Origin: an uncultured Chloroflexia bacterium | GTDB taxonomy: Bacteria; Chloroflexota; Limnocylindria; Limnocylindrales; CSP1-4 | Assembly: GCA_963778955.1 (NCBI GenBank) | Contig: CAVZWI010000001.1 | Location: forward strand, 218,823-282,822 | Length of the DNA stretch: 64,000 nucleotides | Direction of reading: 5' to 3' | In this document: positions 1 through 64,000 of the stretch, one piece after another | Layout of the letters: the number at the start of each line of letters is the position of its first letter | Position numbering within the stretch: the first letter of the stretch is position 1 | Notes under the pieces: model-generated | Databases searched by the model: none | What the model was told of the DNA's origin: nothing | The model's input: only the letters and a program-made list of their open reading frames with translations | Position numbers and translations under genes: made by a program

Positions 1-228
1 GACGTTTGAGGCATAGGGGCCGACCGGCGCCACGACCTGGTCACACTGACCCTCGGTCGAGGTCGTGCCGCCCGTGCCGCCCTCCGCGATGTTGAGATAG
101 CCGTCGGACCCGAAGTCCAGCCCGCGCGGGTCGTCGATCCCAGTCGCGAACACCGAGGCGTTGGCCGACATCGCTGGCTGAGCCGCGGCGGGCGACGGCG
201 ATCGGTCCTGGGCGATCGTGCCAATCAT
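1..228 (-). CDS. ScyD/ScyE-like beta-propeller protein, 5' part (runs off the window start)
   Basis: My translation from ATG at 228 gives MIGTIAQD...FATGIDDPRGLDFGSDGYLNIAEGGTGG..., matching the G(L/I)xxPRGLxFGxDGxLY(V/I)AExG motif. No clean signal peptide in frame, so the start is uncertain. Confidence 0.6.
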   Translation of the reverse strand, partial: MIGTIAQDRSPSPAAAQPAMSANASVFATGIDDPRGLDFGSDGYLNIAEGGTGGTTSTEGQCDQVVAPVGPYASNV

Positions 229-477
229 CGTGAAGGTCGACCCTCGGCGCCTCCACCGGTTGTCAGCATGGTCCGCCTGATCATAGGACGCGCGCCAGCC
301 GGGCTCGACCGGACTTCGAGCAACGATGTACGGTTCGGAGATGCGGGGTGCGTGACTTGGCGGTACGAGGCGACGCGGTGATCTCTGACAAGAGCGCCTC
401 GGCCTGCAAGATCGCCGCAACGACGAGTCTTGGGACGTCTCGGCGACCAGCCGGCGGTCGATCGGGCGGTAGGGCAC

Positions 478-1926
478 ATGGGTCTCGACGTGCAGCGTAA
501 GTGGCTGATCCTTTCGAGCGTGTCGCTCGGTTCGCTCATGGCGACGCTCGACGGCAGCATCATCAACGTCGCGCTACCGGTCATCCAGAACGACTTCCTG
601 GTCGACCTGACGACCGTCGAATGGGTCGTGGTGGCCTACCTGCTCGTCATCGGCAGCCTGCTGCTGCCCGTCGGGCGTCTCGGCGAGGTCCTCACCTTCA
701 AACGGGTCTATCTCGTCGGCTTCACCATCTTCACGCTGGCCAGCCTCGCCTGTGGCGCCGCACCCAGCCTGACCGCGTTGGTCGTCTTCCGCATCGTGCA
801 GGCCATCGGCGCGGCGATGATCATGGCCATGGGGCCGGCCATCGTCGCCCGGACGTTCCCGCCGGCTGAACGCGGGCGAGCGCTGGGCCTCAACGGCGTG
901 AGCGTGGCCGTGGGACTCAGCCTGGGGCCGGTGCTGGGTGGGCTGCTGACCGAGTTCGCGACGTGGCGGGCCATCTTCATGATCAACGTGCCCATCGGTG
1001 TGGTGGCCATCGCCTGGGCGGCACGCATCCTTCCGGTCGAGTCACGGGGCAAGGGGCAGACGTTCGACCTTCGTGGCGCTACCTTGTCCGGCCTGGCGTT
1101 GTTCGCTCTCCTGCTCGCCCTCAGCCAAGGTCAGGAGTGGGGCTGGAGCAGCCCCGCCACGATCGGCCTGGTGATCGCCTTCTTCGTCCTGGGGGCCGCA
1201 TTCCTGGTCGCGGAGCGGACGTCACTCCAGCCACTCATCGATCTCGCGCTCTTCCGCATCCGACCCTTCAGCGCGGGCCTCGCCAGCGTCGTGGTGGCCT
1301 TCTCCGGGCTGTTCACGGCAACGTTCCTGCTGCCGTTCCTGCTGGAGCAGGGATCAGGCTTCTCGCCACTCGAGACAGGGCTGCTCTTGACGCCCGTACC
1401 CATCTCCATGGCCATCGTGGCTCCCTTCAGCGGAGCCGCCTCCGACCGGTGGGGGCCGCGCATCCTGGCCAGCCTCGGCATGGTCGTCATGGTGCTGGCG
1501 CTGCTCAGCCTGACCCAACTGCCAGCGAACTTCACATTGCCGGACCTGATCTGGCGACTCGTCCTGCTGGGTGTGGGCCAAGGTCTGTTCATGAGCCCCA
1601 ACAGCAGCGCCGTCCTTGGCTCGGTGCCACGAGGGCGTATCGGCACCGCATCAGGGACCCTGGCGCAGATGCGGGTCGTCGGGCAGTCGCTCGGGATCGC
1701 CCTCAGTGCTGCCATCGTGACCACCCGGCTGGACATGCACCTCACCTCGGGTGCTGGCGGATCGACGGCGGCTCAACAGCAGGCCGCGCTCGTGCAGGCC
1801 ATCCACGACGCCTTCCTGGTCGCGGCGATCGTCTGCAGCATCGGCATCGTCACCAGCCTGATCAGGGGACACAACCGATCCGGTGAAGGAGAGCCAGTCC
1901 CTGCGCAGCTTAATCGGTGGCGCTGA
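478..1926 (+). CDS. MFS drug:H+ antiporter, DHA2 (EmrB/QacA) family
   Basis: About 14 hydrophobic segments; LDGSIINVALP motif, GRLGEVLTFKR motif A variant, ERGRALG and LSLGPVLGG motif C. ATG at 478 preferred over the ORF-track start at 430. Confidence 0.92.
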   Translation: MGLDVQRKWLILSSVSLGSLMATLDGSIINVALPVIQNDFLVDLTTVEWVVVAYLLVIGSLLLPVGRLGEVLTFKRVYLVGFTIFTLASLACGAAPSLTALVVFRIVQAIGAAMIMAMGPAIVARTFPPAERGRALGLNGVSVAVGLSLGPVLGGLLTEFATWRAIFMINVPIGVVAIAWAARILPVESRGKGQTFDLRGATLSGLALFALLLALSQGQEWGWSSPATIGLVIAFFVLGAAFLVAERTSLQPLIDLALFRIRPFSAGLASVVVAFSGLFTATFLLPFLLEQGSGFSPLETGLLLTPVPISMAIVAPFSGAASDRWGPRILASLGMVVMVLALLSLTQLPANFTLPDLIWRLVLLGVGQGLFMSPNSSAVLGSVPRGRIGTASGTLAQMRVVGQSLGIALSAAIVTTRLDMHLTSGAGGSTAAQQQAALVQAIHDAFLVAAIVCSIGIVTSLIRGHNRSGEGEPVPAQLNRWR

Positions 1927-1930
1927 CCTG

Positions 1931-2178
1931 GTGTCTTCCGAACTCGTGATCGTCGAGGTACCGCGCACGGTTCGCCGAGCGGCGGCTCATCACCCAGGCC
2001 TTCCCGTCGACCTGTTGATGTCTCGCGCTGCGCAAGCCCTCGACAGCATGGCCCTGGTACCGCTCGATCGCGGCTGCTGCTGGCCGCTGCTGCCTTGGCC
2101 GAGCCGATGCTGCGCGCGCTCGACGCCATCCATGTCGCGGCCGCGGTCGGCCTTGGGCCGATAGCGGAAGTGACAAGG
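1931..2178 (+). pseudogene. Truncated and frameshifted PIN-domain (VapC-like) toxin remnant
   Basis: VSSELVIVEVPRTVRRA...VPLDRG joins LLLAAAALAEPMLRALDAIHVAAA across a 1-nt deletion near 2070. The N-terminal (Y/L)xDTS acidic motif is absent and no antitoxin is adjacent. Confidence 0.65.
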
Positions 2179-2278
2179 GCTCCAGCCCAGCCGTCGTGGC
2201 GGACTGAAGCCCTGAGTGCAGAGGCGATGTGGTGCGTCGGGAGGTCGGCGCACGCCCGTCGCACCGAACCCGCGGCGG

Positions 2279-3226
2279 CTACTCGGCGGTCGCCTCGGAC
2301 GCGACCGCGTCTGACTCGACGACCAGCCAGCTGAACGGCGTGGATCGATTCACTGGAGCTGACAGCCGGATCGTGAACGTGTCCTTGTTGGGGTTCGTGG
2401 TGACCCAGTACGCGCGGTCGCGCAGGTTCGTCGATGGCGTGACCATCACGATGGTCCCTGGTCCGACGTCCCAGCCCGGCTCGACGATCACGAGACGACC
2501 ATTCCTGGGCACGCTGGCGAAGCCACTGGCACTCTCGAGCGGCGGACCAGTCTCACCTTGCGGGCCGCTCTCACCCTGCGGCCCCTGAGGCCCGGCCGGG
2601 CCGGTCTCGCCTTGCGGACCCGCCTCGCCTTGCGGACCCGCCTCGCCTTGCGGGCCAGCTTCGCCCTGGGGGCCTACGGGACCGAGCTCGCCGGTGGCGC
2701 CGTCAGCACCGGCCGGACCGACCTCACCCTGTGCTCCGGGTTCACCCTGGGGGCCCTGCGGGCCGACCAGGCCCGGCTCGCCCGGCTGGCCCTGTGGACC
2801 AGTGTCACCCTGTGGACCAGTTTCACCCTGTGGACCGGCTGGTCCTGGCTCGCCCATCGCGCCGTCGGCACCGGCTGGGCCGACCTCACCCTGTGCTCCG
2901 GGTTCGCCTTGTGGACCGATCGGTCCGGCCGGACCCTCGGCGCCGTCGGCACCCGCTGGGCCGGTCTCGCCTTGCGGGCCGGCTGGTCCTGCGGGACCCT
3001 CGGCGTTCCAGCTGACGAGCGTGTCGCCAGCCGCGCAATGGTCCGCGGGCACCTCGCCGACACCGACATCGATCAGCACCGCGTCGGGCGTGATGCAGCC
3101 GTAGTAGCTGTCGGCCGATTGCGCGGCCACGCCGGCTGGGACGAAGCTCGCCGCCAGCATCGCGACCACCGCGACCACGACTGGGCGAAATGCGGCCCCC
3201 CGTTTCGTCCTGAGCGACTTCTGCAT
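2279..3226 (-). CDS. Secreted collagen-like protein (about 51 uninterrupted Gly-X-Y triplets)
   Basis: Signal peptide ([20 protein letters not shown]), a small two-Cys N-domain ending VSWNAEG, a GPA/GPQ/GET repeat tract and a roughly 80-aa globular C-terminal domain. Confidence 0.9.
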
Positions 3227-3397
3227 GATCGATCCCTCCTCAACTGACGATAGTCACGCCGTGATGCTACTGGGTCGCGACCCGTAGGCGTGAGCCGGTC
3301 CGGCAGCTATAGTGCGCGGGTAGGAGGGAGCGCCGCGCGCGGGTCGACGGTCCCCGCAGCGTCAGCGCCTCGGCGAAGACCGCTGAAAGGGTGTGAC

Positions 3398-4198
3398 ATG
3401 CGACTCAAGTCAAGAGGATTGGCGGCAGCGACCGCGGCGCTCCTGTTGGTTTCGTTACCGGTGTACGCCCAGGAGTCGACGAGCACCGTCTTGTTCGCTG
3501 GCAACGGCTTCACTTTCGACGAGTCGCTTGGTGCCAGCGTGAACATCACGCAGGTGCCCGGCGGCCCCACGGGCGAGGACGGCCCAGCCGCCCTCGGTCC
3601 GGGCCACCAGGCATTCACGTTGTACGGCCCGCGACAGGAAGGGGCACGGGTGCCACGAGCGCTCAGCTCACCCGGCGTCGTGCGCTTCTACCGCACCGCG
3701 GATCTGGCGGGCCACGGCTGGCAGGCACAACAACTGACAGAACTGCAGTCCCTGCTCGATGAGCGCCCCGATCTGGCTCCATACACGGCACCTGGTGAGG
3801 GCGGCGCATCTCTACCGCTGCCGTTCGTGCTCGATGGCTCAGCGGCACAGGCCATCGATGCCAGGGCGCAGTACATCGACACATCGAGTCTTGCCGGCAT
3901 CGCCTACCTCACCGTGTTCCGCCAAGACCTGTTCCCGTTCGCGGCCGGCGACTTCTGGTACTCCTTCCAGGGGCTAAGTGCCGATGGCGAGTGGTATGTC
4001 GCGGCCGACTTCAAGATCGAGGCTGACATGTTCCCGGCCAAGGTCAGCGGGAAGGATGCGAAGCAGGTCGGGACCGCCAAGAAGTGGATGGCCTACCAGG
4101 AACAGAGCGTCCAGACGCTGGAGGCGGCGACGGCCGATGCGTTCACGCCGCCACTCTCATCGATCGACGACCTCATCATGTCGATCGTGACCGCCTGA
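3398..4198 (+). CDS. Secreted hypothetical protein
   Basis: Signal peptide MRLKSRGLAAATAALLLVSLPVYA from ATG 3398; protein-like composition (YSFQGLSADGEWYVAADF). Confidence 0.7.
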   Translation: MRLKSRGLAAATAALLLVSLPVYAQESTSTVLFAGNGFTFDESLGASVNITQVPGGPTGEDGPAALGPGHQAFTLYGPRQEGARVPRALSSPGVVRFYRTADLAGHGWQAQQLTELQSLLDERPDLAPYTAPGEGGASLPLPFVLDGSAAQAIDARAQYIDTSSLAGIAYLTVFRQDLFPFAAGDFWYSFQGLSADGEWYVAADFKIEADMFPAKVSGKDAKQVGTAKKWMAYQEQSVQTLEAATADAFTPPLSSIDDLIMSIVTA

Positions 4199-4199
4199 G

Positions 4200-4878
4200 T
4201 CAGGCGGCACGCTCGATCCCGTCGATGATGAGGTCGAGCCCGAACTCGAAGGAGTCGCCGAAGTCGTAGCCGGGCCGGAGGACGTGCTCGGTCGTGAACT
4301 CGGCCAGGACCGGGTAGTCGGCCAAGCCCTCGCGAACCATGTCCGCGGCCATCTCCACGATCTCTCCCCTGCCGCCACCGGGCAGGTTGGCTTCCTGGAG
4401 CGCGAAACCGTAGAGGAAGCTGTCGATGATGGCGTAGGCGTGCGCAGTCAACTGTCGCGAGAGGCCGCCCCGCCGCAGGCAACCCAGCACGGCATCGTGG
4501 TGGCGCAGCGTCGCGGGACCCGGGTCGCGTCGCGATTCCATCAGCGGCGGCGCCCACGGATGGCGACGCAGGACCTGCCGGGCCGAGTGGCACCGTTCAC
4601 GGATCGCGTTCTGCCAGTCCATGTCGTGGGGCGGGAGGACGATCTGACCGAACACGACATCGACCATCCCGTCGATCGATCTTCTCCTTCGACACGATGT
4701 AGTGGTAGATGGTCATCGGCTTGACGTCGAGCGCCGCCGCCAAGCGCCGGATGGTGAAGTCCTCGATGCCGATCTCGTCGGCGAGTGCGACCGCCCCGAT
4801 GAGGACGCGGTCGTGAGAGAGGGCCGGTCGGTGCATCTCAGTCGTCATCGTCACGTTCTTCACGATCTCGGTCGTCAT
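4200..4878 (-). CDS. TetR/AcrR family regulator with TetR_C domain (apparent +1 frameshift at about 4677)
   Basis: HTH FTIRRLAAALDVKPMTIYHY in one frame continues as IDGMVDVVFGQIVLPP...FEFGLDLIIDGIER in another after removing one base. Confidence 0.85.
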
Positions 4879-4907
4879 CGTCTGTGTCCTATCGTCGATC
4901 TCACAGG

Positions 4908-4965
4908 TTGACATTTTCGTACTAAGTACGTTAGGGTTCGTCAGGTCAGGTCGTACTAAGTACGA
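4908..4965 (+). promoter_or_regulatory. Sigma70-type promoter overlapped by two TetR-type palindromic operators
   Basis: TTGACA at 4908-4913 and TAGGGT at 4932-4937 (18-nt spacer). CGTACTAAGTACG at 4918-4930 and TCGTACTAAGTACGA at 4951-4965 are odd-length palindromes between divergent tetR and oxidoreductase genes. Confidence 0.8.
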
Positions 4966-4991
4966 TAGCATCGAACGAAGGAGCCCACAGC

Positions 4992-6035
4992 ATGCAGGCA
5001 ACGACTCATCAGGACCCCGCCAAGACGGCGACCGCCATGGCAGGAGAGCGCACCGGGACCATGCGGGCCATCGTCCAGCGAGCGTACGGATCGACCGAGA
5101 CACTTCAGCTTGACGAGATCGCGCGTCCGGCCGTCGGGGCCGAGCAAGTGCTGGTGGAGGTCCGGGCGGCCGGTGTCGATCGCGGCACGTGGCACTTGAT
5201 GACGGGAAAGCCCTATCTCGTCCGGCTCTTGGGCTTCGGTCTCACGCGGCCCAGGAACCCAGTCCCCGGTGCGGATGTCGCCGGCAGGGTGGTGGCCGTC
5301 GGGTCGGACGTGGAGCGGTTCAAGGTCGGCGACGAGGTCTTCGGTATCGCCAACGGTTCCCATGCTGAGTTCGCCGTCGCCGATGCGGACAAGCTCGCGC
5401 AGAAGCCGGCGTCCCTTCCCTGGGAGGAGGCAGCCGTGGCGTCGGTCTCGGGCATCACCGCGCTCCAGGCTCTGACTGAGATCGGCAAGGTCGAGGCCGG
5501 CCAGCATGTCCTCGTGATCGGCGCGTCGGGAGGTGTCGGCAGCTATGCGGTCCAGATCGCGAAGGCGCTCGGTGCCCGCGTCACCGGTGTCGCCAGCGGC
5601 GCCAAGGCTGACCTTGTTCGTTCGCTCGGCGCCGATGCGGTCATCGACTATGCCCAAGGCGACTACCTCGACGGCTCGACCCGATTTGACCTGATCATCG
5701 ACATCGGTGGCCGGAACTCGCTGCGGCGCCTGCGGCGCGCCCTCAGGCAGCACGGCACGCTCGTCATCGTCGGCGGCGAAGGCGGCGATCGCCTGACCGG
5801 TGGGCTCGGCCGGCAACTGGGAGCCACGCTCCTGTCGCCGTTCGTCTCGCAGCGGATGACGATGTTCATCAGCAAGGAGCACTACCGCTACATCGAAGAG
5901 CTGGCGGGCTTCATCGAGCGGGGCGAGGTGACGCCGTCCGTGGGTCAGCGCTACCCCCTCGAGCAGGTGCCGCAGGCCATCGCAGACCTCGCCGCCGGAG
6001 AGGCCCAGGGCAAGTCGGCGATCGTCGTGCGCTGA
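4992..6035 (+). CDS. NAD(P)-dependent MDR-family oxidoreductase (quinone reductase-like, zinc-independent)
   Basis: GroES-like N-domain (VLVEVRAAGVD, PVPGADVAGRVVAVG), Rossmann motif VIGASGGVGSYAVQIAK, C-terminal GKSAIVV. Confidence 0.9.
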   Translation: MQATTHQDPAKTATAMAGERTGTMRAIVQRAYGSTETLQLDEIARPAVGAEQVLVEVRAAGVDRGTWHLMTGKPYLVRLLGFGLTRPRNPVPGADVAGRVVAVGSDVERFKVGDEVFGIANGSHAEFAVADADKLAQKPASLPWEEAAVASVSGITALQALTEIGKVEAGQHVLVIGASGGVGSYAVQIAKALGARVTGVASGAKADLVRSLGADAVIDYAQGDYLDGSTRFDLIIDIGGRNSLRRLRRALRQHGTLVIVGGEGGDRLTGGLGRQLGATLLSPFVSQRMTMFISKEHYRYIEELAGFIERGEVTPSVGQRYPLEQVPQAIADLAAGEAQGKSAIVVR

Positions 6036-6098
6036 GCGCGGAGGCGCCGCTGAGGCTGCTGACCGAGGCCGGCGTCGCATGTGTGCTACATTCGTCGC

Positions 6099-6350
6099 AT
6101 GACTGAGGTAGCGTCCCGCCAGCTGCGCAACGCCACCCGCGCCCTGCTGGATCGTGTCGCCGCCGGTGAGGACATCACCATCACCGTGGGCGGCAGGCCG
6201 GTCGCGCGGCTCGTGCCACCGGAGCCGCGGCAGCGCTGGATGTCCCGGGAGGCGTTCGCAAGCCAGGTCCTCGGCCACCAGGCGGATGCCGGGTTGGCGT
6301 CTGACCTCGCAGAGCTGGCGCCGGGTACCACCGACGACCTGCCCCTGTGA
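6099..6350 (+). CDS. vapB: Phd/YefM family antitoxin (VapB-type)
   Basis: MTEVASRQLRNATRALLDRVAAGEDITITVGGRPVARLVP is a canonical Phd/YefM N-terminus; overlaps the PIN gene by 4 nt. Confidence 0.88.
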   Translation: MTEVASRQLRNATRALLDRVAAGEDITITVGGRPVARLVPPEPRQRWMSREAFASQVLGHQADAGLASDLAELAPGTTDDLPL

Positions 6351-6736
6351 TCGAGCGCGGGCTGGCCGACACGTCGGTGTTCATCGCCCGGGAATCCGGT
6401 CGGGCCATCGACCTTGAGGCATTGCCCCAGCGGCTGGCCGTGTCAGTCGTGACCATCGGGGAGCTCCGGGCCGGCGTGCTGGCCGCCACCGACACCGCGA
6501 CCCGTGAGCGCCGCCTTGACACGCTCACCGCTGCCGTGGCACTGGATCCGATCGGAATCGACGTCTCGGTCGCGAACGCCTGGGCCAGCTTGCGGCTGGC
6601 ACTACGTGACCAGGGCCTGCGGATGCCCATCAACGATTCCTGGATCGCGGCTACGGCGATGGCGCTGGGCGTTCCCATCGTGACCCAGGATCACGACTTC
6701 CCGACGCTCGGCGAGCTGACGGTCATCCACGTCTGA
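6347..6736 (+). CDS. vapC: PIN-domain toxin VapC
   Basis: LADTSVFI, SVVTIGEL, INDSWIAATA and IVTQDHDF PIN motifs. Confidence 0.9.
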   Translation: MIERGLADTSVFIARESGRAIDLEALPQRLAVSVVTIGELRAGVLAATDTATRERRLDTLTAAVALDPIGIDVSVANAWASLRLALRDQGLRMPINDSWIAATAMALGVPIVTQDHDFPTLGELTVIHV

Positions 6737-6842
6737 CTGGATAGATGCGTGGCGGGGCTCCGCTGGATCAGGCTCGCAGCGCCACCGGTTCCACGTGGTT
6801 CGTCTGATATGCTCGCTCATCCTCCCCTGCCGCGCGAGCTTC

Positions 6843-7295
6843 ATGGCCAACGAAGACCTGCGACGACTGATCGCACCGCACGCGAACGACATCGGTGGCC
6901 CGGTCACCGCGCTCCGTACCCTCCAGCAGCATCGAGGCTGGATCGAGGACGAGGCGGTAGACACGGTCGCCGACGTGTTCAACCTGAGCCGGGCCGAGGT
7001 GCGCGGCCTGGTCGGCTTCTATGCGGACTTCCGGACCGCGCCACCGCCGGCCCACAGCCTGCGCGTCTGCCAGGCGGAGGCCTGCCAGGCAGCCGGCGCG
7101 CGCGAGCTGACTCGAGCCATCGGCGAACGACTGGGCATCGCGCTCGGTGAGACCACTCCGGACCAGCGCATCGGGCTCGAGAGCGTCTACTGCCTGGGCT
7201 TGTGCGCACGCGCGCCCGCGATGATGGTGGACGGAACGCTGGTGGTGGACGGCGATACCGCCGCCGAACGCATAGTGGATGGCCTCTTGGCGTGA
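6843..7295 (+). CDS. fdsG: NAD-dependent formate dehydrogenase gamma subunit (NuoE-like, 2Fe-2S)
   Basis: LSRAEVRGLVGFYADF; CQAEACQAAG and YCLGLC cysteine pairs. Confidence 0.88.
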   Translation: MANEDLRRLIAPHANDIGGPVTALRTLQQHRGWIEDEAVDTVADVFNLSRAEVRGLVGFYADFRTAPPPAHSLRVCQAEACQAAGARELTRAIGERLGIALGETTPDQRIGLESVYCLGLCARAPAMMVDGTLVVDGDTAAERIVDGLLA

Positions 7296-8753
7296 CCGAC
7301 CGCGTGTTCGTCCCGTCCGAAATCGGTCGCCAACGCACTGGGTGCTGACCAGGTCGCCGCTGCCTTGTCGGCAAGCGGAGGCGAGGTACGGCGCAATGGC
7401 TCGCGTGGTCTCCTCTGGGCCGAGCCGATGGTCGAGATGGAGCGCGATGGCCGCCGCATCGCCTTCGGAGCGGTCGGCCCCGACGGTCTGGACCAGTTGG
7501 ATGCGCACGAGCTGGGTGCCGTGGATGATCTCCTGGCCGGGCAGACGCGGGTGATCTTCGGCAGTTGCGGCACCTACGAGCCCACGGACCTGGACGGCTA
7601 TCGTACGCACGGCGGGTTCGGCACGCCCGACCTCACCCCGCAGCAGATCATCGATGAGGTCACCGTCGCCGGCCTACGCGGCTACGGCGGCGCGGGCTTC
7701 CCGGCCGGCATCAAATGGCAGGCCGCCGCCGACCAGCCAGCCGACCAGAGGTACATCGTGGCCAACGCCGATGAGGGCGACTCAGGCACGTTCTCAGACC
7801 GGCTCATCATGGAGGGCGACCCCTACCTGCTCATCGAGGGTATGCAGCTCGCCGGCCGTGCCATCGGTGCCACGCGCGGCGTCATCTACCTGCGCTCGGA
7901 GTACCCCCTGGCGGCGGCGGTCCTGGGCGAAGCCCTCGCGAACGCGCGTGCCGGCGGCATCCTCGGCGCCGACTTCGATGTCGACCTCTTCATCGGTGCC
8001 GGCGCCTATATCTGCGGCGAGGCGACGTCTCTGCTGGAGAGCCTGGAGGGCAAGCGTGGCGAGGTCCGCTCCAAGCCGCCGCCCATGGCGGTCAAGGGCC
8101 TGTACGGCAAACCGACCGTGGTGAACAACGTCATCACGCTCTGCGCGGTGCCCTGGATCGTACGTCACGGCGGGGCTGCCTACGCGAAGCTCGGCGTGGG
8201 CCGCTCGACAGGCACGATGCCCTTCCAGCTGGGCGGCAACGTCAAGCGCGGTGGCCTCTATGAGCTGGAGTTCGGGGTCACGCTCGGCGACCTGGTCGAG
8301 AAGTGGGGCGGCGGGACCCGCAGCGGCCGACCGGTTCGTGCTGTACAGGTCGGGGGACCGCTGGGTGCCTACCTGACGCCCGACCATTTCGACGTGCCCA
8401 TGACATACGAGGCACTGCGGGAGATGGGTGCCGACATCGGCCACGGTGGCGTGGTGGTCTTCGACGACAGCGTCGACATGGCAGAGCAGGCCCGCTACGC
8501 CTTCGAGTTCTGCGCCGAGGAATCGTGCGGCAAGTGCACGCCCTGCCGCATCGGCTCGGTTCGCGGTGAGGAACTGCTGCGCGAGATCATCGCCGATGGC
8601 CCCCGCGCCGACCGGCTCACGGTGCTCGACGACCTGTGTGCGGTGATGGAGGGATCGAGCCTGTGCGCGCTGGGCAGCATGACACCCAAGCCGGTCCGCA
8701 GCGCCCTGCGGCACTTCCCCGAGGACTTCGGGCTACTGGCGGAGGGCCGCTGA
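7292..8753 (+). CDS. fdsB: Formate dehydrogenase beta subunit (NuoF-like, FMN/4Fe-4S; apparent +1 frameshift at about 7320)
   Basis: GLRGYGGAGFPAGIKW, NADEGDSGTFSDR, GAGAYICGEATSLLESLEG and ESCGKCTPCRIG. GTG 7292 (VTDRVFVPSE) joins SVANALGADQVAAAL after removing one A. Confidence 0.88.
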
Positions 8754-8754
8754 C

Positions 8755-11584
8755 ATGCGATTGATCGAGACCGACTACGGCACGCCCCCGAGCGCGGTCG
8801 TTGGTACCGTCGCCCTGGAGATCGACGGCGTCCCCATCACTACCACGGCGGACACGTCGATCCTGCGCGCTGCGGCCGAGGTGGGCATCTCCATCCCCAA
8901 GCTCTGCGCCACCGACAGCCTGCGCTCCTTCGGCTCCTGTCGCATGTGCATGGTGGAGGTCGAGGGCCGGCCCGGGTTCAAGGCTGCCTGCACCGAGCCC
9001 GTCAGAGACGGTATGCGCGTGCGCACCCAGTCCGACGCCATCGCCAAGCTGCGTCGCGGGGTGATGGAGCTCTACATCTCCGACCATCCGCTCGACTGCC
9101 TGACCTGCTCGGCCAACGGCGACTGCGAACTGCAGGACGTGGCCGGTGCCGTGGGCCTGCGCGAAGTGCGCTACCAGGCGCCCGCCACGCACCTGGACCT
9201 GCCGACCGACGCCTCCAATCCCTACTTCGACTTCGATCCCAGCAAGTGCATCCTCTGCTCGCGCTGCGTGCGTGCCTGCGACGAGGTGCAGGGCACCTTC
9301 GCCCTGACCGTGCTGGGACGCGGCTTCGATTCGGCGATCGCCACCAGCGCGGCGGACTTCATGTCCTCTGACTGCGTCTCCTGCGGCGCCTGCGTGGCGG
9401 CCTGCCCGACCGCGACCCTGATGGAGAAGACCGTGATCGAGCACGGCGTGCCCGATCGGACGGTGCTGACCACCTGCGCCTACTGCGGGGTCGGCTGCTC
9501 CTTGAAGGCCGAGCTGAAGGGCGACCAAGTCGTGCGCATGGTGCCTTACAAGGACGGTAAGGCCAACCACGGCCACGCCTGCGTGAAGGGCCGCTTCGCC
9601 TGGGGCTACGCCAACCACAAGGACCGCATCACCGCGCCCATGATCCGCGAGACGACCGACCAGCCCTGGCGCGAGGTCTCATGGGAGGAGGCCATCGGCT
9701 TCGCCGCGGCAAGGCTCAAGGCCATCCAGGCCGAGCACGGTCGGTTTGCCGTCGGCGGCATCACCTCATCGCGCTGCACCAACGAGGAGGTGTGGCTGGT
9801 GATGAAACTGGTGCGCGCCGCCTTCGGCAACAACAATGTCGACACCTGCGCGCGCGTCTGCCATTCGCCCACCGGCTACGGACTGAAGCAGACGTACGGG
9901 ACCTCCGCCGGCACGCAGCACTTCGACTCCGTCGCTGGTGCCGACGTGATCATGGTCATCGGCGCCAACCCCACCGAGGCGCACCCGGTCTTCGCGTCAC
10001 AGATGAAGCGCCGCCTGCGCGAGGGCGCACGGCTGATCGTCGTCGATCCGCGCCGCATCGAGCTGGTGCGCTCACCGCACGTCGAAGCGGACGTGCACCT
10101 GCCACTGCGGCCAGGCACCAACGTGGTGCTGATGAATGCCTTCGCCCACGTCATCGTGAGCGAGGGACTGATGGACGACGACTTCGTGGAGGAACGCTGC
10201 GACCTGTCGTCGTTCCGCGAGTGGCTCGAGTTCGCGGCGCGCCCAGAGCACGCCCCGGAGACGGTGGCCGCTGAGATCGGCGTGCCCGCCGCGGATATCC
10301 GGACGGCGGCGCGACTCTACGCCACCGGTGGCAACGCCGCCATCTACTACGGGCTGGGCGTGACCGAACACAGCCAGGGCTCGACGATGGTGATGGCGAT
10401 GGCCAACCTCGCCATGGCCACCGGCAACATCGGCCGCTTCGGCGTCGGCGTCAATCCGCTGCGCGGCCAGAACAACGTGCAGGGCTCGTGTGACATGGGC
10501 TCGTTCCCCCACGAGCTACCCGGCTACCGGCCGGTCACCGACCCGGCGGTCCGGGCGGCATTCGATGAGCACTGGGGTGTGCGCGTCCATGACGAAGCCG
10601 GCTTCCGCATCCCCAACATGCTCGACGCCGCGGTCGCGGGAACCTTCAAGGGCATCTACATCCAGGGCGAGGACATCGCCCAGATCCGACCCCAACACGC
10701 AGCACGTGGAAGCGGCACTCGAGTCGATGGACTGCGTCATCGTCCAGGACCTGTTCCTCAACGAGACCGCCAAGTTCGCCCACGTGTTCCTGCCTGGCAC
10801 CTCGTTCCTGGAGAAGGACGGCACCTTCATCAACGCCGAGCGGCGCATCAACCGCGTGCGCCCGGTTTCGAAGCCGCTCACCGGCAAGGCCGAATGGGAG
10901 GTCACCCAGGACCTGGCGGTCGCGCTGGGCTATCCGATGCAGTACGAGTCCGCTTCGCAGATCCTCGATGAGATCGCTGCACTCACGCCATCGTTCGCCG
11001 GCGTCTCATTCGATTTCCTCGACGAGCACGGCAGCGTGCAGTGGCCGTGCAACGAATCAGCCCCGGGCGGCACGCCGATCATGCACGTCGATGAGTTCGT
11101 GCGCGGCAAGGGCCTCTTCGTGCTGACCGACTACCAACCGACCGAGGAGCGCGCCAACCGCAAGTTCCCGTTGTTGCTCACCACCGGGCGCATCCTCAGC
11201 CAGTACAACGTGGGTGCCCAGACGCGCCGGACGGAGAACATCCGCTGGCTCGAGCAGGACATGCTGGAGATCCATCCGGCCGATGCCGAGCTCCGCGGCA
11301 TCCACAGCGGCGACCTGGTCGCCGTCCAGAGCCGCAAGGGTGAGATCACGCTGCCGGCCACTATCAGCGAGCGAGTCGCGCCGGGCGTCGTCTACACCAC
11401 CTTCCATCATCCTGACACCGGCACCAACGTGGTGACCACCGAGCTCTCCGACTGGGCCACCGACTGCCCCGAGTACAAGGTCACCGCGGTCGAGGTGCGA
11501 CCGGCCAACCATCGTTCCGCGTGGCAGGAGGGTTTCGCCGTGCGCGCCCACGCCCAGGCCCGCCTGTTGCCGGTCGTCGAGTGA
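8755..11584 (+). CDS. fdsA: Formate dehydrogenase alpha subunit, molybdopterin-dependent (apparent +1 frameshift at 10684)
   Basis: N-terminal FeS motifs (GSCRMCMVE, HPLDCLTC, CILCSRCVRAC, CVSCGACVAAC), CAYCGVGC, active-site CARVCH (Cys, not Sec) and PLRGQNNVQG. EDIAQ-SDPNTQH is restored by deleting A10684. Confidence 0.92.
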
Positions 11585-11585
11585 G

Positions 11586-12458
11586 ATGAACCTGGCGCGA
11601 CCCGCGGTCGATGCGCCGGTGGGGGTCGCCGCGGTCGACGTGACCGTCGTTACCGAGGGCGTCGTGACACGAAGAAGCGACGTGGTCACGGTCGAGGAAC
11701 CGCTGGAGATCCGCCTGGTTTCCGGCCCCGCGGGCGAGCGCAACGAGCAGGCGCTGGCTGTGACCATGCGGACTCCCGGCGACGACGGGGCACTCGCGCT
11801 CGGGTTCCTTCACGGAGAAGGCATCGTGCGCACCATGGCGGATGTCGTCGCCATCGATCCGGGTGTCGGTGAGGATGGCGACAGCGACGGCACGGTCCGC
11901 ATCGAGCTGGCACCCTCGGTGGACTTCGACGCGAACCGTCTCACTCGCAATGTCTACACGACGTCAAGCTGCGGGGTCTGCGGCAAGGCCTCGCTCGATG
12001 CGGTGCGCGTCCAGGTCCCGGACTACGCTGGTCGCGACTCGTTCGCCATCGACCAGGCGCTCCTTGGGGCACTTCCAGACCGACTCCGCCGGGAGCAGCA
12101 CGAGTTCGACCGCACCGGTGGCCTGCATGCCTCGGCCGCCTTCGACACGAGCGGACGCATCGTCGCCGTGGCCGAAGACGTGGGACGCCACAACGCGCTT
12201 GACAAGCTGATCGGCCGCTTCCTCCTCGACGGACGATTGCCGATGACCGAGCTTGGCCTCATCTTCAGCGGCCGCGCCAGCTTCGAGCTCATCCAGAAGG
12301 CAGCCATGGCCGGCTGCCCGTTCGTAGCGGCCATCGGGCCGCCGTCAAGCCTCGCGGTCGAGTTGGCCGCCGAGCAACGCATGACCCTAGTGGGGTTCCT
12401 GCGCCGCCAGCGTTTCAACCTCTACGCGCTGCCTCACCGGGTGCTGGTCGGAGCCTGA
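11586..12458 (+). CDS. fdhD: Formate dehydrogenase accessory sulfurtransferase FdhD (FdsC)
   Basis: EEPLEIR, MRTPGDD, SSCGVCGK, FDRTGGLHASA, EDVGRHNALDKLIG and SGRASFELIQKA. Confidence 0.93.
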   Translation: MNLARPAVDAPVGVAAVDVTVVTEGVVTRRSDVVTVEEPLEIRLVSGPAGERNEQALAVTMRTPGDDGALALGFLHGEGIVRTMADVVAIDPGVGEDGDSDGTVRIELAPSVDFDANRLTRNVYTTSSCGVCGKASLDAVRVQVPDYAGRDSFAIDQALLGALPDRLRREQHEFDRTGGLHASAAFDTSGRIVAVAEDVGRHNALDKLIGRFLLDGRLPMTELGLIFSGRASFELIQKAAMAGCPFVAAIGPPSSLAVELAAEQRMTLVGFLRRQRFNLYALPHRVLVGA

Positions 12459-12496
12459 AGAGCAGTCCGCACCCACGGGGGCCCTGGGTGTCCGGG

Positions 12497-12826
12497 CTAT
12501 GCCCCCGGGGGTCGGTAGTCGACGTCCGGACCAACCCGACCGACGGCGTCGTCGAGTTCCTCGGCAGAGAGCAGTTGCGTCATGGTCACGCGCGCCGCGG
12601 TGCTGGCGTTGACGGCGAGGCAGCCCACGGCGGCAGCTTCGTCGTCCGGCAGATCGGCCACGATGAAGAAGTCCTCTCCACCGAATGCCCAGTACTGTGA
12701 CTCGATCGACCCGCCCAGGCTCTTCATCAGCGCCTTGAGTGCAGCCGCCCTACCCATGCCACCTTCCCTCAGCACACCCGCTGCTCCGGCCGCGGTGTAA
12801 GAGCCCTGGAACAGGTACTTCGGCAT
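12497..12826 (-). CDS. GYD domain-containing protein
   Basis: MPKYLFQGSYT...LGGSIESQYWAFGGEDFFIVADLPDDEAA; GGAGG Shine-Dalgarno upstream. Confidence 0.75.
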   Translation of the reverse strand: MPKYLFQGSYTAAGAAGVLREGGMGRAAALKALMKSLGGSIESQYWAFGGEDFFIVADLPDDEAAAVGCLAVNASTAARVTMTQLLSAEELDDAVGRVGPDVDYRPPGA

Positions 12827-13198
12827 CCTTGGACCTCCAGTCATGTGACCGGCCGGCGATCCGGCGCGGGCCGGATCTGGCGGGCATCATCAGTATGCGC
12901 TGTGCGGCCGTGGTCCGGGTTGTCACTGTCGGGTGCGCTGCGACACATGGCCGGCGATCGCGGTCCCGGTCGGTCGACAGCGGCCCCGGACGGTACGCTC
13001 CCCGGGGTCATGGATCAAAGGAGGCCGTGACAGTGATCGACAGCAAGGTGGGTGAAGGAGGCCAGTGGCGAAGACGAGCGTGGTGATATGGCTGCAGCGA
13101 CCAGGTGCTGTTTCCATGACCCCCACGCACAGGCGAGAGCGGAACGGTGTCTCCACCACACATGGTCGCCCTGACGCGCGGGCATGGCGGCACACCTG

Positions 13199-14464
13199 AT
13201 GGACGCCTGGATCGCCGGAGGCGTCTTCCTCATCGCCTATGCCGTCATCGCGACCGAACGGCTCAACCGCACACTGGTAGCGCTGCTGGCGGGCCTGTCC
13301 CTGGTGGCGGTCGGTGTCATCGACCAGGAAGAGGCCTTCGCGGCTGTCGACTGGAACGTCATCTTCCTGCTGGCCGGGATGATGGTGATCGCCGGTGCTC
13401 TCCGACAGACCGGCTTCTTCCGCTGGCTGGGCGTTCACTCCGTGCGCGTCTCAAAGGGTCATCCACTGCGTCTGCTCATCGCCCTGTCCCTGACCACGGG
13501 ACTCCTCTCGGCGTTCCTGGACAACGTGACCACGGTGGTGCTGATGACGCCGGTCGTCCTCTCGATCGCGCGGTCGCTAGGCATCTCGCCGGCGCCGTAC
13601 CTCATCAGCATGATCCTGGCTTCGAACATCGGGGGTACGGCGACGCTCATCGGTGACCCGCCGAACATCCTCATCGGTTCCGCCGCCGGACTCGACTTCA
13701 TGGACTTCCTGACCAACCTCGCGCCGGTGATCGTGGTCATCTTCGGTGCCTTCCTGGTGGCGATGGTGATCATCTTCCGGGGGACCCTGCAGGTCCCCAG
13801 TGAGCGCCGCGAGGCGGCATTGGAGGCGTTGGAGGACGCCATGATCACGGACCGTCCGCTGCTGGTCCGGACCCTCATCATCCTGGCCATCACCCTGGTG
13901 GGCTTCCTGGCGCATGGGGTCCTGGGCGTGGAGGTGGCGACGGTCGCGCTCCTTGGAGCCACGGCCCTGCTGCTCATCAGCGGCATCGACCCCGACGACG
14001 CCCTGCGCGACGTCGAGTGGGTGACGCTCTTCTTCTTCGTCGGCTTGTTCATCCTCGTCGAGGCCGTGGTCCAGACGGGCATCGTCAGCGGGATCGCGGA
14101 CAGCATCGTCGAAGCCACCGGCGGGCAGCCTGTCGCGACGACGATGGCCCTGCTGTGGTTCTCTGCCATCGCGTCGGCCCTCATCGACAACATCCCCTTC
14201 ACGGCCACGGCCATCCCCGTGGTACAGCACCTCATCGACGCCGGCCTGCCGGCTGATGGCCTGTGGTGGTCGTTGGCGCTGGGAGCCTGCCTCGGCGGCA
14301 ACCTCACCATCGTGGGAGCATCGGCCAACGTCGTGGTGGCGAACCTCGCCGAACGGGGCGGGCATCCCATCCGCTTCGGCCAGTTCATCCGCTACGGGGC
14401 GGTCATCACCCTGGGGTCGCTCGCCATCTCCTCGGGCTACCTGTGGCTGCGCTACCTCGGCTGA
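13199..14464 (+). CDS. ArsB/NhaD (IT superfamily) anion or Na+/H+ permease
   Basis: VDWNVIFLLAGMMVI, SAFLDNVTTV, ASNIGGTATLIGDPPNILI, SALIDNIPF and GGNLTIVGASANVV. Confidence 0.9.
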   Translation: MDAWIAGGVFLIAYAVIATERLNRTLVALLAGLSLVAVGVIDQEEAFAAVDWNVIFLLAGMMVIAGALRQTGFFRWLGVHSVRVSKGHPLRLLIALSLTTGLLSAFLDNVTTVVLMTPVVLSIARSLGISPAPYLISMILASNIGGTATLIGDPPNILIGSAAGLDFMDFLTNLAPVIVVIFGAFLVAMVIIFRGTLQVPSERREAALEALEDAMITDRPLLVRTLIILAITLVGFLAHGVLGVEVATVALLGATALLLISGIDPDDALRDVEWVTLFFFVGLFILVEAVVQTGIVSGIADSIVEATGGQPVATTMALLWFSAIASALIDNIPFTATAIPVVQHLIDAGLPADGLWWSLALGACLGGNLTIVGASANVVVANLAERGGHPIRFGQFIRYGAVITLGSLAISSGYLWLRYLG

Positions 14465-14561
14465 GCAGAAGCCGGCTCGGTGGTGCATCCAGTCACCGAC
14501 TTGTGGAACTCGACCGGGAAGATGATGGTCTGGTACTACTGCCGGTCGGTACTCTTGTCCT

Positions 14562-15392
14562 ATGAGCGAGGCTGACTGGTGGCTCTGCGGCCACTGCCAG
14601 AGCCTGAACAACCTATCGGCACGGAAGTGCTATTCATGTCGCAGGCGCAAGCCCAAGCAAACGGTGCGCGCCAGCGAGTACCTGGGCTACGTGCCGTTCA
14701 TCGACGCGAATGGCAAGGTCGCGATGGCGGACATCCCGCCTCCGATCGTGTCGCGGCGACTCGATGCTGCCTCTGTGCACCTGCCGCCGTTGCGAGATCC
14801 GATCCTTCGCGACACGTTGGAGGTCGCGCCACGCCCTCCGGAGGGGGCACGCATCACCTACCGATCATCGCCCACTCCACCACCTCCGCCGCAGGCGGAA
14901 CTCCTGCCGCCACTGCCGCCACTGCCGCCGCTGCCGTCGGGGCCGCCACTACCCACGGTGCCGGCGGTGCCGGCGGGGCCGGGTCCGCTGGTGGCTCCAG
15001 GACCGCTGATCGCCATGGGACCCGGGCCGATGCCGGTGCTCGGGGCTCAGCCTGTGGTGGCCGTACCGGTCTCCATCCCGATCCCCGGTCAGACCGAGCG
15101 ATGGGCCCACTGGAGCGACCTGCTCGATGTTCCCAAACCCACGGCCGATCGCCTTCGGACGACCTATGCGCTGGACCGTGAACACGAGGCGGCAGCGGAC
15201 GCCCACACCGCAAGCAACGGCAAGGGCAATGGCAATGGCAACGGAACCCTCGGCCAGCGGATGAAGGTCGCGCGTGAGAACGACCCCGATGTCGCGAGCG
15301 GGTCGGTTCCATGGCCCGAGAACGACCGACCGAGTCCCCGGCCCTCGCTCTCCCGGGCGACCGATGGCAGCCCCTGGGACCCGCCGACCTGA
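14562..15392 (+). CDS. Hypothetical protein with an N-terminal RanBP2-type zinc finger and a Pro-rich region
   Basis: WLCGHCQSLNNLSARKCYSC fits W-x-C-x2-C-x3-N-x6-C-x2-C exactly; followed by PPPPPQAELLPPLPPLPPLP. Confidence 0.7.
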   Translation: MSEADWWLCGHCQSLNNLSARKCYSCRRRKPKQTVRASEYLGYVPFIDANGKVAMADIPPPIVSRRLDAASVHLPPLRDPILRDTLEVAPRPPEGARITYRSSPTPPPPPQAELLPPLPPLPPLPSGPPLPTVPAVPAGPGPLVAPGPLIAMGPGPMPVLGAQPVVAVPVSIPIPGQTERWAHWSDLLDVPKPTADRLRTTYALDREHEAAADAHTASNGKGNGNGNGTLGQRMKVARENDPDVASGSVPWPENDRPSPRPSLSRATDGSPWDPPT

Positions 15393-15448
15393 CGACCTGA
15401 CGACCTGTCCAGCCCCTCACACCGCTGCTGCCGCGTAGACTCGCGGCT

Positions 15449-16220
15449 GTGTGGTGCGGCCGCGAGCAGGATCTCTATGCCCCGCTGAAGGCGTACTTCG
15501 AGGCGCAGGGCTACGAGGTGAAGTCAGAGGTTCGAGGCTGCGACCTCGTCGCCCAGCGGGGCGAGGAGTCGCCGCTGATCGTAGAGCTCAAGACGGGCTT
15601 CACGCTGCCGCTGGTGCTGCAGGGCATCGACCGGCTGGCCATCTCGGAGCACGTCTACCTGGCCGTCGCCGTGGCGGCACGACCGGCGCGCGGCTCCCTC
15701 TGGCGGCGCCGCCGCGGCGGCATCCTGAAGCTCTGTCGTCGCCTGGGCCTGGGGCTGCTCGCGGTGCATGAGCCGAGCCGGGGCAGACCGCCACTAGTGG
15801 AGCCCCTGCTGGACCCGTTGCCTTACCGGCCGCGTGCGGACCGCAAGCGCCAGGAACTGCTGCTCAAGGAGTTCGCCCATCGCGTCGGGGACCACAACGT
15901 CGGAGGCATGACGAGGCGACCCATCGTCACCGCCTACCGCCAGGTCGCCCTGGCCTGCGCCGTCCACCTTCGCGCGCACGGCCACAGCCGAGCAGCCGAG
16001 GTCGCTCGGGCCAGCGGTGTCGAGGGCGCCGGCAGCGATCCTGCGAGACGATGTCTACGGCTGGTTCGAGCGAGTCGAGCGCGGAGTGTACCGACTCTCA
16101 GCCGAGGGTGACGCAGCGATGATCACCTACGCGGATGTCATCGTCGACCTGGCGATGGCCGACCTGGCGATCGCCCAGGCAGACCCAGCATCGATGCCCG
16201 GCGGTCCGAAAGACACTTGA
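15449..16220 (+). CDS. DUF2161 family putative PD-(D/E)XK nuclease-like protein (apparent +1 frameshift at about 16035)
   Basis: EQDLYAPLKAYFEAQGYEVKSEVRGCDLVA...IVELK...LQGIDR, and the C-terminal ILRDDVYGWFERVERGVYRL in the next frame. Confidence 0.8.
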
Positions 16221-16318
16221 CGACGCTGCGGGCGCACAGGATTCTTGCTGCGCTATACCCTTATGCGTGTCGACACGAGCCGTGTGTCGTCGACATCGGA
16301 GGATTTGCTACGACCGAG

Positions 16319-17302
16319 ATGGAGTCGGCGCAAGATCGTCCACTTGAGCGTCGCAACCAGCGATTGCTGCTTGTTGGGATCGGGTGCTACACGTTGCTCG
16401 TCGCTGCCCTGTCACTGCAGGGCGGGATCACCCTCACACCCGATGTCGCGGTGGTCGCGCTCGCCCTCGCCGGCGTACTGCTGCTGAGCAGCCGGCTCCA
16501 CATGGGCAGCTGGTTGCCCATCGTGGCGTTGCTGCTGGCGTACGAGCTCATGCGAGGCTTGGCGGATGACGCCGGCTTTCCGCTGCACATGGCCGACCTT
16601 GTTGCTGCCGAGCGGTTGCTGGCGCTGGGCAACCTCCCCACGCAGGTGCTGCAGTCGACATTGCACTCGGGCAGCGGCATCGACCCTACGGCCGTCGTGG
16701 CCACATCGGTATACATGGTCCACTTCCTCATCCCCGTCCTGACCGGAGCACTGCTGTGGATCTGGCGCCGCGACGCCTTCCACGACTACATCGCGGCGCT
16801 CATCCTGCTCAGCCTGGCCGCCTTCGTGACCTACATGCTGTTCCCGGCCGCGCCACCCTGGTACGCCGCTGAACACGGTCTCGTGAATGGTGCCGATGGT
16901 TTGCCCGCCATCACCTACCTGAAGCCGGAGGTCTTCGACTCGGTCGCCGCCTCAGCCGGCGTCGACGGCGGCTTCGTCTATTCCTCGGTGTTCTACGGCC
17001 TCGGCCCCAACGACGTGGCCGCCTGGCCGTCACTCCACGTGGCCTACCCCTTGCTGATGTTCCTGTTCCTCCGGCGGGCCTTCGGCCGCATCGGCTGGCT
17101 GGCCTTCGGCTACACGCTGCTGCTGGCGTTCTCGGTCGTCTACACGGGCGACCACTGGGTGCTGGACACCATCGGCGGCGCCGCCTATGCCTACATCGCC
17201 TACTACGCCATCGTGCACACGCCACAGCCGGTGCGCGAGTGGTTCGATCGTCTCTTCACGGTGCCGGGGCGACGAGGTCCGCTGGTCCGCGAAGCGTCCT
17301 GA
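16319..17302 (+). CDS. PAP2-superfamily membrane protein, AUR1/inositol-phosphoceramide-synthase-like
   Basis: FPAAPPWY, AAWPSLHVAY and VYTGDHWVLDTIGG motifs; six or more TM segments. Confidence 0.8.
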   Translation: MESAQDRPLERRNQRLLLVGIGCYTLLVAALSLQGGITLTPDVAVVALALAGVLLLSSRLHMGSWLPIVALLLAYELMRGLADDAGFPLHMADLVAAERLLALGNLPTQVLQSTLHSGSGIDPTAVVATSVYMVHFLIPVLTGALLWIWRRDAFHDYIAALILLSLAAFVTYMLFPAAPPWYAAEHGLVNGADGLPAITYLKPEVFDSVAASAGVDGGFVYSSVFYGLGPNDVAAWPSLHVAYPLLMFLFLRRAFGRIGWLAFGYTLLLAFSVVYTGDHWVLDTIGGAAYAYIAYYAIVHTPQPVREWFDRLFTVPGRRGPLVREAS

Positions 17303-22684
<5,382 letters not shown>

Positions 22685-22733
22685 CAGCGTCGATCCTCCC
22701 GCGGTGCTGTGTGAGGGGGCATGGTACCGAGCC

Positions 22734-24491
22734 TCAGGCATCGGCGGACTCCACGGCGCCCAGGAGCACCGCGGCCGACATGGCAGGCAACCAGAGCCGG
22801 CCGCCCTCGGAGCGGACACCAGGCTGGGAGGCGGCCGCCAAGTCCACCCCCGCAGGCAGCTCGATGGAACGGCCATCAGCGGCGAGGTTGGCGGCGACCG
22901 TGCGGTCACCGCTCGTCACCACCAGCCAACGTGCCTCGGCGTCGGCACGCAGCTGCGGTCGCGCCTCTCCCTCGAGCCCGCGTGTGGCGCGGCGCACGGC
23001 GATGAGCTCACGGTGCCAGTCCAGCAGGGCCGCATGCGGTGCGCGCCGTGGCTCGCGCCAGTCGAGTCGCGATGCCTCGAACGTCTCGGGCGCCATGGGA
23101 TCCGGCATATCCTCCGGGCGCCAGCCGAAGGCGGCGAACTCAGAGCGGCGGCCGCGACGCACGGCTTCGGCAAGCGCATCGTCTCCGAAGTCGGCAAAGA
23201 ACTGGAAGGGCGTCCCAGCACCCCACTCCTCACCCTGGAACAGCAGCGGCACGAACGGCCCGCACAGCACCAGGGCGGCGGCCACGCGCAGTGCCGCATC
23301 ATCGACCAGTTGCGACAGGCGCTCGCCACGGGCCCGATTGCCGACCTGGTCGTGGTTCTGGGCGAAGCCAACGAAGCGCCAGAACGGCAGCCCATCGGCA
23401 GGACGCCCGTGATGCCGGTCCCGGCTGGCGGCATAGCGCCCGTCGTACACCCAGACCCGGCGCAACACCTCGACCAGGTCCGCGAATCCGGTGAAGTCAG
23501 CGTAGTAGCCACCAGTCTCACCGGTGAGCGTGGTGTGCAGTGCATGGTGGAAGTCGTCGCTCCACTGGGCATCGATGCCGTAGCCACCAAGCTCCCGCGA
23601 ACGCACGATGCGCGGGTCGTTGAGGTCGCTTTCGGCGATGAGCACCAACTCGCGGCCAAGGCTGCTGCCGAGCGCTTGGGCTTCCACGGCCATCTCCTCC
23701 AGCAGATGCGTGGCGGTCAGGTCCACGAAGGCGTGCACAGCGTCGATGCGCAAGCCATCGACGTGATAGTCGCGCAGCCACATCAGGGCGTTGTCGATGA
23801 TGAAGCGCCGCACCTCGTCGGCGCCGGCGTCACCCAGGTTGACGGCGTCACCCCAGGGCGTTCTGAAGCGATCGGTGACGTAGGGTCCGAACTGCGACAG
23901 GTAGCAGCCCTCCGGGCCGAGGTGGTTGTAGACCACGTCGAGCAGCACCGTCAGACCGCGGTCGTGGCAGGCGTCCACCAGCCGCTTCAGCCCGTCGGGC
24001 CCGCCGTAGGGTTCGTGCGGCGCGAAGAAGCCGGCCACGTCATAGCCCCAGCCGCGACGGCCGGGGAAGGCGTGGACGGGCATCAGCTCCAGGTGCGTGA
24101 CCCCCAGGTCCAGGAGATGGTCGAGCCGTTCGATGGCGCCGTCGAAGGTGCCACCCGGGCTGAACGTGCCGACGTGTGCCTCGTAGACGACGCCGTCGCG
24201 GAGCGGTGTGGGTCTGAAGGCGGCGTCGTGCCACTCGAACGCCGCGTGATCGATGCGCTGGCCCGGCCCATGCACGCCGTGGGGCAGCCGCTCGCTCCGC
24301 GGGTCCGGGATGGCCATCCCACCGTCGAGCGAGATGGCGTAGTCGGCGCCTGGCTCAAGACCGTCACCCAACTCGGGACCGTCGCCGGCGGTCTCCCAGT
24401 AGCCGCCCTCAGCGGCGCGCAGAGGCCGGCGCTGCCCGGCCATGACGAGCTCGACCTGTGTGGCGCGGGGCGCCCAGACGCGCAGGCTCAT
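22734..24491 (-). CDS. treZ: Malto-oligosyltrehalose trehalohydrolase
   Basis: RVWAPRA, WGYDV, DVVYNHLGPEG, GLRIDAVHA, LIAESDLND, QNHDQVGNR and FQGEEWGA; ATG overlaps the treY stop. Confidence 0.95.
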   Translation of the reverse strand: MSLRVWAPRATQVELVMAGQRRPLRAAEGGYWETAGDGPELGDGLEPGADYAISLDGGMAIPDPRSERLPHGVHGPGQRIDHAAFEWHDAAFRPTPLRDGVVYEAHVGTFSPGGTFDGAIERLDHLLDLGVTHLELMPVHAFPGRRGWGYDVAGFFAPHEPYGGPDGLKRLVDACHDRGLTVLLDVVYNHLGPEGCYLSQFGPYVTDRFRTPWGDAVNLGDAGADEVRRFIIDNALMWLRDYHVDGLRIDAVHAFVDLTATHLLEEMAVEAQALGSSLGRELVLIAESDLNDPRIVRSRELGGYGIDAQWSDDFHHALHTTLTGETGGYYADFTGFADLVEVLRRVWVYDGRYAASRDRHHGRPADGLPFWRFVGFAQNHDQVGNRARGERLSQLVDDAALRVAAALVLCGPFVPLLFQGEEWGAGTPFQFFADFGDDALAEAVRRGRRSEFAAFGWRPEDMPDPMAPETFEASRLDWREPRRAPHAALLDWHRELIAVRRATRGLEGEARPQLRADAEARWLVVTSGDRTVAANLAADGRSIELPAGVDLAAASQPGVRSEGGRLWLPAMSAAVLLGAVESADA

Positions 24492-27304
24492 TCGTCCACC
24501 TTCACCAGCAGTGCCACTGGAAACCGCCGCAACACCCGATCCAGCGGCAGCGTCCCATCCACCGGCGACGTCCGCGCAGCGCTGCGCACGACGTGACGCT
24601 CGCCCGTCAAGTGGTCCCGCCATCTGCCAGCGGGGATCTCGACCCGCGTGTCCGCCCAGCGCGATGCCGGCGGCAGGAGGCGAGCGCCAAGGCGGCCGCG
24701 CGTGAGCTTGTGCACGTGTCGGGGCACGATGGTGACGGCAGCCTCAGCGCGGGCGAAGGCGACCACGTGGTCGGCAGCATGGCCCGTGACCAGGAGGGGC
24801 CGGTAGGCCGCCTCGGGGCCATAGAGATCGCGCCGTTCGCGGCGCAGATGCAGTGCCTGTCGCGTGAGCCACAACTTGGGCAGGCCCGCATCCGCGGCGG
24901 TCAGGATGGCGGCCGGGCCCGGCCCACGCAGCGGGTCGACCTCCAGCGCCGCCTCGAGGTCGGCCAGCAGGCGGTCTCGCTGCTCGAAGTCGACCCGTTG
25001 GCGATTGTCAGGGTCGACCAGCGAAAGATCCCACAGCTCGCAGCCCTGATAGATGTCCGGTACGCCCGGCGCGGTGAGCTTGAGCAGCGTCTGTGACAGG
25101 GCATTCACTCGCCCGGCACGCAAGATCGGCGGCAGGACGTGCTCCACGTCGGCGACGAAGCTGGCATCCGCGAGGATGTCCCGAACGAAGCCCTCCAGCG
25201 ATGCCTCGTAGGCCGCGTATGGCTCTGTCCAGGCGGTGCGCAACTTGGCCTCGCGAGCGGCCTTCAGCAGGTAGGCGGCCAGGCGGTCGGTGTCGATGGG
25301 CCAGGTGCCCACGATGGTCTGGGCGGCCAGGTAGCCGATGACCGGATCGAAGCTGGTCCCGCGCCAGCGACGACGGAAGCGGCGCATCCAGCGCTCGGCG
25401 ATGCGGCGCCAGCGCTCGGGCATCTCGGACAAGACCGCGAGTCGGGCACGCACGTCCTCGGAGCGCTTGGTGTCGTGCGTCGACGTCGTCAGCATGGTGG
25501 CCGGCCAAGTCGCGGCACGGGCGGCATTGGCGGCGTGATACCCCTCTACGTCCAGGCCGAAGCGACCGGGCTCGCAGCCGACATCGTTGAGCGCCACCAG
25601 GCGGACGTAGCGGTAGAAGGCGGTGTCTTCGATGCCCTTGGCCATGACCGCGCCAGACAGCTGCTGGAAGCGGCCCGCCAGATGGCCCTCCGCGTCACCG
25701 TTTACGCCCAGGGTCAGGATCCGGCCGAGGAAGCCGAGCAGCTCAGGATCGATGTCCGGTCGGGCCTCCTGTGCCGCGGCGATAGCGGTATCGATGATGC
25801 GACGGTCCTGCTCGCTGATGACGCCCTCGTCGGGTCGGGCGTAGGTGCGGTATACAGGCATGGAGACGACCACGGCGCGCAAGGCCTCGTGGAGCTCGTG
25901 GCGCGTGTAATCCCGGAAGCGACGCTGGTTCTCGCAGATGGCCACGAAGACCGCGGTCAGCCGGTTGAGCTCCGAGCCCAGGGTCTCGCGGACCACGAGG
26001 TCACGAGTCTCGCGGGTGATGACGTCGAAGCTGCGCGGCTCGCGGGTGAGACGGGCATGCAACTCGCTGAAGGCCGCCTCCGCGGCCGGATCGACCAGCA
26101 GGCTCACGGTGTCGCTGAGGAAGTCGTAGCCGGTGGTGCCATCGACGGGCCAGTCCCGCGGCAACGACTCACCGGGCATGAGGATCTTCTCTACCACCAG
26201 CCAGCCGCGACGCAGTGAAGCCCGAAGCCGTTGCGTGTAGGTGGTGGGGTCCAGCAGCCCATCGGGATGATCGACGCGGATGCCGTCGAGCACGCCATCG
26301 TCGATCCAGCGTCGGAGGCGCGCGTGCGAGTCCTTGAAGACGAGCTTGTCCTCGACACGCAGGCCGATGAGCGTGGTGATGTCGAAGAAGCGTCGATAGC
26401 CCAGGTCCCGACCTGCGGCACGCCAGTAGGCGATGCGGTAGTTCTGGATGGACAGCAAGGCATCAAGGGCATCGGGATCGGCGCTGGTGCCGGCCAGTTC
26501 GGCGTCGACCGCATCGCGCACCTGCGGCTGCTCGTCGAGCAGGCGCTCCAGCAACCCCTGCAGGACCTCCTTGTCGCGGTGGCGCCGGAGCAGGCTCTCG
26601 CGGTCGGTGACGGTGGAGCGCGGGAGTGCCCGAAAGGCTGCTGCCAGGAAGGCCAGGTCGCGCGAACGGGTTCGGGCGGCAGCCGGCTCCAGCAGCCGGT
26701 ACAGCGAGCGTGGCGAGAGCGGCAGCAGGTGCTCGTGATAGCGCAGGCTCACGGCGGCGCCATGACGCTCCAGGACCAGGTCGCCGGCTTCGACGACTCG
26801 ACCGTAGTGGTCGCCGAGGATGGGCAGCAGGACCACGTTGCGGTCACGGGCCTCGGGTGGGTCCCACTCGACATCGAAATAGCGTGCGTAGCGGCTCGAC
26901 TGGCCGTTCTCCAGCACGTCCCACCACCAGGGGTTCTCCGGGCCTGAGATGGCCAGGTGGTTGGGCACGATGTCGAGCACCTGGCCCAGCCCCAGGCGCC
27001 CCAGGGTGCTCGAGAGCCGCCGATGACCTACGCTGCCGCCCAGCTCCTCGTTGACGCGTCGAGGGTCCACCACGTCGTAGCCATGCTGACTGCCGGGTGC
27101 CGCTTGCAGGTAGGGGGACGCGTACAGGTGGCTGACACCGAGTCGCGAGAGGTAGGCAGCGACATCCGCGGCCGCCCGGAAGCCGAACTCCGCCCGCAGC
27201 TGCAGCCGATAAGTGGCGCTGGGCACGACCCGACCGGGACGGCGATGGCGCGGCCGACTCGCCGTCGCCACTTCGCCGGCCGCGGTCTCGCGCGGCTCAG
27301 TCAT
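24488..27304 (-). CDS. treY: Malto-oligosyltrehalose synthase
   Basis: ATYRLQL, GSQHGYDVVD, DIVPNH, RVDHPDGL, VEKIL, DGTTGYDF, STHDTKRSEDVRAR and LVDPDNR. Confidence 0.95.
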   Translation of the reverse strand: MTEPRETAAGEVATASRPRHRRPGRVVPSATYRLQLRAEFGFRAAADVAAYLSRLGVSHLYASPYLQAAPGSQHGYDVVDPRRVNEELGGSVGHRRLSSTLGRLGLGQVLDIVPNHLAISGPENPWWWDVLENGQSSRYARYFDVEWDPPEARDRNVVLLPILGDHYGRVVEAGDLVLERHGAAVSLRYHEHLLPLSPRSLYRLLEPAAARTRSRDLAFLAAAFRALPRSTVTDRESLLRRHRDKEVLQGLLERLLDEQPQVRDAVDAELAGTSADPDALDALLSIQNYRIAYWRAAGRDLGYRRFFDITTLIGLRVEDKLVFKDSHARLRRWIDDGVLDGIRVDHPDGLLDPTTYTQRLRASLRRGWLVVEKILMPGESLPRDWPVDGTTGYDFLSDTVSLLVDPAAEAAFSELHARLTREPRSFDVITRETRDLVVRETLGSELNRLTAVFVAICENQRRFRDYTRHELHEALRAVVVSMPVYRTYARPDEGVISEQDRRIIDTAIAAAQEARPDIDPELLGFLGRILTLGVNGDAEGHLAGRFQQLSGAVMAKGIEDTAFYRYVRLVALNDVGCEPGRFGLDVEGYHAANAARAATWPATMLTTSTHDTKRSEDVRARLAVLSEMPERWRRIAERWMRRFRRRWRGTSFDPVIGYLAAQTIVGTWPIDTDRLAAYLLKAAREAKLRTAWTEPYAAYEASLEGFVRDILADASFVADVEHVLPPILRAGRVNALSQTLLKLTAPGVPDIYQGCELWDLSLVDPDNRQRVDFEQRDRLLADLEAALEVDPLRGPGPAAILTAADAGLPKLWLTRQALHLRRERRDLYGPEAAYRPLLVTGHAADHVVAFARAEAAVTIVPRHVHKLTRGRLGARLLPPASRWADTRVEIPAGRWRDHLTGERHVVRSAARTSPVDGTLPLDRVLRRFPVALLVKVDE

Positions 27305-29423
27305 CGTCACGCTGCAGGACCTTGATGGAGTGGGCCGGCACGGGCACCCGCCAGCCGGCATGGTAGAGACGACCACGCGCCGGGAAGGGTGGATCGGCCG
27401 CCGTGGCCAGGACCGTCCGCCAGCGTCTGCCCAGTCGCTCGCCTGGCAGTCGGAAACGCCGATCGCGCGCTCCGGCGTTGATGGTGAGGTAATAGGAGTG
27501 GTCGCCCAGCGGTCGGCCGTCCGTGTCTGTCAGACCCTCCGGCGAAAGGAAGATGCCCAGCAGGCTGACGGTTGCGGCCTCCCAGTCGTGGTCGGTCATC
27601 TCCGTACCGTTGGGCGCGAACCACTCGATGTCGGCGACGCCGGGGCCGTGCAGCGGGCGGTCCTGGAACCAGCGACGACGACGGAAGACCGGGCGTTCCA
27701 GACGGAACCGGATCAGCCGCCGAGTGAAGTCCAGGAGCGGCTCGTCGGGGTGCTCCCAGTCGTACCAGCTGATCTCGTTGTCCTGGCAGTAACCGTTGTT
27801 GTTACCGCCCTGCGTGCGACCCATCTCGTCACCGCCCAGCAACATCGGGACACCCTGGGATAGCAGCAACGTGGCCAGGATGTTGCGCTGCTGCCTCGAG
27901 CGCAATCCGTTGATGGCGGGATCGTCGGTGGGGCCCTCCGCGCCACAGTTCCAGGAGCGGTTGTGCGACTCGCCATCCTGGTTGTCCTCACCGTTGGCCT
28001 CGTTGCGCTTCTCGTGGTAGCTGACGAGGTCGGCCAGCGTGAAGCCATCGTGGGCGGTGACGAGGTTGATGCTCGCGTGCGGCAACCGCCCGGACCGCGC
28101 ATAGAGGTCGGAGCTGCCGGTGAAGCGGTAGCCGAAGTCGGAAAGCGAGCTGGCCTCGCCACGCCAGAGGTCTCGCACGGTATCGCGGTAGCGCCCGTTC
28201 CATTCGGACCAGTGAACAGGGAAGTTGCCTACCTGGTAGCCACTCTCCCCCACGTCCCAGGGCTCGGCGATGAGCTTCACGCCGCGGACCACGGGATCCT
28301 GGTGGATGACGTCGAAGAAGGCGGACAGGCGATCGACGTCGTGGAGTTGGCGGGCGAGCGCGGAAGCAAGGTCGAAGCGAAAGCCATCGACGTGCATCTC
28401 CTCCACCCAGTAGCGCAAGCTGTCCATGATGAGTTGCAGCACGTATGGATCGCGGGCGTCGAGCGTGTTGCCGGTGCCCGTGTAGTCCATGTAGTAGCGC
28501 GGGTCGTCGTCCACCAGCCGGTAGTAGGCGTGGTTATCGAGGCCACGCATCGCCAAGGTGGGCCCCTCGTGGTTGCCCTCGGCGGTGTGGTTGTAGACGA
28601 CGTCCAGGATGACCTCGATGCCAGCGGCGTGGAGCGCCTTGACCATGTGCTTGAACTCGCTGACCTGCTGGCCATGCGACCCGGCGCTCGAGTACTCGCC
28701 GTGCGGCGCCAGGAAGCCGATGGAGTTGTAGCCCCAGTAGTTGCGCAGGCCTCGCTCCATCAGGTGGCCGTCATGCACGAACTGGTGCACCGGCAGGAGC
28801 TCGAGAGCGGTGATCCCGAGTCGGACCAGGTGCTCGATGGCCGCCGGGTGGGCCAGACCGGCGTAGGTGCCGCGCAGCTCCGGCGGGACCGCGGGGTGCC
28901 GCATGGTCAACCCCTTGACATGCACCTCGTAGATGACGCTCTCGTGCTCCGGCCGGTGCGGGCGCACATCACCGCTCCAGTCGAAGGCACCGTCGATGAC
29001 GATGGAGCGCGGGACGAATGGCGCACTGTCATCCTGGTTGGGCGCCTCCGGGTCCGAGAGCTCATGGCCGAACACCGGCGGCTGCCAGTCCACGCCGCCA
29101 TCGATGGCCAGGGCATAAGGGTCCAGTAGCAGCTTGGCGGGATTGCAGCGAAGGCCGGCGCCCGGATTCCAGGGGCCGTGGACGCGGAAGCCGTATCGCT
29201 GGCCGGGCCGGATCCCCGGCAGGTAGCCGTGCCAGGTGTTGCCGGTCATCTCGGGCAGGTCCAGGCGAGTCTCGCGACCCGCCTCGTCGAAGAGGCACAA
29301 CTCGACCCGCTCCGCGACCCCCGAGAACACCGCGAAGTTCGTGCCTGCCTCGTCCACGATGGCACCCAGCCGGTCGGGGACGCCCGGCCGAACCGTGCCC
29401 TGGAGGGCTGTGGCGTCAGTCAT
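27297..29423 (-). CDS. glgX: Glycogen debranching enzyme
   Basis: YWGYNSIGF, LDVVYNHTAEG, GFRFDLASAL, IAEPWD, TAHDGFTLADLVSY and NNNGYCQDNE. Confidence 0.96.
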   Translation of the reverse strand: MTDATALQGTVRPGVPDRLGAIVDEAGTNFAVFSGVAERVELCLFDEAGRETRLDLPEMTGNTWHGYLPGIRPGQRYGFRVHGPWNPGAGLRCNPAKLLLDPYALAIDGGVDWQPPVFGHELSDPEAPNQDDSAPFVPRSIVIDGAFDWSGDVRPHRPEHESVIYEVHVKGLTMRHPAVPPELRGTYAGLAHPAAIEHLVRLGITALELLPVHQFVHDGHLMERGLRNYWGYNSIGFLAPHGEYSSAGSHGQQVSEFKHMVKALHAAGIEVILDVVYNHTAEGNHEGPTLAMRGLDNHAYYRLVDDDPRYYMDYTGTGNTLDARDPYVLQLIMDSLRYWVEEMHVDGFRFDLASALARQLHDVDRLSAFFDVIHQDPVVRGVKLIAEPWDVGESGYQVGNFPVHWSEWNGRYRDTVRDLWRGEASSLSDFGYRFTGSSDLYARSGRLPHASINLVTAHDGFTLADLVSYHEKRNEANGEDNQDGESHNRSWNCGAEGPTDDPAINGLRSRQQRNILATLLLSQGVPMLLGGDEMGRTQGGNNNGYCQDNEISWYDWEHPDEPLLDFTRRLIRFRLERPVFRRRRWFQDRPLHGPGVADIEWFAPNGTEMTDHDWEAATVSLLGIFLSPEGLTDTDGRPLGDHSYYLTINAGARDRRFRLPGERLGRRWRTVLATAADPPFPARGRLYHAGWRVPVPAHSIKVLQRDDD

Positions 29424-29474
29424 CCTTCCTCATGAGTCTTCCGTGCCGGCGGACGCACCGCCGGCCGGCACCGG

Positions 29475-29868
29475 TCACGCAGCGGACGAGGATGGTTTGT
29501 TGTCTCGCTTGGCGCGGTTGGCCCGGCGCTTCTTGTTCGCCGCTTGACGCTTGCGACGGGACCTGAGCACGAACACGATGAGCCCGACTGTCAGCAGGGC
29601 CAGCCCGGCAGCGGCGACCGCGACCAGGATCGCCCGTTCTTCCTCGGGTGACCGGTCGTCCAGGGCATGCTCCAGATCCGAGCGCGCTTCCCCTTGCAGA
29701 TGCTCGACCTGTTCCTGGATCTGCCCGGATCGCTCCTCGCACGTCGTGCTCGATCCCTGCCACGGCCTCCTCCACGGCAGGTCCTCTCTCGGCGATCACA
29801 TCCTGGGCACGGCCCACGATGCTGCTGGCTGCCCGCTGGGCACGTTCGGCGCCGCTTGGTTCGATCAT
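29475..29868 (-). CDS. Small membrane protein with an acidic N-region, one TM helix and a basic tail (apparent +1 frameshift at about 29739)
   Basis: MIEPSG...GIEHDV continues, after removing one base, as EERSGQIQEQVEHL...AILVAVAAAGLALLTVGLIVFVLRSRRKRQAANKKRR...SSAA*. Confidence 0.6.
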
Positions 29869-30129
29869 CGGACTCCCTCGTCTTCGAGCTATCTCGTACT
29901 CGGTGCTGGAAGCCAAGCATATCGAGGAGGGGTGAAGAGTGCGCCGGCGACACCCGTGCGGGCATCACAGCCGTATCGCATCCGGCCCGTGTCGACGCGT
30001 ACTAATCACGCTGGCGTTACGGGTCTGCAAGGAGATGGCGGCCGGAGTGCGGTCCGCTTGTGTGCATCGATGACAGACACTCTCGGTCACATCTCATGCC
30101 ATGCATCGCCCGATGCGCAGGAGGACCAG

Positions 30130-30492
30130 ATGGCCAGTACGACCGATACGAACAGGACCATCAGTGCGGACGAGGACGGAGGCAGAGACAGCGTCCAGCA
30201 CGTGCTCGGCACGCTTGGCGATGTCTCGACCGAGGCCGAGGCGCAGGTGGGGCGCGCGGTCGGGCACGTGGGATCGGGCGTCGAGCGGGCCAACGCAACA
30301 TTGCGCCGCAGTTCCGATCAGACGCTGGGCATCATGGGGGCCTTCTCGGTGGGCATGGCGGTCGGTCTGCTGCTCGCGGGGGCTAATCGGCTGCTGACCA
30401 TCGTGGCACTCGTCCCGGCAGCGATGGTGGCCGGCGTGGCCCTGGAGCGGATCGATGGCGCTGCCAGGAGCGAACGCCGCACGGCCGCCTGA
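30130..30492 (+). CDS. Small membrane protein (hydrophilic N-half, two C-terminal hydrophobic segments)
   Basis: GGAGGA Shine-Dalgarno before ATG 30130; LGIMGAFSVGMAVGLLLAG and LLTIVALVPAAMVAGVAL segments. Confidence 0.6.
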   Translation: MASTTDTNRTISADEDGGRDSVQHVLGTLGDVSTEAEAQVGRAVGHVGSGVERANATLRRSSDQTLGIMGAFSVGMAVGLLLAGANRLLTIVALVPAAMVAGVALERIDGAARSERRTAA

Positions 30493-30575
30493 CGCGGCCT
30501 GACCCCGCCCCGACGAGACCGTGGTTGCGGGCCCCATGTATCGTGGGTCGCACCGTAAGGGGGGCCTCGGAGGAG

Positions 30576-31163
30576 ATGCACGTGCTCAGACCCACGATCC
30601 ACTCGCGCCCCGCCCTCGCCTTGGCCGCTGCCCTGAGTCTGTCCATGGTGACGACGGTCACGGCGCAGTCGGACACCGCTGACGAGGGGACTGCCGACCC
30701 GGTGGCCGCTCCAGCGCTCGAGGGCCTAGCCTGGTACCAGGCGGTCGATGTCACGGGCTCGGAGATCGAGACCACGCGCGATGCCGACGAGGTCGCCCAG
30801 TGGGTCAAGCTGGTCGATGGCGCCGGCGCCACGTTGTCCGACCTGGAATACAGCTACTCCCAGGCGTTCGACCCTGCGACGCTGCCGAACCTGGGCCAGA
30901 TGGCAACGGTGCGCGTGGCCGGAGCGGAAACCGATGCCCTGCGTGGGGCGGTGGTGCAGGACATCGTCGATCAGGTCGTCGGCTGGGGCAGTGATGCGCC
31001 CGTGCCGGAGGCGACCGTGATCGGCGACAAGGACGTCGTCACGGTCAGCCTGCCCGATGAGATCGGCCTGGCGGACGCCATCGTCTACGCCAGCGGTGAC
31101 ACCGCCTGGGTCCTGATGCTCGATGGCGATCTGGCCGCACAAGCTCTCGCCCAGCTCCCCTGA
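30576..31163 (+). CDS. Secreted hypothetical protein
   Basis: GGAGGAG Shine-Dalgarno, signal peptide ALALAAALSLSMVTTVTA, acidic mature domain. Confidence 0.65.
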   Translation: MHVLRPTIHSRPALALAAALSLSMVTTVTAQSDTADEGTADPVAAPALEGLAWYQAVDVTGSEIETTRDADEVAQWVKLVDGAGATLSDLEYSYSQAFDPATLPNLGQMATVRVAGAETDALRGAVVQDIVDQVVGWGSDAPVPEATVIGDKDVVTVSLPDEIGLADAIVYASGDTAWVLMLDGDLAAQALAQLP

Positions 31164-31207
31164 AGAAACTGCGGCTCGGACTGACCGGCGTCGGTATCGC
31201 CATCGTC

Positions 31208-32717
31208 ATGCCCTTCGCCTCCGCGTGGCAGCCGGACGCTGTCGTGCGTGCGGCCGTCCTGCCTGATGCATCTCGCTGGACGGTATGCGCCGGCTCGGAC
31301 GAACCGGTCGGCTGGGACCAAGAGGTCGAGTGCGCCACCCTGCAGGTGCCCCTCGACCATGCCGACCCAGGTTCGGGGACGATCGGGCTGCCGGTTCGAA
31401 GGATCCGAGCCCGCGATCGGGCCGAGCGCATCGGGGTGCTCGTGACCATCGACGGAGGACCCGGCCAACGTGGCACGCTCAGTGTCCGGCCGGGCGCCCA
31501 CACCGAGGCTATCGAGGACCGCTTCGACATCGTCAGCTGGGATCCTCGTGGCACGTCCGGTGAGACCGCCATCGACTGCATCCCCGAGTGGGACCCGTTC
31601 GTCGGCCTGGACCGCACGCCAGACACCGCCGCTGAACGCGAAGCGCTCGATGCGGCGACCGTTGGGCTGGCCTCGCGCTGTCAAGAGCGGCACGCAGACG
31701 TGCTGCCATACGTGGGGACGCTCGCGACCGCACTCGACCTCGAGTCGTTGCGCCAGATGCTCGATGAGCCGCAGATCAGCATCCTGGGCAGCTCATACGG
31801 ATCGGAGGTCGCAGTGACGTATGCCACGCTGTTTCCGGACCACGTCCGAGCCGTCGTCCTCGACGGTTACAGCGACCCCAACCGCTCGCCTGCTGAACGG
31901 GAGGTCGAGCAGGCAGCCGCGTTCGAACATGCTCTGCAGGACCTGCTCGCCCAGTGCGGGGACGACCCGCTGTGCCCCTTCGGGCAAGGCGGCGAGCCGG
32001 GGCCGGCACTCGACCGGCTGTTGACAGACTTGGACCGCGAACCGATGGCTGCTGGCGACGGGACGTGGTTGACGCAGTCCGATGCCTATGAAGCCATCGT
32101 CGGCTCCCTCACTCTCGACCACTCGGCACGCCGCCAGCTGCTCGAAGCCCTGGCAGCGGCAGAACATGGGGTCGGTGGGCCACTGCAGTCGATCGCGACG
32201 GCGGTACGACAGGCCTATGAAGCCAGTGGGCTCAACCAAGGCGCCTTCATGGCGATCTACTGCGCCGAATTCCGGAGCTTGGTGGCGGCGTCTGTCCGAC
32301 GCGGAGGTCGGCGACCTGGCAGATCGCGTGCGCGAGGTCGCGCCACGGTTGGGACGCTGGCTGTGGTCACCGCCCGGCGATCCCGACCTGCCGCCGATCG
32401 GACTGTGCGCGATGCAGGCTGAGCCGCCTGCGCCTCCCGACGTGCCCATCGACGCGGCCGGTGCCGGGCCCATCCTGGTGCTGGCGTCCAGCGGTGACCC
32501 GACCACGCCCCTCAGTGCCGCCCGTCACTCGCTCCAGGACCTGCAGGATGCCGAGCTGGTCACCCTCGAGGCGGACCAGCACCTCGCCTACCACTATGCC
32601 TTGAGCGACCCAGGGCGGGCGGCCTACCGCTGCCTCCTCGACGCCGTGGAGACCTACATGATCGACCTCGAAAGGCCGCCTACCGAGAAGGAGTGCGCTG
32701 ATGACCAGGGAACGTGA
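31208..32717 (+). CDS. Secreted alpha/beta-hydrolase, tripeptidyl-aminopeptidase (S33/TAP-like) family (apparent +1 frameshift at about 32268)
   Basis: ECATLQVPLDH, GGPG, DIVSWDPRG, nucleophile elbow GSSYGS, VRAVVLDG, then LVLASSGDPTTP and EADQH in the next frame. Confidence 0.82.
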
Positions 32718-34239
32718 CAAGGCACTGCGGCATCGGGCGATCGTCGTCCTGGCGCTGATGGTGTTGATGGCTGTGGCTGCGATGCCGGCGACCGCGACGG
32801 CGCCGGCGCCGGTCATCCCAGTAGGCGCGATCCCCAGCGGAGGGGAGCCGCCGCCGGTCGAACCCGCGCCGGCCGAACCCCCGCCGGAGGACGCCGTCGA
32901 CTGCCTCATCGGATCGTCCGGAACTGTCGGCACGCTGGCGGCCTACCCCGCGCCGGTCGTCCCGGCGGACTTGATCGAGCCCGAGTCGCCCTGTCGGACC
33001 GAGATCTCGCTGTCGCTGGCGGTCGAGTCGCCGGATGGGCGACGGCCGGAGGGCGCCGATGCCACGAGCGCCGGGATGTCGGTACCTCGACCGGCCCTCG
33101 AGGCCGGCTTCGACACCACGCTTCCGGCAAGCTCGCGAACCATCTCGCTCAGTGATCCCGGCGCCGACTGGGAGGTCACCGACGTGGGCTGCACCTGTGG
33201 CGGCAGTACCGCATCAGCCCAGCTGGCGAGTTATCCCGGGCCGGTCATCCCGGTGCCCAGCTTCGACTCGGGCGCGCGACCCGGCAGTGCTGCCTGCGGC
33301 GCGGTGGGCGGTTCGGGTGCATCCGTCGCGTCGATGGCGTCGACCATGTTGGGCGGCCCCGGCGTCAGCGACCTGGCGACCTATCCCGGACCGGTCATCC
33401 CGGTGCCGGGGCCAGCCGAGCCACCGACGCCTCCGGAGCCGCCACCGGCACCGGTCAACGTGGCCTGGGATGCGAACGGTACGGTCTTCATCCACGACAT
33501 CGATCGACTCGGTGGCGCGATCACCTGTGCCTGGACGGTGGAGCTCGTCTACGGCGACCTCATCCTCAAGACGAAGACGGAGCCACGCGGCAGCGAAGCG
33601 CGCTTCAGCTACGTGGTGACACCGGCCAGCTCGGAGCACGGAGCGACCCCGACCACGATGTACGGCTCGCCGTCGGGTGCCAGGAGCAAGCTGTGGAGTG
33701 GTGCCTGGTCCGCGGAGATGCAGATCCTGGATCCGCGCTGGGAGCTGAAACGCTCAAGCTGCGATGAGACCGACGGCAGCACGTCCAGCAGCGCCACCGG
33801 GACGAGCGCGCAGATCGGGCTCGACCCCGGCGACAAGGTCACCTGTACATTCGAGATGAAGATCCTGGCGCCCAAACCCGGCCAGTGGCGGGCCAGGAAC
33901 GGCAAGGGCTTGGTCTCCTGCGGTGTGCAGAGCATCAAGCTTCCAGCGGTGACGGACTTTGGCAGCCTCAAGGTTCGCCAGGACGGCGACCTGCTCATCG
34001 CACGTGGGCTCTCACCGGGAGCCGGCCAAGCCTGGAGACTGCACCGCGACCAGGCCGACCCGCGGCTCTACACCGGCCGGGTGACGCTGAACCTCGGCGG
34101 TGCTCGCGGCACATTCGATACGTCGCTTCGGATGAGCGACGAGAAGCACATGACAGGCGCCTTCAGTGGCAAGGTCAAGGTCCGCGGTGAGACCTGCGCG
34201 TTCAGCCGTCCCCTGAAGCTGGACTACGCGGGAGGCTGA
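32701..34239 (+). CDS. Secreted multi-domain protein with YPGPVIPVP repeats and SpaA/prealbumin-like Cys-containing modules
   Basis: Signal peptide; LA(A/S/T)YP(A/G)PV(V/I)P repeated three times; WEVTDVGC, WELKRSSCD and LDPGDKVTCTF motifs. Confidence 0.65.
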   Translation: MTRERDKALRHRAIVVLALMVLMAVAAMPATATAPAPVIPVGAIPSGGEPPPVEPAPAEPPPEDAVDCLIGSSGTVGTLAAYPAPVVPADLIEPESPCRTEISLSLAVESPDGRRPEGADATSAGMSVPRPALEAGFDTTLPASSRTISLSDPGADWEVTDVGCTCGGSTASAQLASYPGPVIPVPSFDSGARPGSAACGAVGGSGASVASMASTMLGGPGVSDLATYPGPVIPVPGPAEPPTPPEPPPAPVNVAWDANGTVFIHDIDRLGGAITCAWTVELVYGDLILKTKTEPRGSEARFSYVVTPASSEHGATPTTMYGSPSGARSKLWSGAWSAEMQILDPRWELKRSSCDETDGSTSSSATGTSAQIGLDPGDKVTCTFEMKILAPKPGQWRARNGKGLVSCGVQSIKLPAVTDFGSLKVRQDGDLLIARGLSPGAGQAWRLHRDQADPRLYTGRVTLNLGGARGTFDTSLRMSDEKHMTGAFSGKVKVRGETCAFSRPLKLDYAGG

Positions 34240-34891
34240 ACCCGGCCATTCTGGAGCGCCGCAGACGCTCCAGGTCCTCCGGCCGATCCACGTCCGGCAT
34301 CTCAGCGTCGATGGGCACGTCCAGCACCAGCTCGGGGTGGAGGGCGATGAGCGGCGCCAACCCATGGTCGCCACGCAACTCCTGCACCATCGGCCAGGCC
34401 GAGCTTCGTATGAGCACCGGGTTGCGTGGTCCGGGGTCGGCGGTGTAGCGGGGCACGATAAGCAGTCGCTCAGCGGCAGCCGCCCCACCGGCGGCCTGCG
34501 CCAAGGCGTCGAGCGTGGCTGGTCGGAGCCGGGGCTGATCGCCTAGCACCACGAACGTGCCGTCGAGTGGCGCGGGCGAACTGGCGAGCGCTTCGATGCC
34601 GACCGCAAGCGAAGATGAGATCCCCTGCCCTGGCGCCTTGTTGCGGACCCTGACCTCATCCGACCAAGTGATGGTCTCCTCGATGCGCGCGGCACCGTCG
34701 CCCAGGACGACGATGGTCATCTCGGGACCATACGTACGCACCGCCTGCAGCACGTGCCCCAGGACGGTCCCATCATCGAGCGGCGCCGTCAGCTTCTCAC
34801 CGGGGATGCTGGAGAAGCGCGACCCCGCGCCTGCTGCAAGCACCACCACGCCCAGGTGCAGCGGCGTCACGTCCAGAGTCGGCATCGTCAT
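34202..34891 (-). CDS. Nucleotidyltransferase, MocA (molybdenum cofactor cytidylyltransferase)-like
   Basis: VVLAAGAGSRF, KL, VLGDQP, GDHG and DVDRPEDL. Confidence 0.78.
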   Translation of the reverse strand: MTMPTLDVTPLHLGVVVLAAGAGSRFSSIPGEKLTAPLDDGTVLGHVLQAVRTYGPEMTIVVLGDGAARIEETITWSDEVRVRNKAPGQGISSSLAVGIEALASSPAPLDGTFVVLGDQPRLRPATLDALAQAAGGAAAAERLLIVPRYTADPGPRNPVLIRSSAWPMVQELRGDHGLAPLIALHPELVLDVPIDAEMPDVDRPEDLERLRRSRMAGFSLPRSPASGDG

Positions 34892-35028
34892 CCTCTGTGT
34901 CCTCGGGAGGCCCTGCGAACCTCCCGGCGATCATATCGCCCGATCCGGTGGCGGCGCAGGGCGATGGGACCTGCAGCTTCCGACGCAGGCCCCATCGTGG
35001 ATCGTGAGCTTCGTCCGAGGTGCGACCG

Positions 35029-35755
35029 CTAGGCGGCCGGGCTCGGTGACGGCGCATCGACATTCACGTCGACCGCACCCTGGTCGCCCACTTCGACCGT
35101 CACGGTGACGGTCCCGTCGCTGGCCGAGGCGTCAGGCGACATGGACTCGGTGGGCAGCATGGACTCGCTGGGCGACATCTGGTCGCCGGCCATGGCGGGC
35201 GAGTCGACGCTGGCGTCCTTCTGGGTGATCATGCTGTAGACGGCCGTGTTGCCATCACCGGTCTCCTTGAGCAGGGCGACGCCGACGTAGCCACTGGCGT
35301 TGAGCTCGTCTAGGCGGATCGACCATCGTGCCGTTGTCGAAGTCGATGCCACCTATATCGCCACAGGCGATATAGGTGCTCATGTCGGCATCACTCTGGT
35401 GGATGTTGATGGCATGCGGCGAGGCCGTGAGGTCGGCCAGCGTGGCCGCGACCACCGTCATGTTCAGGGCGACCTTCTGGTCGCTGATCCCGCCGAGCGG
35501 GTCGCCGCCGGCCGGCTCACCATTGACCATCAGGTCAGTCGAGATCTCACCCAGCGGGAAGACGATGTCGCCGAGCTGGTCGCAGGTACCAGCATGGATA
35601 TGCAACGGATGCGCCTGGCTGTCACCAGCCATCATGCTGTCTGAGGGCGCCGGGGAGGCGTCCTGGGCAAGCACGATGCCACTGCCCGCGAGCAGCGCCA
35701 TGGCCGTGAGACCGGCTGTACCGGTCAATGTCCTTTGAAGTCGTAGCAGGTGCAT
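35029..35755 (-). CDS. Secreted protein with a His-rich putative metal-binding domain (apparent +1 frameshift at 35320)
   Basis: Signal peptide then HPLHIHAGTCDQLGDIVFPL...HAINIHQS...YIACGDIGG; continues IRLDELNASGYVGVALL after removing one base. Confidence 0.7.
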
Positions 35756-35951
35756 ATCTGTGGTCTCCTCGGTGATGGCTGCATTCAAGGGGCACTTCGC
35801 GAAGTCGTCTCGGAACTATCGCCGGGCACGCGCTATGGCCGCATCACGACCGAAGGCTCGCCGCTTGCAGTGACGTGACAGGCGTTGGCCGAACGGCGGG
35901 GCACCACCATGTCCAGGGCACAAGGTCCGCGTCCATGTGGCCCATCCGACG

Positions 35952-36128
35952 CTATGAGGCTTCGGGTGCGAGCGTCGCAGCCTGTGGTTCCGGCGTCACC
36001 ACGACGGGAGCGTCGGTAGCATCGCCTCCGACAGGCGTGGCCACGTCGCCACCGTTGTCGCCACAGGCAGCGAGCACCAGGAGGGCCGTCACGGCCAGAG
36101 CCACGATCCGGGGAGTTCGCATGTTCAT
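35952..36128 (-). CDS. Small lipoprotein (58 aa)
   Basis: AAAGGA Shine-Dalgarno; MNMRTPRIVALAVTALLVLAAC lipobox; short Pro/Ala-rich mature part. Confidence 0.55.
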   Translation of the reverse strand: MNMRTPRIVALAVTALLVLAACGDNGGDVATPVGGDATDAPVVVTPEPQAATLAPEAS

Positions 36129-36265
36129 CAGTCCTTTCACCGTTGCGGGTCGACCGGGCGAGGCTGGTCGTCGCCGATCCGCAACGACTCTCCCCGAGAC
36201 GCGGTTTCGACTGCTGCTTCGGCGGGCCGTGAAACGTGACGATCGCGTTGCACCTGCACGGCCGG

Positions 36266-37714
36266 TCACCTGAATGTCGGCAGGACGCTCGCCTCGGCAC
36301 ACATCGCCTCCACCGCGCCGGGCTCGACCGGCGCCAGCGCCGACAGGTTCTCGTAGCCATCCGCGGTGATGAGCAGGTCATCCTCGATGCGCACGCCGAT
36401 GCCGAGGAACTCCGTCGGCACCTCGAAGACGGTGGTCCCCGCCTCCGCTTCGCGTCGAGCGACCTCCGCCTTCGCCGCGGCAGCCCCCAGCTCGAGAACC
36501 AGGCGCAACCGCTCGTCGGCGTCGTAACCGGCGTGCGAGAGCGTCAACCCAGCCTTGTCGCGGGAGAAGTACAGCCCGGGCTCGACCGTGAACGCCATCC
36601 CCGGCTCCAGCGGCCGGCTGGCCCCGTCGCGCCGAGTGGCACCGGCATCATGCACGTCGATGCCCAGCCAATGCCCGGTGCCGTGGAAGTAGAACTGGCG
36701 ATACCAGCCCTTCTCGATGACCTCAGCGACCGATCCCGGCAGCAGGCCCAACTCGACCAGTCCGGCAGACAGGACCTCCACCGCCGTCGTGTGCATCTCA
36801 CTGAAGGGCAGTCCCGGCCGGCAGCGGTCGATGACGGCCCGTTGCGCGCTCAGCACCAGTTCGTAGACGGCACGCTGCGGCCCACTGAAGACGCCGTTGA
36901 CCGGGAAGGTGCGCGTGATGTCGGCCGTCAGATGGCGGTATTCGGCCGCCGCATCGATGAGCAGCAGGTCGCCATCGTGGAGCGACTGGTCATTCTCGAC
37001 GTAGTGGAGGATGACCGCGTTATCCCCGCCGGCCACGATGGACCCGTAGCCCACGCGCTCCGCATCCAGCTGCGCGAAGACGTACTCGAGTACCGCCTGG
37101 ACCTGCCGCTCGGTGCGCCCGGGTGCGGTGAAACGCATAGCCTCGTTGTGGGCCAGCGCGCTGATCCGGCAGGCCTCGCGCAGCGCCTCGATCTCAGACG
37201 TGGACTTGATCAGGCGCAGCTCGTCGACGATCGAGCTGATGTCGATGAGCCGGTCCGGCACGCGGTCACCGGAGCGTTCGGCATACCCGCGCGCGGCACG
37301 CAGGGCACCCAACACCTCGCTATCGATGGGTCCGCCGAGCACGTAGCCGACCGACCCGCGGCCGATGAGCCGGCGCCTGAGCCAGTCCCCCAACTCGTCG
37401 ACCCGATGGGCGGCGTCGGCCCCGAAACGCTCGACCGCACCGTCCACGCCTGCGCGCAGTCCGTTCCAGGCCTCCTGCTCAGGGTCGCGCGGCCGGACGA
37501 ACAGCGTGTACGGTTCCGGTCCAACGGGATCCAGCACGGCCACGGCATCGGGCTCGGTGAAGCCGGTGAGGAAGTGGAAGTCGGAATCCTGGCGGAAGGG
37601 GTGTGTGACGTCGTCGTTGCGGACCTGTTCGCGAGCGGCGGGGATGATGGCGATGGTCTCGTCGAGGCGGGCCAGAAGGTCGGCGCGGCGCCCCCCGAAT
37701 CGGTCGTGATCCAT
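36266..37714 (-). CDS. pepP: Xaa-Pro aminopeptidase
   Basis: FRQDSDFHFLTGF, LIDAAAEY, ADITRTFP, HGTGHWLGIDVHD, TVEPGLY and GVRIEDD. ATG 37714 overlaps the upstream stop; the ORF track fuses it to the upstream gene. Confidence 0.92.
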   Translation of the reverse strand: MDHDRFGGRRADLLARLDETIAIIPAAREQVRNDDVTHPFRQDSDFHFLTGFTEPDAVAVLDPVGPEPYTLFVRPRDPEQEAWNGLRAGVDGAVERFGADAAHRVDELGDWLRRRLIGRGSVGYVLGGPIDSEVLGALRAARGYAERSGDRVPDRLIDISSIVDELRLIKSTSEIEALREACRISALAHNEAMRFTAPGRTERQVQAVLEYVFAQLDAERVGYGSIVAGGDNAVILHYVENDQSLHDGDLLLIDAAAEYRHLTADITRTFPVNGVFSGPQRAVYELVLSAQRAVIDRCRPGLPFSEMHTTAVEVLSAGLVELGLLPGSVAEVIEKGWYRQFYFHGTGHWLGIDVHDAGATRRDGASRPLEPGMAFTVEPGLYFSRDKAGLTLSHAGYDADERLRLVLELGAAAAKAEVARREAEAGTTVFEVPTEFLGIGVRIEDDLLITADGYENLSALAPVEPGAVEAMCAEASVLPTFR

Positions 37715-38845
37715 CAGCGGACGAGCAGATCGGCCACGGCGACCAAACCGAGATCGGTGGCGACATCGCGGGTAGGCCAGGCGCCGGCCAACGTGAGGAC
37801 GCGTCCGCCATCGGTCGTCGACAGCGTCGTCTCCTCCTTCTTGGCCCCGGGCAGCGTGATGAACCAGTTGAAGAGGCCATGCTCGGGGATGGTGTCCGCG
37901 GGTCGCGTGACGTGGGCGATATCGCAGTGGATGAAGCCGGTCTGGCCGCCCTGCCAGTGGTCGTGCCAGGCATCCCGATAGCCGTGCCGCGCATAGCGCT
38001 CGCGCTGTCCGGCCAGCATCTCCGCATAGCTCACGCCCGGGCGCGTCATGGCCACGCTCCAGGCTTCCACCGCGCTCACGACACCGAAGCGATCGATCAA
38101 CTCGTCGCTCGGGCGGACCAAGGCTGGCCAGCCGCGTGAGGATGGCGTGCTGCCCCCAGCGGTTCACGGTGGGATGGAAGAAGGCCAGCGATCGCAGACG
38201 CGCACCGTGCGGTAGCGGATGGCGATAGCGGGTGATGCGGTCGTCGAAGCCGACCATCATCTCGTCCACCGTCAAGCCCTCGCGCAGATAGGTCGCGGTC
38301 AACGATGCCGCCACCTCGTTCTCACTGACACCGGGCTCCAGGGCGTCGGCAGCCGCGCGCAGGCCGGCCTCCAGGCGCGCGCTGATCCACTCGGCACGAC
38401 GCAGCTCCAGCGACGTCAGCGGATACTGCGCGCGGCGCAGATGATCGTCAGCCGGCTCGGTGCCGGGCAGGTCGCAGTCAGACAGGATGCGCCCCTCCCC
38501 GGCCAGGCGGAGGGCGGCCGACTCGGGCGTGCCTTCGTCCCAGCGTACCGCCACCACGTCCACGCCGTCGGGCAGCTCCTCCTCGGCGAAGCGGCGCGCG
38601 TCCATGGCCCAGGTGACGACGGTGCGAGCACCGCGTCGGACCACGACGTAGCCCCATGCGCGCTCGCTGGAGACCTTGATGCCCAGCTCGGCACCGCACA
38701 GCGACCAGGCCGCGTGCCCGGCCTGCCCAAGGATCAGGGCATCGGCAGCGGCGTCATCGAGGAGGGAGTCGAGTTGCTGGAGGCGCGCAGCGTGGTCGGC
38801 TGCGGTCGCCTCCAGGAGTCGGGCATCAGGCGTGACTCGCCGCAA
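37714..38845 (-). CDS. M24 (pita-bread) fold protein lacking most metal ligands (apparent +1 frameshift at 38110)
   Basis: Creatinase-like N-domain; RYRHPLP, HAILTRLASLG, HWQGGQTGF and FNWFITLPGAKKEET segments. Confidence 0.7.
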
Positions 38846-38936
38846 CTGTACCCAGTCGTGATGGTGGTCAGTGACGCCAGATGCTCAAGGGGGCGTGGCG
38901 AGCACCTCATCTCGCAGTCCACCGTCGCGCCGACCC

Positions 38937-40319
38937 TCAGTGGCTGAAGTGGGTGCGTTCCACCGACTTGAGAGGCGGGTCGGCCAGCAGGTCGTCTGCG
39001 GCCTTCTTCAGGTCGGCCAGCAGTGCTTCGCCAAGGTCACGGGTGAAGCCCTCGCGCACGACGATCCGCAGCACGACCACGTCGGTGGCGTCGTCCGGCA
39101 TCGTGTAAGCAGGCACCTGCCAGCCGTTGTAGCGGAGGTGGTGGGACACGTCGTAGGCGGTGTAGGGCAGGTCATCGGCCACCGTGAACGAAAGCACCGG
39201 GATGGCGCTGCCATCACTGATGATGGTGAATGGGCCCATCTCAGCGATGGCCTTGGACAGTGTCATGGCGATGGTCTGCAGTGACGTCATCACCTTGGTG
39301 TAGCCGGAGCGGCCGAGCCGGATGAAGTTGTAGTACTGACCCACCACCTGGTTGCCGGGCCGGCTGAAATTGAGCGTGAAGGTGGGCATGTCACCGCCCA
39401 GATAGTTGACGTGGAAGACCAGCTCCTCCGGCAGGTCATCGGCACCGCGCCAGACGACGAAGCCGATGCCGGGGTAGACCAGGCCGTACTTGTGACCCGA
39501 GACGTTGATCGACACCACGTTGGGCAAGCGGAAGTCCCATTCCAGGTCGGGGTGGATGAAGGGCGCCACGAAGCCACCCGAAGCGGCATCGATATGGAGC
39601 GGCACCTGTCGGCCACTGGCCTCGTTGTCAGCCACCAGCGCGTCGTGGATCTCCTTGATGGGCTCGAACTCGCCGGTGTAGGTGGTGCCCAGGATGGCGA
39701 CCACGCCGATGGTGTTCTCATCGATACGCGAGAGCACCTCGTCGGGCGTGATGACGTAGCGACCACGCTCCACCGGCACGTAGCGGGGCTCCACGTCCCA
39801 GTAGCGGCAGAACTTCTCCCATACCACCTGCACATTAGAGCCAAGGATCAGGTTGGGGCGCGAGCCGTCCTGGCCCGCAGCTTCGCGGTGCTGGCGCCAT
39901 TTCCATTTCATGGCCAGGCCGGCGAGCATCACCGCCTCCGAGGAGCCGATGGTGGAGACACCGACGGCATCACCATCGGCTGGCGCGTGGAAGAGGTCGG
40001 CCACGATATTGACGCAGCGCTTTTCGATCTCGGCGGTGGCCGGGTACTCGTCCTTGTCGATCATGTTCTTGTCAAAGGACGCCGCCATCAGAGCGTCGGC
40101 CTGTGGCTCCATCCAGGTGGTCACGAAAGTGGCCAGGTTGAGCCGGGCGTTGCCGTCGAGCATGAGCTCGTCGCTGATGAGACGCTCGACATCGTCCGGC
40201 ATCGACGCTTCATCGGGCAGGCGGTACTTGGGGATGGCACCAAGCGTGATGCGGCTGGTGTAGGCGGGCGCGACTATCTCGCTCTCGACTTCGCGCGTGC
40301 TGAGCTTCTTGACGACCAT
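38937..40319 (-). CDS. gadB: Glutamate decarboxylase (PLP-dependent)
   Basis: LNLATFVTTWME, KNMIDKDEYP, STIGSSEA, HIDAASGGF, SINVSGHKYGLVYPG (PLP lysine) and TFTLNFSRP. Confidence 0.95.
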   Translation of the reverse strand: MVVKKLSTREVESEIVAPAYTSRITLGAIPKYRLPDEASMPDDVERLISDELMLDGNARLNLATFVTTWMEPQADALMAASFDKNMIDKDEYPATAEIEKRCVNIVADLFHAPADGDAVGVSTIGSSEAVMLAGLAMKWKWRQHREAAGQDGSRPNLILGSNVQVVWEKFCRYWDVEPRYVPVERGRYVITPDEVLSRIDENTIGVVAILGTTYTGEFEPIKEIHDALVADNEASGRQVPLHIDAASGGFVAPFIHPDLEWDFRLPNVVSINVSGHKYGLVYPGIGFVVWRGADDLPEELVFHVNYLGGDMPTFTLNFSRPGNQVVGQYYNFIRLGRSGYTKVMTSLQTIAMTLSKAIAEMGPFTIISDGSAIPVLSFTVADDLPYTAYDVSHHLRYNGWQVPAYTMPDDATDVVVLRIVVREGFTRDLGEALLADLKKAADDLLADPPLKSVERTHFSH

Positions 40320-40403
40320 CGTGCTTCTCTCCGTGGCTTTCTTGTGTTCGTACCCTGATGTGATCCAGCGACTACTCGACGTACCGGCGACCGCGAGCTT
40401 CCA

Positions 40404-41276
40404 TCATGCAACAGACGCGTTGCGGGCGATCAGCTCCGCGACCGCGGGAGCCTGGTCCTCCTGCAGGAAGTGCTTGGCCGGAACGACATCGATCGACGTC
40501 AGGCGTGTGGCGGCGAGGGCCATGAAGCCGTACTTGCGAAGGGTCAGCATCGGGTCGAGGCCGCCCCAGACGAGCTTGACCGGGTAGCCCACGCGACGCG
40601 AGTCGATGACGGACTCGATGCGGCTGCGGTCATGACCCTCATGCACGTGGCGCATGATCTCCAGGTAGGTGGCACCCTTGTTCTGGCCCAAAGCAAGGTC
40701 GCGATAGGCCAGCACTTCCGGCATCGGCAGCGCCAGCTGGTCGGCGACGCCGACTCGGTACATCATCTGGCGCCATACCGTGGCAGATGCCATGGGGCCA
40801 CCCACGCCCCTGACAAGGCGAGCCAGGACCTCGCCGGGATACGGCCGGGCGGGCAATCGCACCATCGTGTCGAGGATGGTCAGCGACGCGATGCGATCGG
40901 GCGACTGCGCCACGACCTCGAAGCCCACAGGACCGCCAGCATCATGCAGCACGAGATGGCAGCGATCGACCCCAAGCGTCTCGATCGCGGCCCCTACCCA
41001 CGTGGCCAGTCCCCGGATGCTGTAGTCGAACTCCGTGGGCCGCTCTGCCAATCCCAGCCCGGGCCAATCGAAGCTGAGCGCGCGGAAGCCCCGCGACGCC
41101 AGCTCCGGGATGACCTTGCGGTACAGGAACGACGACGCCGGGAGGCCATGTATGAGCACGACCGGCTCGCCGTCCCCACTTGAGAGCAGGAAGCTCTGGA
41201 CCCCGGCTGCCGTGAAGAAGCTCCCGGCCTCGCGATGGGCTGCGACGACCTCCTTGGCCGCTGTCTCGTCGTTCAA
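40404..41276 (-). CDS. Alpha/beta-hydrolase, haloalkane dehalogenase/epoxide hydrolase-like (Asp nucleophile)
   Basis: LIHGLPASSFLYRK, DWPGLG, LVLHDAGG, WGGLDP and KHFLQED. Confidence 0.85.
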   Translation of the reverse strand: MNDETAAKEVVAAHREAGSFFTAAGVQSFLLSSGDGEPVVLIHGLPASSFLYRKVIPELASRGFRALSFDWPGLGLAERPTEFDYSIRGLATWVGAAIETLGVDRCHLVLHDAGGPVGFEVVAQSPDRIASLTILDTMVRLPARPYPGEVLARLVRGVGGPMASATVWRQMMYRVGVADQLALPMPEVLAYRDLALGQNKGATYLEIMRHVHEGHDRSRIESVIDSRRVGYPVKLVWGGLDPMLTLRKYGFMALAATRLTSIDVVPAKHFLQEDQAPAVAELIARNASVA

Positions 41277-41332
41277 GTGCGGATGCTCCTGCTACTCGGT
41301 GTGCGCCACTGGCTCGAAGATGGCCGGGGTCC

Positions 41333-42987
41333 CTAGGGCTGGACTTGCTCGGGCGCGGTGTCGTACGTCGCGGACCAGACGGCACCGGTGGAGCTGAGCT
41401 GACTCCGACAGTGCCTGCAGGCACTGTCCTGAGAGGAATGACTCGATCGAGCAGTTCTGCCCCTGGGGTGCCGTGAGGCCCATGCCGTTGAACTGCGTGA
41501 CCTGGGCGGAGGGCGGATCGTGCGGCAGCGGCAGGGTCGGGTCCGTCGACTGCGGGCAGGGTGCACCGGCTGTGACGGAGTTGGGACTCAGCGAGTCCGG
41601 CCACGTATCGTTGGGCCCCTTCTCACGGACGACCAGCAGGTTGGGCGCCTTGTTGTTCTGGACCCCGCTGCGAAGGATGTTCCAGCCGTTCGCCTTGACC
41701 ACCGCGTCGATCTTCTCGACCTGTTGGCTGGTGGCCGACTGCGGGTAGAGCACGATCGTGGCGCTGCCGTCGGCGTTGAGCTCGATCTGGCGGTTGCCGA
41801 TTCTGCGTGTTCTTGACGGTGCCCAGCGCATCGAGCTGCTTGGTTGCGCCGTAGACAACGACGCTGTAGAAGCGCAGGTCGTACTGGTCAGAGTCGTTGA
41901 CCGTGGAGGCCGTCGCGCCCCGGTAGTCGGGGAACGTCGGCACCTGGGGGATGTGCACCATCGAGACCACGTCGTTGGGCAGGTTGGCCATGACGTAGCC
42001 ACCACAGGCGTCGGGCGGATCACTCGTGGGCGGTGCTGCTGCGACATCAGCGTACGGAGAGTTGGCCGCGACGTTCCGGTAGAACTGGACTTGCTCCGGG
42101 ACAGGCGCGGGTGCGAACTCCCCGCCGAGGAAGCCAGCCACCGAACCGGTCTGCAGCTTGAAGCGCGGGACGTTGGCCAGGTCGTCACTGGTCGGACGAG
42201 GCGCCTTGACGAAGGTGAGGACCGGCTTGCCCGTGACCGGGTCGTACGCGATGCGCTTGGGCACCTGGCTCTGGGAGGCGCAGTCGTCGACAGGCGTGTC
42301 GGTGATCTCGCCGGTATCGGGGTCCGTCAGGAACGCGGCGATGGTGTGGACGGGCGAGTCGGTGGGCCCGCCATAGCCGAAACGATCCCAATCGCCGAGG
42401 TCGTCGTTGGAAAGCGACCAGTAGCTGCGAAAGACGAAGGACGTACCCTTGGTGCTGCCGATCTCGGGCAGGACGGCCACGTTCTCACCCGCCTCCTGCA
42501 TGGCGGTGATGACGCTATCGGGTGTGTCATTCGGCATGACCGTGATCTTGTAGTTGCGCTCTGGAGCCAGGATGGGTTGGCCCGACACGAAGGGGTTGGT
42601 GGAGCCGGGCTCCGGGATGATGTCCTGGTCGGACAGCTTGAACAGCGGCTGCCCCTTGGTGTTGTACAGGTACCAGGACATCCAGTAGGAATAGGGGAAC
42701 TCACCGCTGATCACATAGGCCCAGTCAGCGGTGTCATCGTTCAGCTTCTGGCCGGCGAGAGTGTAGCCGGCCGAGAAGCTTGGCTGCACGGGGTAGAAGT
42801 CGGCGGAGGATGCGTCCAGCACCTGCGGGCACAGGTTGCCCGCAGGGACCGAGCCGCCACTGTCGGTGGATGCGGCCGGCGGCGACGGGTCGGCTGCCGT
42901 GGCGGGCACTGCCGACAGGGCGAGCAGCAGCACCGCCGAAGCGGTGAGGGCGAACGATCGGTGGCCTGCTGGCCGAATCCTGCGCAT
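41333..42987 (-). CDS. Secreted protein, possibly DUF1214-like at the C-terminus (two apparent +1 frameshifts, at about 41801 and 41402)
   Basis: Signal peptide MRRIRPAGHRSFALTASAVLLLALSAVPATA; GEFPYSYWMSWYLY...DIIPEPGSTNPF; FYSVVVYG and IELNADGSATIVL. Span 1655 nt equals 551 codons plus 2. Confidence 0.7.
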
Positions 42988-43076
42988 GGTGTCTGTTTCC
43001 CTTCGATGCGACGCCGAGGCCCGGCACGTACTGCACGTGGTACTTGGCATTGAGACATGCGTGTCAGGGCGCGGCA

Positions 43077-43093
43077 TCATCCCATCCGCATGA
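43077..43093. promoter_or_regulatory. Inverted MalT-box-like site 1 (TCATCC-CATCC-GCATGA)
   Basis: About 90 nt upstream of the secreted-protein gene; one of six copies. Confidence 0.7.
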
Positions 43094-43118
43094 GAACAGG
43101 CTGACGTCGACGCGCCGC

Positions 43119-45368
43119 TCAGGCGCCGCGGGCAGCCTCGGGGCTCGCGGTGGGCGCAGGCTCCACTTCGCCCCTGCGCTGGCCCATGACGCCAAGGACG
43201 GTTCGCCACGTCGATGCCACGACGAGCGCAGGTCGCCGCACGACACCGATGGCCGGAACGACGATGAACATGCCCGGGATGCCCGCCACCGCGGACCCGG
43301 CCGGGATGGCCACCAGCACGATGGCCGGATGGATGTGCACGGTCTTGCCGTACACGATCGGGCTCACGATATTGCCGGTCACGATGTTGAACACCAGCGT
43401 CCAGATGGCCATGATCACGATGTCCGTCTGTGAGCCCACGGCGATGGTGATGAGGAAGGCGATACCGGTCGAGAGGAAGCCGCCGATATAGGGGATGAAG
43501 CCCAGGAAGAAGGAGAGCACGAAGACGGGCAGGGCCAGCGGCAGACCCAGCACGACCATGATCACGAACTGGCTGGCCGCACCCACGAACGAGATGGCCG
43601 CGGTCCCGATCATGTAGCCACCGAGCACCTCGAATGCGCGGCTGGCGGCGGCGTTGACCTCGTCGAGCGTACCCGGTCGCAAGCGCGAGATGGCACGGCC
43701 CCACAGCTCGCCACCGTCGCGCAGGAAGTAGAACGTGAGCAAGGTGCTCAGCAGGACGATGACGGCGGCCCCGGCGAGTGATTCACCGACCTGGGTGAGC
43801 GTCTTCACCATGCCGGCAAGACCACCCGCGGCGGCGGCGGCCGGGATCTGGGCATGACCGCCCAGCGCGTCGTTGGCGGCACGCACGCCGGCATTGACAC
43901 CGTCGGAGAGCTCCCCGACCTGTTCGACGAGCGAGACGACGGTCAGGGCGAGGATGGCGCCGATGGCGAGGAATCCGCCACCGACGGTGATGGCGGCGGC
44001 GCGAGATCGTGCATGGCCGCGCCGCATCAGCGACTGTACGAGCGGGTCGAGGGTCGCTGTGAGCACGAGCCCCAGGACGACGGGGATCAGGACCAGCGGG
44101 ATGGCGGTGAAGACGACGACGGCAAGCGCGATGAGCGCGATGGCCACGAGCAGCCGCCAGCTGGATTGCGCCATGCGGTCAAGCCACGCCGGCACCAACC
44201 CGGGCAGGTCCGGTGGCGGGTCCGGATCGACGACGGCCACCACTGCGCCTGCGACCGCCAGGACCACGGCGGTCACGGGCACGGCCACGAAGAGACCGAT
44301 GACGCCGGCCAGCTGGAACCCCGCGGGGAGAGCGATGAGCACGATGGCCGGGTGGATGTTGACGGTGCGGCCGTAGATCATGGGCCGCACACCGTAGCCA
44401 AGCACCAGGTTGCGCAGCCCGATGAGCGCCAGCATCACGAGCGTCGGCCCGGTGCCCAGGGCGGCCAGTGTCACGAGCAGCACGACGAGGGTGGCGATGA
44501 TGCCGCCGAAGTAGGGGATGTACCCGCCCAGGAAGACGAGCATGGCCAGCGGGACGGCCAGCGGTACCCCCAACACCCACATGAACAGCAGGTCGCTGAG
44601 GGCCACCAGCGCGGCCAGGACGGTGGTGCCTCGCAGGTAGCCACCGACCCGGGCCAGGGCATCGTCGCCGGCCCCGGTGATGCGTTCCCGCTTCTGTTCA
44701 CTGGCCTCCTGGAACAGCCACAGCCATGCCTTGTCGCCATCACGCAGGAAGAAGAAGATCAGGAACGTCGCCAGGATCCCGATCGTGGCGAGCTCACCGG
44801 CAGCCGCCACGAGCCCACCGCCATCGTGGCCAACGGCGTCGCGGACGATGCCGATCAGATCATGCGCGATGGTGCTGACGAATGCGGGGACCTGCAGGTC
44901 CGCCAGGCTGGTCTGAAGCTGGCTGAGACCCGCGTCGATACGGGTCAGGAGCTCAGCCAGATACGGCAGGAACGCGGCCACCAGGAGGAGCAGGACGCCG
45001 CCGATGCTGACCACCGCGGCGGCCCAGACGATGGCCGCTGAAGCCGTCCTCGATCGGCCGCCGTCGCGCAGCCGCAGGACCAGGGGCGCGAAGACCGCCG
45101 AGACGATGATGGCGACCAGGATGGAGGCCGTGACCGTCCACAGGGTGGCGGTGATGGCGCCAAGCACCAACAGGAAGCCGGCGACGGCCAGGATGCGCCA
45201 GCCGAGCGCGGCCAGGTTGACCAGCCAATCAGGGACGAGCTGGGGAGCAGTGACCGAATGGGCGGTGGAAGCAGCGACCTGGCCGGCCCCTGAAACCTCC
45301 GGACCGAGCGGCGGGCGGGCGTGGCTGCCCACCTCGTCGCTCGCTGATCGTTCCGTCGGACCGGCCAT
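43119..45368 (-). CDS. AI-2E family transporter with two tandem AI-2E domains
   Basis: Duplicated motif sets: FFFLRDG...GYLRG...IPYFG...YGRTVNIHP and FYFLRDG...GYMIG...IPYIG...YGKTVHIHP. Confidence 0.88.
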   Translation of the reverse strand: MAGPTERSASDEVGSHARPPLGPEVSGAGQVAASTAHSVTAPQLVPDWLVNLAALGWRILAVAGFLLVLGAITATLWTVTASILVAIIVSAVFAPLVLRLRDGGRSRTASAAIVWAAAVVSIGGVLLLLVAAFLPYLAELLTRIDAGLSQLQTSLADLQVPAFVSTIAHDLIGIVRDAVGHDGGGLVAAAGELATIGILATFLIFFFLRDGDKAWLWLFQEASEQKRERITGAGDDALARVGGYLRGTTVLAALVALSDLLFMWVLGVPLAVPLAMLVFLGGYIPYFGGIIATLVVLLVTLAALGTGPTLVMLALIGLRNLVLGYGVRPMIYGRTVNIHPAIVLIALPAGFQLAGVIGLFVAVPVTAVVLAVAGAVVAVVDPDPPPDLPGLVPAWLDRMAQSSWRLLVAIALIALAVVVFTAIPLVLIPVVLGLVLTATLDPLVQSLMRRGHARSRAAAITVGGGFLAIGAILALTVVSLVEQVGELSDGVNAGVRAANDALGGHAQIPAAAAAGGLAGMVKTLTQVGESLAGAAVIVLLSTLLTFYFLRDGGELWGRAISRLRPGTLDEVNAAASRAFEVLGGYMIGTAAISFVGAASQFVIMVVLGLPLALPVFVLSFFLGFIPYIGGFLSTGIAFLITIAVGSQTDIVIMAIWTLVFNIVTGNIVSPIVYGKTVHIHPAIVLVAIPAGSAVAGIPGMFIVVPAIGVVRRPALVVASTWRTVLGVMGQRRGEVEPAPTASPEAARGA

Positions 45369-45405
45369 GGCTCCTCCGCTGGGGGCTAACGTGGGGTCCG
45401 GGTGA

Positions 45406-45585
45406 CTAGAAGCGGCGGCGCCCCGGGGTGACGGCAGCGCCTACCACGGCCGCCTTGGCGACGGGGGAGGGACCGGGCTTGACGGCAGCGCCCACGACCG
45501 CCGCCTTGGCGACGGGGGAGGGACCGGGCTTGACGGCAGCGGTCACGACCGCGGCCTTGGCGACACGAGATGGTCTGAGCGGCAT
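45406..45585 (-). CDS. 59-aa tandem-repeat microprotein (not in the ORF track)
   Basis: TAAGGAG Shine-Dalgarno overlapping the upstream stop, ATG 45585, translation MPLRPSRVAKAAVVTAAVKPGPSPVAKAAVVGAAVKPGPSPVAKAAVVGAAVTPGRRRF*, TAG at 45406-45408. Confidence 0.75.
   Translation of the reverse strand: MPLRPSRVAKAAVVTAAVKPGPSPVAKAAVVGAAVKPGPSPVAKAAVVGAAVTPGRRRF
45429..45562. repeat. 51-bp tandem repeat, about 2.6 copies
   Basis: Units start at 45429, 45480 and 45531 (TGACGGCAGCG...GCCTTGGCGAC...); differences fall mostly at third codon positions of the minus-strand frame. Confidence 0.9.
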
Positions 45586-45595
45586 ATCAAGCTCC

Positions 45596-46045
45596 TTACG
45601 CTTCGGCCGCCGCGTCGGCTTCGACGGCGGCGATGATGGCCTGGATGGGGATGCGGCCGTCAGCGATCAGCTGGCCGCCGGCGCGACGGACCGATGACGC
45701 GAACGGTGCCGCCCACAGATTCTCATAGATAAGGACACCGGCCACGCTGCCGGGAGCCATGGCCTCAGCGAGGGTCGCGACGTCGTCCGCAGCGAGCGTT
45801 TCGACGAGCTGTTCTTCGATGTGCTCAAGCTCGCCGAGCTCAGCAAGATCGGAGACCTCATCGGCCTCGAAGGAGCCGTCCTCGTCCTTGACGATGATGA
45901 CCAGGTCCATGATACGGATGGTTCCCGCATCGTGAAGCTTGACCAGCTCGGTCACGCTCTCACCGGTGAAATTCTGGTGACCGGCGGGGAATTCGACGAT
46001 CAGGTAGTCGACGGGCCCCAACTCGTCGATCGATCTCTCGGTCAT
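45596..46045 (-). CDS. DUF6325-like protein
   Basis: LGPVDYLIVEFP...IRIMDLVIIVKDEDG...GVLIYENLWAAPF...GGQLIADGRIP; GAAAGGAAAG before ATG 46045. Confidence 0.8.
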   Translation of the reverse strand: MTERSIDELGPVDYLIVEFPAGHQNFTGESVTELVKLHDAGTIRIMDLVIIVKDEDGSFEADEVSDLAELGELEHIEEQLVETLAADDVATLAEAMAPGSVAGVLIYENLWAAPFASSVRRAGGQLIADGRIPIQAIIAAVEADAAAEA

Positions 46046-46120
46046 GCTCTTTCCTTTCGATGTGGCCGATTTGCCCGCCACTGGCAGGCACGATTGACGC
46101 ACGACACGAACGGCATCGCA

Positions 46121-46137
46121 TCATCCGGACTGGATGA
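46121..46137. promoter_or_regulatory. Inverted MalT-box-like site 2 (TCATCC-GGACT-GGATGA)
   Basis: Perfect inverted hexamers 75 nt upstream of the DUF6325-like ATG. Confidence 0.8.
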
Positions 46138-46258
46138 CACGGACAGTATGGCCGACCTGGCCGGTCGAATCGCGGAGCATCGGCTATCCGAAGCGGTCCA
46201 GACACGCTCAGCCGTCCGGCATGCTGGCGCGGTGGAGCGCCTCGGAACCTGGGCCGGA

Positions 46259-49163
46259 TCGAGCCGGCGGCGCCGGCTCCGACCGCCTGTGCATTGTGCT
46301 GCGCGTGGAGCTTGAGCTCGTCCGCCTGGATCATCGGCTTCAAGTCGAAGACGACGTTCTTGACGGTGCCGGTGAACGCGTATGGGGCCCTGTCCTCGTA
46401 GGCGAGATCGACGACGCCGCCGTTGTCACGACCGATGTCCATACCGGCATAGGTGGTGAAGATCAGCGAGACCGTCTTCTCCAGGCGACCTTCGCCGATC
46501 TGCTTGTCGTTCGCCCAAAGCGTCACCCGGCCACCCGCGGCGTGCTCTGTCGAATCCGCTTCGAACAGCATCTTGACGGTGACCGCTCCGGTGGGGATGG
46601 GCTCGGTCGAGGTCTGCTTGTAGGTCTCGATGCCGAGGTACTGGTAGGTGTGGTTGAGCAGGCCCTTCTCGTCGACCCACAGGGCGAAGCCCCCGATGAA
46701 GTCGGCGAAGGCCACGAGGACACCCTCGGCGCCATCGGCCGGCACATCGACGTTCGCCTCGATGGCGTACGAGCGCCCGTAGATACGGGGGATCATCGAG
46801 GTCTGGATGTTCTGGACATCGCCGGCGTAGTTGAACCGGGTGATGGTCGGCAGCGGTGGCAGATCGCCCATCCACACCGAGAAGGGCGCCAGCAGCGGCA
46901 GCACGTGATTCCGCTCGGCCTCTTCCCAGAACAGGTCCTGCAGCTCCTTGAGCTTCTCGGGGTTCTCGGCGGCCAGATTCCTGGCCTGAGAGAAGTCGTC
47001 GGGCAGGTAGTAGAGCTCCCAGACGTCATCGTCTGTGCTGTACTTGCCAGGGGCGAAGCGGGCCAGGGTCTCCGGCGTGAAGTCCCAGGGAGCCTTGTCC
47101 AGCTTGGTGCAGGCCCACCAGCCGTCCTTGTACATCGCCCGGCTGCCGAGCATCTCGAAGTACTGAACGCTGTGCCGCTCCTCGGCCTTCGGCTCATCGA
47201 AGGTGTAGAGGAAGCTGGTGCCGTCCATGGGCTCCTGCTCGATGCCGTCGACCATGCTGGGCGCCGGGATGCCGACCGCCTCGAGGATCGTGGGAACGAT
47301 GTCGATGCAGTGGGTGAACTGCTCGCGCAGGTCACCGCCAGCCGGGATATGCCCCGGCCAGGCCACGACCATCGGGTCGCGGGTGCCCCCCAGGTGGCTG
47401 GCCATCTGCTTGCCCCACTGGAACGGCGTGTTGTTGGCGTGGGCCCAGGCAGCCGCGAAGTGCGGCGCCGTGTGGAAGCCGCCGAGGGCCTCGATGCCAC
47501 CGAACTTCTCGATGATCTTCAGCTGCTGGTCGGCGTCGAGGATGGCGCCATTGAAGAAGGTCGTCTCGTTGAACGAGCCCGTCAGGGTGCCTTCCATGCT
47601 GGAGCCGTTGTCACCCCAGATGTAGATGATGAGCGTGTTCTCCAGGTCGCCCATCTCCTCGATGGCGTCGAGCAGGCGGCCGATGTTCCAGTCGGCGTTC
47701 TCAGAATAGCCCGCGAAGACCTCCATCTGGCGCGCATAGAGCTTCTTCTGGGCATCGGTGAGTGAGTCCCAGGCCGGGAAGAGCTCGGGCCGCTCACTCA
47801 ACTCGGTGTCCTGCGGGACCACGCCGAGCTGCTTCTGGCGCTCCAGCGTAGCCTCACGGTACGCGTCCCAGCCCTCGTCGAACTTGCCCGCGTACCTGTC
47901 CGCCCACTGCTTGGCGACATGGTGGGGCGCGTGACTGCAGCCGGTGGAGTAGTACATCATCCAGGGCTTCTCGGAGTCCTGCGCCCGGACCGCGTGCAGC
48001 CACTCGACGGACTTGTCGGTGATGTCGTCGGGGAAGTAGTACTCGTGGCCGTCCTTGCCCTGGGGCACCCCGATGGTGGTGTTGTCCACGGTGATGATGG
48101 GGTCGTACTGCCCGGCTGCACCGGTGAGGAAGCCCCACCAATGGTCGAAGCCCCAGGACTGGGGCCAGTGGTCGAAGGGGCCGGCCGCGCCCATCTGGCT
48201 CCCCGGGGTCAGGTGCCACTTGCCGAAGCCACCGGTGACGTAGCCGTTCTCCCGCAGGATCCGGGGCAGGGCCGTGCAGCTCCGAGGTCGTTCACCGGTG
48301 TAGCCGGGATACGGAGCGGGCAGCTCAGCGATGGTGCCCATGCCCACGCGATGGTGATTGCGACCGGTGAGCAGCGCGGCCCGCGTGGGCGAGCAGACGG
48401 CGGTCACGTGGAAGCGGTTGTAGGTCAGGCCCATCTGCTGGACGCGGGTCAGGGTCGGGGTGGAGATGCCACCACCGAAGGTGTCCGGGCCACCGAAACC
48501 GGCGTCGTCGATGAGCACGACCAGCACGTTGGGTGCGCCTTCGGGGGCCTTGGGGCTGGGCATGATGGTCCAGTCGCCGACGGACTGGTCCAGCGTGCGG
48601 CCCATGGTGCCGCCGAACTTGCGGTCGGGGATGGGCAGCACGGTCCGGTCGGGCTTGAACTTGCCCATCGCCTCCATGAGGGAGTCCTTGAGCGCCGCGG
48701 TGCCCTTCTTGTCGGTCTGGACGACGGACTTCAGGAGTGAGCCCGAGAGTGACTGCTCGACAGCCAGGCGCTGCCCCTCGTCGAACTCGGCGATGATGGC
48801 TGCCGAGCCGGACGGCAGCGCCTCTCCGATCTTGTCGTGGAACCCCGCTGCCAGCTTGTGGTCGGCGAACTTGCCGACGATGGCGCCGCCGGCTGCGCCG
48901 ACGACGGTCGCAGCCAGCAGTGGTGGCGCCGCGAGGCCGACCAGGAAGCCCACGCTGCCGCCCCACTTGGCACCAGTGCGACCGAGATGGTCGCCGGTCT
49001 GCTGGACGACGACGTTGCCGTCCGTGTCATGGGTGATGAGGATGGCGGCCTCGATGGCGACGGAATTCGCCTGTACCTTCTCGATGAGCGCATCGAAGTC
49101 GGTGGTCGCGGTGGCCACGTCTTGGTAGCCGGCGACGAGAACGTCAGTGAGTTCCTGAGCCAT
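46259..49163 (-). CDS. atsB: Arylsulfatase with an N-terminal DUF1269-like domain (AtsB-type); true stop probably disrupted by an inserted base at 46261
   Basis: PNVLVVLIDDAG, formylglycine motif CSPTRAALLTG, FGKWH, GCSHAPHH and WGDNG. Protein ends QAVGAGAAG, followed by T(C)GA. Confidence 0.88.
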
Positions 49164-49250
49164 CGGATCGAACCTCCAAGATCGCCGGTCCGGGCGAAGA
49201 TCCGCTACCGGCGGGTATCGGTGGCGATCGGTCTTCCGCCACCAGGGTCG

Positions 49251-49790
49251 TCAGTCTCGCGCGGCAACCAGCGCCGTGTGCGCTTCGGCCTCCTCGGCCG
49301 TCATCAGGCCGATGGCAACCAGGTCGACGGGATCGATGAAGCCTTCGTCGATCCTGAAGCCACCCGCGCGGCCAAGCGCGTCCCGCAGTGGCACCGCCCA
49401 ATGGTGCTCGATGAGCAGCAGGGCCGCGGCCGAATCGCGCGGGATGCTGGCCACGACGTCCCAGGCATCCTCTTCGGTGAAGACCCCGGCGTCCGTGCTG
49501 GCCGCATACTCGGCTCCAAGCTCGGCTCCGCTCTCTGCGCCCTCCTCGCCGGCGTACCCGAGCCCGATCAGCGCACCGATCTTGGAACCGAGCTCGATCG
49601 ACTCGTCCTCGCTGAGGTTGCCCAGGCGCATGCTGGCGACATCGCCGTCGGCACTCTTGACGACCGTGAGGCTGTCGATGAGACGGATCGTATCCGACTC
49701 GCGGAGTCGTTCGATCTCGTCGAGGACCTCGCCCTGGAAGTCCGGGTGGTCAAAGCCGATCACGAGCAGCTGGATGGGTCCGATGGCCAT
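49251..49790 (-). CDS. Second DUF6325/DUF1269-like protein
   Basis: MAIGPIQLLVIGF...IRLIDSLTVVKSADG...ALLLIEHHWAVPLRDAL; AAGGAGG Shine-Dalgarno. Confidence 0.78.
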   Translation of the reverse strand: MAIGPIQLLVIGFDHPDFQGEVLDEIERLRESDTIRLIDSLTVVKSADGDVASMRLGNLSEDESIELGSKIGALIGLGYAGEEGAESGAELGAEYAASTDAGVFTEEDAWDVVASIPRDSAAALLLIEHHWAVPLRDALGRAGGFRIDEGFIDPVDLVAIGLMTAEEAEAHTALVAARD

Positions 49791-50026
49791 GATGTGTGTC
49801 CTCCTTGGGTTGGCGATGGGGATCTTGACCGGCTGGCAGCCGGGCAGCGGGGGGCCGCCTACGGTGCGGCAGACTCAACGGCCGTCTGGGCGTCCGCCGC
49901 GACCGATTCGACTGCCTCGGCAGCAGCGGAGGCCGCCTCCTGGGCCTCGACGAGGCCGCACTGTGCGGTACCGGCCTGGACTCCGGCCTTCTGGCGAGAC
50001 CATAGGTCGCACGCAGCGCAGCGCCA

Positions 50027-50043
50027 TCATCCGTTCTGGATGA
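50027..50043. promoter_or_regulatory. Inverted MalT-box-like site 3 (TCATCC-GTTCT-GGATGA)
   Basis: Perfect inverted hexamers between the divergent DUF6325-like and BASS genes. Confidence 0.8.
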
Positions 50044-50093
50044 TTTCACGGCCGCGAGTTGAGGAACGCCTGAGCCGCCGGTACAGTCCACCT

Positions 50094-51023
50094 GTGCCCG
50101 ATACCTCCTTCTTGCAGCCGCTACTGGAGGCGGCAGTGACGCCGCTCATCGCGTTCACGCTGTGGACGGCCGGCCTGGGCATGGGCATGTCCATCCAGGC
50201 GGCGGACATCATCGAGTCCCTGGGCCGGCGCCGACTCGTGGCCGGCACGATCGTGCTGGACATCGCCCTGGTGCCGTTCGCCATGTGGGCGATGATCCAG
50301 CTGCTGCAGATCGAGGATGGCCTCGCCACTGGCCTGCTCCTCGTCGCGTTCGCCTCGGCTGGGCCACTGGGGATCAAGCTGGCAGCCGTGGCGGGCGCCG
50401 ATACGGCATACGCCATCGGCATCGTGGTGGCCCTCGAGCTCGCCAACATCGTGATCGTGCCCGCGTGGGTATCGTTGCTGGGTGTCGCGACCGGCAGCGA
50501 GGTCGTCATCGAGATCATCGTGGCGCTGGTCGTGTTCGTGCTGTTGCCGATCGGCGTCGGGCAGGCGATCGGTCGCATCAGACGGGGTGGGTCAGAGAGG
50601 TTCGTCTCCCTGGCGGTGCGGGCCTCCAGCGTCGGTCTTGCGCTCACCATCGCGACCATCGTCGCGCGCGACATCCAGGTCGTCTCGACGGCCATCGCGA
50701 GCGCGGCCGGGCTGGCCGCTGCAGCCGTCGTCGGCTTCGCCCTGGTGGCAGGCTGGTTCATCGGCGGGCCGGAGCGGCCGACCAAGCTCGCCACGAGCCT
50801 GGTCACCGGCACGCGTGCGAACGCGGTCGCGTTGGCTGTCGCCTCCACCGCCTTCGCGGCCGACCCGCAGGTCCTCACGGGGGCCCTGACAGCCGGGCTG
50901 GTCTCGATCACCCTGCCCGGCCTGCTGGCCGTGGTGGTCCGCCGATGGCGGGGGTCGCCGGTGCCGGCGGCTCAGCGACCCGGGAAGCGCCGCGGGGCGG
51001 ACCCGGCCAGCCCCAGCCGCTGA
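50094..51023 (+). CDS. Bile acid:Na+ symporter (BASS/ACR3-like) family transporter
   Basis: GLGMGMS, ALVPFAMW, GLLLVAFASAGP, A(D)TAYAIGIV and SLVTGTRANAVAL; about 9 TM segments. GTG start at 50094 is inferred. Confidence 0.78.
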   Translation: MPDTSFLQPLLEAAVTPLIAFTLWTAGLGMGMSIQAADIIESLGRRRLVAGTIVLDIALVPFAMWAMIQLLQIEDGLATGLLLVAFASAGPLGIKLAAVAGADTAYAIGIVVALELANIVIVPAWVSLLGVATGSEVVIEIIVALVVFVLLPIGVGQAIGRIRRGGSERFVSLAVRASSVGLALTIATIVARDIQVVSTAIASAAGLAAAAVVGFALVAGWFIGGPERPTKLATSLVTGTRANAVALAVASTAFAADPQVLTGALTAGLVSITLPGLLAVVVRRWRGSPVPAAQRPGKRRGADPASPSR

Positions 51024-51032
51024 GGATCTTCC

Positions 51033-51332
51033 TTAGCCGTTGAGGATCTTCTGCTTCTGCGTCGCGAACTCCTCGTCGGTGAGGGCACCCGATTCGTGCA
51101 GGGTCGCAAGCTTCTGGATCTCGGCGATCTTGGCATCCATCGGGTCGGCGGCCGACGGCGGCGCCTGGGGGGCCGCGGCTTGCGCCTGCGCCAGCCCGGC
51201 TTCGTATGCGGCCTGTTGGTCCGCCGCCGACTGCGCCTGGTACTGCTGCTCCATCTGCTGTTCGTGATGGCGCGCGACCGCAGCGCCGGCAACCATGCCA
51301 CGTCGGCGCATGCGCCGTCCTCGTCCCAACAT
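51033..51332 (-). CDS. SHOCT-domain small protein with an Arg/Gly N-terminus and Gln/Ala linker
   Basis: C-terminal IAEIQKLATLHESGALTDEEFATQKQKIL matches SHOCT; AAGGAG Shine-Dalgarno. Confidence 0.88.
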   Translation of the reverse strand: MLGRGRRMRRRGMVAGAAVARHHEQQMEQQYQAQSAADQQAAYEAGLAQAQAAAPQAPPSAADPMDAKIAEIQKLATLHESGALTDEEFATQKQKILNG

Positions 51333-51451
51333 GGGTCTTCTCCTTGCGATACATCGGATGGCGGATCATCCATGGCCGTCGGCCCGTCTGTTCGGATCGG
51401 GCAGTGCTGACGGCTACTCGCCCCACCATAGGGCGGCACACTCGGAGGGCC

Positions 51452-51468
51452 TCATCCGGAATGGATGA
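51452..51468. promoter_or_regulatory. Inverted MalT-box-like site 4 (TCATCC-GGAAT-GGATGA)
   Basis: Perfect inverted hexamers about 120 nt upstream of the SHOCT gene. Confidence 0.8.
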
Positions 51469-51604
51469 ACCGCCAGGCACAACGTACCGGCAGGGCTGAC
51501 GAGCTCGGGCCGCGGCACGAGGCAGGAGCCCTGACCGCGGGCATGGCCGAACCCGCGGAGCCGGGCTCGCGCAGCCGAGCGCGTCGCCTCAGGGGCCGGC
51601 GGAG

Positions 51605-52039
51605 CTACCGATTCCTGTTGCCGCGGGGCGATCCCGGTAGCGGCTGCCTCGGGATACCCTCGAAGGCCCCATCGAGGTCGTATCCGACCGAGGCAGCGAC
51701 CAACGGCGCCGCCGTAACGACCCGCGCCGTGCCCACCGCGGGGGCGACCGCCAGCAGCACATCGACGACGTCCTCGGCCGTGGCACCCGCCCCGAAGGCG
51801 GCCGCCACGGCGGCGTCGATGGCCGCAGATCCCGCGTCGATAGCGATGAGTGCCCCAAGGATGACCAGCCGGCGTGTGCGATCGTCGAGGATGTGCGCCT
51901 TGTCATCCACGTCACCTGCTCGCCGGACACCGACGTACTCCCCCATCATCGCGGCCACCAAGGCCTCGTCATTCAACGCGAGACGCCGGAGCGTTTCCTC
52001 GTAGCCTGGAGGCTGCTGGTGTTGCGTCGATCGAGTCAT
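51605..52039 (-). CDS. Carboxymuconolactone decarboxylase/AhpD-like protein without CxxC
   Basis: LDDRTRRLVILGALIAIDA...AAFGAGATAEDVVDVLLAVAPAVGTARV; contains no Cys. Confidence 0.7.
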   Translation of the reverse strand: MTRSTQHQQPPGYEETLRRLALNDEALVAAMMGEYVGVRRAGDVDDKAHILDDRTRRLVILGALIAIDAGSAAIDAAVAAAFGAGATAEDVVDVLLAVAPAVGTARVVTAAPLVAASVGYDLDGAFEGIPRQPLPGSPRGNRNR

Positions 52040-52119
52040 CGTCGGGAGACACACTCCACGAAGCGCCGTGTCACCCGGGAGGGAACACTGACCGTCCCAT
52101 TGGACCGCCCAGGACAGGC

Positions 52120-54408
52120 TCACGCATCATCCCGACGGGGTGAAACCCCGACTGTCCTGGCCGTCGAGGTGGTCACCCAGCTCGCCGCGTCCAGCACGCT
52201 CGGAACAGCCGCGGGGTCCAAAAGGCCGAAGCGCACGGCCGCGACCACCGCTTCCGAGCGCGAGGAGGCGCCCAGCTTGCGGTAGATGGCGAGAGCTTGT
52301 GTCTTCACCGTGTTGGGCGAAAGGAACAGCCGCTCACCGATCTCCCGGAATGAAAGATGGGTCGCCAGCCAGGGCACCAGGCGAAGCTCGGCGTCCGTCA
52401 GGGCAGACGCACCTGACGCCGACTCTAAGTGAGTCGATACCTGCTCCTTCAGCCGTCGCGTTTCGTCCTCCAGCGCGCCCATCCCGGGCCGACGCCGCAG
52501 GATGTCGCTGGCCTCGCGCAAGAGCAGGCGCGCGGCGGTCGCATCGGCCAAGGCAAGGTGCGCCTGGGCCAGGTCCAGGCGAGCGATGAGCGCGGGCCCC
52601 GGAATGGCCCACGTCAGCAGTGGCCGCACCGTCTGGGCATGGGCAAGGTAGGAACGAGCCAGGGCGAGATCGGCGTCGGCAGTGATGGCCAGGCGCGCCA
52701 GGAGTGCGTCGAACATCGCCTGCATGCCCTGGCCGCCGATACCGTTACGGGCGCGCAACCGTGCCGCCTGTTCAAGGTGCTGCCTGGCGCCCCCCAGGTC
52801 ACCCGCGTCGAGCAGTCCTCTCGCCAGCAGGGCGTAGGCGATCGAGCGCGAGTTGGCATCGGGGCCCTGGGGCCGGTATGGATCGACGACCTCGAGCAAG
52901 GCGGCCTCGCTCTCGGCGGGCCGGCCGTTCATCATCTGGCACAGCCCCAGCGTGGTCAGCGCAGCGCCCCGCCAGGGGCTCCCGCTCCCGATCAGCTCAC
53001 AGGCACGGAGGGCATCCGTCAGTGCGGCGGATGCGCCCGACCGACAGGCGACCGCCGACGCGAGGGCACTCCACCCGGTGCTCTCCTTGCGACCGCCGGC
53101 AGCCGCGTCGTGGAGGGATCGCGCCCAGCGTTCGGCACGCTCTCCTTCCCCGCCGAACGCCAGGACGAAATGCCCGGACATGGCCAGGAGTGGATCGCGG
53201 CGAACCAGGTCGGACTCCTCCGCCCAGTCCAGCCAACGTCGCACCGTGGGCGTGCGGCCGGCGTTGAAGGTGGGCTGCACGAACATGCGGATGAGCCGCG
53301 ACGTGATGTCGTCGTTGCCTGACTCCATGGCGTAGCTGACCGCCTCCACGGGATCGTCATGCAGGGCATACCACTCAGCGGTGCGGCCGCGCAATGTCGC
53401 CAGCAGGTCTGGGTCCGTGCGGTTCAGCTCAGCCGAGAGTGCTTCGCGGAACATGTCGTGGTAGCGGTAGTGATCGCCCTGCACACGCGTCACGAAGGCG
53501 TTGGAGTCGCAGAGCCGGCCGAGCAGGATGGCTGAGCCGCTCCGCTCAAGCACAGCGTCACAGAGGGGTGCGGAGAGCTCCCGCAGGACGGAGGTCCGGA
53601 GCAGGAAGTCGACCTCGTCGGTCGACATGCGCGAGAGGACCTCCGAGTGGATGTACTGACCGAGCAGATCGCGCCCGCGCGACGGCTGGCGACTGGGCGC
53701 CCGAGCGGGATCACCCATGGCGCTGAGAAGCAGCCCGCTGACCCAACCCTCGCAGGCCTGGTTGAGCTGAGCGCCTTGCCCCGCAGCCATCTCGATGCCA
53801 GAGGTGCGCAGCAGCTCCCGGGCCTCGTCATCTGAGAGCCTGAGCTGGTCGACACCGATCTCCACGATGCGTCGTTCCAGGTGGAGCCTGGGCCCGGCCA
53901 GCCCCGTCGCCGCGCGACCGGCGATGACGAGCTGCGACCCCGCGGGCACCTGCAGCGCCAGCGAGTTGACCACATCCAGGCACTCGGGTTCGCTGATCTC
54001 GTGGATGTCATCGATGACCTGGATGAACGGCGACCTCTTCGTCAGCTCAGCGGAGATGCGTGGCATGAGCCGCGACCAGATCGAGGCCGTGGGCATCTCA
54101 AGCGCTTCCTCGATGGCGCGAGCCGATGGCCAGGCTTCCAGGATGGCGAGGGCGATACTGGTGGCCAGAGTCATCGGATCGTTGTCGCGTCGATCGAGCG
54201 ACAGCCACACGACCGGCAGGTCGGCGGACCCGACCCAGCTGTGAAGTAGCGTCGACTTGCCGTATCCGGCTGGTGCGATGACGGTGACGACCCCAGCCTC
54301 CAGCGGATCGGGCCTGAGGCCGAGCAGGCGCTCCCTGGCCACGAGTCGTCGTCGGACCGTGGGCGGCTGCAACTTGGTGACAGCCGAGGGCGATACGATC
54401 GTGGTCAA
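52120..54408 (-). CDS. MalT-like STAND ATPase with a C-terminal LuxR HTH (transcriptional activator)
   Basis: TKLQPP..RRRLVARERL, P-loop APAGYGKST, WLSLDRRDND, Walker B VIDDIH, CEGWVSGL, YRYHDMF, TPR-like helical region, and HTH LTDAELRLVPWLATHLSFREIGERLFLSPNTVKTQALAIYRKLG. Start codon uncertain. Confidence 0.92.
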   Translation of the reverse strand: MTTIVSPSAVTKLQPPTVRRRLVARERLLGLRPDPLEAGVVTVIAPAGYGKSTLLHSWVGSADLPVVWLSLDRRDNDPMTLATSIALAILEAWPSARAIEEALEMPTASIWSRLMPRISAELTKRSPFIQVIDDIHEISEPECLDVVNSLALQVPAGSQLVIAGRAATGLAGPRLHLERRIVEIGVDQLRLSDDEARELLRTSGIEMAAGQGAQLNQACEGWVSGLLLSAMGDPARAPSRQPSRGRDLLGQYIHSEVLSRMSTDEVDFLLRTSVLRELSAPLCDAVLERSGSAILLGRLCDSNAFVTRVQGDHYRYHDMFREALSAELNRTDPDLLATLRGRTAEWYALHDDPVEAVSYAMESGNDDITSRLIRMFVQPTFNAGRTPTVRRWLDWAEESDLVRRDPLLAMSGHFVLAFGGEGERAERWARSLHDAAAGGRKESTGWSALASAVACRSGASAALTDALRACELIGSGSPWRGAALTTLGLCQMMNGRPAESEAALLEVVDPYRPQGPDANSRSIAYALLARGLLDAGDLGGARQHLEQAARLRARNGIGGQGMQAMFDALLARLAITADADLALARSYLAHAQTVRPLLTWAIPGPALIARLDLAQAHLALADATAARLLLREASDILRRRPGMGALEDETRRLKEQVSTHLESASGASALTDAELRLVPWLATHLSFREIGERLFLSPNTVKTQALAIYRKLGASSRSEAVVAAVRFGLLDPAAVPSVLDAASWVTTSTARTVGVSPRRDDA
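52127..52143. promoter_or_regulatory. Inverted MalT-box-like site 5 (TCATCC-CGACG-GGGTGA), inside the last codons of the regulator gene
   Basis: One mismatch; 88 nt upstream of the CMD-like ATG. Confidence 0.65.
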
Positions 54409-54493
54409 CGCGAGCCGAGCAATTTGACACCCTCGAGATGAGTGGACGCCAATGGGGACCGTAGCACGCATACTATGGCCGATGATTGCGGTT

Positions 54494-54510
54494 TCATCCC
54501 TTTCGGATGT
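54494..54510. promoter_or_regulatory. Inverted MalT-box-like site 6 (TCATCC-CTTTC-GGATGT)
   Basis: One mismatch; lies between the divergent regulator and holin-phosphodiesterase genes. Confidence 0.7.
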
Positions 54511-54615
54511 CGCGTGATCGACGCACGAAACCGAGAGTATCGATAGCGATCTCGCAACAGCATTGGATGGAACGTCGGACATGAGGCAGCGCCCTGACCC
54601 CGGTCTTCAGCTCCC

Positions 54616-56778
54616 ATGAACAGCCTGAACAAGCTCGTCGCACTCTATCGAACGCAGATCGGGCTGCTGTGGCACTGGCGCCTGGGCCGTGGTGCGCTCG
54701 TCAAGCGAGCACTCATCTCCCTGGTCGCGGCCCTCATCGCCTTCTGGCTCACGGCCTGGCTCGTGCCGGGCCTCCTGGAGATCACCGAGCTCGGCGGCGG
54801 TCTGCTTGCGATCCTGTTCATCAGTGCCCTCAACCTGCTGGTGCGCCCGGCCCTGCTGGTGCTGGTGGCCGGACGCTTCGTGCTGCTGGTGATCGCGACA
54901 CTGCTCTTCCAGGCGCTCGTCATCTGGTTGCTCACGCCGCTCGTCCCGGGCGTCACGGTGGAGGGCGGCATCCTCGGCGCCCTGCTGGTGTCGTTCATCC
55001 TTGGCTTCTTCACCGGCGCCGCCGGTATCCTCTTCGGCCTGGGTGAGGACGACTCCTACTACGGCGCGCTCGTGCGCACGCTGGCCACGCGCCGGGACGA
55101 CGTCATCCACAGCGACGAACCCGGACTCATCATCATCCAGGTCGACGGGCTGTCGCACGATGTCCTGTCGCATTCGCTGCGCGCGGGACGCGTGCCCTAC
55201 CTCAGCCGCCTGGTCCGCTCGGGAAGCCACAAGCTCGCCCACTGGACGGCGCTGCTGCCGTCGACGACACCGGCCAGCCAGGCCGGCATCCTGCATGGCA
55301 ACAACGACGGCATCCCCAACTTCCGCTGGTACGAGAAGGAGACCGGGCAGCTGCTGGTGGCCAACCATCCCGAGGACGCGACCGTCATCGAGTCTCGCAT
55401 CTCGAATGGCGAGGGCCTGCTGAGCCCGGGCGGCGCCAGCATCAGCAACATCTTCACCGGGGACGGCGACCGCGCCTTCCTGGTGATGTCCACCATCAAG
55501 GTCAAGGAGCGCGGCCTGGGCCAGTCCAACGCGTTCGCGCACTACTTCGCGAGCCCCTACAACTACCTCACCATGCTGGCGCAATACCTTGCCGAGGTGG
55601 TCAAGGAGAACATCCAGTCGCGGCGCCAGACCCGTGCCGGCATCGAACCACGGATGCATCGAGGCTTCCCCTACCCCTGGGTGCGTGGCGCGACCAATGT
55701 GGCCCTGCGTGCGCTGGGCACGTCACTGATCATCGAAGAGATGATGCGCGGCACGCCCGTCGTCTACATGGACTACACCGACTACGACGAGATCGCGCAC
55801 CACAGCGGACCCGAGCGCGCCGAGTCGCTCGACGCGCTCGACGGCGTGGACCGCGAGCTGGCGACGCTGGCCAAGGCGGCCGGGGACGCGCCGCGACCCT
55901 ATCGCTTCGTCTACCTCGCTGACCATGGCCAGAGCCTGGGGGCCACATTCCTGCAGCGTTACGGCGTGACCTTGCAGGACGTGGTGCGTTCGCTCATGGG
56001 CGGAACGGCTTCGGTGGCTGCCGCGACCGCGCAGATCGAGGACTGGGGCCCGCTCAACACGTTCCTCAGCGAAGTCGGCCAGACAGACAGCGTGGCCGGC
56101 TCGGTCACCCGCACCGCGACGCGCCACCGCAGCAAGGACGGCCAGGTCGACCTCGGGCCCGACCAAGGGTTCGTGGTCGAGGGCACGAGCGCTGACACCA
56201 AGGCAGGGTCCGGCGAGGACGAGCCCGCGGACCTCATCGTGGTCGCCGGCGGCAACCTCGCGCTGGTGTACTTCACCGCCATCGACGGGCGCGCCGACTT
56301 GCAGCAGATCGAGGCGGCCTATCCCGACCTCGTGGACGCGCTCGCCAACCATCCGGGTATCGGCGTGCTCATCGTGCGCTCGGACGCCCACGGGCTGCTG
56401 GCTGTCGGCGGCGGCGGCATCCACTACCTCGACGAGGACCGCGTCGAAGGCGTCGACCCGCTCGCCGTCTATGGCGAGCATGCGTCCGCAGCCGTGCGGC
56501 GGCTCGACGAGATCGAGCATGTCGGCGACCTCGCGGTCATCAGCACCTATGACCCCGAGACCGGCGATATCGCCGCCTTCGAGGAGCTCATCGGCGCCCA
56601 CGGCGGGCTCGGTGGACCGCAGACCAAGCCGTTCCTGTTGCATCCGGCCGACTGGGAGCTGGACCTCGCGCCGCTCCTTGGTGCACCGATGGTCTACAAG
56701 CAGCTCCGGCACTGGATGGAGGACGAGCTGGGTATGACCTTCGGGCCTCAGCCCGGACGAGACGACGCGACAACCTGA
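54616..56778 (+). CDS. Fusion of a 4-TM phage-holin-like (superfamily IV-type) domain and an alkaline-phosphatase-superfamily phosphodiesterase domain
   Basis: N-terminal TM block (LVAALIAFWLTAWLVPG...LNLLVRPAL...NTLLFQ-like IATLLFQ...PGVTVEGG...ALLVS); C-terminal IQVDGLS, LPSTTPASQAGILHG, DYDEIAHH and ADHGQ. Confidence 0.82.
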   Translation: MNSLNKLVALYRTQIGLLWHWRLGRGALVKRALISLVAALIAFWLTAWLVPGLLEITELGGGLLAILFISALNLLVRPALLVLVAGRFVLLVIATLLFQALVIWLLTPLVPGVTVEGGILGALLVSFILGFFTGAAGILFGLGEDDSYYGALVRTLATRRDDVIHSDEPGLIIIQVDGLSHDVLSHSLRAGRVPYLSRLVRSGSHKLAHWTALLPSTTPASQAGILHGNNDGIPNFRWYEKETGQLLVANHPEDATVIESRISNGEGLLSPGGASISNIFTGDGDRAFLVMSTIKVKERGLGQSNAFAHYFASPYNYLTMLAQYLAEVVKENIQSRRQTRAGIEPRMHRGFPYPWVRGATNVALRALGTSLIIEEMMRGTPVVYMDYTDYDEIAHHSGPERAESLDALDGVDRELATLAKAAGDAPRPYRFVYLADHGQSLGATFLQRYGVTLQDVVRSLMGGTASVAAATAQIEDWGPLNTFLSEVGQTDSVAGSVTRTATRHRSKDGQVDLGPDQGFVVEGTSADTKAGSGEDEPADLIVVAGGNLALVYFTAIDGRADLQQIEAAYPDLVDALANHPGIGVLIVRSDAHGLLAVGGGGIHYLDEDRVEGVDPLAVYGEHASAAVRRLDEIEHVGDLAVISTYDPETGDIAAFEELIGAHGGLGGPQTKPFLLHPADWELDLAPLLGAPMVYKQLRHWMEDELGMTFGPQPGRDDATT

Positions 56779-56809
56779 GCCCTTCCACACCGTGGGAACT
56801 CAAGAACCC

Positions 56810-57535
56810 TCAGGTTGACGTTTCAGCTTCTTCTACCGGCGCGGGGTCGCTTGCCGGGGCCAGGAACAGGTTGGCGAGAAAGCCGGTGAGGGTGCCGAAG
56901 ACGCCGACCCCGACGATGATGATCATCGAGCCGATGACTCGTCCGGCGTTGGTGACTGGATACTGGTCGCCGTAGCCGACGGTCGACATGGTGACGATCA
57001 TGTACCACAGCGAGTCAGCGGCCGTGGTGATGTTCGCCGCCGGACTGCTGCGCTCCACGGCAAGGATGGCCAGGCTGCCGAACTCCATCACCAGGATGGC
57101 GATGAGGAAGACCAGCAGCAATCCGCCCGTGGCCCGGTTTCTGAAGAACGCTGTCACCGCAGCCCCCAGCCCACCCATGCGGCCGACCACGCGGACGACA
57201 CGGAAGATGCGCAGGATGCGGGCGATCCGGAGCGCCGGGATGATGCTGATGGCGTCGAGCCAACCACGCCCCTTGGTGAAGTAGGCGCGGTTGTCGTCAG
57301 CCACGTTGAGGCGTCGGAGCAGGTCGACCGCGAAGATGACGACGAGGATCAGGTCCATGATGGTGATGATCTGATCCAGGTCGGGATTGCGGATGAGGAG
57401 CGCCAGGACCAGGTTGACGATGGAGAGGATGGCGACCGCCAGCACGAAGATCTCCCAGGGCATGGAGAGCAGGACCTGGCCGTCTTCGGACTGCGTGCCC
57501 CAGTGGTCGCGATCAGGGGTCTGTTGGGATGTCAT
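56810..57535 (-). CDS. Voltage-gated-type potassium channel (6-TM ion transporter)
   Basis: Selectivity filter TMSTVGYGD; S4 helix LRIARILRIFRVVRVVGR; no C-terminal RCK domain. Confidence 0.88.
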   Translation of the reverse strand: MTSQQTPDRDHWGTQSEDGQVLLSMPWEIFVLAVAILSIVNLVLALLIRNPDLDQIITIMDLILVVIFAVDLLRRLNVADDNRAYFTKGRGWLDAISIIPALRIARILRIFRVVRVVGRMGGLGAAVTAFFRNRATGGLLLVFLIAILVMEFGSLAILAVERSSPAANITTAADSLWYMIVTMSTVGYGDQYPVTNAGRVIGSMIIIVGVGVFGTLTGFLANLFLAPASDPAPVEEAETST

Positions 57536-57658
57536 CAGTGTCTCCTCGGGGTGTTCGTGTTGCGACGTTGATACCACTATCTGCAAGCCGCATGGGTCCC
57601 GGGCCGTCGCGGCGGCTACCCTGAAGAAGTCACATCGAGAGCGCATGCGAGGGACCTG

Positions 57659-59299
57659 GTGAAACTGGCTGAGGCGTTGCTCACCGCACTACGGGACGCC
57701 GGAGCGCGTGAGATCTTCGGCATCCCCGGCGACTTCGCGTTGCCCCTCTTCGAGGTCATCGAGCGTACGCGTATCCTGCCGCTCTACACGCTCAGCCACG
57801 AACCGGCCGTGGGCTTCGCGGCCGATGCGGCCACGCGCTTCCATGGCGGCATCGGGGTGGCCGCCATCACCTACGGCGCCGGCGCCTTCAACCTCGTCAA
57901 CGCCATCGCGGGCGCCTATGCCGAGCGCACGCCGCTGGTGGTGCTGTCCGGTGCACCCTCTCGAGCCGAGCGCTCCAGCGGCCTGCTGGTCCATCACCAG
58001 GCGCGCACGCTCGACTCGCAGCTGAACGTCTATCGGGAGATCACCTGCGACCAGGCGGTGCTGGACGACCCAGCGACCGCCACGGACGCTATCGCCCGCG
58101 TCCTGCGCAGCTGCCGAGAGCGCTCGCAGCCGGTGTACCTGGAGATCCCGCGCGACATGGTGGCGGTCGAGGTCGGCGCCGTGCCGGATCTGCCCCCGAG
58201 CCCGGTCGATGCCGATGCTGTGGAGGCGGCCGCGGTGGAGGTGATGGAGCGCCTGTCGGCAGCACGCTCACCGGTCCTGATGGTCGATGCCGAGATCCGG
58301 CGTTACGGTATCGAGACAGAGGTCGCCGATCTGGCAGACCGCCTGGGCATCCCCGTGGTCACCACCTTCATGGGTCGGGGACTGCTGGCCGGATCGGCCA
58401 ATCCGCCCCTGGGGACCTATATCGGCGCGGCCGGCCAGGCGGAGATCACCCGACTCGTCGAATCGTCCGATGCGCTGCTGCTCCTCGGCGTCATCCTGTC
58501 AGACACCAACTTCGCGGTGTCCATGCGCCAGATCGACCTGCGCCAGACCATCATCGCCGCGGAGCGGCAGGTGCGCCTGGGCTTCCACGTCTACGCCGAC
58601 CTCCCGCTGGCAGCACTGGTCAGGGCCATGGCCGCGATGGCTCGGCCACTGGGTACCCGACCCGACCTGCCGGCCCCGCCCGAACCGCCCTACGACCTGG
58701 CCGCCGACGAAGCGCCCCTGACCCCGACCGATATCGCGACGGCCGTCAACGACATGATGCGGAGCCACGGCCCCATGCCGATGGCCTCGGACATGGGCGA
58801 CTGCCTCTTCACCGCCATGGATATCGCACAGCACGCACTGGCAGCGCCGGGCTACTACGCCGGCATGGGCTTCGGCGTGCCCGGCGGGCTCGGCATCCAG
58901 GCGGCCACCGGCGAGCGCCCGCTGATCCTCGTCGGCGATGGCGCCTTCCAGATGACCGGCTGGGAGCTGGGCAACTGCCGCCGCTATGGCTGGAACCCCA
59001 TCGTCATCGTCTTCAACAACGCCTCCTGGGAGATGCTGCGCGCGTTCCAGCCGGACGCCGGCTATAACGACCTCGACGACTGGCCCTTCCACGACCTCGC
59101 CGGACCGCTGGGTGGCCTGGGCATCCGCGTCTGGACCCGCCGCGAGCTGGCTGAGGCGCTGGAGCTGGCGGTCGCCACTCGTGACCGCTTCGTGCTCATC
59201 GACGTGGTCATGGAGCGGGGCCGGATGTCGGACACGCTAAGCCGCTTCGTCGAGGGCTTCAAGCGCCGCCGAGCCGCGACCGAGGGCGGGGCCGGATAG
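57659..59299 (+). CDS. ipdC: Indolepyruvate/phenylpyruvate decarboxylase (ThDP-dependent)
   Basis: FGIPGDFALP, LSHEPAVGFAADA, TYGAGAFN, LVHHQ, PVYLEIPRDM, and ThDP motif GDGAFQMTGWELG...NNASW. Confidence 0.85.
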   Translation: MKLAEALLTALRDAGAREIFGIPGDFALPLFEVIERTRILPLYTLSHEPAVGFAADAATRFHGGIGVAAITYGAGAFNLVNAIAGAYAERTPLVVLSGAPSRAERSSGLLVHHQARTLDSQLNVYREITCDQAVLDDPATATDAIARVLRSCRERSQPVYLEIPRDMVAVEVGAVPDLPPSPVDADAVEAAAVEVMERLSAARSPVLMVDAEIRRYGIETEVADLADRLGIPVVTTFMGRGLLAGSANPPLGTYIGAAGQAEITRLVESSDALLLLGVILSDTNFAVSMRQIDLRQTIIAAERQVRLGFHVYADLPLAALVRAMAAMARPLGTRPDLPAPPEPPYDLAADEAPLTPTDIATAVNDMMRSHGPMPMASDMGDCLFTAMDIAQHALAAPGYYAGMGFGVPGGLGIQAATGERPLILVGDGAFQMTGWELGNCRRYGWNPIVIVFNNASWEMLRAFQPDAGYNDLDDWPFHDLAGPLGGLGIRVWTRRELAEALELAVATRDRFVLIDVVMERGRMSDTLSRFVEGFKRRRAATEGGAG

Positions 59300-59714
59300 G
59301 GCCCACCCGGAGGCACACCGGGACCTGATCGTGCGCGTCTAGGGTTGGAGCGGCTACTTCTGCGAGTTCTCGCCCGAGTACCAGGACCACGCCATCGCTC
59401 GCCGCACTCAAGTCGTGCAGCCGACCGATTCGGGATCCGGCGTCCAGCTGGCACGAATCCCAGATAGAGCGAACACGAACGGTCCATCTGGGCCGTTGCC
59501 GCCCGTGGCCCGACCGCCTACGCCTGCCACGCAGCCGTCGCCGCCGTCGAGTGGGGACTCCCATGCCCGCGGGGGCATGATCCGGCACCCTCTCCGAGGC
59601 CGACCGGGCTGATCCCCACCAGAAGCCCCGCCTACCGCGCGAATCTGTTCGCTCTATCTGGGTAACCGGCCAGATAGTGGACGAACGACGCTGGGATCAT
59701 GAGCCCGGACTCGC

Positions 59715-60800
59715 TCAGCCGCCGGCTCCTGCAGCAGGCGGAGGCCCGGTGGAGTCGCGCACCACGAGCTCCGCCTGAAAGACCGGGTGCAGGTCCATCA
59801 CAGGCTGGGCGGCTCGGTCGAGCAGGCCGATGGCGATGTCCATGGCGGCGGTGACCATGGCCCGCACGGGCATGCGCATGGTCGTCAGCGGCGGCATGAT
59901 GACATGGGCACCCGGGATATCGTCGATGCCGGTCACCGAGACATCCGCCGGCACCCGGAGCCCACGCTGAAGCGCAGCGTGCACCAGACCGATGGCCTGG
60001 ACATCGGTCGCACCGACGATGGCCGTGGGTGGATCGTCCAGGCTCATCAGGTGATGCAGCGCCTCGATGCCGCCTTCGTATTCGTTCACGGTGTCCGGCA
60101 TGTACTCGGGTCGGACTCGCCAGCCGCGCTGCCTGAGGAACGCCTCGTAGGCCTCTTCGCGTTCCACGATGTCACCCAGCAGCTTCCTGCCGACGAAGGC
60201 GATGCGCTCGTGGCCGAGCGATGAAAGGTGCCCCATCACTGTCGTGATGGCGGCGCGATTGTCCACGTTGACGGTGGGGATGACGGTCGAACGCGAACCG
60301 TGCCAGAGCGCCACGACCGGCTCACGCGTGCTCTCGAGTCCCTCGATGAGCGCGGGCTGATCGCTCAGGTCGCCGAGCAGCAGGATGGCGTCGCAGTGGC
60401 GTGATTCCAGGATGGCCCACAGTTCGACCGCTTCGCCCGCACTCCCCTGGGCGTGGCCCAGCACGACGTTGTAGCTGTGCCGGCGAGCTTCGGATGTGAC
60501 AGCCTCGATGATGGCGGGGAAGCTGGGGTCGGTGATGTCACGGATGACGGCGCCGAGCAGCATGGTGCGCGCACCCATGAGGCCGCGCGCCAACGGGTTG
60601 GGTCGATAGCCGAGGCGCTTGGCCGTCTCCAATACCCGTTCGCGGGTAGCCGCCGCGATGGGGATGGCGGTGGGAGCGTCACTCAAGACGCGTGAGACGG
60701 TCGATTGCGAGACCTGGGTGGCCTCAGCGATATCGCGCATCGTGGGCACACCCGAGGCGACGCTCGCGGACACCGCGGGCGGGCTGCCCTCGGGACCCAT
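59715..60800 (-). CDS. LacI family transcriptional regulator
   Basis: HTH TMRDIAEATQVSQSTVSRVLS, LGYRPNPLARGL, VNVDN, LGHERIAF, DVSVTGIDD and PPLTT. Confidence 0.93.
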   Translation of the reverse strand: MGPEGSPPAVSASVASGVPTMRDIAEATQVSQSTVSRVLSDAPTAIPIAAATRERVLETAKRLGYRPNPLARGLMGARTMLLGAVIRDITDPSFPAIIEAVTSEARRHSYNVVLGHAQGSAGEAVELWAILESRHCDAILLLGDLSDQPALIEGLESTREPVVALWHGSRSTVIPTVNVDNRAAITTVMGHLSSLGHERIAFVGRKLLGDIVEREEAYEAFLRQRGWRVRPEYMPDTVNEYEGGIEALHHLMSLDDPPTAIVGATDVQAIGLVHAALQRGLRVPADVSVTGIDDIPGAHVIMPPLTTMRMPVRAMVTAAMDIAIGLLDRAAQPVMDLHPVFQAELVVRDSTGPPPAAGAGG

Positions 60801-60881
60801 CTGAACTCGCCGACCAGCTCGTGCCATCGATACCCTCGTTCCTCCGACTCCCCATCCTAGCGGCCCGGTCTCATATCCTGC

Positions 60882-60919
60882 TTGACGTCCTTACATGCGC
60901 TTGCATACAATCGCTTGCA
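60882..60919 (+). promoter_or_regulatory. araA promoter with two tandem LacI-type operators
   Basis: TTGACG at 60882-60887 and TACAAT at 60906-60911 (18-nt spacer). TACATGCGCTTGCA (60892-60905) and TACAATCGCTTGCA (60906-60919) each have a central CG. Confidence 0.75.
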
Positions 60920-60965
60920 GTCATGGGGACTTGGGCCTGCTCAGGCCCAGGAGAGGGGGTTCGGG

Positions 60966-62469
60966 ATGGCGTTCGATGGGCTGCGGATCTGGTTCCTGAC
61001 AGGCAGCATCCACTACTACGACGATGCGACCCGGCAGAAGGTCGCCGAGCAATCCACGCTCATCGTGCGTGGGCTCCAGGCAACTGCTCGAGATCCCCGT
61101 CGAACTCGTCCAGCTGCCGACACTGCTGGACCCCGACGCCATCCGCCGGGCCTGCCTCGAGGCCTCCGCCGACGATGCCTGTATCGGGGTCATCGGCTGG
61201 ATGCACACGTTCAGCCCGGCCAAGATGTGGATCGCCGGGCTGCAGGCGCTCTCGAAGCCCTTCCTGCACCTCCACACCCAGTACGGTGCCGACCTGCCCT
61301 ACGGCGACATCGACATGGACTTCATGAACCTCAACCAGTCGGCCCACGGGGACCGCGAGTTCGCCTACCTCATGACGCGGCTGCGCCTGCCCCGCAAGAT
61401 CATCGCCGGCCACTGGGCCGACCCGGTGGTGCAGCGGCGCATCGGCGCCTGGAGCCGTGCCTGTGCCGGCGCCCACGAGGCCCGCCACCTGCGCGTCATC
61501 CGCTTCGGCGACAACATGCGCGAGGTGGCCGACACCGACGGTGACAAGGTCGAGGTGCAGGCGAGGCTGGGGACCTCGGTCAACACCTACCCGGTCAACG
61601 AGCTGGTGGCGGTGGTGGAGCAGGTGGGCGATGCCGAGGTCGAGCGGCTCTGTGCCGAGTACGACGACGCCTACACCGTCGTGCCGCAGCTGCGACCCGG
61701 TGGCGAGCGTCGTGGCTCGCTGCGTGATGCCGCCCGCATCGAGCTGGGCCTGCGGGCCTTCCTGGCCGACCACGGCGCCATGGCCTTCGTCGACACCTTC
61801 GAGGACCTCGGCGGCCTCCGGCAGCTGCCCGGCATCGGCGCCCAGCGCCTGATGGCCGACGGCTACGGCTTCGGGGCCGAGGGTGACTGGAAGTCCTCGC
61901 TGCTGGTGCGCATCGTGAAGGCCATGAGCGAGGGCCTGCCCGGTGGTGTCAGCTTCATGGAGGACTACACCTACGACCTCGGGGCCGCCAGTCCGGCCAT
62001 CCTCGGCGCGCACATGCTGGAGGTCTGTCCGAGCATCGCCGCCGAGACCCCCAGTTGCGAGATCCACCCGCTCTTCGTGGGTGGCCGCGAGGACCCGGTG
62101 CGACTCGTCTTCTCTGGCGCTGCCGGGCCGGGCGTCGTGGTCGGGCTCGTCGACCTGGGCACGCACCTGCGACTGGTGGCGAACGCGATCGACGCGGTGG
62201 CACCACCCGCCGAGTTGCCGGCGCTGCCGGTGGCCCGGGCGCTGTGGGAGCCGCGACCCGACTTCACCACATCAGCCGAGGCCTGGCTGCTCGCGGGTGG
62301 CCCCCACCACACCGCCTACTCCCAGGCCGTCGACCTCGAGGTCATCGAGGACCTCGCCCGCATGCTCGACGTGGAGCTGCTGGCCATCGATGCCGACACC
62401 ACCACCCGGGCCTTCGCCAAGGAGGTGCGCTGGAGCGCCGCCTACCGGCACCTGGCCGGGGCGGTATAG
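60966..62469 (+). CDS. araA: L-arabinose isomerase (apparent +1 frameshift at 61089)
   Basis: [69 protein letters not shown] and GGPHH; 500 codons once one base is removed. Confidence 0.93.
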
Positions 62470-62633
62470 GGGGGACGTTCGACAAGCTTGCAGATGACAG
62501 CTTGCAGGTAGAGGAGGTGACCCACAGGACCACGACGAACGAGATCACGAGGTGGAAACGGATGGCTACATCCGAGCAACCACGGTGAAGACAGAAGCGT
62601 GGCCGAAAGGCTACGAGGATGGAGGATCGACTC

Positions 62634-63600
62634 ATGCGACGACTTGGTGTCAGTTCGGCTGTCATGGCGGCAGCAGCACTGGTGGTAGCGATGGTGCCCG
62701 CGGGCGCGGTCGCACAGGACGGCCCGGTCATCGGGCTTTCCGTCAAGACCATCACCAATGACCCCTTCCAGGCTGCCTGGGTCCAGGCGGCGACGGACAC
62801 GGTCGAGGGACTCGGGGGCACGGTCCAGCTCCTGGTGGCCGGCGGGCAGACTGCGGTCGCCAGCCAGTCGAGCCAGCTCGAAGACCTCGTCACCCAGCAG
62901 GTCGACGGCATCATCGTGAGCCCACTCGATGGAATCCGCGGTCCTGCCCGCACTGCAGAAGGCCAAGGATGCCGGTGTCCCGGTCATCCTGGTCGACCAG
63001 CCCATCGCGGCCGGCAACGAGGCGCTCTACGAGACCCTCATCGCGACCGACAACGTGAATGCTGGGCGCGAGCTGGCCACCTACCTCGTCACGGCGATGC
63101 CCGACCCTGAGCTCAAGGTCGCCATCATCGAGGGCGCACCCGGCTCGGTGGCCGGCGATGACCGTCTTGCCGGCTTCATCGAGGGCCTGGCCTCGGGCGG
63201 CATCACGCCGGTCGCCTCCGCCACCGGCGGGTGGGACAACGCCGTGGCCCTGGCCGCGATGGAGAACATCATCACCGCCAACCCCGACCTCCAGGCCGTC
63301 CTCTCCGCCAGCGACGTCATGGTCGACGGCATCCTGCAGGCACTCGCCGGTGCCGGCAAGACCGACGTGGCGGTCCTCGCCATCGACGGTTCCACGGTCG
63401 GCATCCAGGGCGTCCTTGACGGCAAGCTCCTGGCTGACAACACCCAGGACCCCATGGCGATGGGCTCCATGGCGGCCGAGTTCGCCGTGGGCATCGCCAA
63501 CGGTGAGATCGAGCCCGGCTCGCTCGACAAGTACATCGACTCGGGCACCACGACGGTGACGATCGACAACGCCGAAGAGGCCATGGCGAAGGCCTTCTAG
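62634..63600 (+). CDS. Sugar ABC transporter substrate-binding protein, RbsB-like (apparent +1 frameshift at about 62933)
   Basis: Signal peptide, ITNDPF, QVDGIIVSP, AGVPVILVD, IATDNVNAG, DDRLAGF and VLAIDGS. Confidence 0.88.
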
Positions 63601-63622
63601 CGGCCTCTTCCACGTCCAACTC

Positions 63623-63656
63623 GCTGGCGCACCACCCAGGTCGGTGGTGCGCCAGC
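63623..63656 (+). other. Perfect 14-bp stem-loop after the binding-protein gene (mRNA stabiliser or partial terminator)
   Basis: GCTGGCGCACCACC-CAGGTC-GGTGGTGCGCCAGC; no U-tract follows. Confidence 0.7.
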
Positions 63657-63676
63657 CGTCACCGGAGGCCCTGGCG

Positions 63677-64000
63677 ATGTCCAGCCACCAAAAGGACCGC
63701 CTTTTACGCGCGATCGCCGGCGTCGTGCTGATCGTCGTCACGCTGCTGCTGGTAGGCCAGCTGGTGCCCTACTTCGCGACACTCTCCAATCTGGAGAACG
63801 TCATGTCGCAGGCGGCCATCCTGTCGGTCGTCGCGTTCGGCATGACCCTCGTCATCGTCACCGGCGGCATCGACCTCTCGGTCGGCGGGGTGATGTCTCT
63901 TGTCGGCGTCACCGAGGTCTCCCTGGTGAGTGCCGGCGTCGCCTGGCCGCTCGCGGTCGTCGCCGGTCTTGGGGTGGGCGTGCTCCTGGGCTCGGTCAAT
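63677..64000 (+). CDS. Sugar ABC transporter permease, RbsC-like (partial, runs off the window end)
   Basis: My translation from ATG 63677: ...FATLSNLENVMSQAAILSVVAFGMTLVIVTGGIDLSVG...GVLLGSVN. Confidence 0.88.
   Translation, partial: MSSHQKDRLLRAIAGVVLIVVTLLLVGQLVPYFATLSNLENVMSQAAILSVVAFGMTLVIVTGGIDLSVGGVMSLVGVTEVSLVSAGVAWPLAVVAGLGVGVLLGSVN

Follow-up and report, generated by a model that had tools for sequence, protein, structure and literature searches.

The window, a 64-kb stretch of the genome of an uncultured Chloroflexia bacterium, contains fourteen places at which a gene loses its reading frame, and it raises the question of whether these breaks are real mutations or errors in the deposited sequence, and what links the sequences in which they occur. 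All 14 breaks were found to consist of one extra base each. In three-way local alignments with syntenic regions of two genomes of the same genus, G001 (87-95% identity) and G010 (about 86%), 12 of the 14 extra bases were absent from one or both relatives, and the frame was kept there. The break at 46261 was confirmed through the stop codon of G001, and that at 38110 through frame analysis only. The lesions were almost exclusively 1-bp insertions, and no in-frame stops were observed. The single extra bases listed in an earlier note on this DNA are thus present at every site (Table 1), although the break that it placed at 29739 lies 13 nt away, at 29724-26.

Table 1. Frame breaks in the window, their sequence context, and the corresponding sequence in same-genus relatives. 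All sites except 38110 and 46261 were confirmed by alignment.
Site	Sequence in window	Positions	Extra base	Gene (strand)	Relatives and remarks
4677	TCGATC	4676..4681	C	tetR-like gene (minus)	G001 TGATC (GTCGAT-GATCTT)
7320/21	GAAATC	7319..7324	A	fdsB (plus)	GAATC in both; GAWTC-type, not GATC
10684	GATC made by the extra base	10683..10686	A	fdsA (plus)	CAG-TCG GAT CCC (Q S D P)
16036/37	CGATC	16036..16040	C, 5' of GATC	DUF2161 gene (plus)	G001 AG-GATCC
21313	TCGATC	21312..21317	C	glgE (minus)	CT-GATC or CT-GACC in four relatives
29724-26	CCC then GGATC	29724..29731	C, in CC run directly 5' of GGATC	small membrane gene (minus)	
32268	GAATTC	32267..32272	A or T	hydrolase gene (plus)	relatives with GATC: GCCG-ATCGGG / GCCGA-TCAGG
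35320	GATCGA	35317..35322	C	His-motif gene (minus)	G001 GGAT-GACC
38110	frame switch	38100..38126		M24 gene of the earlier note (minus)	...LASLGPP to SDELIDRF...
41402	GACTC	41401..41405	C, inside GATC	secreted-protein gene (minus)	G001 CTGA-TCCG (local identity 93%)
41801	GATTC	41799..41803	T, inside GATC	same secreted-protein gene as 41402	G001 CCGA-TCTG
46261	GATCGA	46257..46262	G, removes TGA stop	sulfatase (minus)	ORF extends to 45960
61088/89	TCGAGATC	61088..61095	one base, 3-4 nt 5' of GATC	araA (plus)	GC-CGAGATCC
62933	GAATC	62932..62936	A	sugar-binding gene (plus)	GGC TCG GCC (G S A)

The sulfatase of G001 terminates in ...GAGAAG* (TCA on the plus strand). At 46261 the window reads GGATCGAGCC, and GGATCAGCC would give back the G001 stop, so this site is a GATCA>GATCGA insertion. 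When the extra A is removed, fdsA reads CAG TCC GAC CCC (Q S D P, as in the relatives) and the sugar-binding gene reads GGA TCC GCG (G S A), both translated by eye. The region of the break at 38110 is missing from G001 and G010, and the extra base there was placed only to 38100..38126; 12-15 nt separate the break from the nearest GATC (GATCGATC, about 38089-38097). Two of the gene names given earlier were checked. The sulfatase was identified as such (PF00884), whereas the sole family match of the broken gene at 38110, which had been called M24, was a weak, sub-threshold match to Creatinase_N. The long minus-strand open frame also includes, directly downstream, a distinct gene without breaks, which encodes a complete AMP_N + Peptidase_M24 aminopeptidase. 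The remaining names are those of the earlier note.

A site was scored as having a GATC context if either genome had a GATC no more than 7 nt away, or if GAATC or GATTC was present in the window's genome. This context was found at 12 of the 14 window sites versus 11% of control positions (binomial, about 2e-10). The main products of insertion were TGATC>TCGATC (read from the opposite strand, GATCA>GATCGA) and GATC>GAATC, GATTC or GACTC. The earlier note had sorted the breaks into two contexts, TCG/TCGA and GANTC, and its description of them was accurate, but they are not independent: the first product accounts for the TCG/TCGA class and the second for most of the GANTC class, which leaves GATC alone as the motif.

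Context statistics were also obtained for all isolated indels in a 538-kb alignment with G001, which is the closest relative; in the window's genome these comprise 133 insertions of 1 bp and 52 deletions. A GATC context was found at 64% of the 133 insertions versus 11% of controls, and TCGATC or GATCGA at 28% versus 2%. No other palindromic 4-mer was enriched at insertions in this comparison. Insertions were found at 43 of 3499 GATC sites (about 1.2%), a ten-fold increase over the baseline of 0.12%, and every NGATCN class was affected, at 1.3-2.5% of sites. There was no clear excess of substitutions at GATC (ratio 1.08; 1068 vs 912). TCGA as an independent motif was rejected, since TCGA without GATC occurred at the background level (16/133 = 12%, versus 12%). 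GANTC as a second, CcrM-type motif was mostly rejected, since GAATC, GATTC and GACTC are GATC with one added base and few events (4/96; site 7320 and possibly 32268) started from GAWTC. Restriction of the errors to RGATCY, as predicted for a BglII/BstYI-type system, was not supported, with all flanks affected (RGATCY 2.5% versus 1.3-1.5%).

A frame-break detector, which recovered 10 of the 14 known breaks in the window, returned about 460 candidates in the whole genome, 345 of insertion type and 114 of deletion type (about 3:1). Genome-wide, GATC was present within 12 nt of 56.5% of the candidates, compared to 17.5% of background windows. The candidates were spread in a nearly Poisson manner (mean 1.39 and variance 1.66 per 10 kb), and insertion-type breaks were about 8-fold denser than in syntenic G001 (101 versus 13 per Mb). 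About a fifth of the genes are split by false frameshifts, and the estimated completeness is 84% on only 4 contigs.

With relatives in frame, lesions of a single inserted base, a near-Poisson spread and this 8-fold density, the frame breaks of the window are almost certainly errors in the deposited long-read consensus, and the earlier suggestion of context-dependent errors rather than pseudogenes is upheld. Real mutation, either by recent gene decay or by GATC-directed mutagenesis (nicking at GATC and error-prone repair), is very improbable. The extra bases do stand in the deposited sequence, and their motif specificity could reflect an enzyme acting at GATC; however, no cell would be viable with about 460 or more breaks, among them those in core metabolic genes (fdsA, fdsB, glgE, araA). 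Close relatives are intact, the affected genes are without further lesions, and the hallmarks of gene decay (in addition to stops, indels of larger size, several hits in one gene, and loss shared with relatives or graded among them) are not the pattern seen here. Low completeness combined with high contiguity is, moreover, typical of indel-ridden long-read assemblies. Programmed ribosomal frameshifting, or some other kind of recoding signal at sites with GATC, would fit the stereotyped context, but its probability is close to negligible: the orthologues in relatives are single-frame at exactly these places, the affected genes are unrelated and are broken at non-homologous positions, one of the breaks destroys a stop codon, and no slippery heptamer is shared among the sites.

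The cause of the consensus errors was approached by comparison with other assemblies. The window's genome is most likely a Nanopore-only MAG, and we infer both this platform and its membership of the Microflora Danica project, in which Guppy sup, Flye and one round of Medaka were used (PMC12313526). Four Nanopore MAGs from this project, whose error density matches or exceeds that of the window's genome, were compared: G008 and G016 (same genus, noisy), G149 (a Dam-positive member of the Acidobacteriota) and G151 (gammaproteobacterial). With the intrinsic detector, GATC enrichment in the window's genome was significant (p = 3e-8), and it was absent in G008 (p = 0.31), G016 (p = 0.36) and G151 (p = 0.72). 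GATC-linked errors were not enriched in G149 either (p = 0.92), in spite of its Dam status; its errors were enriched at GTAC (12/41 versus 12/246, p = 1e-5). The hot-spot motif therefore differs by organism among the project's MAGs, with the reservation that the window genome's membership is itself inferred and that software versions vary by sample. An organism-specific motif favors DNA modification, and we lean towards a GATC-directed modification as the cause of the errors. The proposal of the earlier note that the pattern may fingerprint the host epigenome is thereby supported indirectly.

A weakness at GATC of the particular basecaller, sampling rate and polisher used for this sample would need no modification, and we regard it as possible but unlikely. 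The project's samples mix Guppy 6.2.1-6.5.7 with 4 kHz and 5 kHz data (PMC12313526), all with a single Medaka round, a GATC-specific methylase was not found in the assembly, and the errors take the form of insertions, where the published signature is one of substitutions. On the other hand, a software bias would need a motif that depends on the sample, given four project MAGs without GATC enrichment and one of these with GTAC, and the GATC-linked excess is about 43 per Mb here, whereas for G008 and G016 it amounts to about 5-7 per Mb. Taken as a whole, the account of the breaks as consensus errors at GATC, with the platform named above as the most likely one and a modification as the favored cause, is one in which we have good confidence.

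Under this modification account, the reads would carry a raised rate of one-base insertions at and beside GATC, and at modest coverage the wrong call would be retained in the consensus at about 1-3% of GATC sites, giving several hundred frameshifts across the genome. The GATC mark would be foreign to the training of the basecaller or the polisher. It would be other than Dam-type 6mA, and candidates are 5mC, or 4mC or 6mA, from one of three methylases found in the assembly. For the broader proposal, that this Limnocylindria-type soil bacterium carries a mark other than Dam-type 6mA on GATC whatever the flanks, and that residual insertion contexts in Nanopore-only MAGs (GATC here, GTAC in the Acidobacteriota MAG) reveal the methylation motif of each organism from its assembly, with no need of raw signal, we judge the chances to be even. 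Candidate sources of an all-flank GATC mark are the C5 methylase of a BglII-family system (5mC or 4mC) and either of two beta-class N6/N4 methylases.

These three enzymes, one C5 and two beta-class N6/N4 methylases, make up the methyltransferases found when the host's complement was listed, as the earlier note had proposed; no match to a classical Dam (PF02086, PF05869) or to a type I methylase (PF02384) was present in the assembly, which is 84% complete. PF02086 is rare in the class (7 of 121 genomes). The Dnd phosphorothioation marker DndC (TIGR03183) likewise had no match in this assembly. None of the three methylases found has a proven GATC specificity. One of the N6/N4 enzymes is encoded at C1:1388726-1390513. 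The C5 methylase (C1:1412411-1413700) adjoins Vsr and a nuclease of the BglII family (PF09195), for which BstYI is the best relative of solved structure, and an orthologue of the methylase (80% identical) is present in G008, which has no GATC signal. The only methylase unique to the window's genome (C2, about 463 kb) has at least three frameshifts and an in-frame TGA in the assembly, and lies in a 12-kb island that is GATC-poor; it is only a candidate for the cause. GATC depletion was considered as a trace of the C5 system and rejected: G016, without the system, is GATC-rich, but G010, also without it, has the GATC density of the window's genome.

The pattern shares features with several known systems. 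Long-read indels are classically caused by homopolymer length errors, which are mostly deletions; here, in contrast, insertions prevail about 3:1 and about two thirds of them are at GATC. Fragmentation of genes by indels is a problem that Medaka or polishing with short reads is meant to address. As in long-read-only assemblies fragmented in this way, such as Flye + Medaka MAGs (PMC12313526), the genome is contiguous and less complete, with genes split by 1-bp indels that are intact in relatives. Modification-induced errors in R10.4.1 reads and assemblies have been documented in work on strand-specific mismatches, with GATC among the motifs, and consist for the most part of C>T and G>A changes at error-prone sites (PMC11610603). 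The errors described here resemble these, and the errors met in outbreak tracing (PMC11610573), in having a short, organism-specific motif and in surviving long-read polishing, and R10.4.1 modification errors likewise differ between organisms sequenced alike. They differ in being one-base insertions without a clear substitution excess, and in affecting only 1-3% of motif sites. The PF09195 nuclease beside the C5 methylase recalls restriction-modification systems of the BglII/BstYI/BamHI type, which have GATC-core hexamers, and makes this system a plausible source of 5mC within a site that contains GATC; unlike what such a system would give, the errors are found at all NGATCN flanks, and G008 has the methylase orthologue without the signal.

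In a public collection this genome represents its species, and the errors distort its gene calls, pseudogene counts, completeness estimates and pathway inferences. Because they occur predictably at GATC, mostly as TGATC>TCGATC or GATC>GANTC, one could flag them or repair them with targeted polishing. That the motif is specific to the organism also suggests that the contexts of errors might serve as an inexpensive guide to methylation motifs across thousands of Nanopore-only MAGs. If the errors are linked to modification, such errors can be insertions, beyond the substitutions published so far.

All 14 frame breaks that the earlier note had reported in the window proved to be single extra bases. 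Pairwise BLAST gap lists and three-way MAFFT alignments with G001 and G010, same-genus genomes syntenic with nearly the entire window (87-95% and about 86% identity, respectively), showed one extra base, with both relatives in frame, at twelve sites: 4677, 7320/21, 10684, 16036/37, 21313, 29724-26, 32268, 35320, 41402, 41801, 61088/89 and 62933. The coordinates first proposed mostly held, with small corrections (e.g. 29739 became 29724-26). The remaining two sites fell outside the relatives' alignments. At 46261, in a gene whose sulfatase domain was confirmed, the window reads GGATCGAGCC; the G001 sulfatase stops with TGA (TCA on the plus strand), and GATCA and the stop return once the inserted G is removed. 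At 38110, the reading frame of a minus-strand gene shifts between ...LASLGPP and SDELIDRF..., and the closest GATC lies 12-15 nt from the approximate break position. The sole family match of this gene was a weak, sub-threshold Creatinase_N hit. Its long open frame goes on, downstream, into a complete AMP_N + Peptidase_M24 aminopeptidase, which is a distinct gene and is not broken.

Real gene-content differences lie beside both of these sites: the gene broken at 38110 (window 37739-38924) is absent from G001 and G010, and G001 has about 1.5 kb of additional DNA at window 46142-46262. A further extra base versus both relatives was seen at 6829-6831 (CCCCTGCC versus CCCC-AAC), upstream of fdsB and away from GATC; it is probably intergenic and may be either genuine or an error in the run of C.

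The genome, of which the window covers C1:218823-282822, comprises 3.25 Mb in 4 contigs with 68% G+C, and its completeness was estimated at just 84%. Few contigs with low completeness are typical of long-read metagenome-assembled genomes (MAGs) with indel errors. A codon-usage Viterbi model of same-strand frame switches, which is independent of relatives and recovered 10 of the 14 window sites, returned 345 insertion-type and 114 deletion-type candidates across the genome. Their counts per 10 kb were near Poisson (mean 1.39, variance 1.66) and did not correlate with GATC density. Insertion-type density was 101 per Mb, against 13 per Mb for the stretch of G001 that is syntenic. Single hits by the hundred, evenly spread, absent from the relatives and lying in genes otherwise intact, form the pattern of consensus error, not that of gene decay or recoding. 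The frame breaks are thus real as an observation but an assembly artefact, and the earlier reading of them as context-dependent error, not pseudogenes, stands.

The true sequence at each site was approximated from the relatives (Table). The earlier note had described two contexts, an inserted C or G creating TCG, CGA or TCGA and an A inserted after G and before (N)TC; both reduce to events at a single word, GATC. The first class is the TGATC>TCGATC event, and the second is mostly GATC with a base inserted mid-word.

Table. Inserted-base events in the window (relatives as proxy for the original word) and methylase genes of the assembly
Feature	Position	Remark
TGATC>TCGATC	window 4677, 21313	
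GATCA>GATCGA	window 46261	TGATC>TCGATC event seen from the other strand
GATGAC>GATCGAC	window 35320	
GGATC>GCGATC	window 16036	
GATC>GACTC	window 41402	
GATC>GATTC	window 41801	
GATC>GAATC	window 62933	
AGTCC>AGATCC	window 10684	
Base added 1-4 nt 5' of GATC	window 29726, 61088	
A/T added in GAATC or GATTC	window 7320, 32268	
C5 cytosine methylase	C1:1412411-1413700	Flanked by Vsr, BglII-family nuclease and AspBHI-like nuclease
Beta-class N6/N4 methylase	C1:1388726-1390513	Present across genus
Beta-class N6/N4 methylase fused to Mrr-like nuclease domain	C2, about 463 kb	

Tabulated genome-wide, the indel contexts were enriched for a motif, and that motif was GATC: of the insertion-type candidates, 56.5% had it no more than 12 nt away, versus 17.5% of background windows, and GAATC/GATTC accompanied 16.5% versus 1.7%. 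G001 contig C6 was also retrieved in full (672 kb); over the 538 kb that aligned, this genome had 133 isolated single-base insertions and 52 such deletions. Counting as GATC context a GATC up to 7 nt away in either of the two genomes, or a GAATC/GATTC in this one, 64% of insertions qualified versus 11% of 5000 control positions; TCGATC/GATCGA stood at 28% versus 2%. No palindromic 4-mer other than GATC was enriched among these insertion contexts, and TCGA was rejected as a motif of its own, TCGA without GATC occurring at background frequency. Insertions struck 43 of 3499 G001 GATC sites (1.2%; baseline 0.12%), in every NGATCN flank class (RGATCY 2.5%, mixed 1.5%, YGATCR 1.3%). The 96 events with well-matched flanks comprised TGATC>TCGATC (11), GATCA>GATCGA (5), GATC>GANTC (12), other events 0-4 nt from GATC (19, including four GATCGC>GATCGAC), GATC-creating events, usually yielding TCGATC (13), events at GAWTC (4) and unrelated events (32). 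The inverse event, CGATC>GATC, accounts for some deletions. Substitutions at GATC, 1068 versus 912 by direction, showed no clear asymmetry between this genome and G001 (ratio 1.08; other 4-mers 0.86-1.23).

Could a fixed sequence bias of the software, instead of modification, lie behind the GATC errors? Other assemblies were scanned with the same detector as controls. Enrichment at GATC was strong in this genome (37/68 versus 85/408, p = 3e-8; 101 insertion-type candidates per Mb) and not seen in the noisy same-genus Microflora Danica long-read MAGs G008 (MFD00905.bin.2.47; 85 per Mb, p = 0.31) and G016 (MFD06714.bin.2.115; 239 per Mb, p = 0.36), nor in that project's gammaproteobacterial MAG G151 (198 per Mb, p = 0.72). 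The project's Acidobacteriota MAG G149 (MFD05537.bin.1.91, scanned at C4:100001-500000; 102 per Mb) carries a strong Dam gene and is probably Dam-methylated, and GATC-linked insertions were not seen there (8/41 versus 70/246, p = 0.92). Its candidates were instead enriched at GTAC (12/41 versus 12/246 background, p = 1e-5), with AGTAC and GGTAC prominent, which suggests GTAC-directed modification in that organism. The hot-spot word is therefore organism-specific within one project, to which this genome presumably belongs. This, with a Dam-positive genome free of the GATC signal, is as modification-driven error predicts, and a fixed bias would not predict it.

Project MAGs share R10.4.1 chemistry (SQK-LSK114 kit, FLO-PRO114M flow cells), super-accurate Guppy 6.2.1-6.5.7, Flye and one Medaka round; Guppy version and sampling rate vary among samples (PMC12313526), which leaves room for software bias specific to one sample. 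Also against modification, published modification-induced R10.4.1 errors are substitutions (PMC11610603), whereas those here are one-base insertions. On balance, this organism probably carries a GATC modification of non-Dam type that shows through the insertion errors, and insertion-type errors bound to an organism-specific motif are of methodological interest. As side observations, frameshift candidates in G016 (contig C4) were weakly enriched at GTAC (10/94 versus 28/564, p = 0.03), and its GATC density was 10.5 per kb (observed/expected 1.02), versus 5.9-6.6 per kb in this genome, G001, G008 and G010 (0.76-0.82 where computed).

Listing the host methyltransferases and dnd genes, a check the earlier note had proposed, gave three methylases (Table), none with demonstrable GATC specificity; D12-class Dam, phage-type Dam, type I/IIG N6 methylase and DndC were not found in the 84% complete assembly. 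Dam is rare across the class (7 of 121 genomes). The nuclease beside the C5 methylase belongs to the BglII family (PF09195), its best solved relative being BstYI, then BamHI; BglII, BstYI and BamHI all cut GATC-core hexamers. This system is common in the genus, which is represented by many genomes, and occurs in G001 and G008 but is missing from G010 and G016. None of 31 relatives shares this genome's N6/N4 methylase-Mrr-like fusion, and the fusion gene, as assembled, contains three or more frameshifts plus a TGA in frame.

The C5 methylase sits in a defence cluster (C1:1410900-1415100) with Vsr, the BglII/BstYI-family nuclease and the AspBHI-like nuclease (RE_AspBHI_N + Mrr_cat), whose gene is frameshift-split into two overlapping frames. 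The AspBHI family is 5mC-dependent, and a methyl-dependent nuclease adjoining a methylase is an unusual pairing. The Mrr-fused methylase lies in a 12-kb island (C2:456000-468000) of lower G+C (0.61-0.66), nearly without GATC (0-3 per 2 kb versus about 12), with an IS630-like transposase at its edge by the methylase. Outside the window, a ladder of BLAST hits to G001 with 402-bp offset pointed to a long tandem array of about 13 copies of 402 bp (C1:505824-511246), common to this genome and G001.

Follow-up and report, generated by a model that had tools for sequence, protein, structure and literature searches.

The gene block at positions 38937-57535 of the 64-kb stretch of DNA analysed here (hereafter the window) is probably a local regulon under a MalT-type STAND/LAL transcription activator, of the kind known from Actinoplanes sp. 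SE50/110. Six operator-like sites, the MalT homology of the regulator encoded in the block and the published Actinoplanes precedent all point this way, consistent with a sequence-only reading that had tied the block into one regulon through the same gene. That reading had also pointed to similar gene sets of unassigned function in Actinomycetota, of which the Actinoplanes island is an example; the host itself is labelled Chloroflexota, not Actinomycetota. The block had further been taken for an undescribed system, but Droste et al. 2020 (PMC7567727) published the same operator, the same type of activator and the same kind of island, so that description no longer holds.

Gene calls were checked by third-position GC and Pfam/NCBIfam. 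All genes named for the block were found, almost gene for gene as first listed, including the 11 minus-strand genes from gad through the regulator:

36266..37714, minus strand: aminopeptidase P (AMP_N and Peptidase_M24; Pfam)
38937..40319, minus strand: glutamate decarboxylase, Gad (TIGR01788, 673 bits against a cut-off of 380; PF00282)
40404..41276, minus strand: alpha/beta hydrolase (Abhydrolase_1, E 5e-24; nucleophile elbow HDAGG)
41292..42987, minus strand: secreted protein, ~560 aa (signal-peptide-like N-terminus)
43119..45368, minus strand: double (tandem) AI-2E transporter, 749 aa (PF01594, two matched stretches, E 9e-80)
45406..45585, minus strand: 59-aa microprotein of three 17-aa repeats (tandem repeat, period 51 nt)
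45596..46045, minus strand: DUF6325 protein, a-type, 149 aa (PF19850, 25.2 bits against a cut-off of 23.4)
45960..49163, minus strand, start at 49163: DUF1269, Cys-type sulfatase and C-terminal domain (PF00884, 224 bits; PF06897, 41 bits)
46143..46261, no strand: deletion scar (blastn against relatives L013, L035 and L025; ~1.5 kb present in all three)
49251..49790, minus strand: DUF6325-like protein, b-type, with a Gly-rich insert (PF19850, 20.1 bits, below the cut-off of 23.4)
50094..51023, plus strand: SBF/BASS-family transporter (PF01758; GTG start read from sequence)
51033..51332, minus strand: SHOCT-domain small protein, 99 aa (PF09851, E 2.4e-9, 37 bits against a cut-off of 27)
51605..52039, minus strand: CMD/AhpD-like protein (PF02627, E 3e-8)
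52120..~54400, minus strand, start approximate: MalT-like STAND/LAL regulator with AAA/NTPase, TPR sensor and GerE helix-turn-helix (AAA_22, TPR_12, GerE)
54616..56778, plus strand: holin-phosphodiesterase, a 4-TM Phage_holin_4_2 fused to a type I phosphodiesterase/NPP (Phosphodiest; Pfam)
56810..57535, minus strand: voltage-gated-type K+ channel (Ion_trans, Ion_trans_2; TVGYG filter, S4-like helix)

The aminopeptidase P gene lies beyond the block and is probably the distal member of the gad operon; gad-M24 adjacency is retained in L014, L025 and L035. An Asp nucleophile in the alpha/beta hydrolase is plausible because its elbow reads HDAGG. The secreted protein, for which a Pfam search returned no known domain, is a single gene as proposed but is broken here by a frameshift near 41803-41816: with an intact 553-aa orthologue as tblastn query, the nearest relative (L013) matches in one intact frame and the window in two. 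The microprotein gene, kept in L013, L025, L031 and L035, is translationally coupled to DUF6325. As for the proposed pair of DUF6325-like proteins, only the a-type exceeds the family cut-off; the b-type aligns with it across the conserved GP, D, E and WA positions, is the first gene of the sulfatase operon and has orthologues adjoining the sulfatase in several loci. The CMD/AhpD-like sequence contains no Cys residues, and its pairing with the regulator recurs in L018, L021, L031, L045 and L106. Homologues of the K+ channel, whose gene has no operator of its own, adjoin the sulfatase in L015, L018, L021, L031 and L081. No Glu/GABA antiporter of the GadC type is encoded in the window.

These genes are linked by the inverted repeat TCATCC-N5-GGATGA. 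As had been claimed, it occurs in six copies (three exact, three with one mismatch), which lie within 11.4 kb and each precede a transcription unit. Base composition predicts ~0.07 sites with at most one mismatch per 64 kb, and no further such site occurs anywhere in the window. Across the whole 3.25-Mb assembly there are 12, eight of them in two clusters; the other four compare with ~3.7 expected by chance. The sites in the window, listed without strand, are:

43077..43093: operator 1, one mismatch, serving secreted protein, hydrolase and gad; TCAATG 23 nt after GGATGA, minus strand
46121..46137: operator 2, exact, serving DUF6325a, microprotein and AI-2E; TCAATC 23 nt after the motif, minus strand
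50027..50043: operator 3, exact, serving DUF6325b and sulfatase; TATGGT 22 nt after the motif, minus strand
51452..51468: operator 4, exact, serving the SHOCT gene; TATGGT 21 nt after the motif, minus strand
52127..52143: operator 5 (TCATCC...GGGGTGA), one mismatch, serving the CMD-like gene; CAATGG 24 nt after the motif, minus strand
54494..54510: operator 6, one mismatch, in the divergent promoter region of regulator and holin-phosphodiesterase; TAGTAT 18 nt beyond the motif (minus side), GAGTAT 24 nt beyond it (plus side)

At five of the six sites a -10-like hexamer (TATGGT, TCAATG, TCAATC or CAATGG) follows the motif by 21-24 nt, which implies a transcription start ~33-37 nt from the motif 3' end, though these boxes were picked out visually and little is known of promoters in Chloroflexota. 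The corresponding distance measured in Actinoplanes is 34.4 +/- 1.0 nt, from an operator (5'-TCATCC-N5-GGATGA-3') that overlaps the -35 box (PMC7567727). The half-site GGATGA is the core MalT box GGA(T/G)GA as given in the same study. Operator 2 is kept in L013 and L035, and operator 5 overlaps the final codons of the regulator's reading frame. Operator 3 possibly serves the divergent SBF gene as well; visual inspection of its plus side gave no convincing -10-like box at a suitable spacing, so membership of SBF, the sole unit without convincing promoter geometry, is uncertain.

The regulator aligns with E. coli MalT (8BOB) over residues 25-382 (E 1e-24), with Walker A (GYGKST) and Walker B (VIDD) in register, followed by TPR_12 and TPR_19 at 521-610 and GerE at 727-782. 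Since it scores 172.5 bits (E 1.2e-50) against the MalT model NF003420, below the equivalog cut-off of 537, it is not an equivalog of the E. coli protein. Like MalT of E. coli and Klebsiella, it joins a STAND NTPase to a helical-repeat sensor and a GerE helix-turn-helix, and would act as an activator rather than a repressor through a GGA(T/G)GA core at the -35 box. Whereas MalT sites are arrays of asymmetric boxes, the window sites are inverted repeats with a 5-nt spacer, perfect in the exact copies; unlike the maltose regulon, the window regulon has no maltose or maltodextrin genes, and Pfam annotation of the window places no mal genes behind the operators. The regulator is only 26-32% identical to regulators of actinomycete islands. 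Two more exact sites lie at a second locus of this genome (C1:740-750 kb), and behind them are a paralogous regulator, a second DUF6325a-microprotein pair, whose microprotein is identical to the window copy, and a P-type ATPase. Upstream of each of the genome's two MalT-like paralogues lies a site.

In Actinoplanes sp. SE50/110, a MalT-like LuxR/STAND regulator activates 40-42 genes of a 51-gene island: 42 of the 51 were lowered by malT deletion and at least 39 were raised by overexpression (Droste et al. 2020, PMC7567727). That island has 17 mapped promoters, ends with the MalT-dependent aminopeptidase P ACSP50_3950, contains no sulfatase and was induced on maltose and through growth, under none of the stresses tested (PMC7567727). 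The window shares with it the identical operator, a MalT-like activator inside the island together with a second MalT-like paralogue, and cargo comprising SHOCT, DUF1269 (three proteins in Actinoplanes), AI-2E, aminopeptidase P, a phosphoesterase and small membrane proteins; in both, gene order is reshuffled between relatives and no function is assigned. The differences lie in host (Micromonosporaceae versus Chloroflexota), in size (six sites and ~15 genes here, with the second locus in addition, compared with 17 mapped promoters and 51 genes in Actinoplanes) and in content. The window lacks an arginine deiminase operon and a glucosidase/amylase, and its DUF1269-sulfatase, DUF6325 with microprotein, Gad, holin-phosphodiesterase, K+ channel and CMD-like regulator partner are names absent from the Actinoplanes table, where many genes are listed only as hypothetical.

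We infer that the regulator binds these sites and activates transcription in the Chloroflexota host. In the mechanism we propose, it would bind ATP and, through its TPR sensor, a ligand; the activated dimer would then occupy the palindrome, which would stand in for the -35 box, so that RNA polymerase would be recruited by the regulator at that point. This would turn on five or six transcription units: secreted protein, Asp-hydrolase and Gad, probably continuing to aminopeptidase P; DUF6325a, microprotein and double AI-2E; DUF6325b and DUF1269-sulfatase; SHOCT; the CMD-like gene; and the regulator itself with the divergent holin-phosphodiesterase.

The expectation that these genes co-occur in other genomes was borne out for the families, which recur with the motif, but not for the 18-kb block as a unit: it is retained whole only in the nearest relatives (L013 and L025), while other genomes, even in the genus, have its families in a different order and combination. 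Of 75 loci with a sulfatase orthologue, 23 have the motif in the 400 bp preceding that gene, where a background rate of 0.012 per 400 bp predicts ~1. In six distant genomes, exact sites number 2-18 per genome (0-2 for a control pattern) and are grouped in islands. The six islands examined, from five of these genomes, jointly carry DUF6325, DUF7144, SHOCT, holin-phosphodiesterase, DUF2252 and M24, along with ThrE, BrkB, AI-2E and amino-acid permeases; sister islands also carry MFS. Cargo varies widely between genomes, with ion channels and transporters dominating. Gad, CLC, K+ channel/TrkH, Na+/H+ exchanger, MscL, aquaporin, P-type ATPase and SulP recur, as do the small membrane proteins DUF1269, DUF6325, DUF7144 and SHOCT. 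The cargo is accessory and reshuffled between genomes.

Four of the six islands encode a MalT-like regulator, while about half of the motif-bearing sulfatase loci have none within 10 kb; for the latter we assume a cognate regulator encoded elsewhere. The same gap would be expected if the palindrome were read by another widely conserved regulator encoded elsewhere, with the MalT-like gene of the block as a target or neighbour, and sequence alone does not reveal the specificity of GerE-type recognition helices, which are too generic. We consider this most improbable: apart from the island count, deletion and overexpression of the Actinoplanes MalT-like gene control motif-bearing promoters (PMC7567727), the MalT box core lies inside the motif, and both site clusters of the host genome include a MalT-like gene whose own promoter region bears a site.

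The most conserved target is the sulfatase. Its open reading frame of 1067 aa extends to 45960, while orthologues of 64-96% identity terminate near residue 970; the native protein is ~970 aa, and the last ~95 codons are read-through, because the ~1.5 kb present in relatives is absent here and the native stop was lost with it. In L035, the only relative for which this was demonstrated, that stretch is a CLC chloride-channel gene (Voltage_CLC domain). The enzyme looks catalytically intact and PAS-like: CSPTR at residue 257 matches the CxPxR (C/S-x-P-x-R) signature, and residues 210-688 align with the P. aeruginosa arylsulfatase AtsA/PAS (1HDH, E 4e-59), likewise of type I formylglycine type. Unlike AtsA, it adds an N-terminal DUF1269 with a glycine zipper and a C-terminal domain of ~280 aa, for which sequence search returned no solved relative. 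In length it resembles M. tuberculosis AtsB (Rv3299c), which we take to be ~970 aa. No signal peptide was found on it, and DUF1269 reads as a soluble domain interrupted by the glycine zipper, which would place the enzyme on the cytoplasmic face. The host assembly (84% complete) contains no FGE; it does encode an anaerobic sulfatase maturase orthologue of 60% identity (C1:363457-364752), and the maturase adjoins the sulfatase in 20 of 80 other loci. Other neighbours are the DUF6325 cluster, a- and b-types pooled (22/80), SulP-STAS (19/80), SfLAP/Sap-like 'sulfolipid-addressing' membrane proteins (11/80) and holin-phosphodiesterase homologues (8/80), the last also present in motif islands L103 and L106.

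Such an enzyme and such neighbours (the maturase, SulP-STAS and SfLAP/Sap-like proteins) are what favours a dedicated route for an anionic amphiphile (a steroid, bile-type or lipid sulfate), with SBF uptake, desulfation/dephosphorylation, and Gad and the K+ channel compensating pH and potential. This route, one of the two originally proposed, now appears very unlikely. The sulfatase, lacking a signal peptide, would be cytoplasmic, neither carbon-skeleton catabolic genes nor a binding protein is attached, and the SBF gene lacks convincing promoter geometry; a sulfatase is missing from the Actinoplanes regulon, although its operator is identical, and the variable cargo is mostly ion channels and transporters.

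Sulfatase orthologues in Mycobacterium MAGs are 69-71% identical to the window protein, and the sulfatase tree splits the Chloroflexia sequences into two clades among those of Actinomycetota, a pattern suggesting that the gene moved between Actinomycetota and Chloroflexota. Such a transfer, the reshuffled order and content within the genus and the absence of a common pathway in the eyes of the Actinoplanes authors (PMC7567727) are also compatible with no single function at all, 'system' then meaning 'regulon': a loose, horizontally assembled set of unrelated accessory genes under one activator. We regard this as somewhat unlikely, since DUF6325 with microprotein or SHOCT, DUF1269, DUF7144, DUF2252, holin-phosphodiesterase and AI-2E recur with the motif across phyla, which argues for a shared selective context.

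As to what the MalT-type regulon does, its gene content tentatively suggests conditional homeostasis of ions, pH and envelope when cells face acid, osmotic or non-growth stress, rather than catabolism, a role we put forward as a working possibility. Two observations speak against it: the Actinoplanes island responds to maltose and growth but to none of the stresses tried, and the window cluster has no Glu/GABA antiporter. The recurring cargo behind this suggestion includes the arginine deiminase pathway of the Actinoplanes island. Of the two functions first proposed, the comparative gene content agrees better with a membrane-stress or dormancy programme based on small membrane proteins than with amphiphile uptake and desulfation. 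By analogy, the regulon may resemble the E. coli acid fitness island under GadE, in which a LuxR-family activator governs glutamate decarboxylase and small inner-membrane proteins (HdeD/DUF308-like), and the CLC, arginine deiminase and Na+/H+ exchanger genes of sister islands may recall ClC-dependent decarboxylase acid resistance in E. coli. Unlike the GadE system, the window has a non-homologous regulator and operator and no GadC-type antiporter.

What our data add to the published precedent is a probable MalT-type regulon in a host labelled Chloroflexota rather than Actinomycetota, the large DUF1269-sulfatase fusion as a recurrent target, the second two-site locus in the same genome, and motif-dense islands with MalT-like regulators in distant genomes. 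A more specific, and distinctly unlikely, version of the homeostasis role is a horizontally mobile, phylum-crossing programme of soil bacteria with an AtsB-like membrane-tethered sulfatase and DUF6325, DUF1269, SHOCT and microprotein as its core. Its STAND sensor would read an internal sugar derived from alpha-glucan or trehalose (maltose or a maltooligosaccharide) as an osmolyte or storage signal and reset ion, pH and envelope homeostasis as cells enter or leave dormancy (e.g. in desiccation-rewetting or acid stress). If true, this would for the first time assign a function to some six large DUF families and to the AtsB-type sulfatases of mycobacteria.

Genes were called by third-position GC (the window is 68% G+C) and named from Pfam and NCBIfam matches. 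This recovered every gene named in the sequence-only reading, whose gene list was thus right, and an aminopeptidase P in addition:

36266-37714, minus strand, aminopeptidase P, just downstream of gad
38937-40319, minus strand, gad (TIGR01788, 673 bits)
40404-41276, minus strand, alpha/beta hydrolase with nucleophile elbow HDAGG
41292-42987, minus strand, secreted protein of ~560 aa, frame broken
43119-45368, minus strand, tandem AI-2E transporter
45406-45585, minus strand, 59-aa microprotein of three 17-aa repeats
45596-46045, minus strand, DUF6325 protein (a-type; Pfam)
start 49163, open reading frame (ORF) to 45960, minus strand, DUF1269 + sulfatase
49251-49790, minus strand, second, weaker DUF6325-like gene (DUF6325b)
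50094-51023, plus strand, SBF/BASS transporter
51033-51332, minus strand, SHOCT protein
51605-52039, minus strand, CMD-like gene
52120 to ~54400, minus strand, regulator with AAA, TPR and GerE domains
54616-56778, plus strand, Phage_holin_4_2 + Phosphodiest fusion
56810-57535, minus strand, K+ channel (TVGYG, S4-like helix)

The HDAGG elbow makes an Asp nucleophile plausible for the hydrolase, and a Pfam search of the secreted protein gave no match. The adjacency of gad and aminopeptidase P is conserved among relatives. Two coding-looking ORF pieces in differing frames lie between them here (38122-38845 and 37714-38121, minus strand) and may be a single frameshifted gene; a Pfam search of the pieces in 37714-38845 found no match.

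The palindrome TCATCC-N5-GGATGA occurs in this block at 43077, 46121, 50027, 51452, 52127 and 54494, with three copies exact and three carrying one mismatch. Base composition predicts ~0.07 such sites per 64 kb, which bears out the earlier claim that six copies of one operator tie the block together. The whole assembly (3.25 Mb, ~3.7 sites expected) contains 12: the six in the block, two exact copies at a second locus, and four scattered singles, matching the number expected by chance. The right flank (57659-63600; a TPP-dependent decarboxylase-like enzyme, a LacI-family regulator, L-arabinose isomerase and a sugar-binding protein) contains no operator, and we therefore place its genes outside the regulon.

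Each site was read toward the gene that follows, and -10-like hexamers were sought after GGATGA. Five of the six window sites have one 21-24 nt past this half-site (TATGGT twice, TCAATG, TCAATC and CAATGG), as does one site at the second locus (TAGCGT, 22 nt past the motif). The palindrome would therefore take the place of the -35 box, and transcription is predicted to start 33-37 nt from its 3' end. This placement is the geometry of an activator; a repressor was considered and is disfavoured by sites that would lie at the -35 position upstream of a -10 box rather than covering the transcription start, and by the activation seen in Actinoplanes genetics (see below). DosR, CsoR/RicR, ClgR, BldD and SigF-type promoters were considered as readers of the palindrome, and fit it neither in consensus nor in spacing. 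The regulator and the holin-phosphodiesterase gene diverge from the region that contains site 54494, which has candidate -10 boxes on both sides. Since the SBF gene side has no convincing -10 box at the proper distance, SBF membership of the regulon is uncertain. With its predicted start, the DUF6325b-sulfatase operon would have a leader of unusual length, ~200 nt (49791-49993), that has no coding signal; a scan of 36-60 kb found no Rfam match, and hence no known riboswitch in this leader upstream of DUF6325b.

An arrangement of this kind has been described in Actinoplanes sp. [quoted passage not shown] 2020, PMC7567727). There, 5'-TCATCC-5nt-GGATGA-3' overlaps the -35 box in 17 mapped promoters, with 34.4 +/- 1.0 nt between the motif's 3' end and the transcription start; deletion of the MalT-like regulator ACSP50_3915 lowered transcription of 42 genes and its overexpression raised that of at least 39, while the maltose-metabolism genes were all unaffected by it (PMC7567727). 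The island's cargo (their Table S3) includes a SHOCT protein, three DUF1269 proteins, an AI-2E transporter, two MalT-like regulators, a metallophosphoesterase, the arginine deiminase pathway, DUF308, M48, ThrE, BrkB/YihY, MFS, amino-acid permeases and aminopeptidase P; relatives also carry DUF2252 and ppk2, and gene order is scrambled in four other Micromonosporaceae (PMC7567727). The window matches this island in motif, predicted geometry, regulator type and much of its cargo. The block had been put forward as an undescribed system, a view that does not hold given the published Actinoplanes regulon, whose authors considered its function unclear (PMC7567727). Literature searches found no follow-up work on the MRLGR, nothing relevant on GGATGA/LuxR/STAND, no paper mentioning DUF6325, five papers mentioning DUF1269 but by title nothing on its function, and only gene lists for Rv3299c.

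By homology the regulator itself is a MalT-like STAND/LAL protein, as the sequence-only reading had proposed; it is not a MalT orthologue. Over residues 1-~380 it matches the E. coli MalT NTPase domain (PDB 8BOB, E 1e-24) and has both Walker motifs, A and B; TPR repeats and a GerE helix-turn-helix come after this part. The NCBI MalT model matches at E 1e-50 and 172 bits, far under its equivalog cut-off of 537. Comparison of recognition helices among motif-associated regulators gave only the generic GerE pattern, uninformative on specificity. Homology and the Actinoplanes precedent together give good support to a mechanism in which such a MalT-like activator would act at the operator. In the window (51605-54400) and at six further loci (L018, L021, L031, L045, L086 and L106), the MalT-like regulator has a CMD/AhpD-like gene without Cys codons next to it, often with an operator between the two or preceding the CMD-like gene. 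The product of this gene may be a regulatory partner; in Actinoplanes, by contrast, a membrane-protein gene adjoins the regulator.

The second locus in the same genome lies outside the window (contig 1, 740186-749606), with its two exact operators 3 kb apart (740706 and 743679). It carries a DUF6325a paralogue (79% identical) followed by a microprotein identical to the window's 59-aa copy and, divergent from this pair, a second MalT-like regulator that shares 34% identity with the window's. Past the second site, a truncated 63-aa DUF6325-like ORF precedes a P-type ATPase; a short ORF, possibly a PPK2 fragment, and a SulP transporter follow.

Similar gene sets had been said to recur elsewhere. 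Across 80 loci the same families do recur in changing order, but only L013 (sulfatase 96% identical) and L025, the nearest relatives, have the block complete; L014/L035 lacks several of its genes. Many MAGs titled Chloroflexia, Thermoleophilia, Solirubrobacterales and Gaiellales encode sulfatase orthologues (68-81% identity, ~970 aa), and so do cultured Actinomycetes (Terrabacter, Pedococcus, Nocardioides, Nostocoides, Fodinibacter, Longivirga and Rhodococcus marinonascens). The remaining window genes are mostly missing around them; neighbouring families are DUF6325 (22 of 80 loci), anaerobic sulfatase maturase (20), SulP-STAS (19), DUF2252 (16), MalT-like regulator (16), Na+/H+ exchanger (14), SfLAP (11), DUF7144 (10), holin-phosphodiesterase (8), AI-2E (8), stand-alone DUF1269 (7), MIP (6) and CLC (6). 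A few orthologues are in bins labelled Alphaproteobacteria, Myxococcota, Acidobacteriota and even Methanobacteriota, which may reflect transfer or mis-binning.

Of 75 loci, 23 have a relaxed motif (TCAYCC-N5-GGRTGA, up to one mismatch allowed) in the 400 bp that precede the sulfatase orthologue, against about one expected from a background of 0.012 per 400 bp. The sulfatase is thus a predicted recurrent target of the operator across phyla; the Actinoplanes table lists no such enzyme. Six distant genomes have 2-18 exact sites each, in clusters (control pattern, 0-2). Six such clusters, from five of the distant genomes, were examined; four contain a MalT-like regulator, and jointly they carry DUF6325, DUF7144, SHOCT, holin-phosphodiesterase, DUF2252, M24, ThrE, BrkB, AI-2E, a regulator-adjacent CMD-like gene, amino-acid permeases, a PLP decarboxylase, an Na+/H+ exchanger and GH15. 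In Actinomycetes the half-site is mostly TCACCC/GGGTGA rather than TCATCC/GGATGA (distant genomes G061-G065). In Nocardioides sediminis, a 22-kb stretch (contig 1, 689231-711478) contains eight exact sites, and the sulfatase orthologue is ~30 kb away. Sulfatases labelled Chloroflexia fall into two distinct clades surrounded by Actinomycetota in a quick tree (79 sequences), with short branches; this suggests transfer between phyla, with taxon labels being submitters' titles and MAG bins possibly mixed. We conclude that the system belongs to a kind already published, here in a phylum new to it and with a new recurrent target.

This copy has defects. A frameshift near 41803-41816 breaks the secreted-protein gene, which L013 has intact and L025 has broken at another position; the cause is either long-read assembly error or real, independent decay. 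In relatives L013, L035 and L025, ~1.5 kb of sequence separates the sulfatase from operator 2 (the DUF6325a promoter). This stretch is missing from the window, where a scar of ~120 bp remains (46143-46261); the L035 version codes for a CLC chloride channel. Since the sulfatase stop codon was lost with this stretch, the ORF runs ~95 codons on, across operator 2, to 45960.

The sulfatase has the Cys-type motif CSPTR, and over residues 210-688 it can be aligned to the arylsulfatase of P. aeruginosa (1HDH, E 4e-59). No FGE was found in the host assembly; an anaerobic sulfatase maturase (60% identity) lies ~100 kb away. The protein has no signal peptide, and its N-terminal DUF1269 module resembles a DUF6325 fold with a glycine zipper set into it, both pointing to a probably cytoplasmic enzyme tethered at the membrane. 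A sequence search found no solved relative of its ~280-aa C-terminal domain. An AlphaFold2 model of DUF6325a (pLDDT 74, 21-sequence alignment) had no significant Foldseek match in the PDB (best E 0.015, TM <=0.30) and gave no functional lead.

The sequence-only reading had offered two roles. Import and desulfation of an anionic amphiphile would account for the sulfatase and for maturase, SulP and SfLAP as neighbours, but is not borne out: the sulfatase is probably cytoplasmic, catabolic genes are absent, the case for SBF as a regulon member is weak, and the Actinoplanes regulon has no sulfatase. The other part of that interpretation, a MalT-like regulon with a role near a membrane-stress or dormancy programme, fared better. 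Taken over all islands, the genes met most often serve membrane traffic of ions and water and the control of pH (Gad, the arginine deiminase pathway, CLC, K+ channel/TrkH, Na+/H+ exchanger, MscL, aquaporin, P-type ATPase and SulP), accompanied by small membrane proteins. For this reason we tentatively favour a conditional homeostasis or stress programme, to which we would give somewhat under an even chance; possibly the regulon has no single function.

Our data indicate that the regulon is far wider than the four Micromonosporaceae genomes of its description, extending to Chloroflexota-labelled MAGs, Thermoleophilia, Gaiellales and several Actinomycetes in culture, among them Nocardioides sediminis KCTC 19271, Pedococcus cremeus CGMCC 1.6963, Fodinibacter luteus JCM 17809 and Nostocoides. 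The common operator provides a computational handle by which it can be reconstructed genome after genome, and ties uncharacterised families (DUF6325, DUF1269, DUF7144, DUF2252, SHOCT partners, the holin-phosphodiesterase fusion and AtsB-like sulfatases) to one regulatory context. The main value of the finding lies in this breadth together with the carriers in culture, which open the island's function to experiment.

Follow-up and report, generated by a model that had tools for sequence, protein, structure and literature searches.

A palindromic MalT-type box marks a probable LuxR-family regulon in an uncultured Chloroflexota bacterium

In Actinoplanes sp. SE50/110, 17 mapped start sites are preceded by the motif TCATCC-5 nt-GGATGA, as found with MEME (Droste et al. 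2020, PMC7567727). The motif overlaps the -35 region, with 34.4 ± 1.0 nt separating its 3' end from the start site. Deletion of malT lowered the expression of 42 of 51 genes, and its overexpression raised that of 39. [quoted passage not shown] The regulated genes include SHOCT genes, three DUF1269 genes and an AI-2E transporter gene (PMC7567727, Table S3). In E. coli and Klebsiella, as summarised in the same work, the promoter-proximal MalT box replaces the -35 element.

We analyzed a 64-kb stretch of DNA (hereafter the window) from an uncultured Chloroflexota bacterium, in which six 17-bp palindromes had been predicted to map the regulon of an adjacent regulator gene. All six are present at the predicted positions, three of them perfect and three with one mismatch. 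Boxes 2 (46121–46137), 3 (50027–50043) and 4 (51452–51468), assigned to the minus strand, are perfect copies of TCATCC-N5-GGATGA. The minus-strand boxes 1 (43077–43093) and 5 (52127–52143) read TCATGC-N5-GGATGA and TCACCC-N5-GGATGA, with forward-strand mismatched halves GCATGA and GGGTGA, respectively, while box 6 (54494–54510), which is given no orientation, reads ACATCC-N5-GGATGA on the minus strand (GGATGT on the forward strand). Every site is an inverted repeat with a 5-nt spacer, and a direct-repeat arrangement was not seen.

With up to one mismatch allowed, the window contains 6 sites compared with 0.15 expected (s.d. 0.39), a number reached in 0 of 100 dinucleotide-preserving shuffles. 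No further copy was detected in the 64-kb window at this threshold, in agreement with the original prediction that none lies outside 43–54.5 kb. The whole genome (3.25 Mb, 68% GC) contains 12 such sites. Perfect copies number 5 genome-wide against ~0.08 expected from base composition. Each of the five lies beside one of two MalT-like regulator genes, the two beyond the window (C1:740706 and C1:743679) lying on either side of the second MalT-like paralog. The remaining four one-mismatch sites are in coding DNA, at chance level (~3.6), and a reversed pattern gave no matches in the genomes of the genus. A GC3-based intergenic mask, which over-extends ORFs and calls several true boxes coding, was left out of the statistics. 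The boxes had also been described as lying upstream of gene starts; they do precede genes, but boxes 5 and 2 overlap ORFs, box 5 falling within the final seven codons of the regulator gene and box 2 within the read-through tail of a sulfatase ORF.

Boxes 1–5 are each followed on the minus strand by a predicted -10-like hexamer, with sequences and spacings of 21–22 nt exactly as first reported. The hexamers are CTCAAT (43049–43054), GTCAAT (46093–46098), TATGGT (49999–50004) and TCCAAT (52099–52104), located 22 nt after boxes 1, 2, 3 and 5, respectively, and a second TATGGT (51425–51430), located 21 nt after box 4. CTCAAT, GTCAAT and TCCAAT do not have the position-2 A of a TANNNT -10 element, and no -35-like hexamer was found at boxes 1–5. 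Summing the 21–22-nt spacer, the 6-nt hexamer and ~6–7 nt to the start gives a predicted distance of 34–35 nt from box end to start. A consensus promoter scan recovered none of the box promoters, the expected outcome where a -35 element is missing, and no terminators were found at the boxes. Among 109 oriented sites, TG follows the box in 36 (p = 5e-19). Position +28 is T in 18 of 27 non-redundant TG-flanked sites (p = 5e-9), preceded by A-rich positions +26 and +27, and no signal was observed at downstream positions other than the +28 region in these 27 sites. The use of the proximal half-site as the -35 element of an alternative sigma factor was considered and rejected, the 22 nt to the -10-like hexamer being too long.

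The regulator gene (52120–54408, minus strand) encodes a MalT-like LAL/STAND protein with a nucleotide-binding oligomerisation domain (NOD), a TPR sensor region and a LuxR/GerE helix-turn-helix. Its start is probably the TTG at 54408, in place of which the orthologous locus L046 has GTG. Domain matches comprise AAA_22, TPR and GerE, and the Walker A (GYGKS) and Walker B (VIDD) motifs are intact. The NOD is 27% identical to that of E. coli MalT over 373 aa (E = 4e-26) and the helix-turn-helix is 32% identical; the GerE match (E = 8e-9) covers residues 727–782 of the 820-aa ORF and aligns with the MalT helix-turn-helix. Matches to TPR_12 and TPR_19 in the window protein are below Pfam cut-offs, while 90%-identical orthologues are annotated with PF25873 (WHD_MalT) and PF13424 (TPR_12), and many homologues with PF17874 (TPR_MalT). 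Together, the NOD, TPR and GerE features and the homology to E. coli MalT bear out the earlier identification of this gene as a MalT-like STAND-LuxR regulator. A recognition-helix pattern, K-[TS]-[QH]-A-[LI]-[AS], is common to the regulators with boxes, and two homologues without nearby boxes deviate from it, a small sample.

The genes that follow boxes 1–5 are all encoded on the minus strand. Next after the regulator gene, behind box 5, comes a gene for a CMD-fold protein of 144 aa that contains no cysteine (51605–52039), and box 4 precedes a gene for a small SHOCT-domain protein (51033–51332). The first gene downstream of box 3 encodes a DUF6325-like protein, b (49251–49790), next to an ORF encoding a DUF1269 membrane domain fused to an arylsulfatase (45960–49163), of which the residues beyond ~967 are read-through owing to a deletion. 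Downstream of box 2, the first gene encodes the DUF6325 protein a (45596–46045), and a tandem-duplicated AI-2E family transporter is encoded at 43119–45368. Box 1 is upstream of a gene for a secreted protein with no family match (41623–42987), which has a frame change near 41790. Divergent across box 3, a plus-strand gene for an SBF-family transporter (50094–51023) has its own sigma-70-like promoter, with TTGAGG at 50059, a 17-nt spacer and TACAGT at 50082; its transcript is probably leaderless, and its regulation by box 3 is uncertain. No genes of maltose/maltodextrin uptake or catabolism are present downstream of the six boxes, and the Actinoplanes targets are likewise not genes of this kind (PMC7567727).

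Comparison of orthologous loci revealed that box and hexamer are kept, with changed spacer and flanks, where the regulator is 74–91% identical and in the rearranged locus L039. Box 1 is identical in L045 and L039, the latter with unrelated upstream DNA, and its hexamer reads CTCAAT in L045 and CTCAGT in L039. Box 2 is conserved in L001, L046 and L039 despite diverged flanks and spacer, with the hexamer GTCAAT in L001 and L046 and GTTAAT in L039. The box 3 hexamer TATGGT is invariant in L001, L002 and L046; in L046 the box itself reads TTATCC and lies directly before the DUF1269-sulfatase gene. The box 5 hexamer is TCCAAT in L001, L002 and the distant L048, and TCCACT in L046. L013, L048 and L051 likewise have a box at the regulator gene's 3' end, followed by a CMD-fold gene, and a DUF6325b orthologue lies behind a box in genome G443.

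Box 6 departs from this arrangement. It sits between the regulator gene and a divergent plus-strand fusion gene (54616–56778) whose product joins a Holin_4_2-like membrane domain to a type I phosphodiesterase. Even L039, which lacks the regulator gene, retains the box 105 nt ahead of the phosphodiesterase gene, and the fusion gene is also near the regulator in L003 and L048. No conserved hexamer was found at 21–22 nt on either side of box 6: the candidates CATAGT/TAGTAT and GAGAGT were rejected, as they are not conserved in L046 and L039. The conserved -10-like elements are ~30–33 nt away. Boxes facing the regulator genes themselves generally have neither the TG flank nor the +28 T, and autoregulation is therefore not supported.

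The second MalT-like paralog (C1:740882–743251) has a perfect box at both ends. The two paralogs of the genome are 34% identical overall, and their recognition helices, TVKTQALAIY and TVKTHALSVY, are nearly alike. The second paralog would control a second island, encoding DUF6325, P-type ATPase, PPK2-like and SulP proteins. Beside 31–44%-identical paralogs, the box recurs both elsewhere in the genus and in an Actinomycetes-labelled MAG, with about 12 further sites of at most one mismatch in ~140 kb around such paralogs (~0.15 expected). Boxes also adjoin ~40%-identical homologues from other sources (L048, L049 and L051), and the MAG holding L003 contains 23 sites compared with 0 for the control pattern. 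Perfect boxes number ~80 in 400 Chloroflexota genomes and 29 in 120 genomes around G443, compared with ~17 and 9, respectively, for a reversed control that is non-palindromic and imperfect, so that the phylum counts are used only to call the system patchy. Clusters of the box are confined to a few genomes, the general excess over the reversed control being only modest, and the island is rearranged between genomes; the system is patchy in both the genus and the phylum.

Most probably, a MalT-type STAND activator, one of the large ATP-binding LuxR-family (LAL) proteins, uses the six palindromes as its operators. The sites are non-random, conserved, linked to a regulator family and set in fixed phase with a -10-like element. 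A palindromic MalT box, serving as an activator site over the -35 region of at least five promoters, is the best reading of these data; the original prediction had proposed it, and it is supported by the conservation, the regulator linkage, the -10 phase and the Actinoplanes precedent. The role as activator is taken over from the Actinoplanes work, by analogy, and the boxes are assigned to the adjacent regulator by linkage; direct binding and the start sites are predicted.

In the proposed mechanism, a signal would bind the TPR-like sensor region, upon which the NOD would exchange ADP for ATP and the regulator would multimerise. Paired C-terminal LuxR-type helix-turn-helix domains could then occupy both inverted GGATGA half-sites. 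At boxes 1–5, the promoter-proximal half-site would take the place of the -35 element, and the bound regulator would recruit RNA polymerase to these promoters in the absence of a separate -35. This would switch on five units on the minus strand: the CMD-fold gene from box 5; the SHOCT gene from box 4; the DUF6325b and DUF1269-sulfatase genes from box 3; the DUF6325a, small ORF and double AI-2E transporter genes from box 2; and, from box 1, the secreted-protein gene and probably also the next gene, for an alpha/beta-hydrolase. For box 6, conserved and differently placed, autoregulation and control of the divergent gene are the options.

The boxes might instead be genuine operators of another LuxR-type protein, with the adjacent regulator a target or co-regulator, which we consider unlikely; the candidates for this binder are the second MalT-like paralog (C1:740882–743251) and a small PAS-LuxR protein. 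The paralogs, at 34% identity, retain nearly the same recognition helix and have perfect boxes at both loci, and the Actinoplanes island also holds two MalT-like genes (PMC7567727), although deletion of ACSP50_3915 alone abolishes expression there (PMC7567727). Boxes 1, 2 and 6 persist in L039 (genome G021), from which the adjacent regulator gene is absent; against this, in many independent loci the box accompanies a MalT-like gene and often lies right at the end of that gene. A PAS-GerE protein adjoins boxes in G443 and L048, but the window locus has no PAS-LuxR gene.

Still less probable is that the boxes are repressor operators, at which a protein over the -35 region would block RNA polymerase until a signal relieves the repression. 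Overlap with the -35 region is also a classic repressor position, and one LAL regulator, SCO6993 of Streptomyces coelicolor, has been described as a negative regulator. Unlike the adjacent SBF promoter, however, boxes 1–5 have no recognisable -35 element to occlude. MalT itself is an activator. The homologous Actinoplanes system behaves as one, deletion lowering and overexpression raising expression (PMC7567727). That the palindromes are RNA hairpins, or non-regulatory repeats spread with a mobile island, is very improbable. A 6-bp stem closing a 5-nt loop could form at each box, and the island is both rearranged from genome to genome and patchily distributed in the phylum. The boxes nonetheless lie upstream of the predicted -10 elements and would therefore be outside the transcripts they precede, no T-run follows them, and the single-half-site variants TCGTCC, TCACCC and GGAGGA are tolerated although the other arm does not change to match. 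Neither hairpins nor repeats would explain the fixed phase with the -10-like element.

With this locus, a regulon of known type gains a further example from an uncultured member of the Chloroflexota, with no new mechanism; the novelty is limited because this very box, at this position, is already on record for the Actinoplanes MalT regulon (PMC7567727). Added here are the occurrence of the system in a Chloroflexota genus, the sharing of one box by two paralogous regulators, the repeated pairing of the regulator with a cysteine-free CMD-fold gene, and the departure of site 6 from the standard geometry. For annotation, this provides a ready-made regulon for the uncultured genus, tying about a dozen uncharacterised genes, among them those for the DUF6325, DUF1269-sulfatase and SHOCT proteins, the double AI-2E transporter, the holin-like phosphodiesterase and the CMD-fold protein, to a single sensor and a small number of promoters.

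Nor is the Actinoplanes 'MalT' box restricted to the Micromonosporaceae, as its 12 specified bases and its promoter phase reappear in another phylum together with an overlapping set of genes. Such recurrence speaks for horizontal movement of the regulon and for a role in a general physiological programme, not in the use of maltose. We tentatively raise the broader possibility, which we regard as rather speculative, of one horizontally mobile regulon in Actinomycetota and Chloroflexota, in which several paralogous STAND sensors per genome converge on one operator and the cysteine-free CMD-fold protein is a feedback partner. Such a regulon would combine the box, a MalT-like sensor and a variable complement of membrane and stress-type genes (DUF6325, DUF1269, SHOCT, AI-2E, DUF7144, PPK, P-type ATPase, SulP and sulfatase). 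Different signals would then switch on one common programme, and the CMD-fold partner, whose gene adjoins many of these regulators and frequently has a box of its own, would resemble the protein inhibitors that act on E. coli MalT.

Among known systems, the actinomycete LAL regulators have the large ATP-binding LuxR-family architecture in common with the window regulator. Helix-turn-helix domains of the LuxR/GerE type usually bind palindromes as dimers. The LALs studied so far are for the most part pathway-specific and control antibiotic clusters, with other operators or none known, whereas the targets here are membrane and stress-type proteins. MalT of E. coli and Klebsiella has the same architecture (NOD ATPase, sensor repeats and LuxR helix-turn-helix), and the core GGA(T/G)GA of its box, GGGGA(T/G)GAGG, equals the half-site GGATGA. 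The E. coli boxes are mainly direct repeats, in contrast to the strict inverted repeat with a 5-nt spacer found here; the E. coli targets form a maltose/maltodextrin regulon, unlike those of the window, and the partners MalK, MalY, Aes and CRP have no counterpart in the locus.

The Actinoplanes MalT regulon is the closest match: in both systems an identical motif is present in many copies clustered around a MalT-like LuxR regulator, with a box-to-start distance of 34.4 ± 1.0 nt mapped in Actinoplanes and 34–35 nt predicted in the window. Two MalT-like paralogs are present in each, and both islands are rearranged between relatives. SHOCT, DUF1269 and AI-2E transporter genes are common to Actinoplanes and the window, while alpha-amylase, DUF2252 and polyphosphate kinase genes are shared through the related islands rather than the window. 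The hosts differ, Chloroflexota here and Actinomycetota (family Micromonosporaceae) there, as does island size, with 6 boxes and ~10 genes compared with 17 start sites and 51 genes. Arginine and other amino-acid genes are absent from the Chloroflexota island, unlike that of Actinoplanes, whereas the sulfatase, the holin-like phosphodiesterase, DUF6325 and the CMD-fold gene after the regulator are prominent here and not reported there. Expression of the Actinoplanes regulon depends on maltose, and Actinoplanes, being culturable and genetically tractable, is the better place for questions on the signal, the binding and the DUF proteins.

The window (C1:218823-282822, C1 being contig CAVZWI010000001.1) was searched by pattern for TCATCC-N5-GGATGA, yielding perfect sites at 46121, 50027 and 51452 (boxes 2, 3 and 4) and single-mismatch sites at 43077, 52127 and 54494 (boxes 1, 5 and 6). 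These are the six sites of the original prediction, and its claim that no copy lies outside 43-54.5 kb also held, with no further site within one mismatch in the 64 kb. Shuffles gave an expectation of 0.15 such sites per window, and six were reached in 0 of 100. The whole genome (3.25 Mb, GC 68%) contains 12 sites within one mismatch, five of them perfect compared with ~0.08 expected from base composition. The perfect sites beyond the window, C1:740706 and C1:743679, lie on either side of a second regulator gene of the same family; the remaining four one-mismatch matches fall in coding DNA, and their number is at the chance level (~3.6).

Genes were mapped using third-position GC content and Pfam. 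The minus strand encodes the regulator (52120-54408; AAA_22, TPR and GerE domains), a CMD-fold protein without cysteine (51605-52039), a SHOCT protein (51033-51332), the DUF6325-like protein DUF6325b (49251-49790), a DUF1269-sulfatase fusion (45960-49163), a second DUF6325 protein (45596-46045), a tandem AI-2E transporter (43119-45368) and a secreted protein without family (41623-42987), while an SBF transporter (50094-51023) and a holin_4_2-phosphodiesterase fusion (54616-56778) are on the plus strand. The secreted-protein gene, downstream of box 1, has one frame change near 41790 (...TVKNTQ / RQIELNADGS...), meaning that the gene is a pseudogene or the assembly carries an indel. This protein and an alpha/beta hydrolase (together 40404-42987) are both 100% identical in G001, another genome of the genus (L045, G001:C6). 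The regulator lies 10 kb away and has only 90% identity, suggesting that recombination or exchange took place recently within the genus.

Against E. coli MalT, the regulator shows 27% identity along a 373-residue part of the nucleotide-binding oligomerisation domain (E = 4e-26) and 32% in the helix-turn-helix. Pfam WHD_MalT is present in its close homologues and TPR_MalT in many. Domains and homology thus bear out its assignment as a MalT-like STAND-LuxR protein, and by sequence it is a true MalT relative. Translation probably starts at TTG 54408 rather than at upstream ATGs, since the related locus L046 has GTG there and orthologue similarity begins only at that point (54389-54408, minus). 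Regulators with boxes have K-[TS]-[QH]-A-[LI]-[AS] in common as the pattern of the recognition helix, and two without nearby boxes differ; this tie is suggestive only. A MalT-like homologue on an ENA contig (L050; 38-39% identical) lies among GH15, isoamylase, GH63-like and phosphoglucomutase genes, with no TCATCC-N5-GGATGA within 10 kb, and may represent a family branch truly linked to alpha-glucan metabolism that uses another operator.

The hexamers noted 21-22 nt past boxes 1-5 were found as described. TG comes after boxes 1, 2, 3 and 5 in the minus-strand direction, and a total of 22 nt separates these boxes from CTCAAT, GTCAAT, TATGGT and TCCAAT, respectively; for box 4, 21 nt precede TATGGT. 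All sites found were then pooled, oriented both ways and cleared of near-duplicates. The TG flank occurs at 36 of 109 oriented sites (p = 5e-19), and position +28 is T in 18 of 27 non-redundant TG-flanked sites (p = 5e-9), with +26/+27 A-rich and no information at other positions from +3 to +40. This pattern indicates a -10-like element phased with the box. Transcription starting 6-7 nt past the +28 T would place the box end 34-35 nt before the start, and the promoter-proximal half-site would replace the -35 element. The box promoters themselves show no -35-like hexamer. The SBF gene has a conserved TTGAGG-17-TACAGT promoter (50059-50096, plus; -10 TAGAGT in L046) that ends 6 nt ahead of its GTG start, and its mRNA is probably leaderless. 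The organism therefore does use standard promoters, for which this one is a useful reference.

Four related loci were compared: L001 and L002 (regulator 90-91% identical), L046 (74%) and the rearranged L039, where the region spanning the regulator gene through the sulfatase gene has been lost. Boxes and hexamers form conserved islands amid diverged spacers and flanks in all four. The box 2 sequence is kept though its upstream DNA in the window is unrelated, and box 6 keeps its place 105 nt ahead of the phosphodiesterase gene even where the regulator gene is missing. The geometry of box 6 is atypical, with no conserved hexamer 17-22 nt away in these loci and conserved elements ~30 nt off on the regulator side (TACGGT/TAGGGT) and ~32-33 nt off on the other. 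Orthologous loci differ widely in the interval between box 3 and the start of DUF6325b (~240, 440 and 750 nt; window 49800-50000; L001:14417-14853; L002:14407-15157), a long leader not alignable between them beyond the -10. The sulfatase ORF runs ~100 codons beyond its usual end (residue 967 in L001), straight across box 2 (45960-46300). Because L001 and L046 hold ~1.4 kb more at that place, with a 423-aa ClC-type-channel-like membrane protein (L001:18381-19860), the window seems to have lost this gene by deletion.

Boxes also accompany other family members. In other genomes of the genus, thirty paralog loci (31-44% identity) with flanks of just 1.5 kb contained about a dozen more sites compared with ~0.15 expected, including TCGTCC and GGAGGA variants. 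Among loci of more distant homologues from other sources, L048 has a perfect box across the regulator stop codon, followed by 22 nt, TCCAAT and a CMD-like gene. Four boxes with one mismatch each occur in L049, and L051, which belongs to a different family of the class, has a box at the regulator 3' end. The Actinomycetes-labelled MAG that contains L003 yielded 23 sites within one mismatch versus 0 for the reversed control. Behind them are genes for DUF7144, PAS-LuxR, two SHOCT proteins, LPG_synthase_TM, HAD hydrolase, an alpha-amylase-family protein, DUF2252, sulfatase, PPK1 with an ECF sigma factor and DUF6325, plus a candidate cytochrome bd and MIP channel read from sequence outside the Pfam scan.

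The same box marks a second island outside the window (C1:740186-749606). Box C1:740706 separates a DUF6325 gene from the paralogous regulator gene, which is followed by a CMD-like ORF; box C1:743679 stands ahead of a short DUF6325-like ORF, a P-type ATPase, a PPK2-like fragment and a SulP transporter. In at least 14 paralogous loci, the MalT-like gene has a cysteine-free CMD-fold gene directly after it, among them the window (51605-52039), L008, L012, L013, L018, L019, L029, L033, L044, L048, L049 and L051, and a CMD-like gene stands immediately behind a box in L009, L011 and L021. Lacking cysteine, the CMD-fold protein is not an AhpD-type peroxidase; it may partner the regulator.

The original prediction is the best explanation, supported by site statistics, by footprinting, by linkage and by a homologous system in Actinoplanes that has been tested genetically: the boxes are probably palindromic MalT boxes, putatively bound by the neighbouring STAND-LuxR protein as activator sites over the -35 region of at least five promoters. 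Binding by another LuxR protein is unlikely, a role in repression somewhat less likely still, and an RNA hairpin or passive repeat highly improbable.

A regulator homologue (E <= 1e-60) occurs in 2 of 60 other genomes of the class versus 23 of 31 in the genus, and perfect boxes number at most three in each of the other genomes among 400 sampled Chloroflexota. This patchy distribution is consistent with horizontal spread.

In Actinoplanes sp. SE50/110, MEME identified 5'-TCATCC-5nt-GGATGA-3' ahead of 17 mapped transcription starts within an island of 51 genes; the motif lies over the -35, and 34.4 +/- 1.0 nt separate its 3' end from the start (Droste et al. 2020, PMC7567727). Deletion of the MalT-like gene ACSP50_3915 lowers 42 of the 51 genes and overexpression raises 39, with no maltose genes affected (PMC7567727). 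That paper pointed out the resemblance to the enterobacterial core GGA(T/G)GA and found the motif in four other Micromonosporaceae; the island encodes a SHOCT protein, three DUF1269 proteins, an AI-2E transporter, an alpha-amylase and a second MalT-like protein, to which islands of relatives add DUF2252 and ppk2 (PMC7567727). Our literature search found no later paper on the motif. The window system matches this regulon in motif, phase, clustering and gene families. The regulon type is thus already known and the example here is new, with modest additions: a further phylum, one operator common to paralogous sensors, the recurrent cysteine-free CMD-fold pairing and the atypical box 6.

Follow-up and report, generated by a model that had tools for sequence, protein, structure and literature searches.

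A repeat-containing microprotein gene coupled to one clade of DUF6325 genes in Chloroflexota and Actinomycetota

Here, comparisons of paralogous and orthologous sequences confirm that a 59-codon ORF on the minus strand of the window, i.e., the 64,000-nucleotide stretch of DNA from an uncultured Chloroflexia bacterium analyzed here, truly encodes a protein, on which strong purifying selection acts. From the arrangement of its relatives, we show that this microprotein gene lies nearly always directly after a DUF6325 gene of one particular clade, to which it is predicted to be translationally coupled. The best explanation, which we hold to be probable and which we infer from these patterns, is that the peptide binds the acidic DUF6325 protein and gives it a hydrophobic element in trans. 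The microprotein belongs to a small-protein family that has so far not been modelled, and proteins of fewer than 60 residues are routinely missed. For a microprotein, the evidence is unusually strong, with no nonsynonymous change at a dS of 0.77 and an identity of ∼70% or more across two phyla.

The features of the locus are listed in Table 1. The ORF at 45406-45585 (−) translates to MPLRPSRVAKAAVVTAAVKPGPSPVAKAAVVGAAVKPGPSPVAKAAVVGAAVTPGRRRF and, at 59 residues, falls just under the default ORF cut-off of 60 residues. The peptide consists of three units of 17 residues between two Arg-rich ends (MPLRPSR at the N terminus and TPGRRRF at the C terminus), and the underlying 51-bp unit is present in 2.7 copies with 92% matches. 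The ORF, its repeats, the Shine-Dalgarno sequence, the Arg-rich ends and the neighboring genes are all present as the preliminary description of this DNA had reported them. The gap between the DUF6325 gene and the microprotein gene is 10 nt in the window. Here, the DUF6325 gene ends at an earlier TAA, two codons ahead of the ancestral TGA; because a GAA-to-TAA change created this early stop, the ribosome binding site (RBS) looks as if it were built from the stop codon. Tryptic peptides of the form AAVV(T/G)AAVKPGPSPVAK are diagnostic for the microprotein product.

Table 1. Features at and around the microprotein gene (positions are those of the window)
Feature	Position	Strand	Remarks
Double AI-2E family transporter, 749 aa	43119..45368	-	Pfam E 9e-80; 37 nt downstream of the microprotein gene, own GGAGGAG RBS
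59-aa repeat microprotein CDS	45406..45585	-	ATG-to-TAG ORF; TAG stop at 45406-45408
Antisense ORF	45428-45697	+	Considered as alternative conserved feature
51-bp tandem repeat encoding VAKAAVV(T/G)AAV(K/T)PGPSP units	45429..45564	-	Tandem Repeats Finder
Shine-Dalgarno sequence AAGGAG	45592..45597	-	6 nt before the microprotein ATG; overlaps the DUF6325 TAA stop (45596-45598)
DUF6325 gene	45596..46048	-	150 aa from ATG at 46048; Pfam PF19850 E 2e-5, weak but above threshold
Sulfatase with N-terminal DUF1269 (glycine-zipper) domain	45960..49163	-	Pfam; upstream, same strand
Perfect palindrome TCATCCGGACTGGATGA, TCATCC-N5-GGATGA	46121..46137	.	73 nt upstream of the DUF6325 start; candidate operator
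LAL/MalT-type regulator (AAA + TPR + GerE)	52120..54582	-	Pfam; candidate regulator at the palindromic sites

Several lines of evidence support that the ORF encodes a peptide. The host genome (3.25 Mb in four contigs, 68% G+C) contains a second copy of the microprotein gene (G000:C1:740005-740184) within a paralogous stretch of 641 bp with 81% identity. Both copies encode the identical peptide despite 26 differences in coding bases, all of which are synonymous (25 at third positions and one AGA/CGA) with 0 nonsynonymous. By the Nei-Gojobori method, this corresponds to a dS of 0.77 and a dN of 0 for the microprotein paralogues, and the adjacent DUF6325 paralogues have a dS of 0.81 and a dN of 0.12. 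The preliminary description had argued for selection on the peptide from repeats that vary mainly at synonymous sites. This pattern is real; however, the argument is weak, since the units within the window gene differ by only a few bases and since units 2 and 3 of the paralogous copy differ at only 1 of 33 bases, which indicates homogenization within the gene. Selection on the peptide is instead borne out by the comparisons between paralogues and between orthologues.

A noncoding 51-bp repeat, or the antisense ORF on the plus strand, as the actual conserved feature is the alternative that has to be weighed against a minus-strand gene. The antisense frame that shares the wobble positions of the gene is also open, with just 3 amino acid differences in 58 between the paralogues, and dN/dS alone can therefore not pick the strand. 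For this reason, we used a degeneracy-class test, in which the wobble sites of 92 distinct family coding sequences were sorted by their degeneracy in each frame. Purines and pyrimidines were mixed at none of the 4 sites that are 2-fold degenerate in the proposed frame, at 12 of the 13 sites that are 4-fold degenerate in this frame and 2-fold degenerate in the antisense frame, and at 63 of the 70 sites that are 4-fold degenerate in both. On this pattern, the minus-strand frame is the frame under selection. Moreover, the ATG, the RBS and the position of the stop are conserved although the stop codon alternates between TAG and TGA. Conservation at the DNA level only, named in the preliminary description as one of the findings that would speak against the peptide, is contradicted: across the family coding sequences, variable sites at codon positions 1, 2 and 3 number 11, 9 and 54 of 59 in the 59-residue class, and 18, 15 and 60 of 68 in the 68-residue class. 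Position 3 is thus nearly saturated with changes and positions 1 and 2 are preserved, a pattern incompatible with conservation of the DNA alone. Altogether, the identical paralogue peptides and the degeneracy test establish the peptide-coding gene proposed in the preliminary description, and we regard a noncoding repeat or an antisense gene as extremely improbable.

Homologues, which the preliminary description had proposed to look for, are numerous. Among 5.8 billion clusters, we identified 435 relatives (clusters at 90% identity) at E ≤ 1e-3, all of which are without a name or labelled "hypothetical protein", one of them being from Agromyces neolithicus, and a profile search of 1.84 billion representatives gave 84 clusters at 50% identity. 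The family is found at 80 or more genome loci, distributed over two phyla, the Chloroflexota (Limnocylindrales) and the Actinomycetota. Most of the named carrier genomes are "uncultured Chloroflexia" or Candidatus Limnocylindrales MAGs; further carriers are Microthrixaceae, Iamiaceae, Acidimicrobiales, Agromyces, Microbacterium and Cryobacterium, and cultured carriers exist in A. neolithicus, A. binzhouensis and Cryobacterium adonitolivorans. Up to four to five copies are present per genome, and identical peptides are encoded in the genomes of several relatives. Family members, e.g., the 70-residue hypothetical protein P0002 of A. neolithicus, have 50 to 85 residues with two to five tandem units of ∼17 residues of the pattern P(V/I)AK(A/T)AVV.AAV.PG.S. 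They start with MP(L)R..R, often followed by G(R/V)GV(V/I)GAP, and end with TPGRRR(F/I) directly before the stop; M1, P2, P54, G55, R56 and R58 do not vary among 49 sequences. The window peptide is 72 to 100% identical to family members. The exact 59-residue sequence is absent from ∼15 billion predicted proteins, and in this respect the preliminary description fairly called the microprotein hidden; however, relatives with 93 to 95% identity have already been called as genes. The microprotein has no match in the Pfam, NCBIfam and PADLOC libraries, and a scan of PHROGs gave only a nonsignificant hit (E 0.47). Long hits of the peptide profile that resembled natural fusions (P0309, P0314, P0317 and others) proved to be gene calls with a frameshift or a read-through, and P0168 was rejected as a fusion because it represents an internal duplication of DUF6325.

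The DUF6325 gene is the only invariant neighbor of the microprotein gene. It lies directly upstream in 30 of 30 loci of the same genus and in three of four outside contigs (Agromyces, a metagenome contig set and a Limnocylindrales MAG); in the exception (L041), the microprotein gene stands behind only a 77-residue gene without a Pfam hit on record. The linkage to DUF6325, which the preliminary description had singled out for checking, holds in every well-resolved locus. The junction between the two genes is stereotyped (..AAGGAGnnTGAnATG): in the family, AAGGAG lies within the last DUF6325 codons and the microprotein starts 1 to 11 nt past the DUF6325 stop, with a gap of 1 nt in about 66 of 76 loci, 2 nt in six, and 10 to 11 nt in five, the window being among the last. 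With gaps of 1, 2, 10 or 11 nt, the microprotein is never in frame with DUF6325. The two genes are also present or absent together, i.e., of 36 genomes of the same genus, 25 carry the two together and about 10 lack both; in the single apparent exception (G007), a DUF6325 gene with 56% identity is followed by a gene for a divergent 60-residue partner, MPLAARRVAAAAVLTPGPGIGRPGPAPIARTAATVATVAVVANGVDRRMDRRDDRRDRR. In a DUF6325 tree, the genes linked to the microprotein group into a single clade, which is set off by a long branch (2.22 substitutions per site, support 100/100). Within this tree, the Chloroflexota sequences form one supported clade among those of Actinomycetota and the branches within the clade are short, which suggests that the DUF6325-microprotein pair spread between the phyla. 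In a literature search, we found no paper that mentions DUF6325.

The two products differ strongly in charge. The microprotein has a charge of +10, a pI of 12, and no Asp or Glu, while the window DUF6325 protein has a charge of −23 and a pI of 4.05; the family medians are +9 and −20, respectively. The repeat units are uniformly hydrophobic, with a mean Eisenberg hydrophobicity of about 0.55, and with a hydrophobic moment of 0.16 to 0.25 their helices are not amphipathic. Modelled alone with AlphaFold2, the microprotein forms three short helices at low confidence (pLDDT 61, pTM 0.27) and has no tertiary fold. We took a hydrophobic helix of about 18 residues or more as the length that spans a membrane; across the family, stretches uninterrupted by K, R, D, E or P reach at most 10 residues (median of the longest per sequence, 9), and a classical transmembrane helix is therefore unlikely on the basis of these sequences.

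The AlphaFold2 model of DUF6325 is a confident alpha/beta fold (pLDDT 88, pTM 0.82). A structural search with this model gave no PDB match at E < 0.001 and no match to an enzyme; the best structural matches are ACT-type ferredoxin-like domains with a TM-score of about 0.33. Pfam detects no DNA-binding domain in DUF6325. In a profile alignment with hhalign, DUF6325 aligns with DUF1269 over 117 columns (probability 92%, E 5.7e-7), and the glycine-zipper segment of DUF1269 faces a gap and an acidic linker in DUF6325. According to a preprint, DUF1269 is a ferredoxin fold in which a GlyZip helical hairpin, interrupted by a proline, is embedded (bioRxiv 10.1101/2024.07.07.602159). This description and the alignment together identify DUF6325, at the level of profile and model comparison, as a ferredoxin/ACT-like domain that is homologous to DUF1269 and lacks the glycine-zipper hairpin.

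The DUF6325-microprotein pair shares a candidate regulatory site with its surroundings. The palindrome TCATCC-N5-GGATGA occurs at six sites in the window, where 0.15 are expected, and 8 of the 12 sites in the genome are at the two DUF6325-microprotein loci, including one ∼60 nt upstream of the second DUF6325 copy. A gene for a LAL-type regulator (AAA + GerE) is divergent from this second copy, and equivalents are present in loci L037-L039. Both pairs in the genome are shown by these positions to lie behind the same operator-like palindrome and near a LAL-type regulator. In other loci, the palindrome is found within 400 nt upstream of DUF6325 in 10 of 69. Overall, the surroundings vary: the sulfatase gene is upstream in 19 of 76 loci, a LAL-type regulator is nearby in 13 of 76, flanks differ between loci, and IS110 or integrase genes are near some copies. 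Close relatives of the window locus carry other genes upstream and, therefore, give no guide to the true end of the sulfatase gene.

Two functions that the preliminary description had put forward depend on neighbors other than DUF6325. One is that of an accessory or regulatory subunit of the AI-2E family transporter, whose gene follows on the same strand after 37 nt in which we found no terminator-like site and which, at the window locus, is probably cotranscribed with the microprotein gene. However, just 7 of 76 loci have the transporter gene downstream; behind the second copy come a terminator-like hairpin and a nucleoside hydrolase gene, and elsewhere a nucleoside hydrolase, DUF998, P-type ATPase or amylase-type gene is found in this place. 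The AI-2E transporter is thus not a conserved partner of the microprotein, and its regulation by the microprotein is hardly credible. The other function is that of a multicore ribosomal peptide precursor from which the 17-residue units are cut out, modified and exported, as could be read from the tandem near-identical units, their Pro-rich spacers and the transporter gene downstream in the window. Against this stand the same counts for the transporter and the hairpin behind the second copy, as well as the observation that no maturation, protease, modifying-enzyme or export gene recurs near the microprotein gene in 76 loci, the invariant neighbor being instead a small ACT/ferredoxin-like domain without an enzyme match. 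In addition, the conserved N and C termini and the invariance of the full-length peptide argue for a function of the whole chain. Because the neighbors other than DUF6325 are not conserved, both the transporter-subunit and the exported-precursor readings fail, and we consider the latter very unlikely as well.

Two further alternatives take the pair itself into account. In a toxin-antitoxin-like module, the cationic hydrophobic peptide would harm membranes and would be neutralized by the acidic DUF6325 protein, the product that is made first and to which its translation is coupled. The gene order (an acidic protein followed after 1 nt by a small basic protein), the complementary charges, the four to five copies in some genomes, the variable flanks with IS110 or integrase genes, and a tree that suggests spread between phyla all fit such a module. 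However, neither protein matches PADLOC or, beyond the nonsignificant hit, PHROGs; DUF6325 is without a DNA-binding domain; and no segment of the peptide is long enough to span a membrane. Moreover, the homologous DUF1269 holds its hydrophobic element in the same chain, an arrangement ill-suited to a toxin and its antidote, the pair shares its operator with neighboring genes and adjoins LAL regulators, and conservation of a peptide to this extreme across phyla is unusual for such toxins. A toxin-antitoxin-like function is improbable and less well supported than binding to DUF6325 with provision of a hydrophobic element in trans. We assign a similarly small likelihood to a stand-alone self-assembling or structural peptide that would form a fibril, a coat or a condensate and whose coupling to DUF6325 would reflect coregulation only. 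Such a peptide would account for the Ala/Val/Gly-rich, uniformly hydrophobic units between Pro/Gly turns, for a repeat number that varies from two to five, and for a monomer predicted at low confidence, but not for the strict DUF6325 junction, the joint presence and absence of the two genes, a DUF6325 clade that codiverges with the peptide, or the complementary charges of the two products.

Strict coupling, joint presence and absence, charge complementarity and the missing zipper make binding to DUF6325 and provision of a hydrophobic element in trans the most economical reading. In the model that we favor, the peptide would associate in a complex with DUF6325, itself strongly acidic, and supply in trans an element comparable to the DUF1269 zipper, i.e., short helices rich in small residues and broken by prolines. 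This hydrophobic element may mediate association with the membrane surface and/or assembly of several DUF6325 units, and the peptide would be the equivalent of the Arg-rich, hydrophobic N terminus of the SHOCT-domain proteins encoded after other DUF6325 genes.

Some observations were counted against an element supplied in trans, namely that spacing in the peptide is AxxxG/AxxxA only, that the peptide model is of low confidence, that the helices are not amphipathic, that no segment reaches the length of a transmembrane helix, that homology to the N termini of SHOCT-type partners could not be shown (see below), and that L041 is without a recognized DUF6325. More speculatively, and on balance rather unlikely, the microprotein could be a multivalent scaffold in which each unit docks one DUF6325 protein, so that the repeat number of two to five would set the stoichiometry of an array at the membrane surface; the pair would then represent a two-chain version of DUF1269 that is controlled by LAL regulators and whose two genes moved together between Actinomycetota and Chloroflexota.

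One close comparison is with DUF1269 (PF06897). Both halves of DUF1269 align with DUF6325, and the insert between them consists of two short hydrophobic helices that are rich in small residues and split by a proline, to which the microprotein units separated by PGPSP are similar in style. DUF1269 genes also adjoin the pair, in the window as the sulfatase fusion and in locus L162. However, the hydrophobic element of DUF1269 is built into the one chain as a true zipper of the GxxxG type, whereas the microprotein is a polypeptide of its own, in which the spacing is AxxxG/AxxxA, every unit contains a Lys and the ends are Arg-rich. In the unit VAKAAVVGAAV, the spacing is A-x3-G and A-x3-A only and not GxxxGxxxG, and the microprotein does not match the glycine-zipper models of Pfam (Gly-zipper_Omp/YMGG/OmpA).

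Another comparison is with pairs of DUF6325 and SHOCT-type proteins (PF19850 + PF09851) of Chloroflexota and Actinomycetota. The other DUF6325 genes sampled in the phylum are followed by genes for Arg-rich, hydrophobic proteins of 105 to 150 residues, with an Arg-rich start and a stretch rich in Ala, Val, Gly and Thr (both in, e.g., MMRRPPPRRGPGLMGTMARTAVVAGTA), a Gln/Ala-rich linker and a SHOCT-like C-terminal end; Pfam confirmed the SHOCT domain in five of five partners scanned (34 to 38 bits). As in the microprotein pair, the small gene directly follows DUF6325, and its product combines an Arg-rich start with a hydrophobic stretch. Pairs of both types can share a genome and even a locus: a third DUF6325 gene in the host genome (C1:1273393-1273800) is paired with a SHOCT-type partner, and modules of DUF1269, DUF6325 with the peptide, and DUF6325 with SHOCT cluster in the window and in L162. 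By contrast, the microprotein has neither a SHOCT domain nor a Gln/Ala-rich linker, contains the hydrophobic unit three times and ends with RRRF, and the DUF6325 genes linked to it form a clade apart from those paired with SHOCT-type partners. The microprotein, being without any Pfam hit, is not a member of SHOCT (PF09851), and the profile search with the family retrieved no SHOCT-type protein. Homology between the repeat unit and the N termini of SHOCT-type partners was not significant against shuffled controls: BLASTP gave E 1.4, hhalign gave probabilities of 5 to 81% depending on the subset, and 1 of 30 column-shuffled controls scored about as high (24.6) as the best real comparison (24.9). 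The resemblance that can be shown between the microprotein and SHOCT-type partners is positional and compositional. SHOCT-like domains have been predicted to anchor proteins at the inner leaflet of the membrane (PMC11237479), and the one published test did not support oligomerization by SHOCT (PMC3581485). We suggest that the microprotein family is best seen as a variant of an arrangement in which DUF6325 is accompanied by a small, Arg-rich, hydrophobic partner.

An analogy, with no sequence relationship claimed, is provided by the C-terminal (GlyZip)3 of the cyanobacterial protein calcyanin, which has been discussed together with DUF1269 (bioRxiv 10.1101/2024.07.07.602159). It also consists of three tandem hydrophobic motifs that are rich in small residues and split by prolines; however, its units are much longer, Gly-rich and part of a larger protein. 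Altogether, DUF1269, DUF6325 with the microprotein, and DUF6325 with SHOCT-type partners would represent the same ferredoxin-like domain combined with a hydrophobic element, located either in the same chain or in a separate one, and this offers a testable handle on all three.

The two loci of this genome that encode a DUF6325 protein followed by the repeat peptide share more than the gene pair. Eight of the 12 TCATCC-N5-GGATGA palindromes in the genome lie at these two loci, and both loci are adjoined by LAL-type regulators (AAA+GerE). Palindromes and regulators together look like a small regulon. A 720-aa ORF lies close beside one of the palindromes.

Features at DUF6325 loci; positions are those of the window unless a genome or locus is named
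Feature	Position	Strand	Description
TCATCC-N5-GGATGA palindromes	43077, 46121, 50027, 51452, 52127, 54494; genome C1:740706, C1:743679		
DUF1269-sulfatase ORF tail	45960-46140	-	~95 Arg/Pro-rich residues beyond the sulfatase domain
720-aa ORF	54616-56778	+	N-terminal Phage_holin_4_2 region (4-TMS holin superfamily IV), combined with a type I phosphodiesterase/nucleotide pyrophosphatase domain
P-type cation ATPase	L007:12058-14826		Near copy 2 of the pair in this genome
P-type cation ATPase	L040:4300-7092		Limnocylindrales MAG; directly downstream of the pair, then PPK2
Third DUF6325 gene	G000:C1:1273393-1273800 (L048)		Same genome; then 113-aa SHOCT-domain partner, no repeat peptide
L162	G007:C54:93500-97500		Three modules in one 3-kb locus

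The 1067-aa DUF1269-sulfatase ORF (minus strand) ends in a tail that spans the 46121-46137 palindrome and has an 89-nt overlap with the start of the DUF6325 gene. The tail looks less like genuine protein than like the result of a stop codon that was lost or of an indel in the assembly. In the 185-aa metagenome protein P0244, a DUF1269-like N-terminal domain very similar to the N-terminus of the window sulfatase runs straight into VIGAPVAKAAVV... and the remaining part of a repeat peptide. Either a deletion truly fused the two parts, or P0244 is a chimera produced in assembly. The 210-aa DUF6325 protein P0168 carries an internal duplication of its central beta-strand and acidic-linker segment. 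A copy of the DUF6325-peptide pair is also present on the contig L081 (DATNFQ010000002.1), which bears the label 'Patescibacteria group bacterium'; this copy nests inside the Limnocylindrales clade, and the contig is probably mis-binned.

The third DUF6325 gene of this genome is paired with a SHOCT-domain partner and, therefore, both pair types coexist in one genome. In the same-genus locus L162, module 1 combines DUF6325 with a divergent 60-aa partner that has DRR repeats at its end, module 2 is a stand-alone DUF1269 gene, and module 3 is a DUF6325+SHOCT pair.
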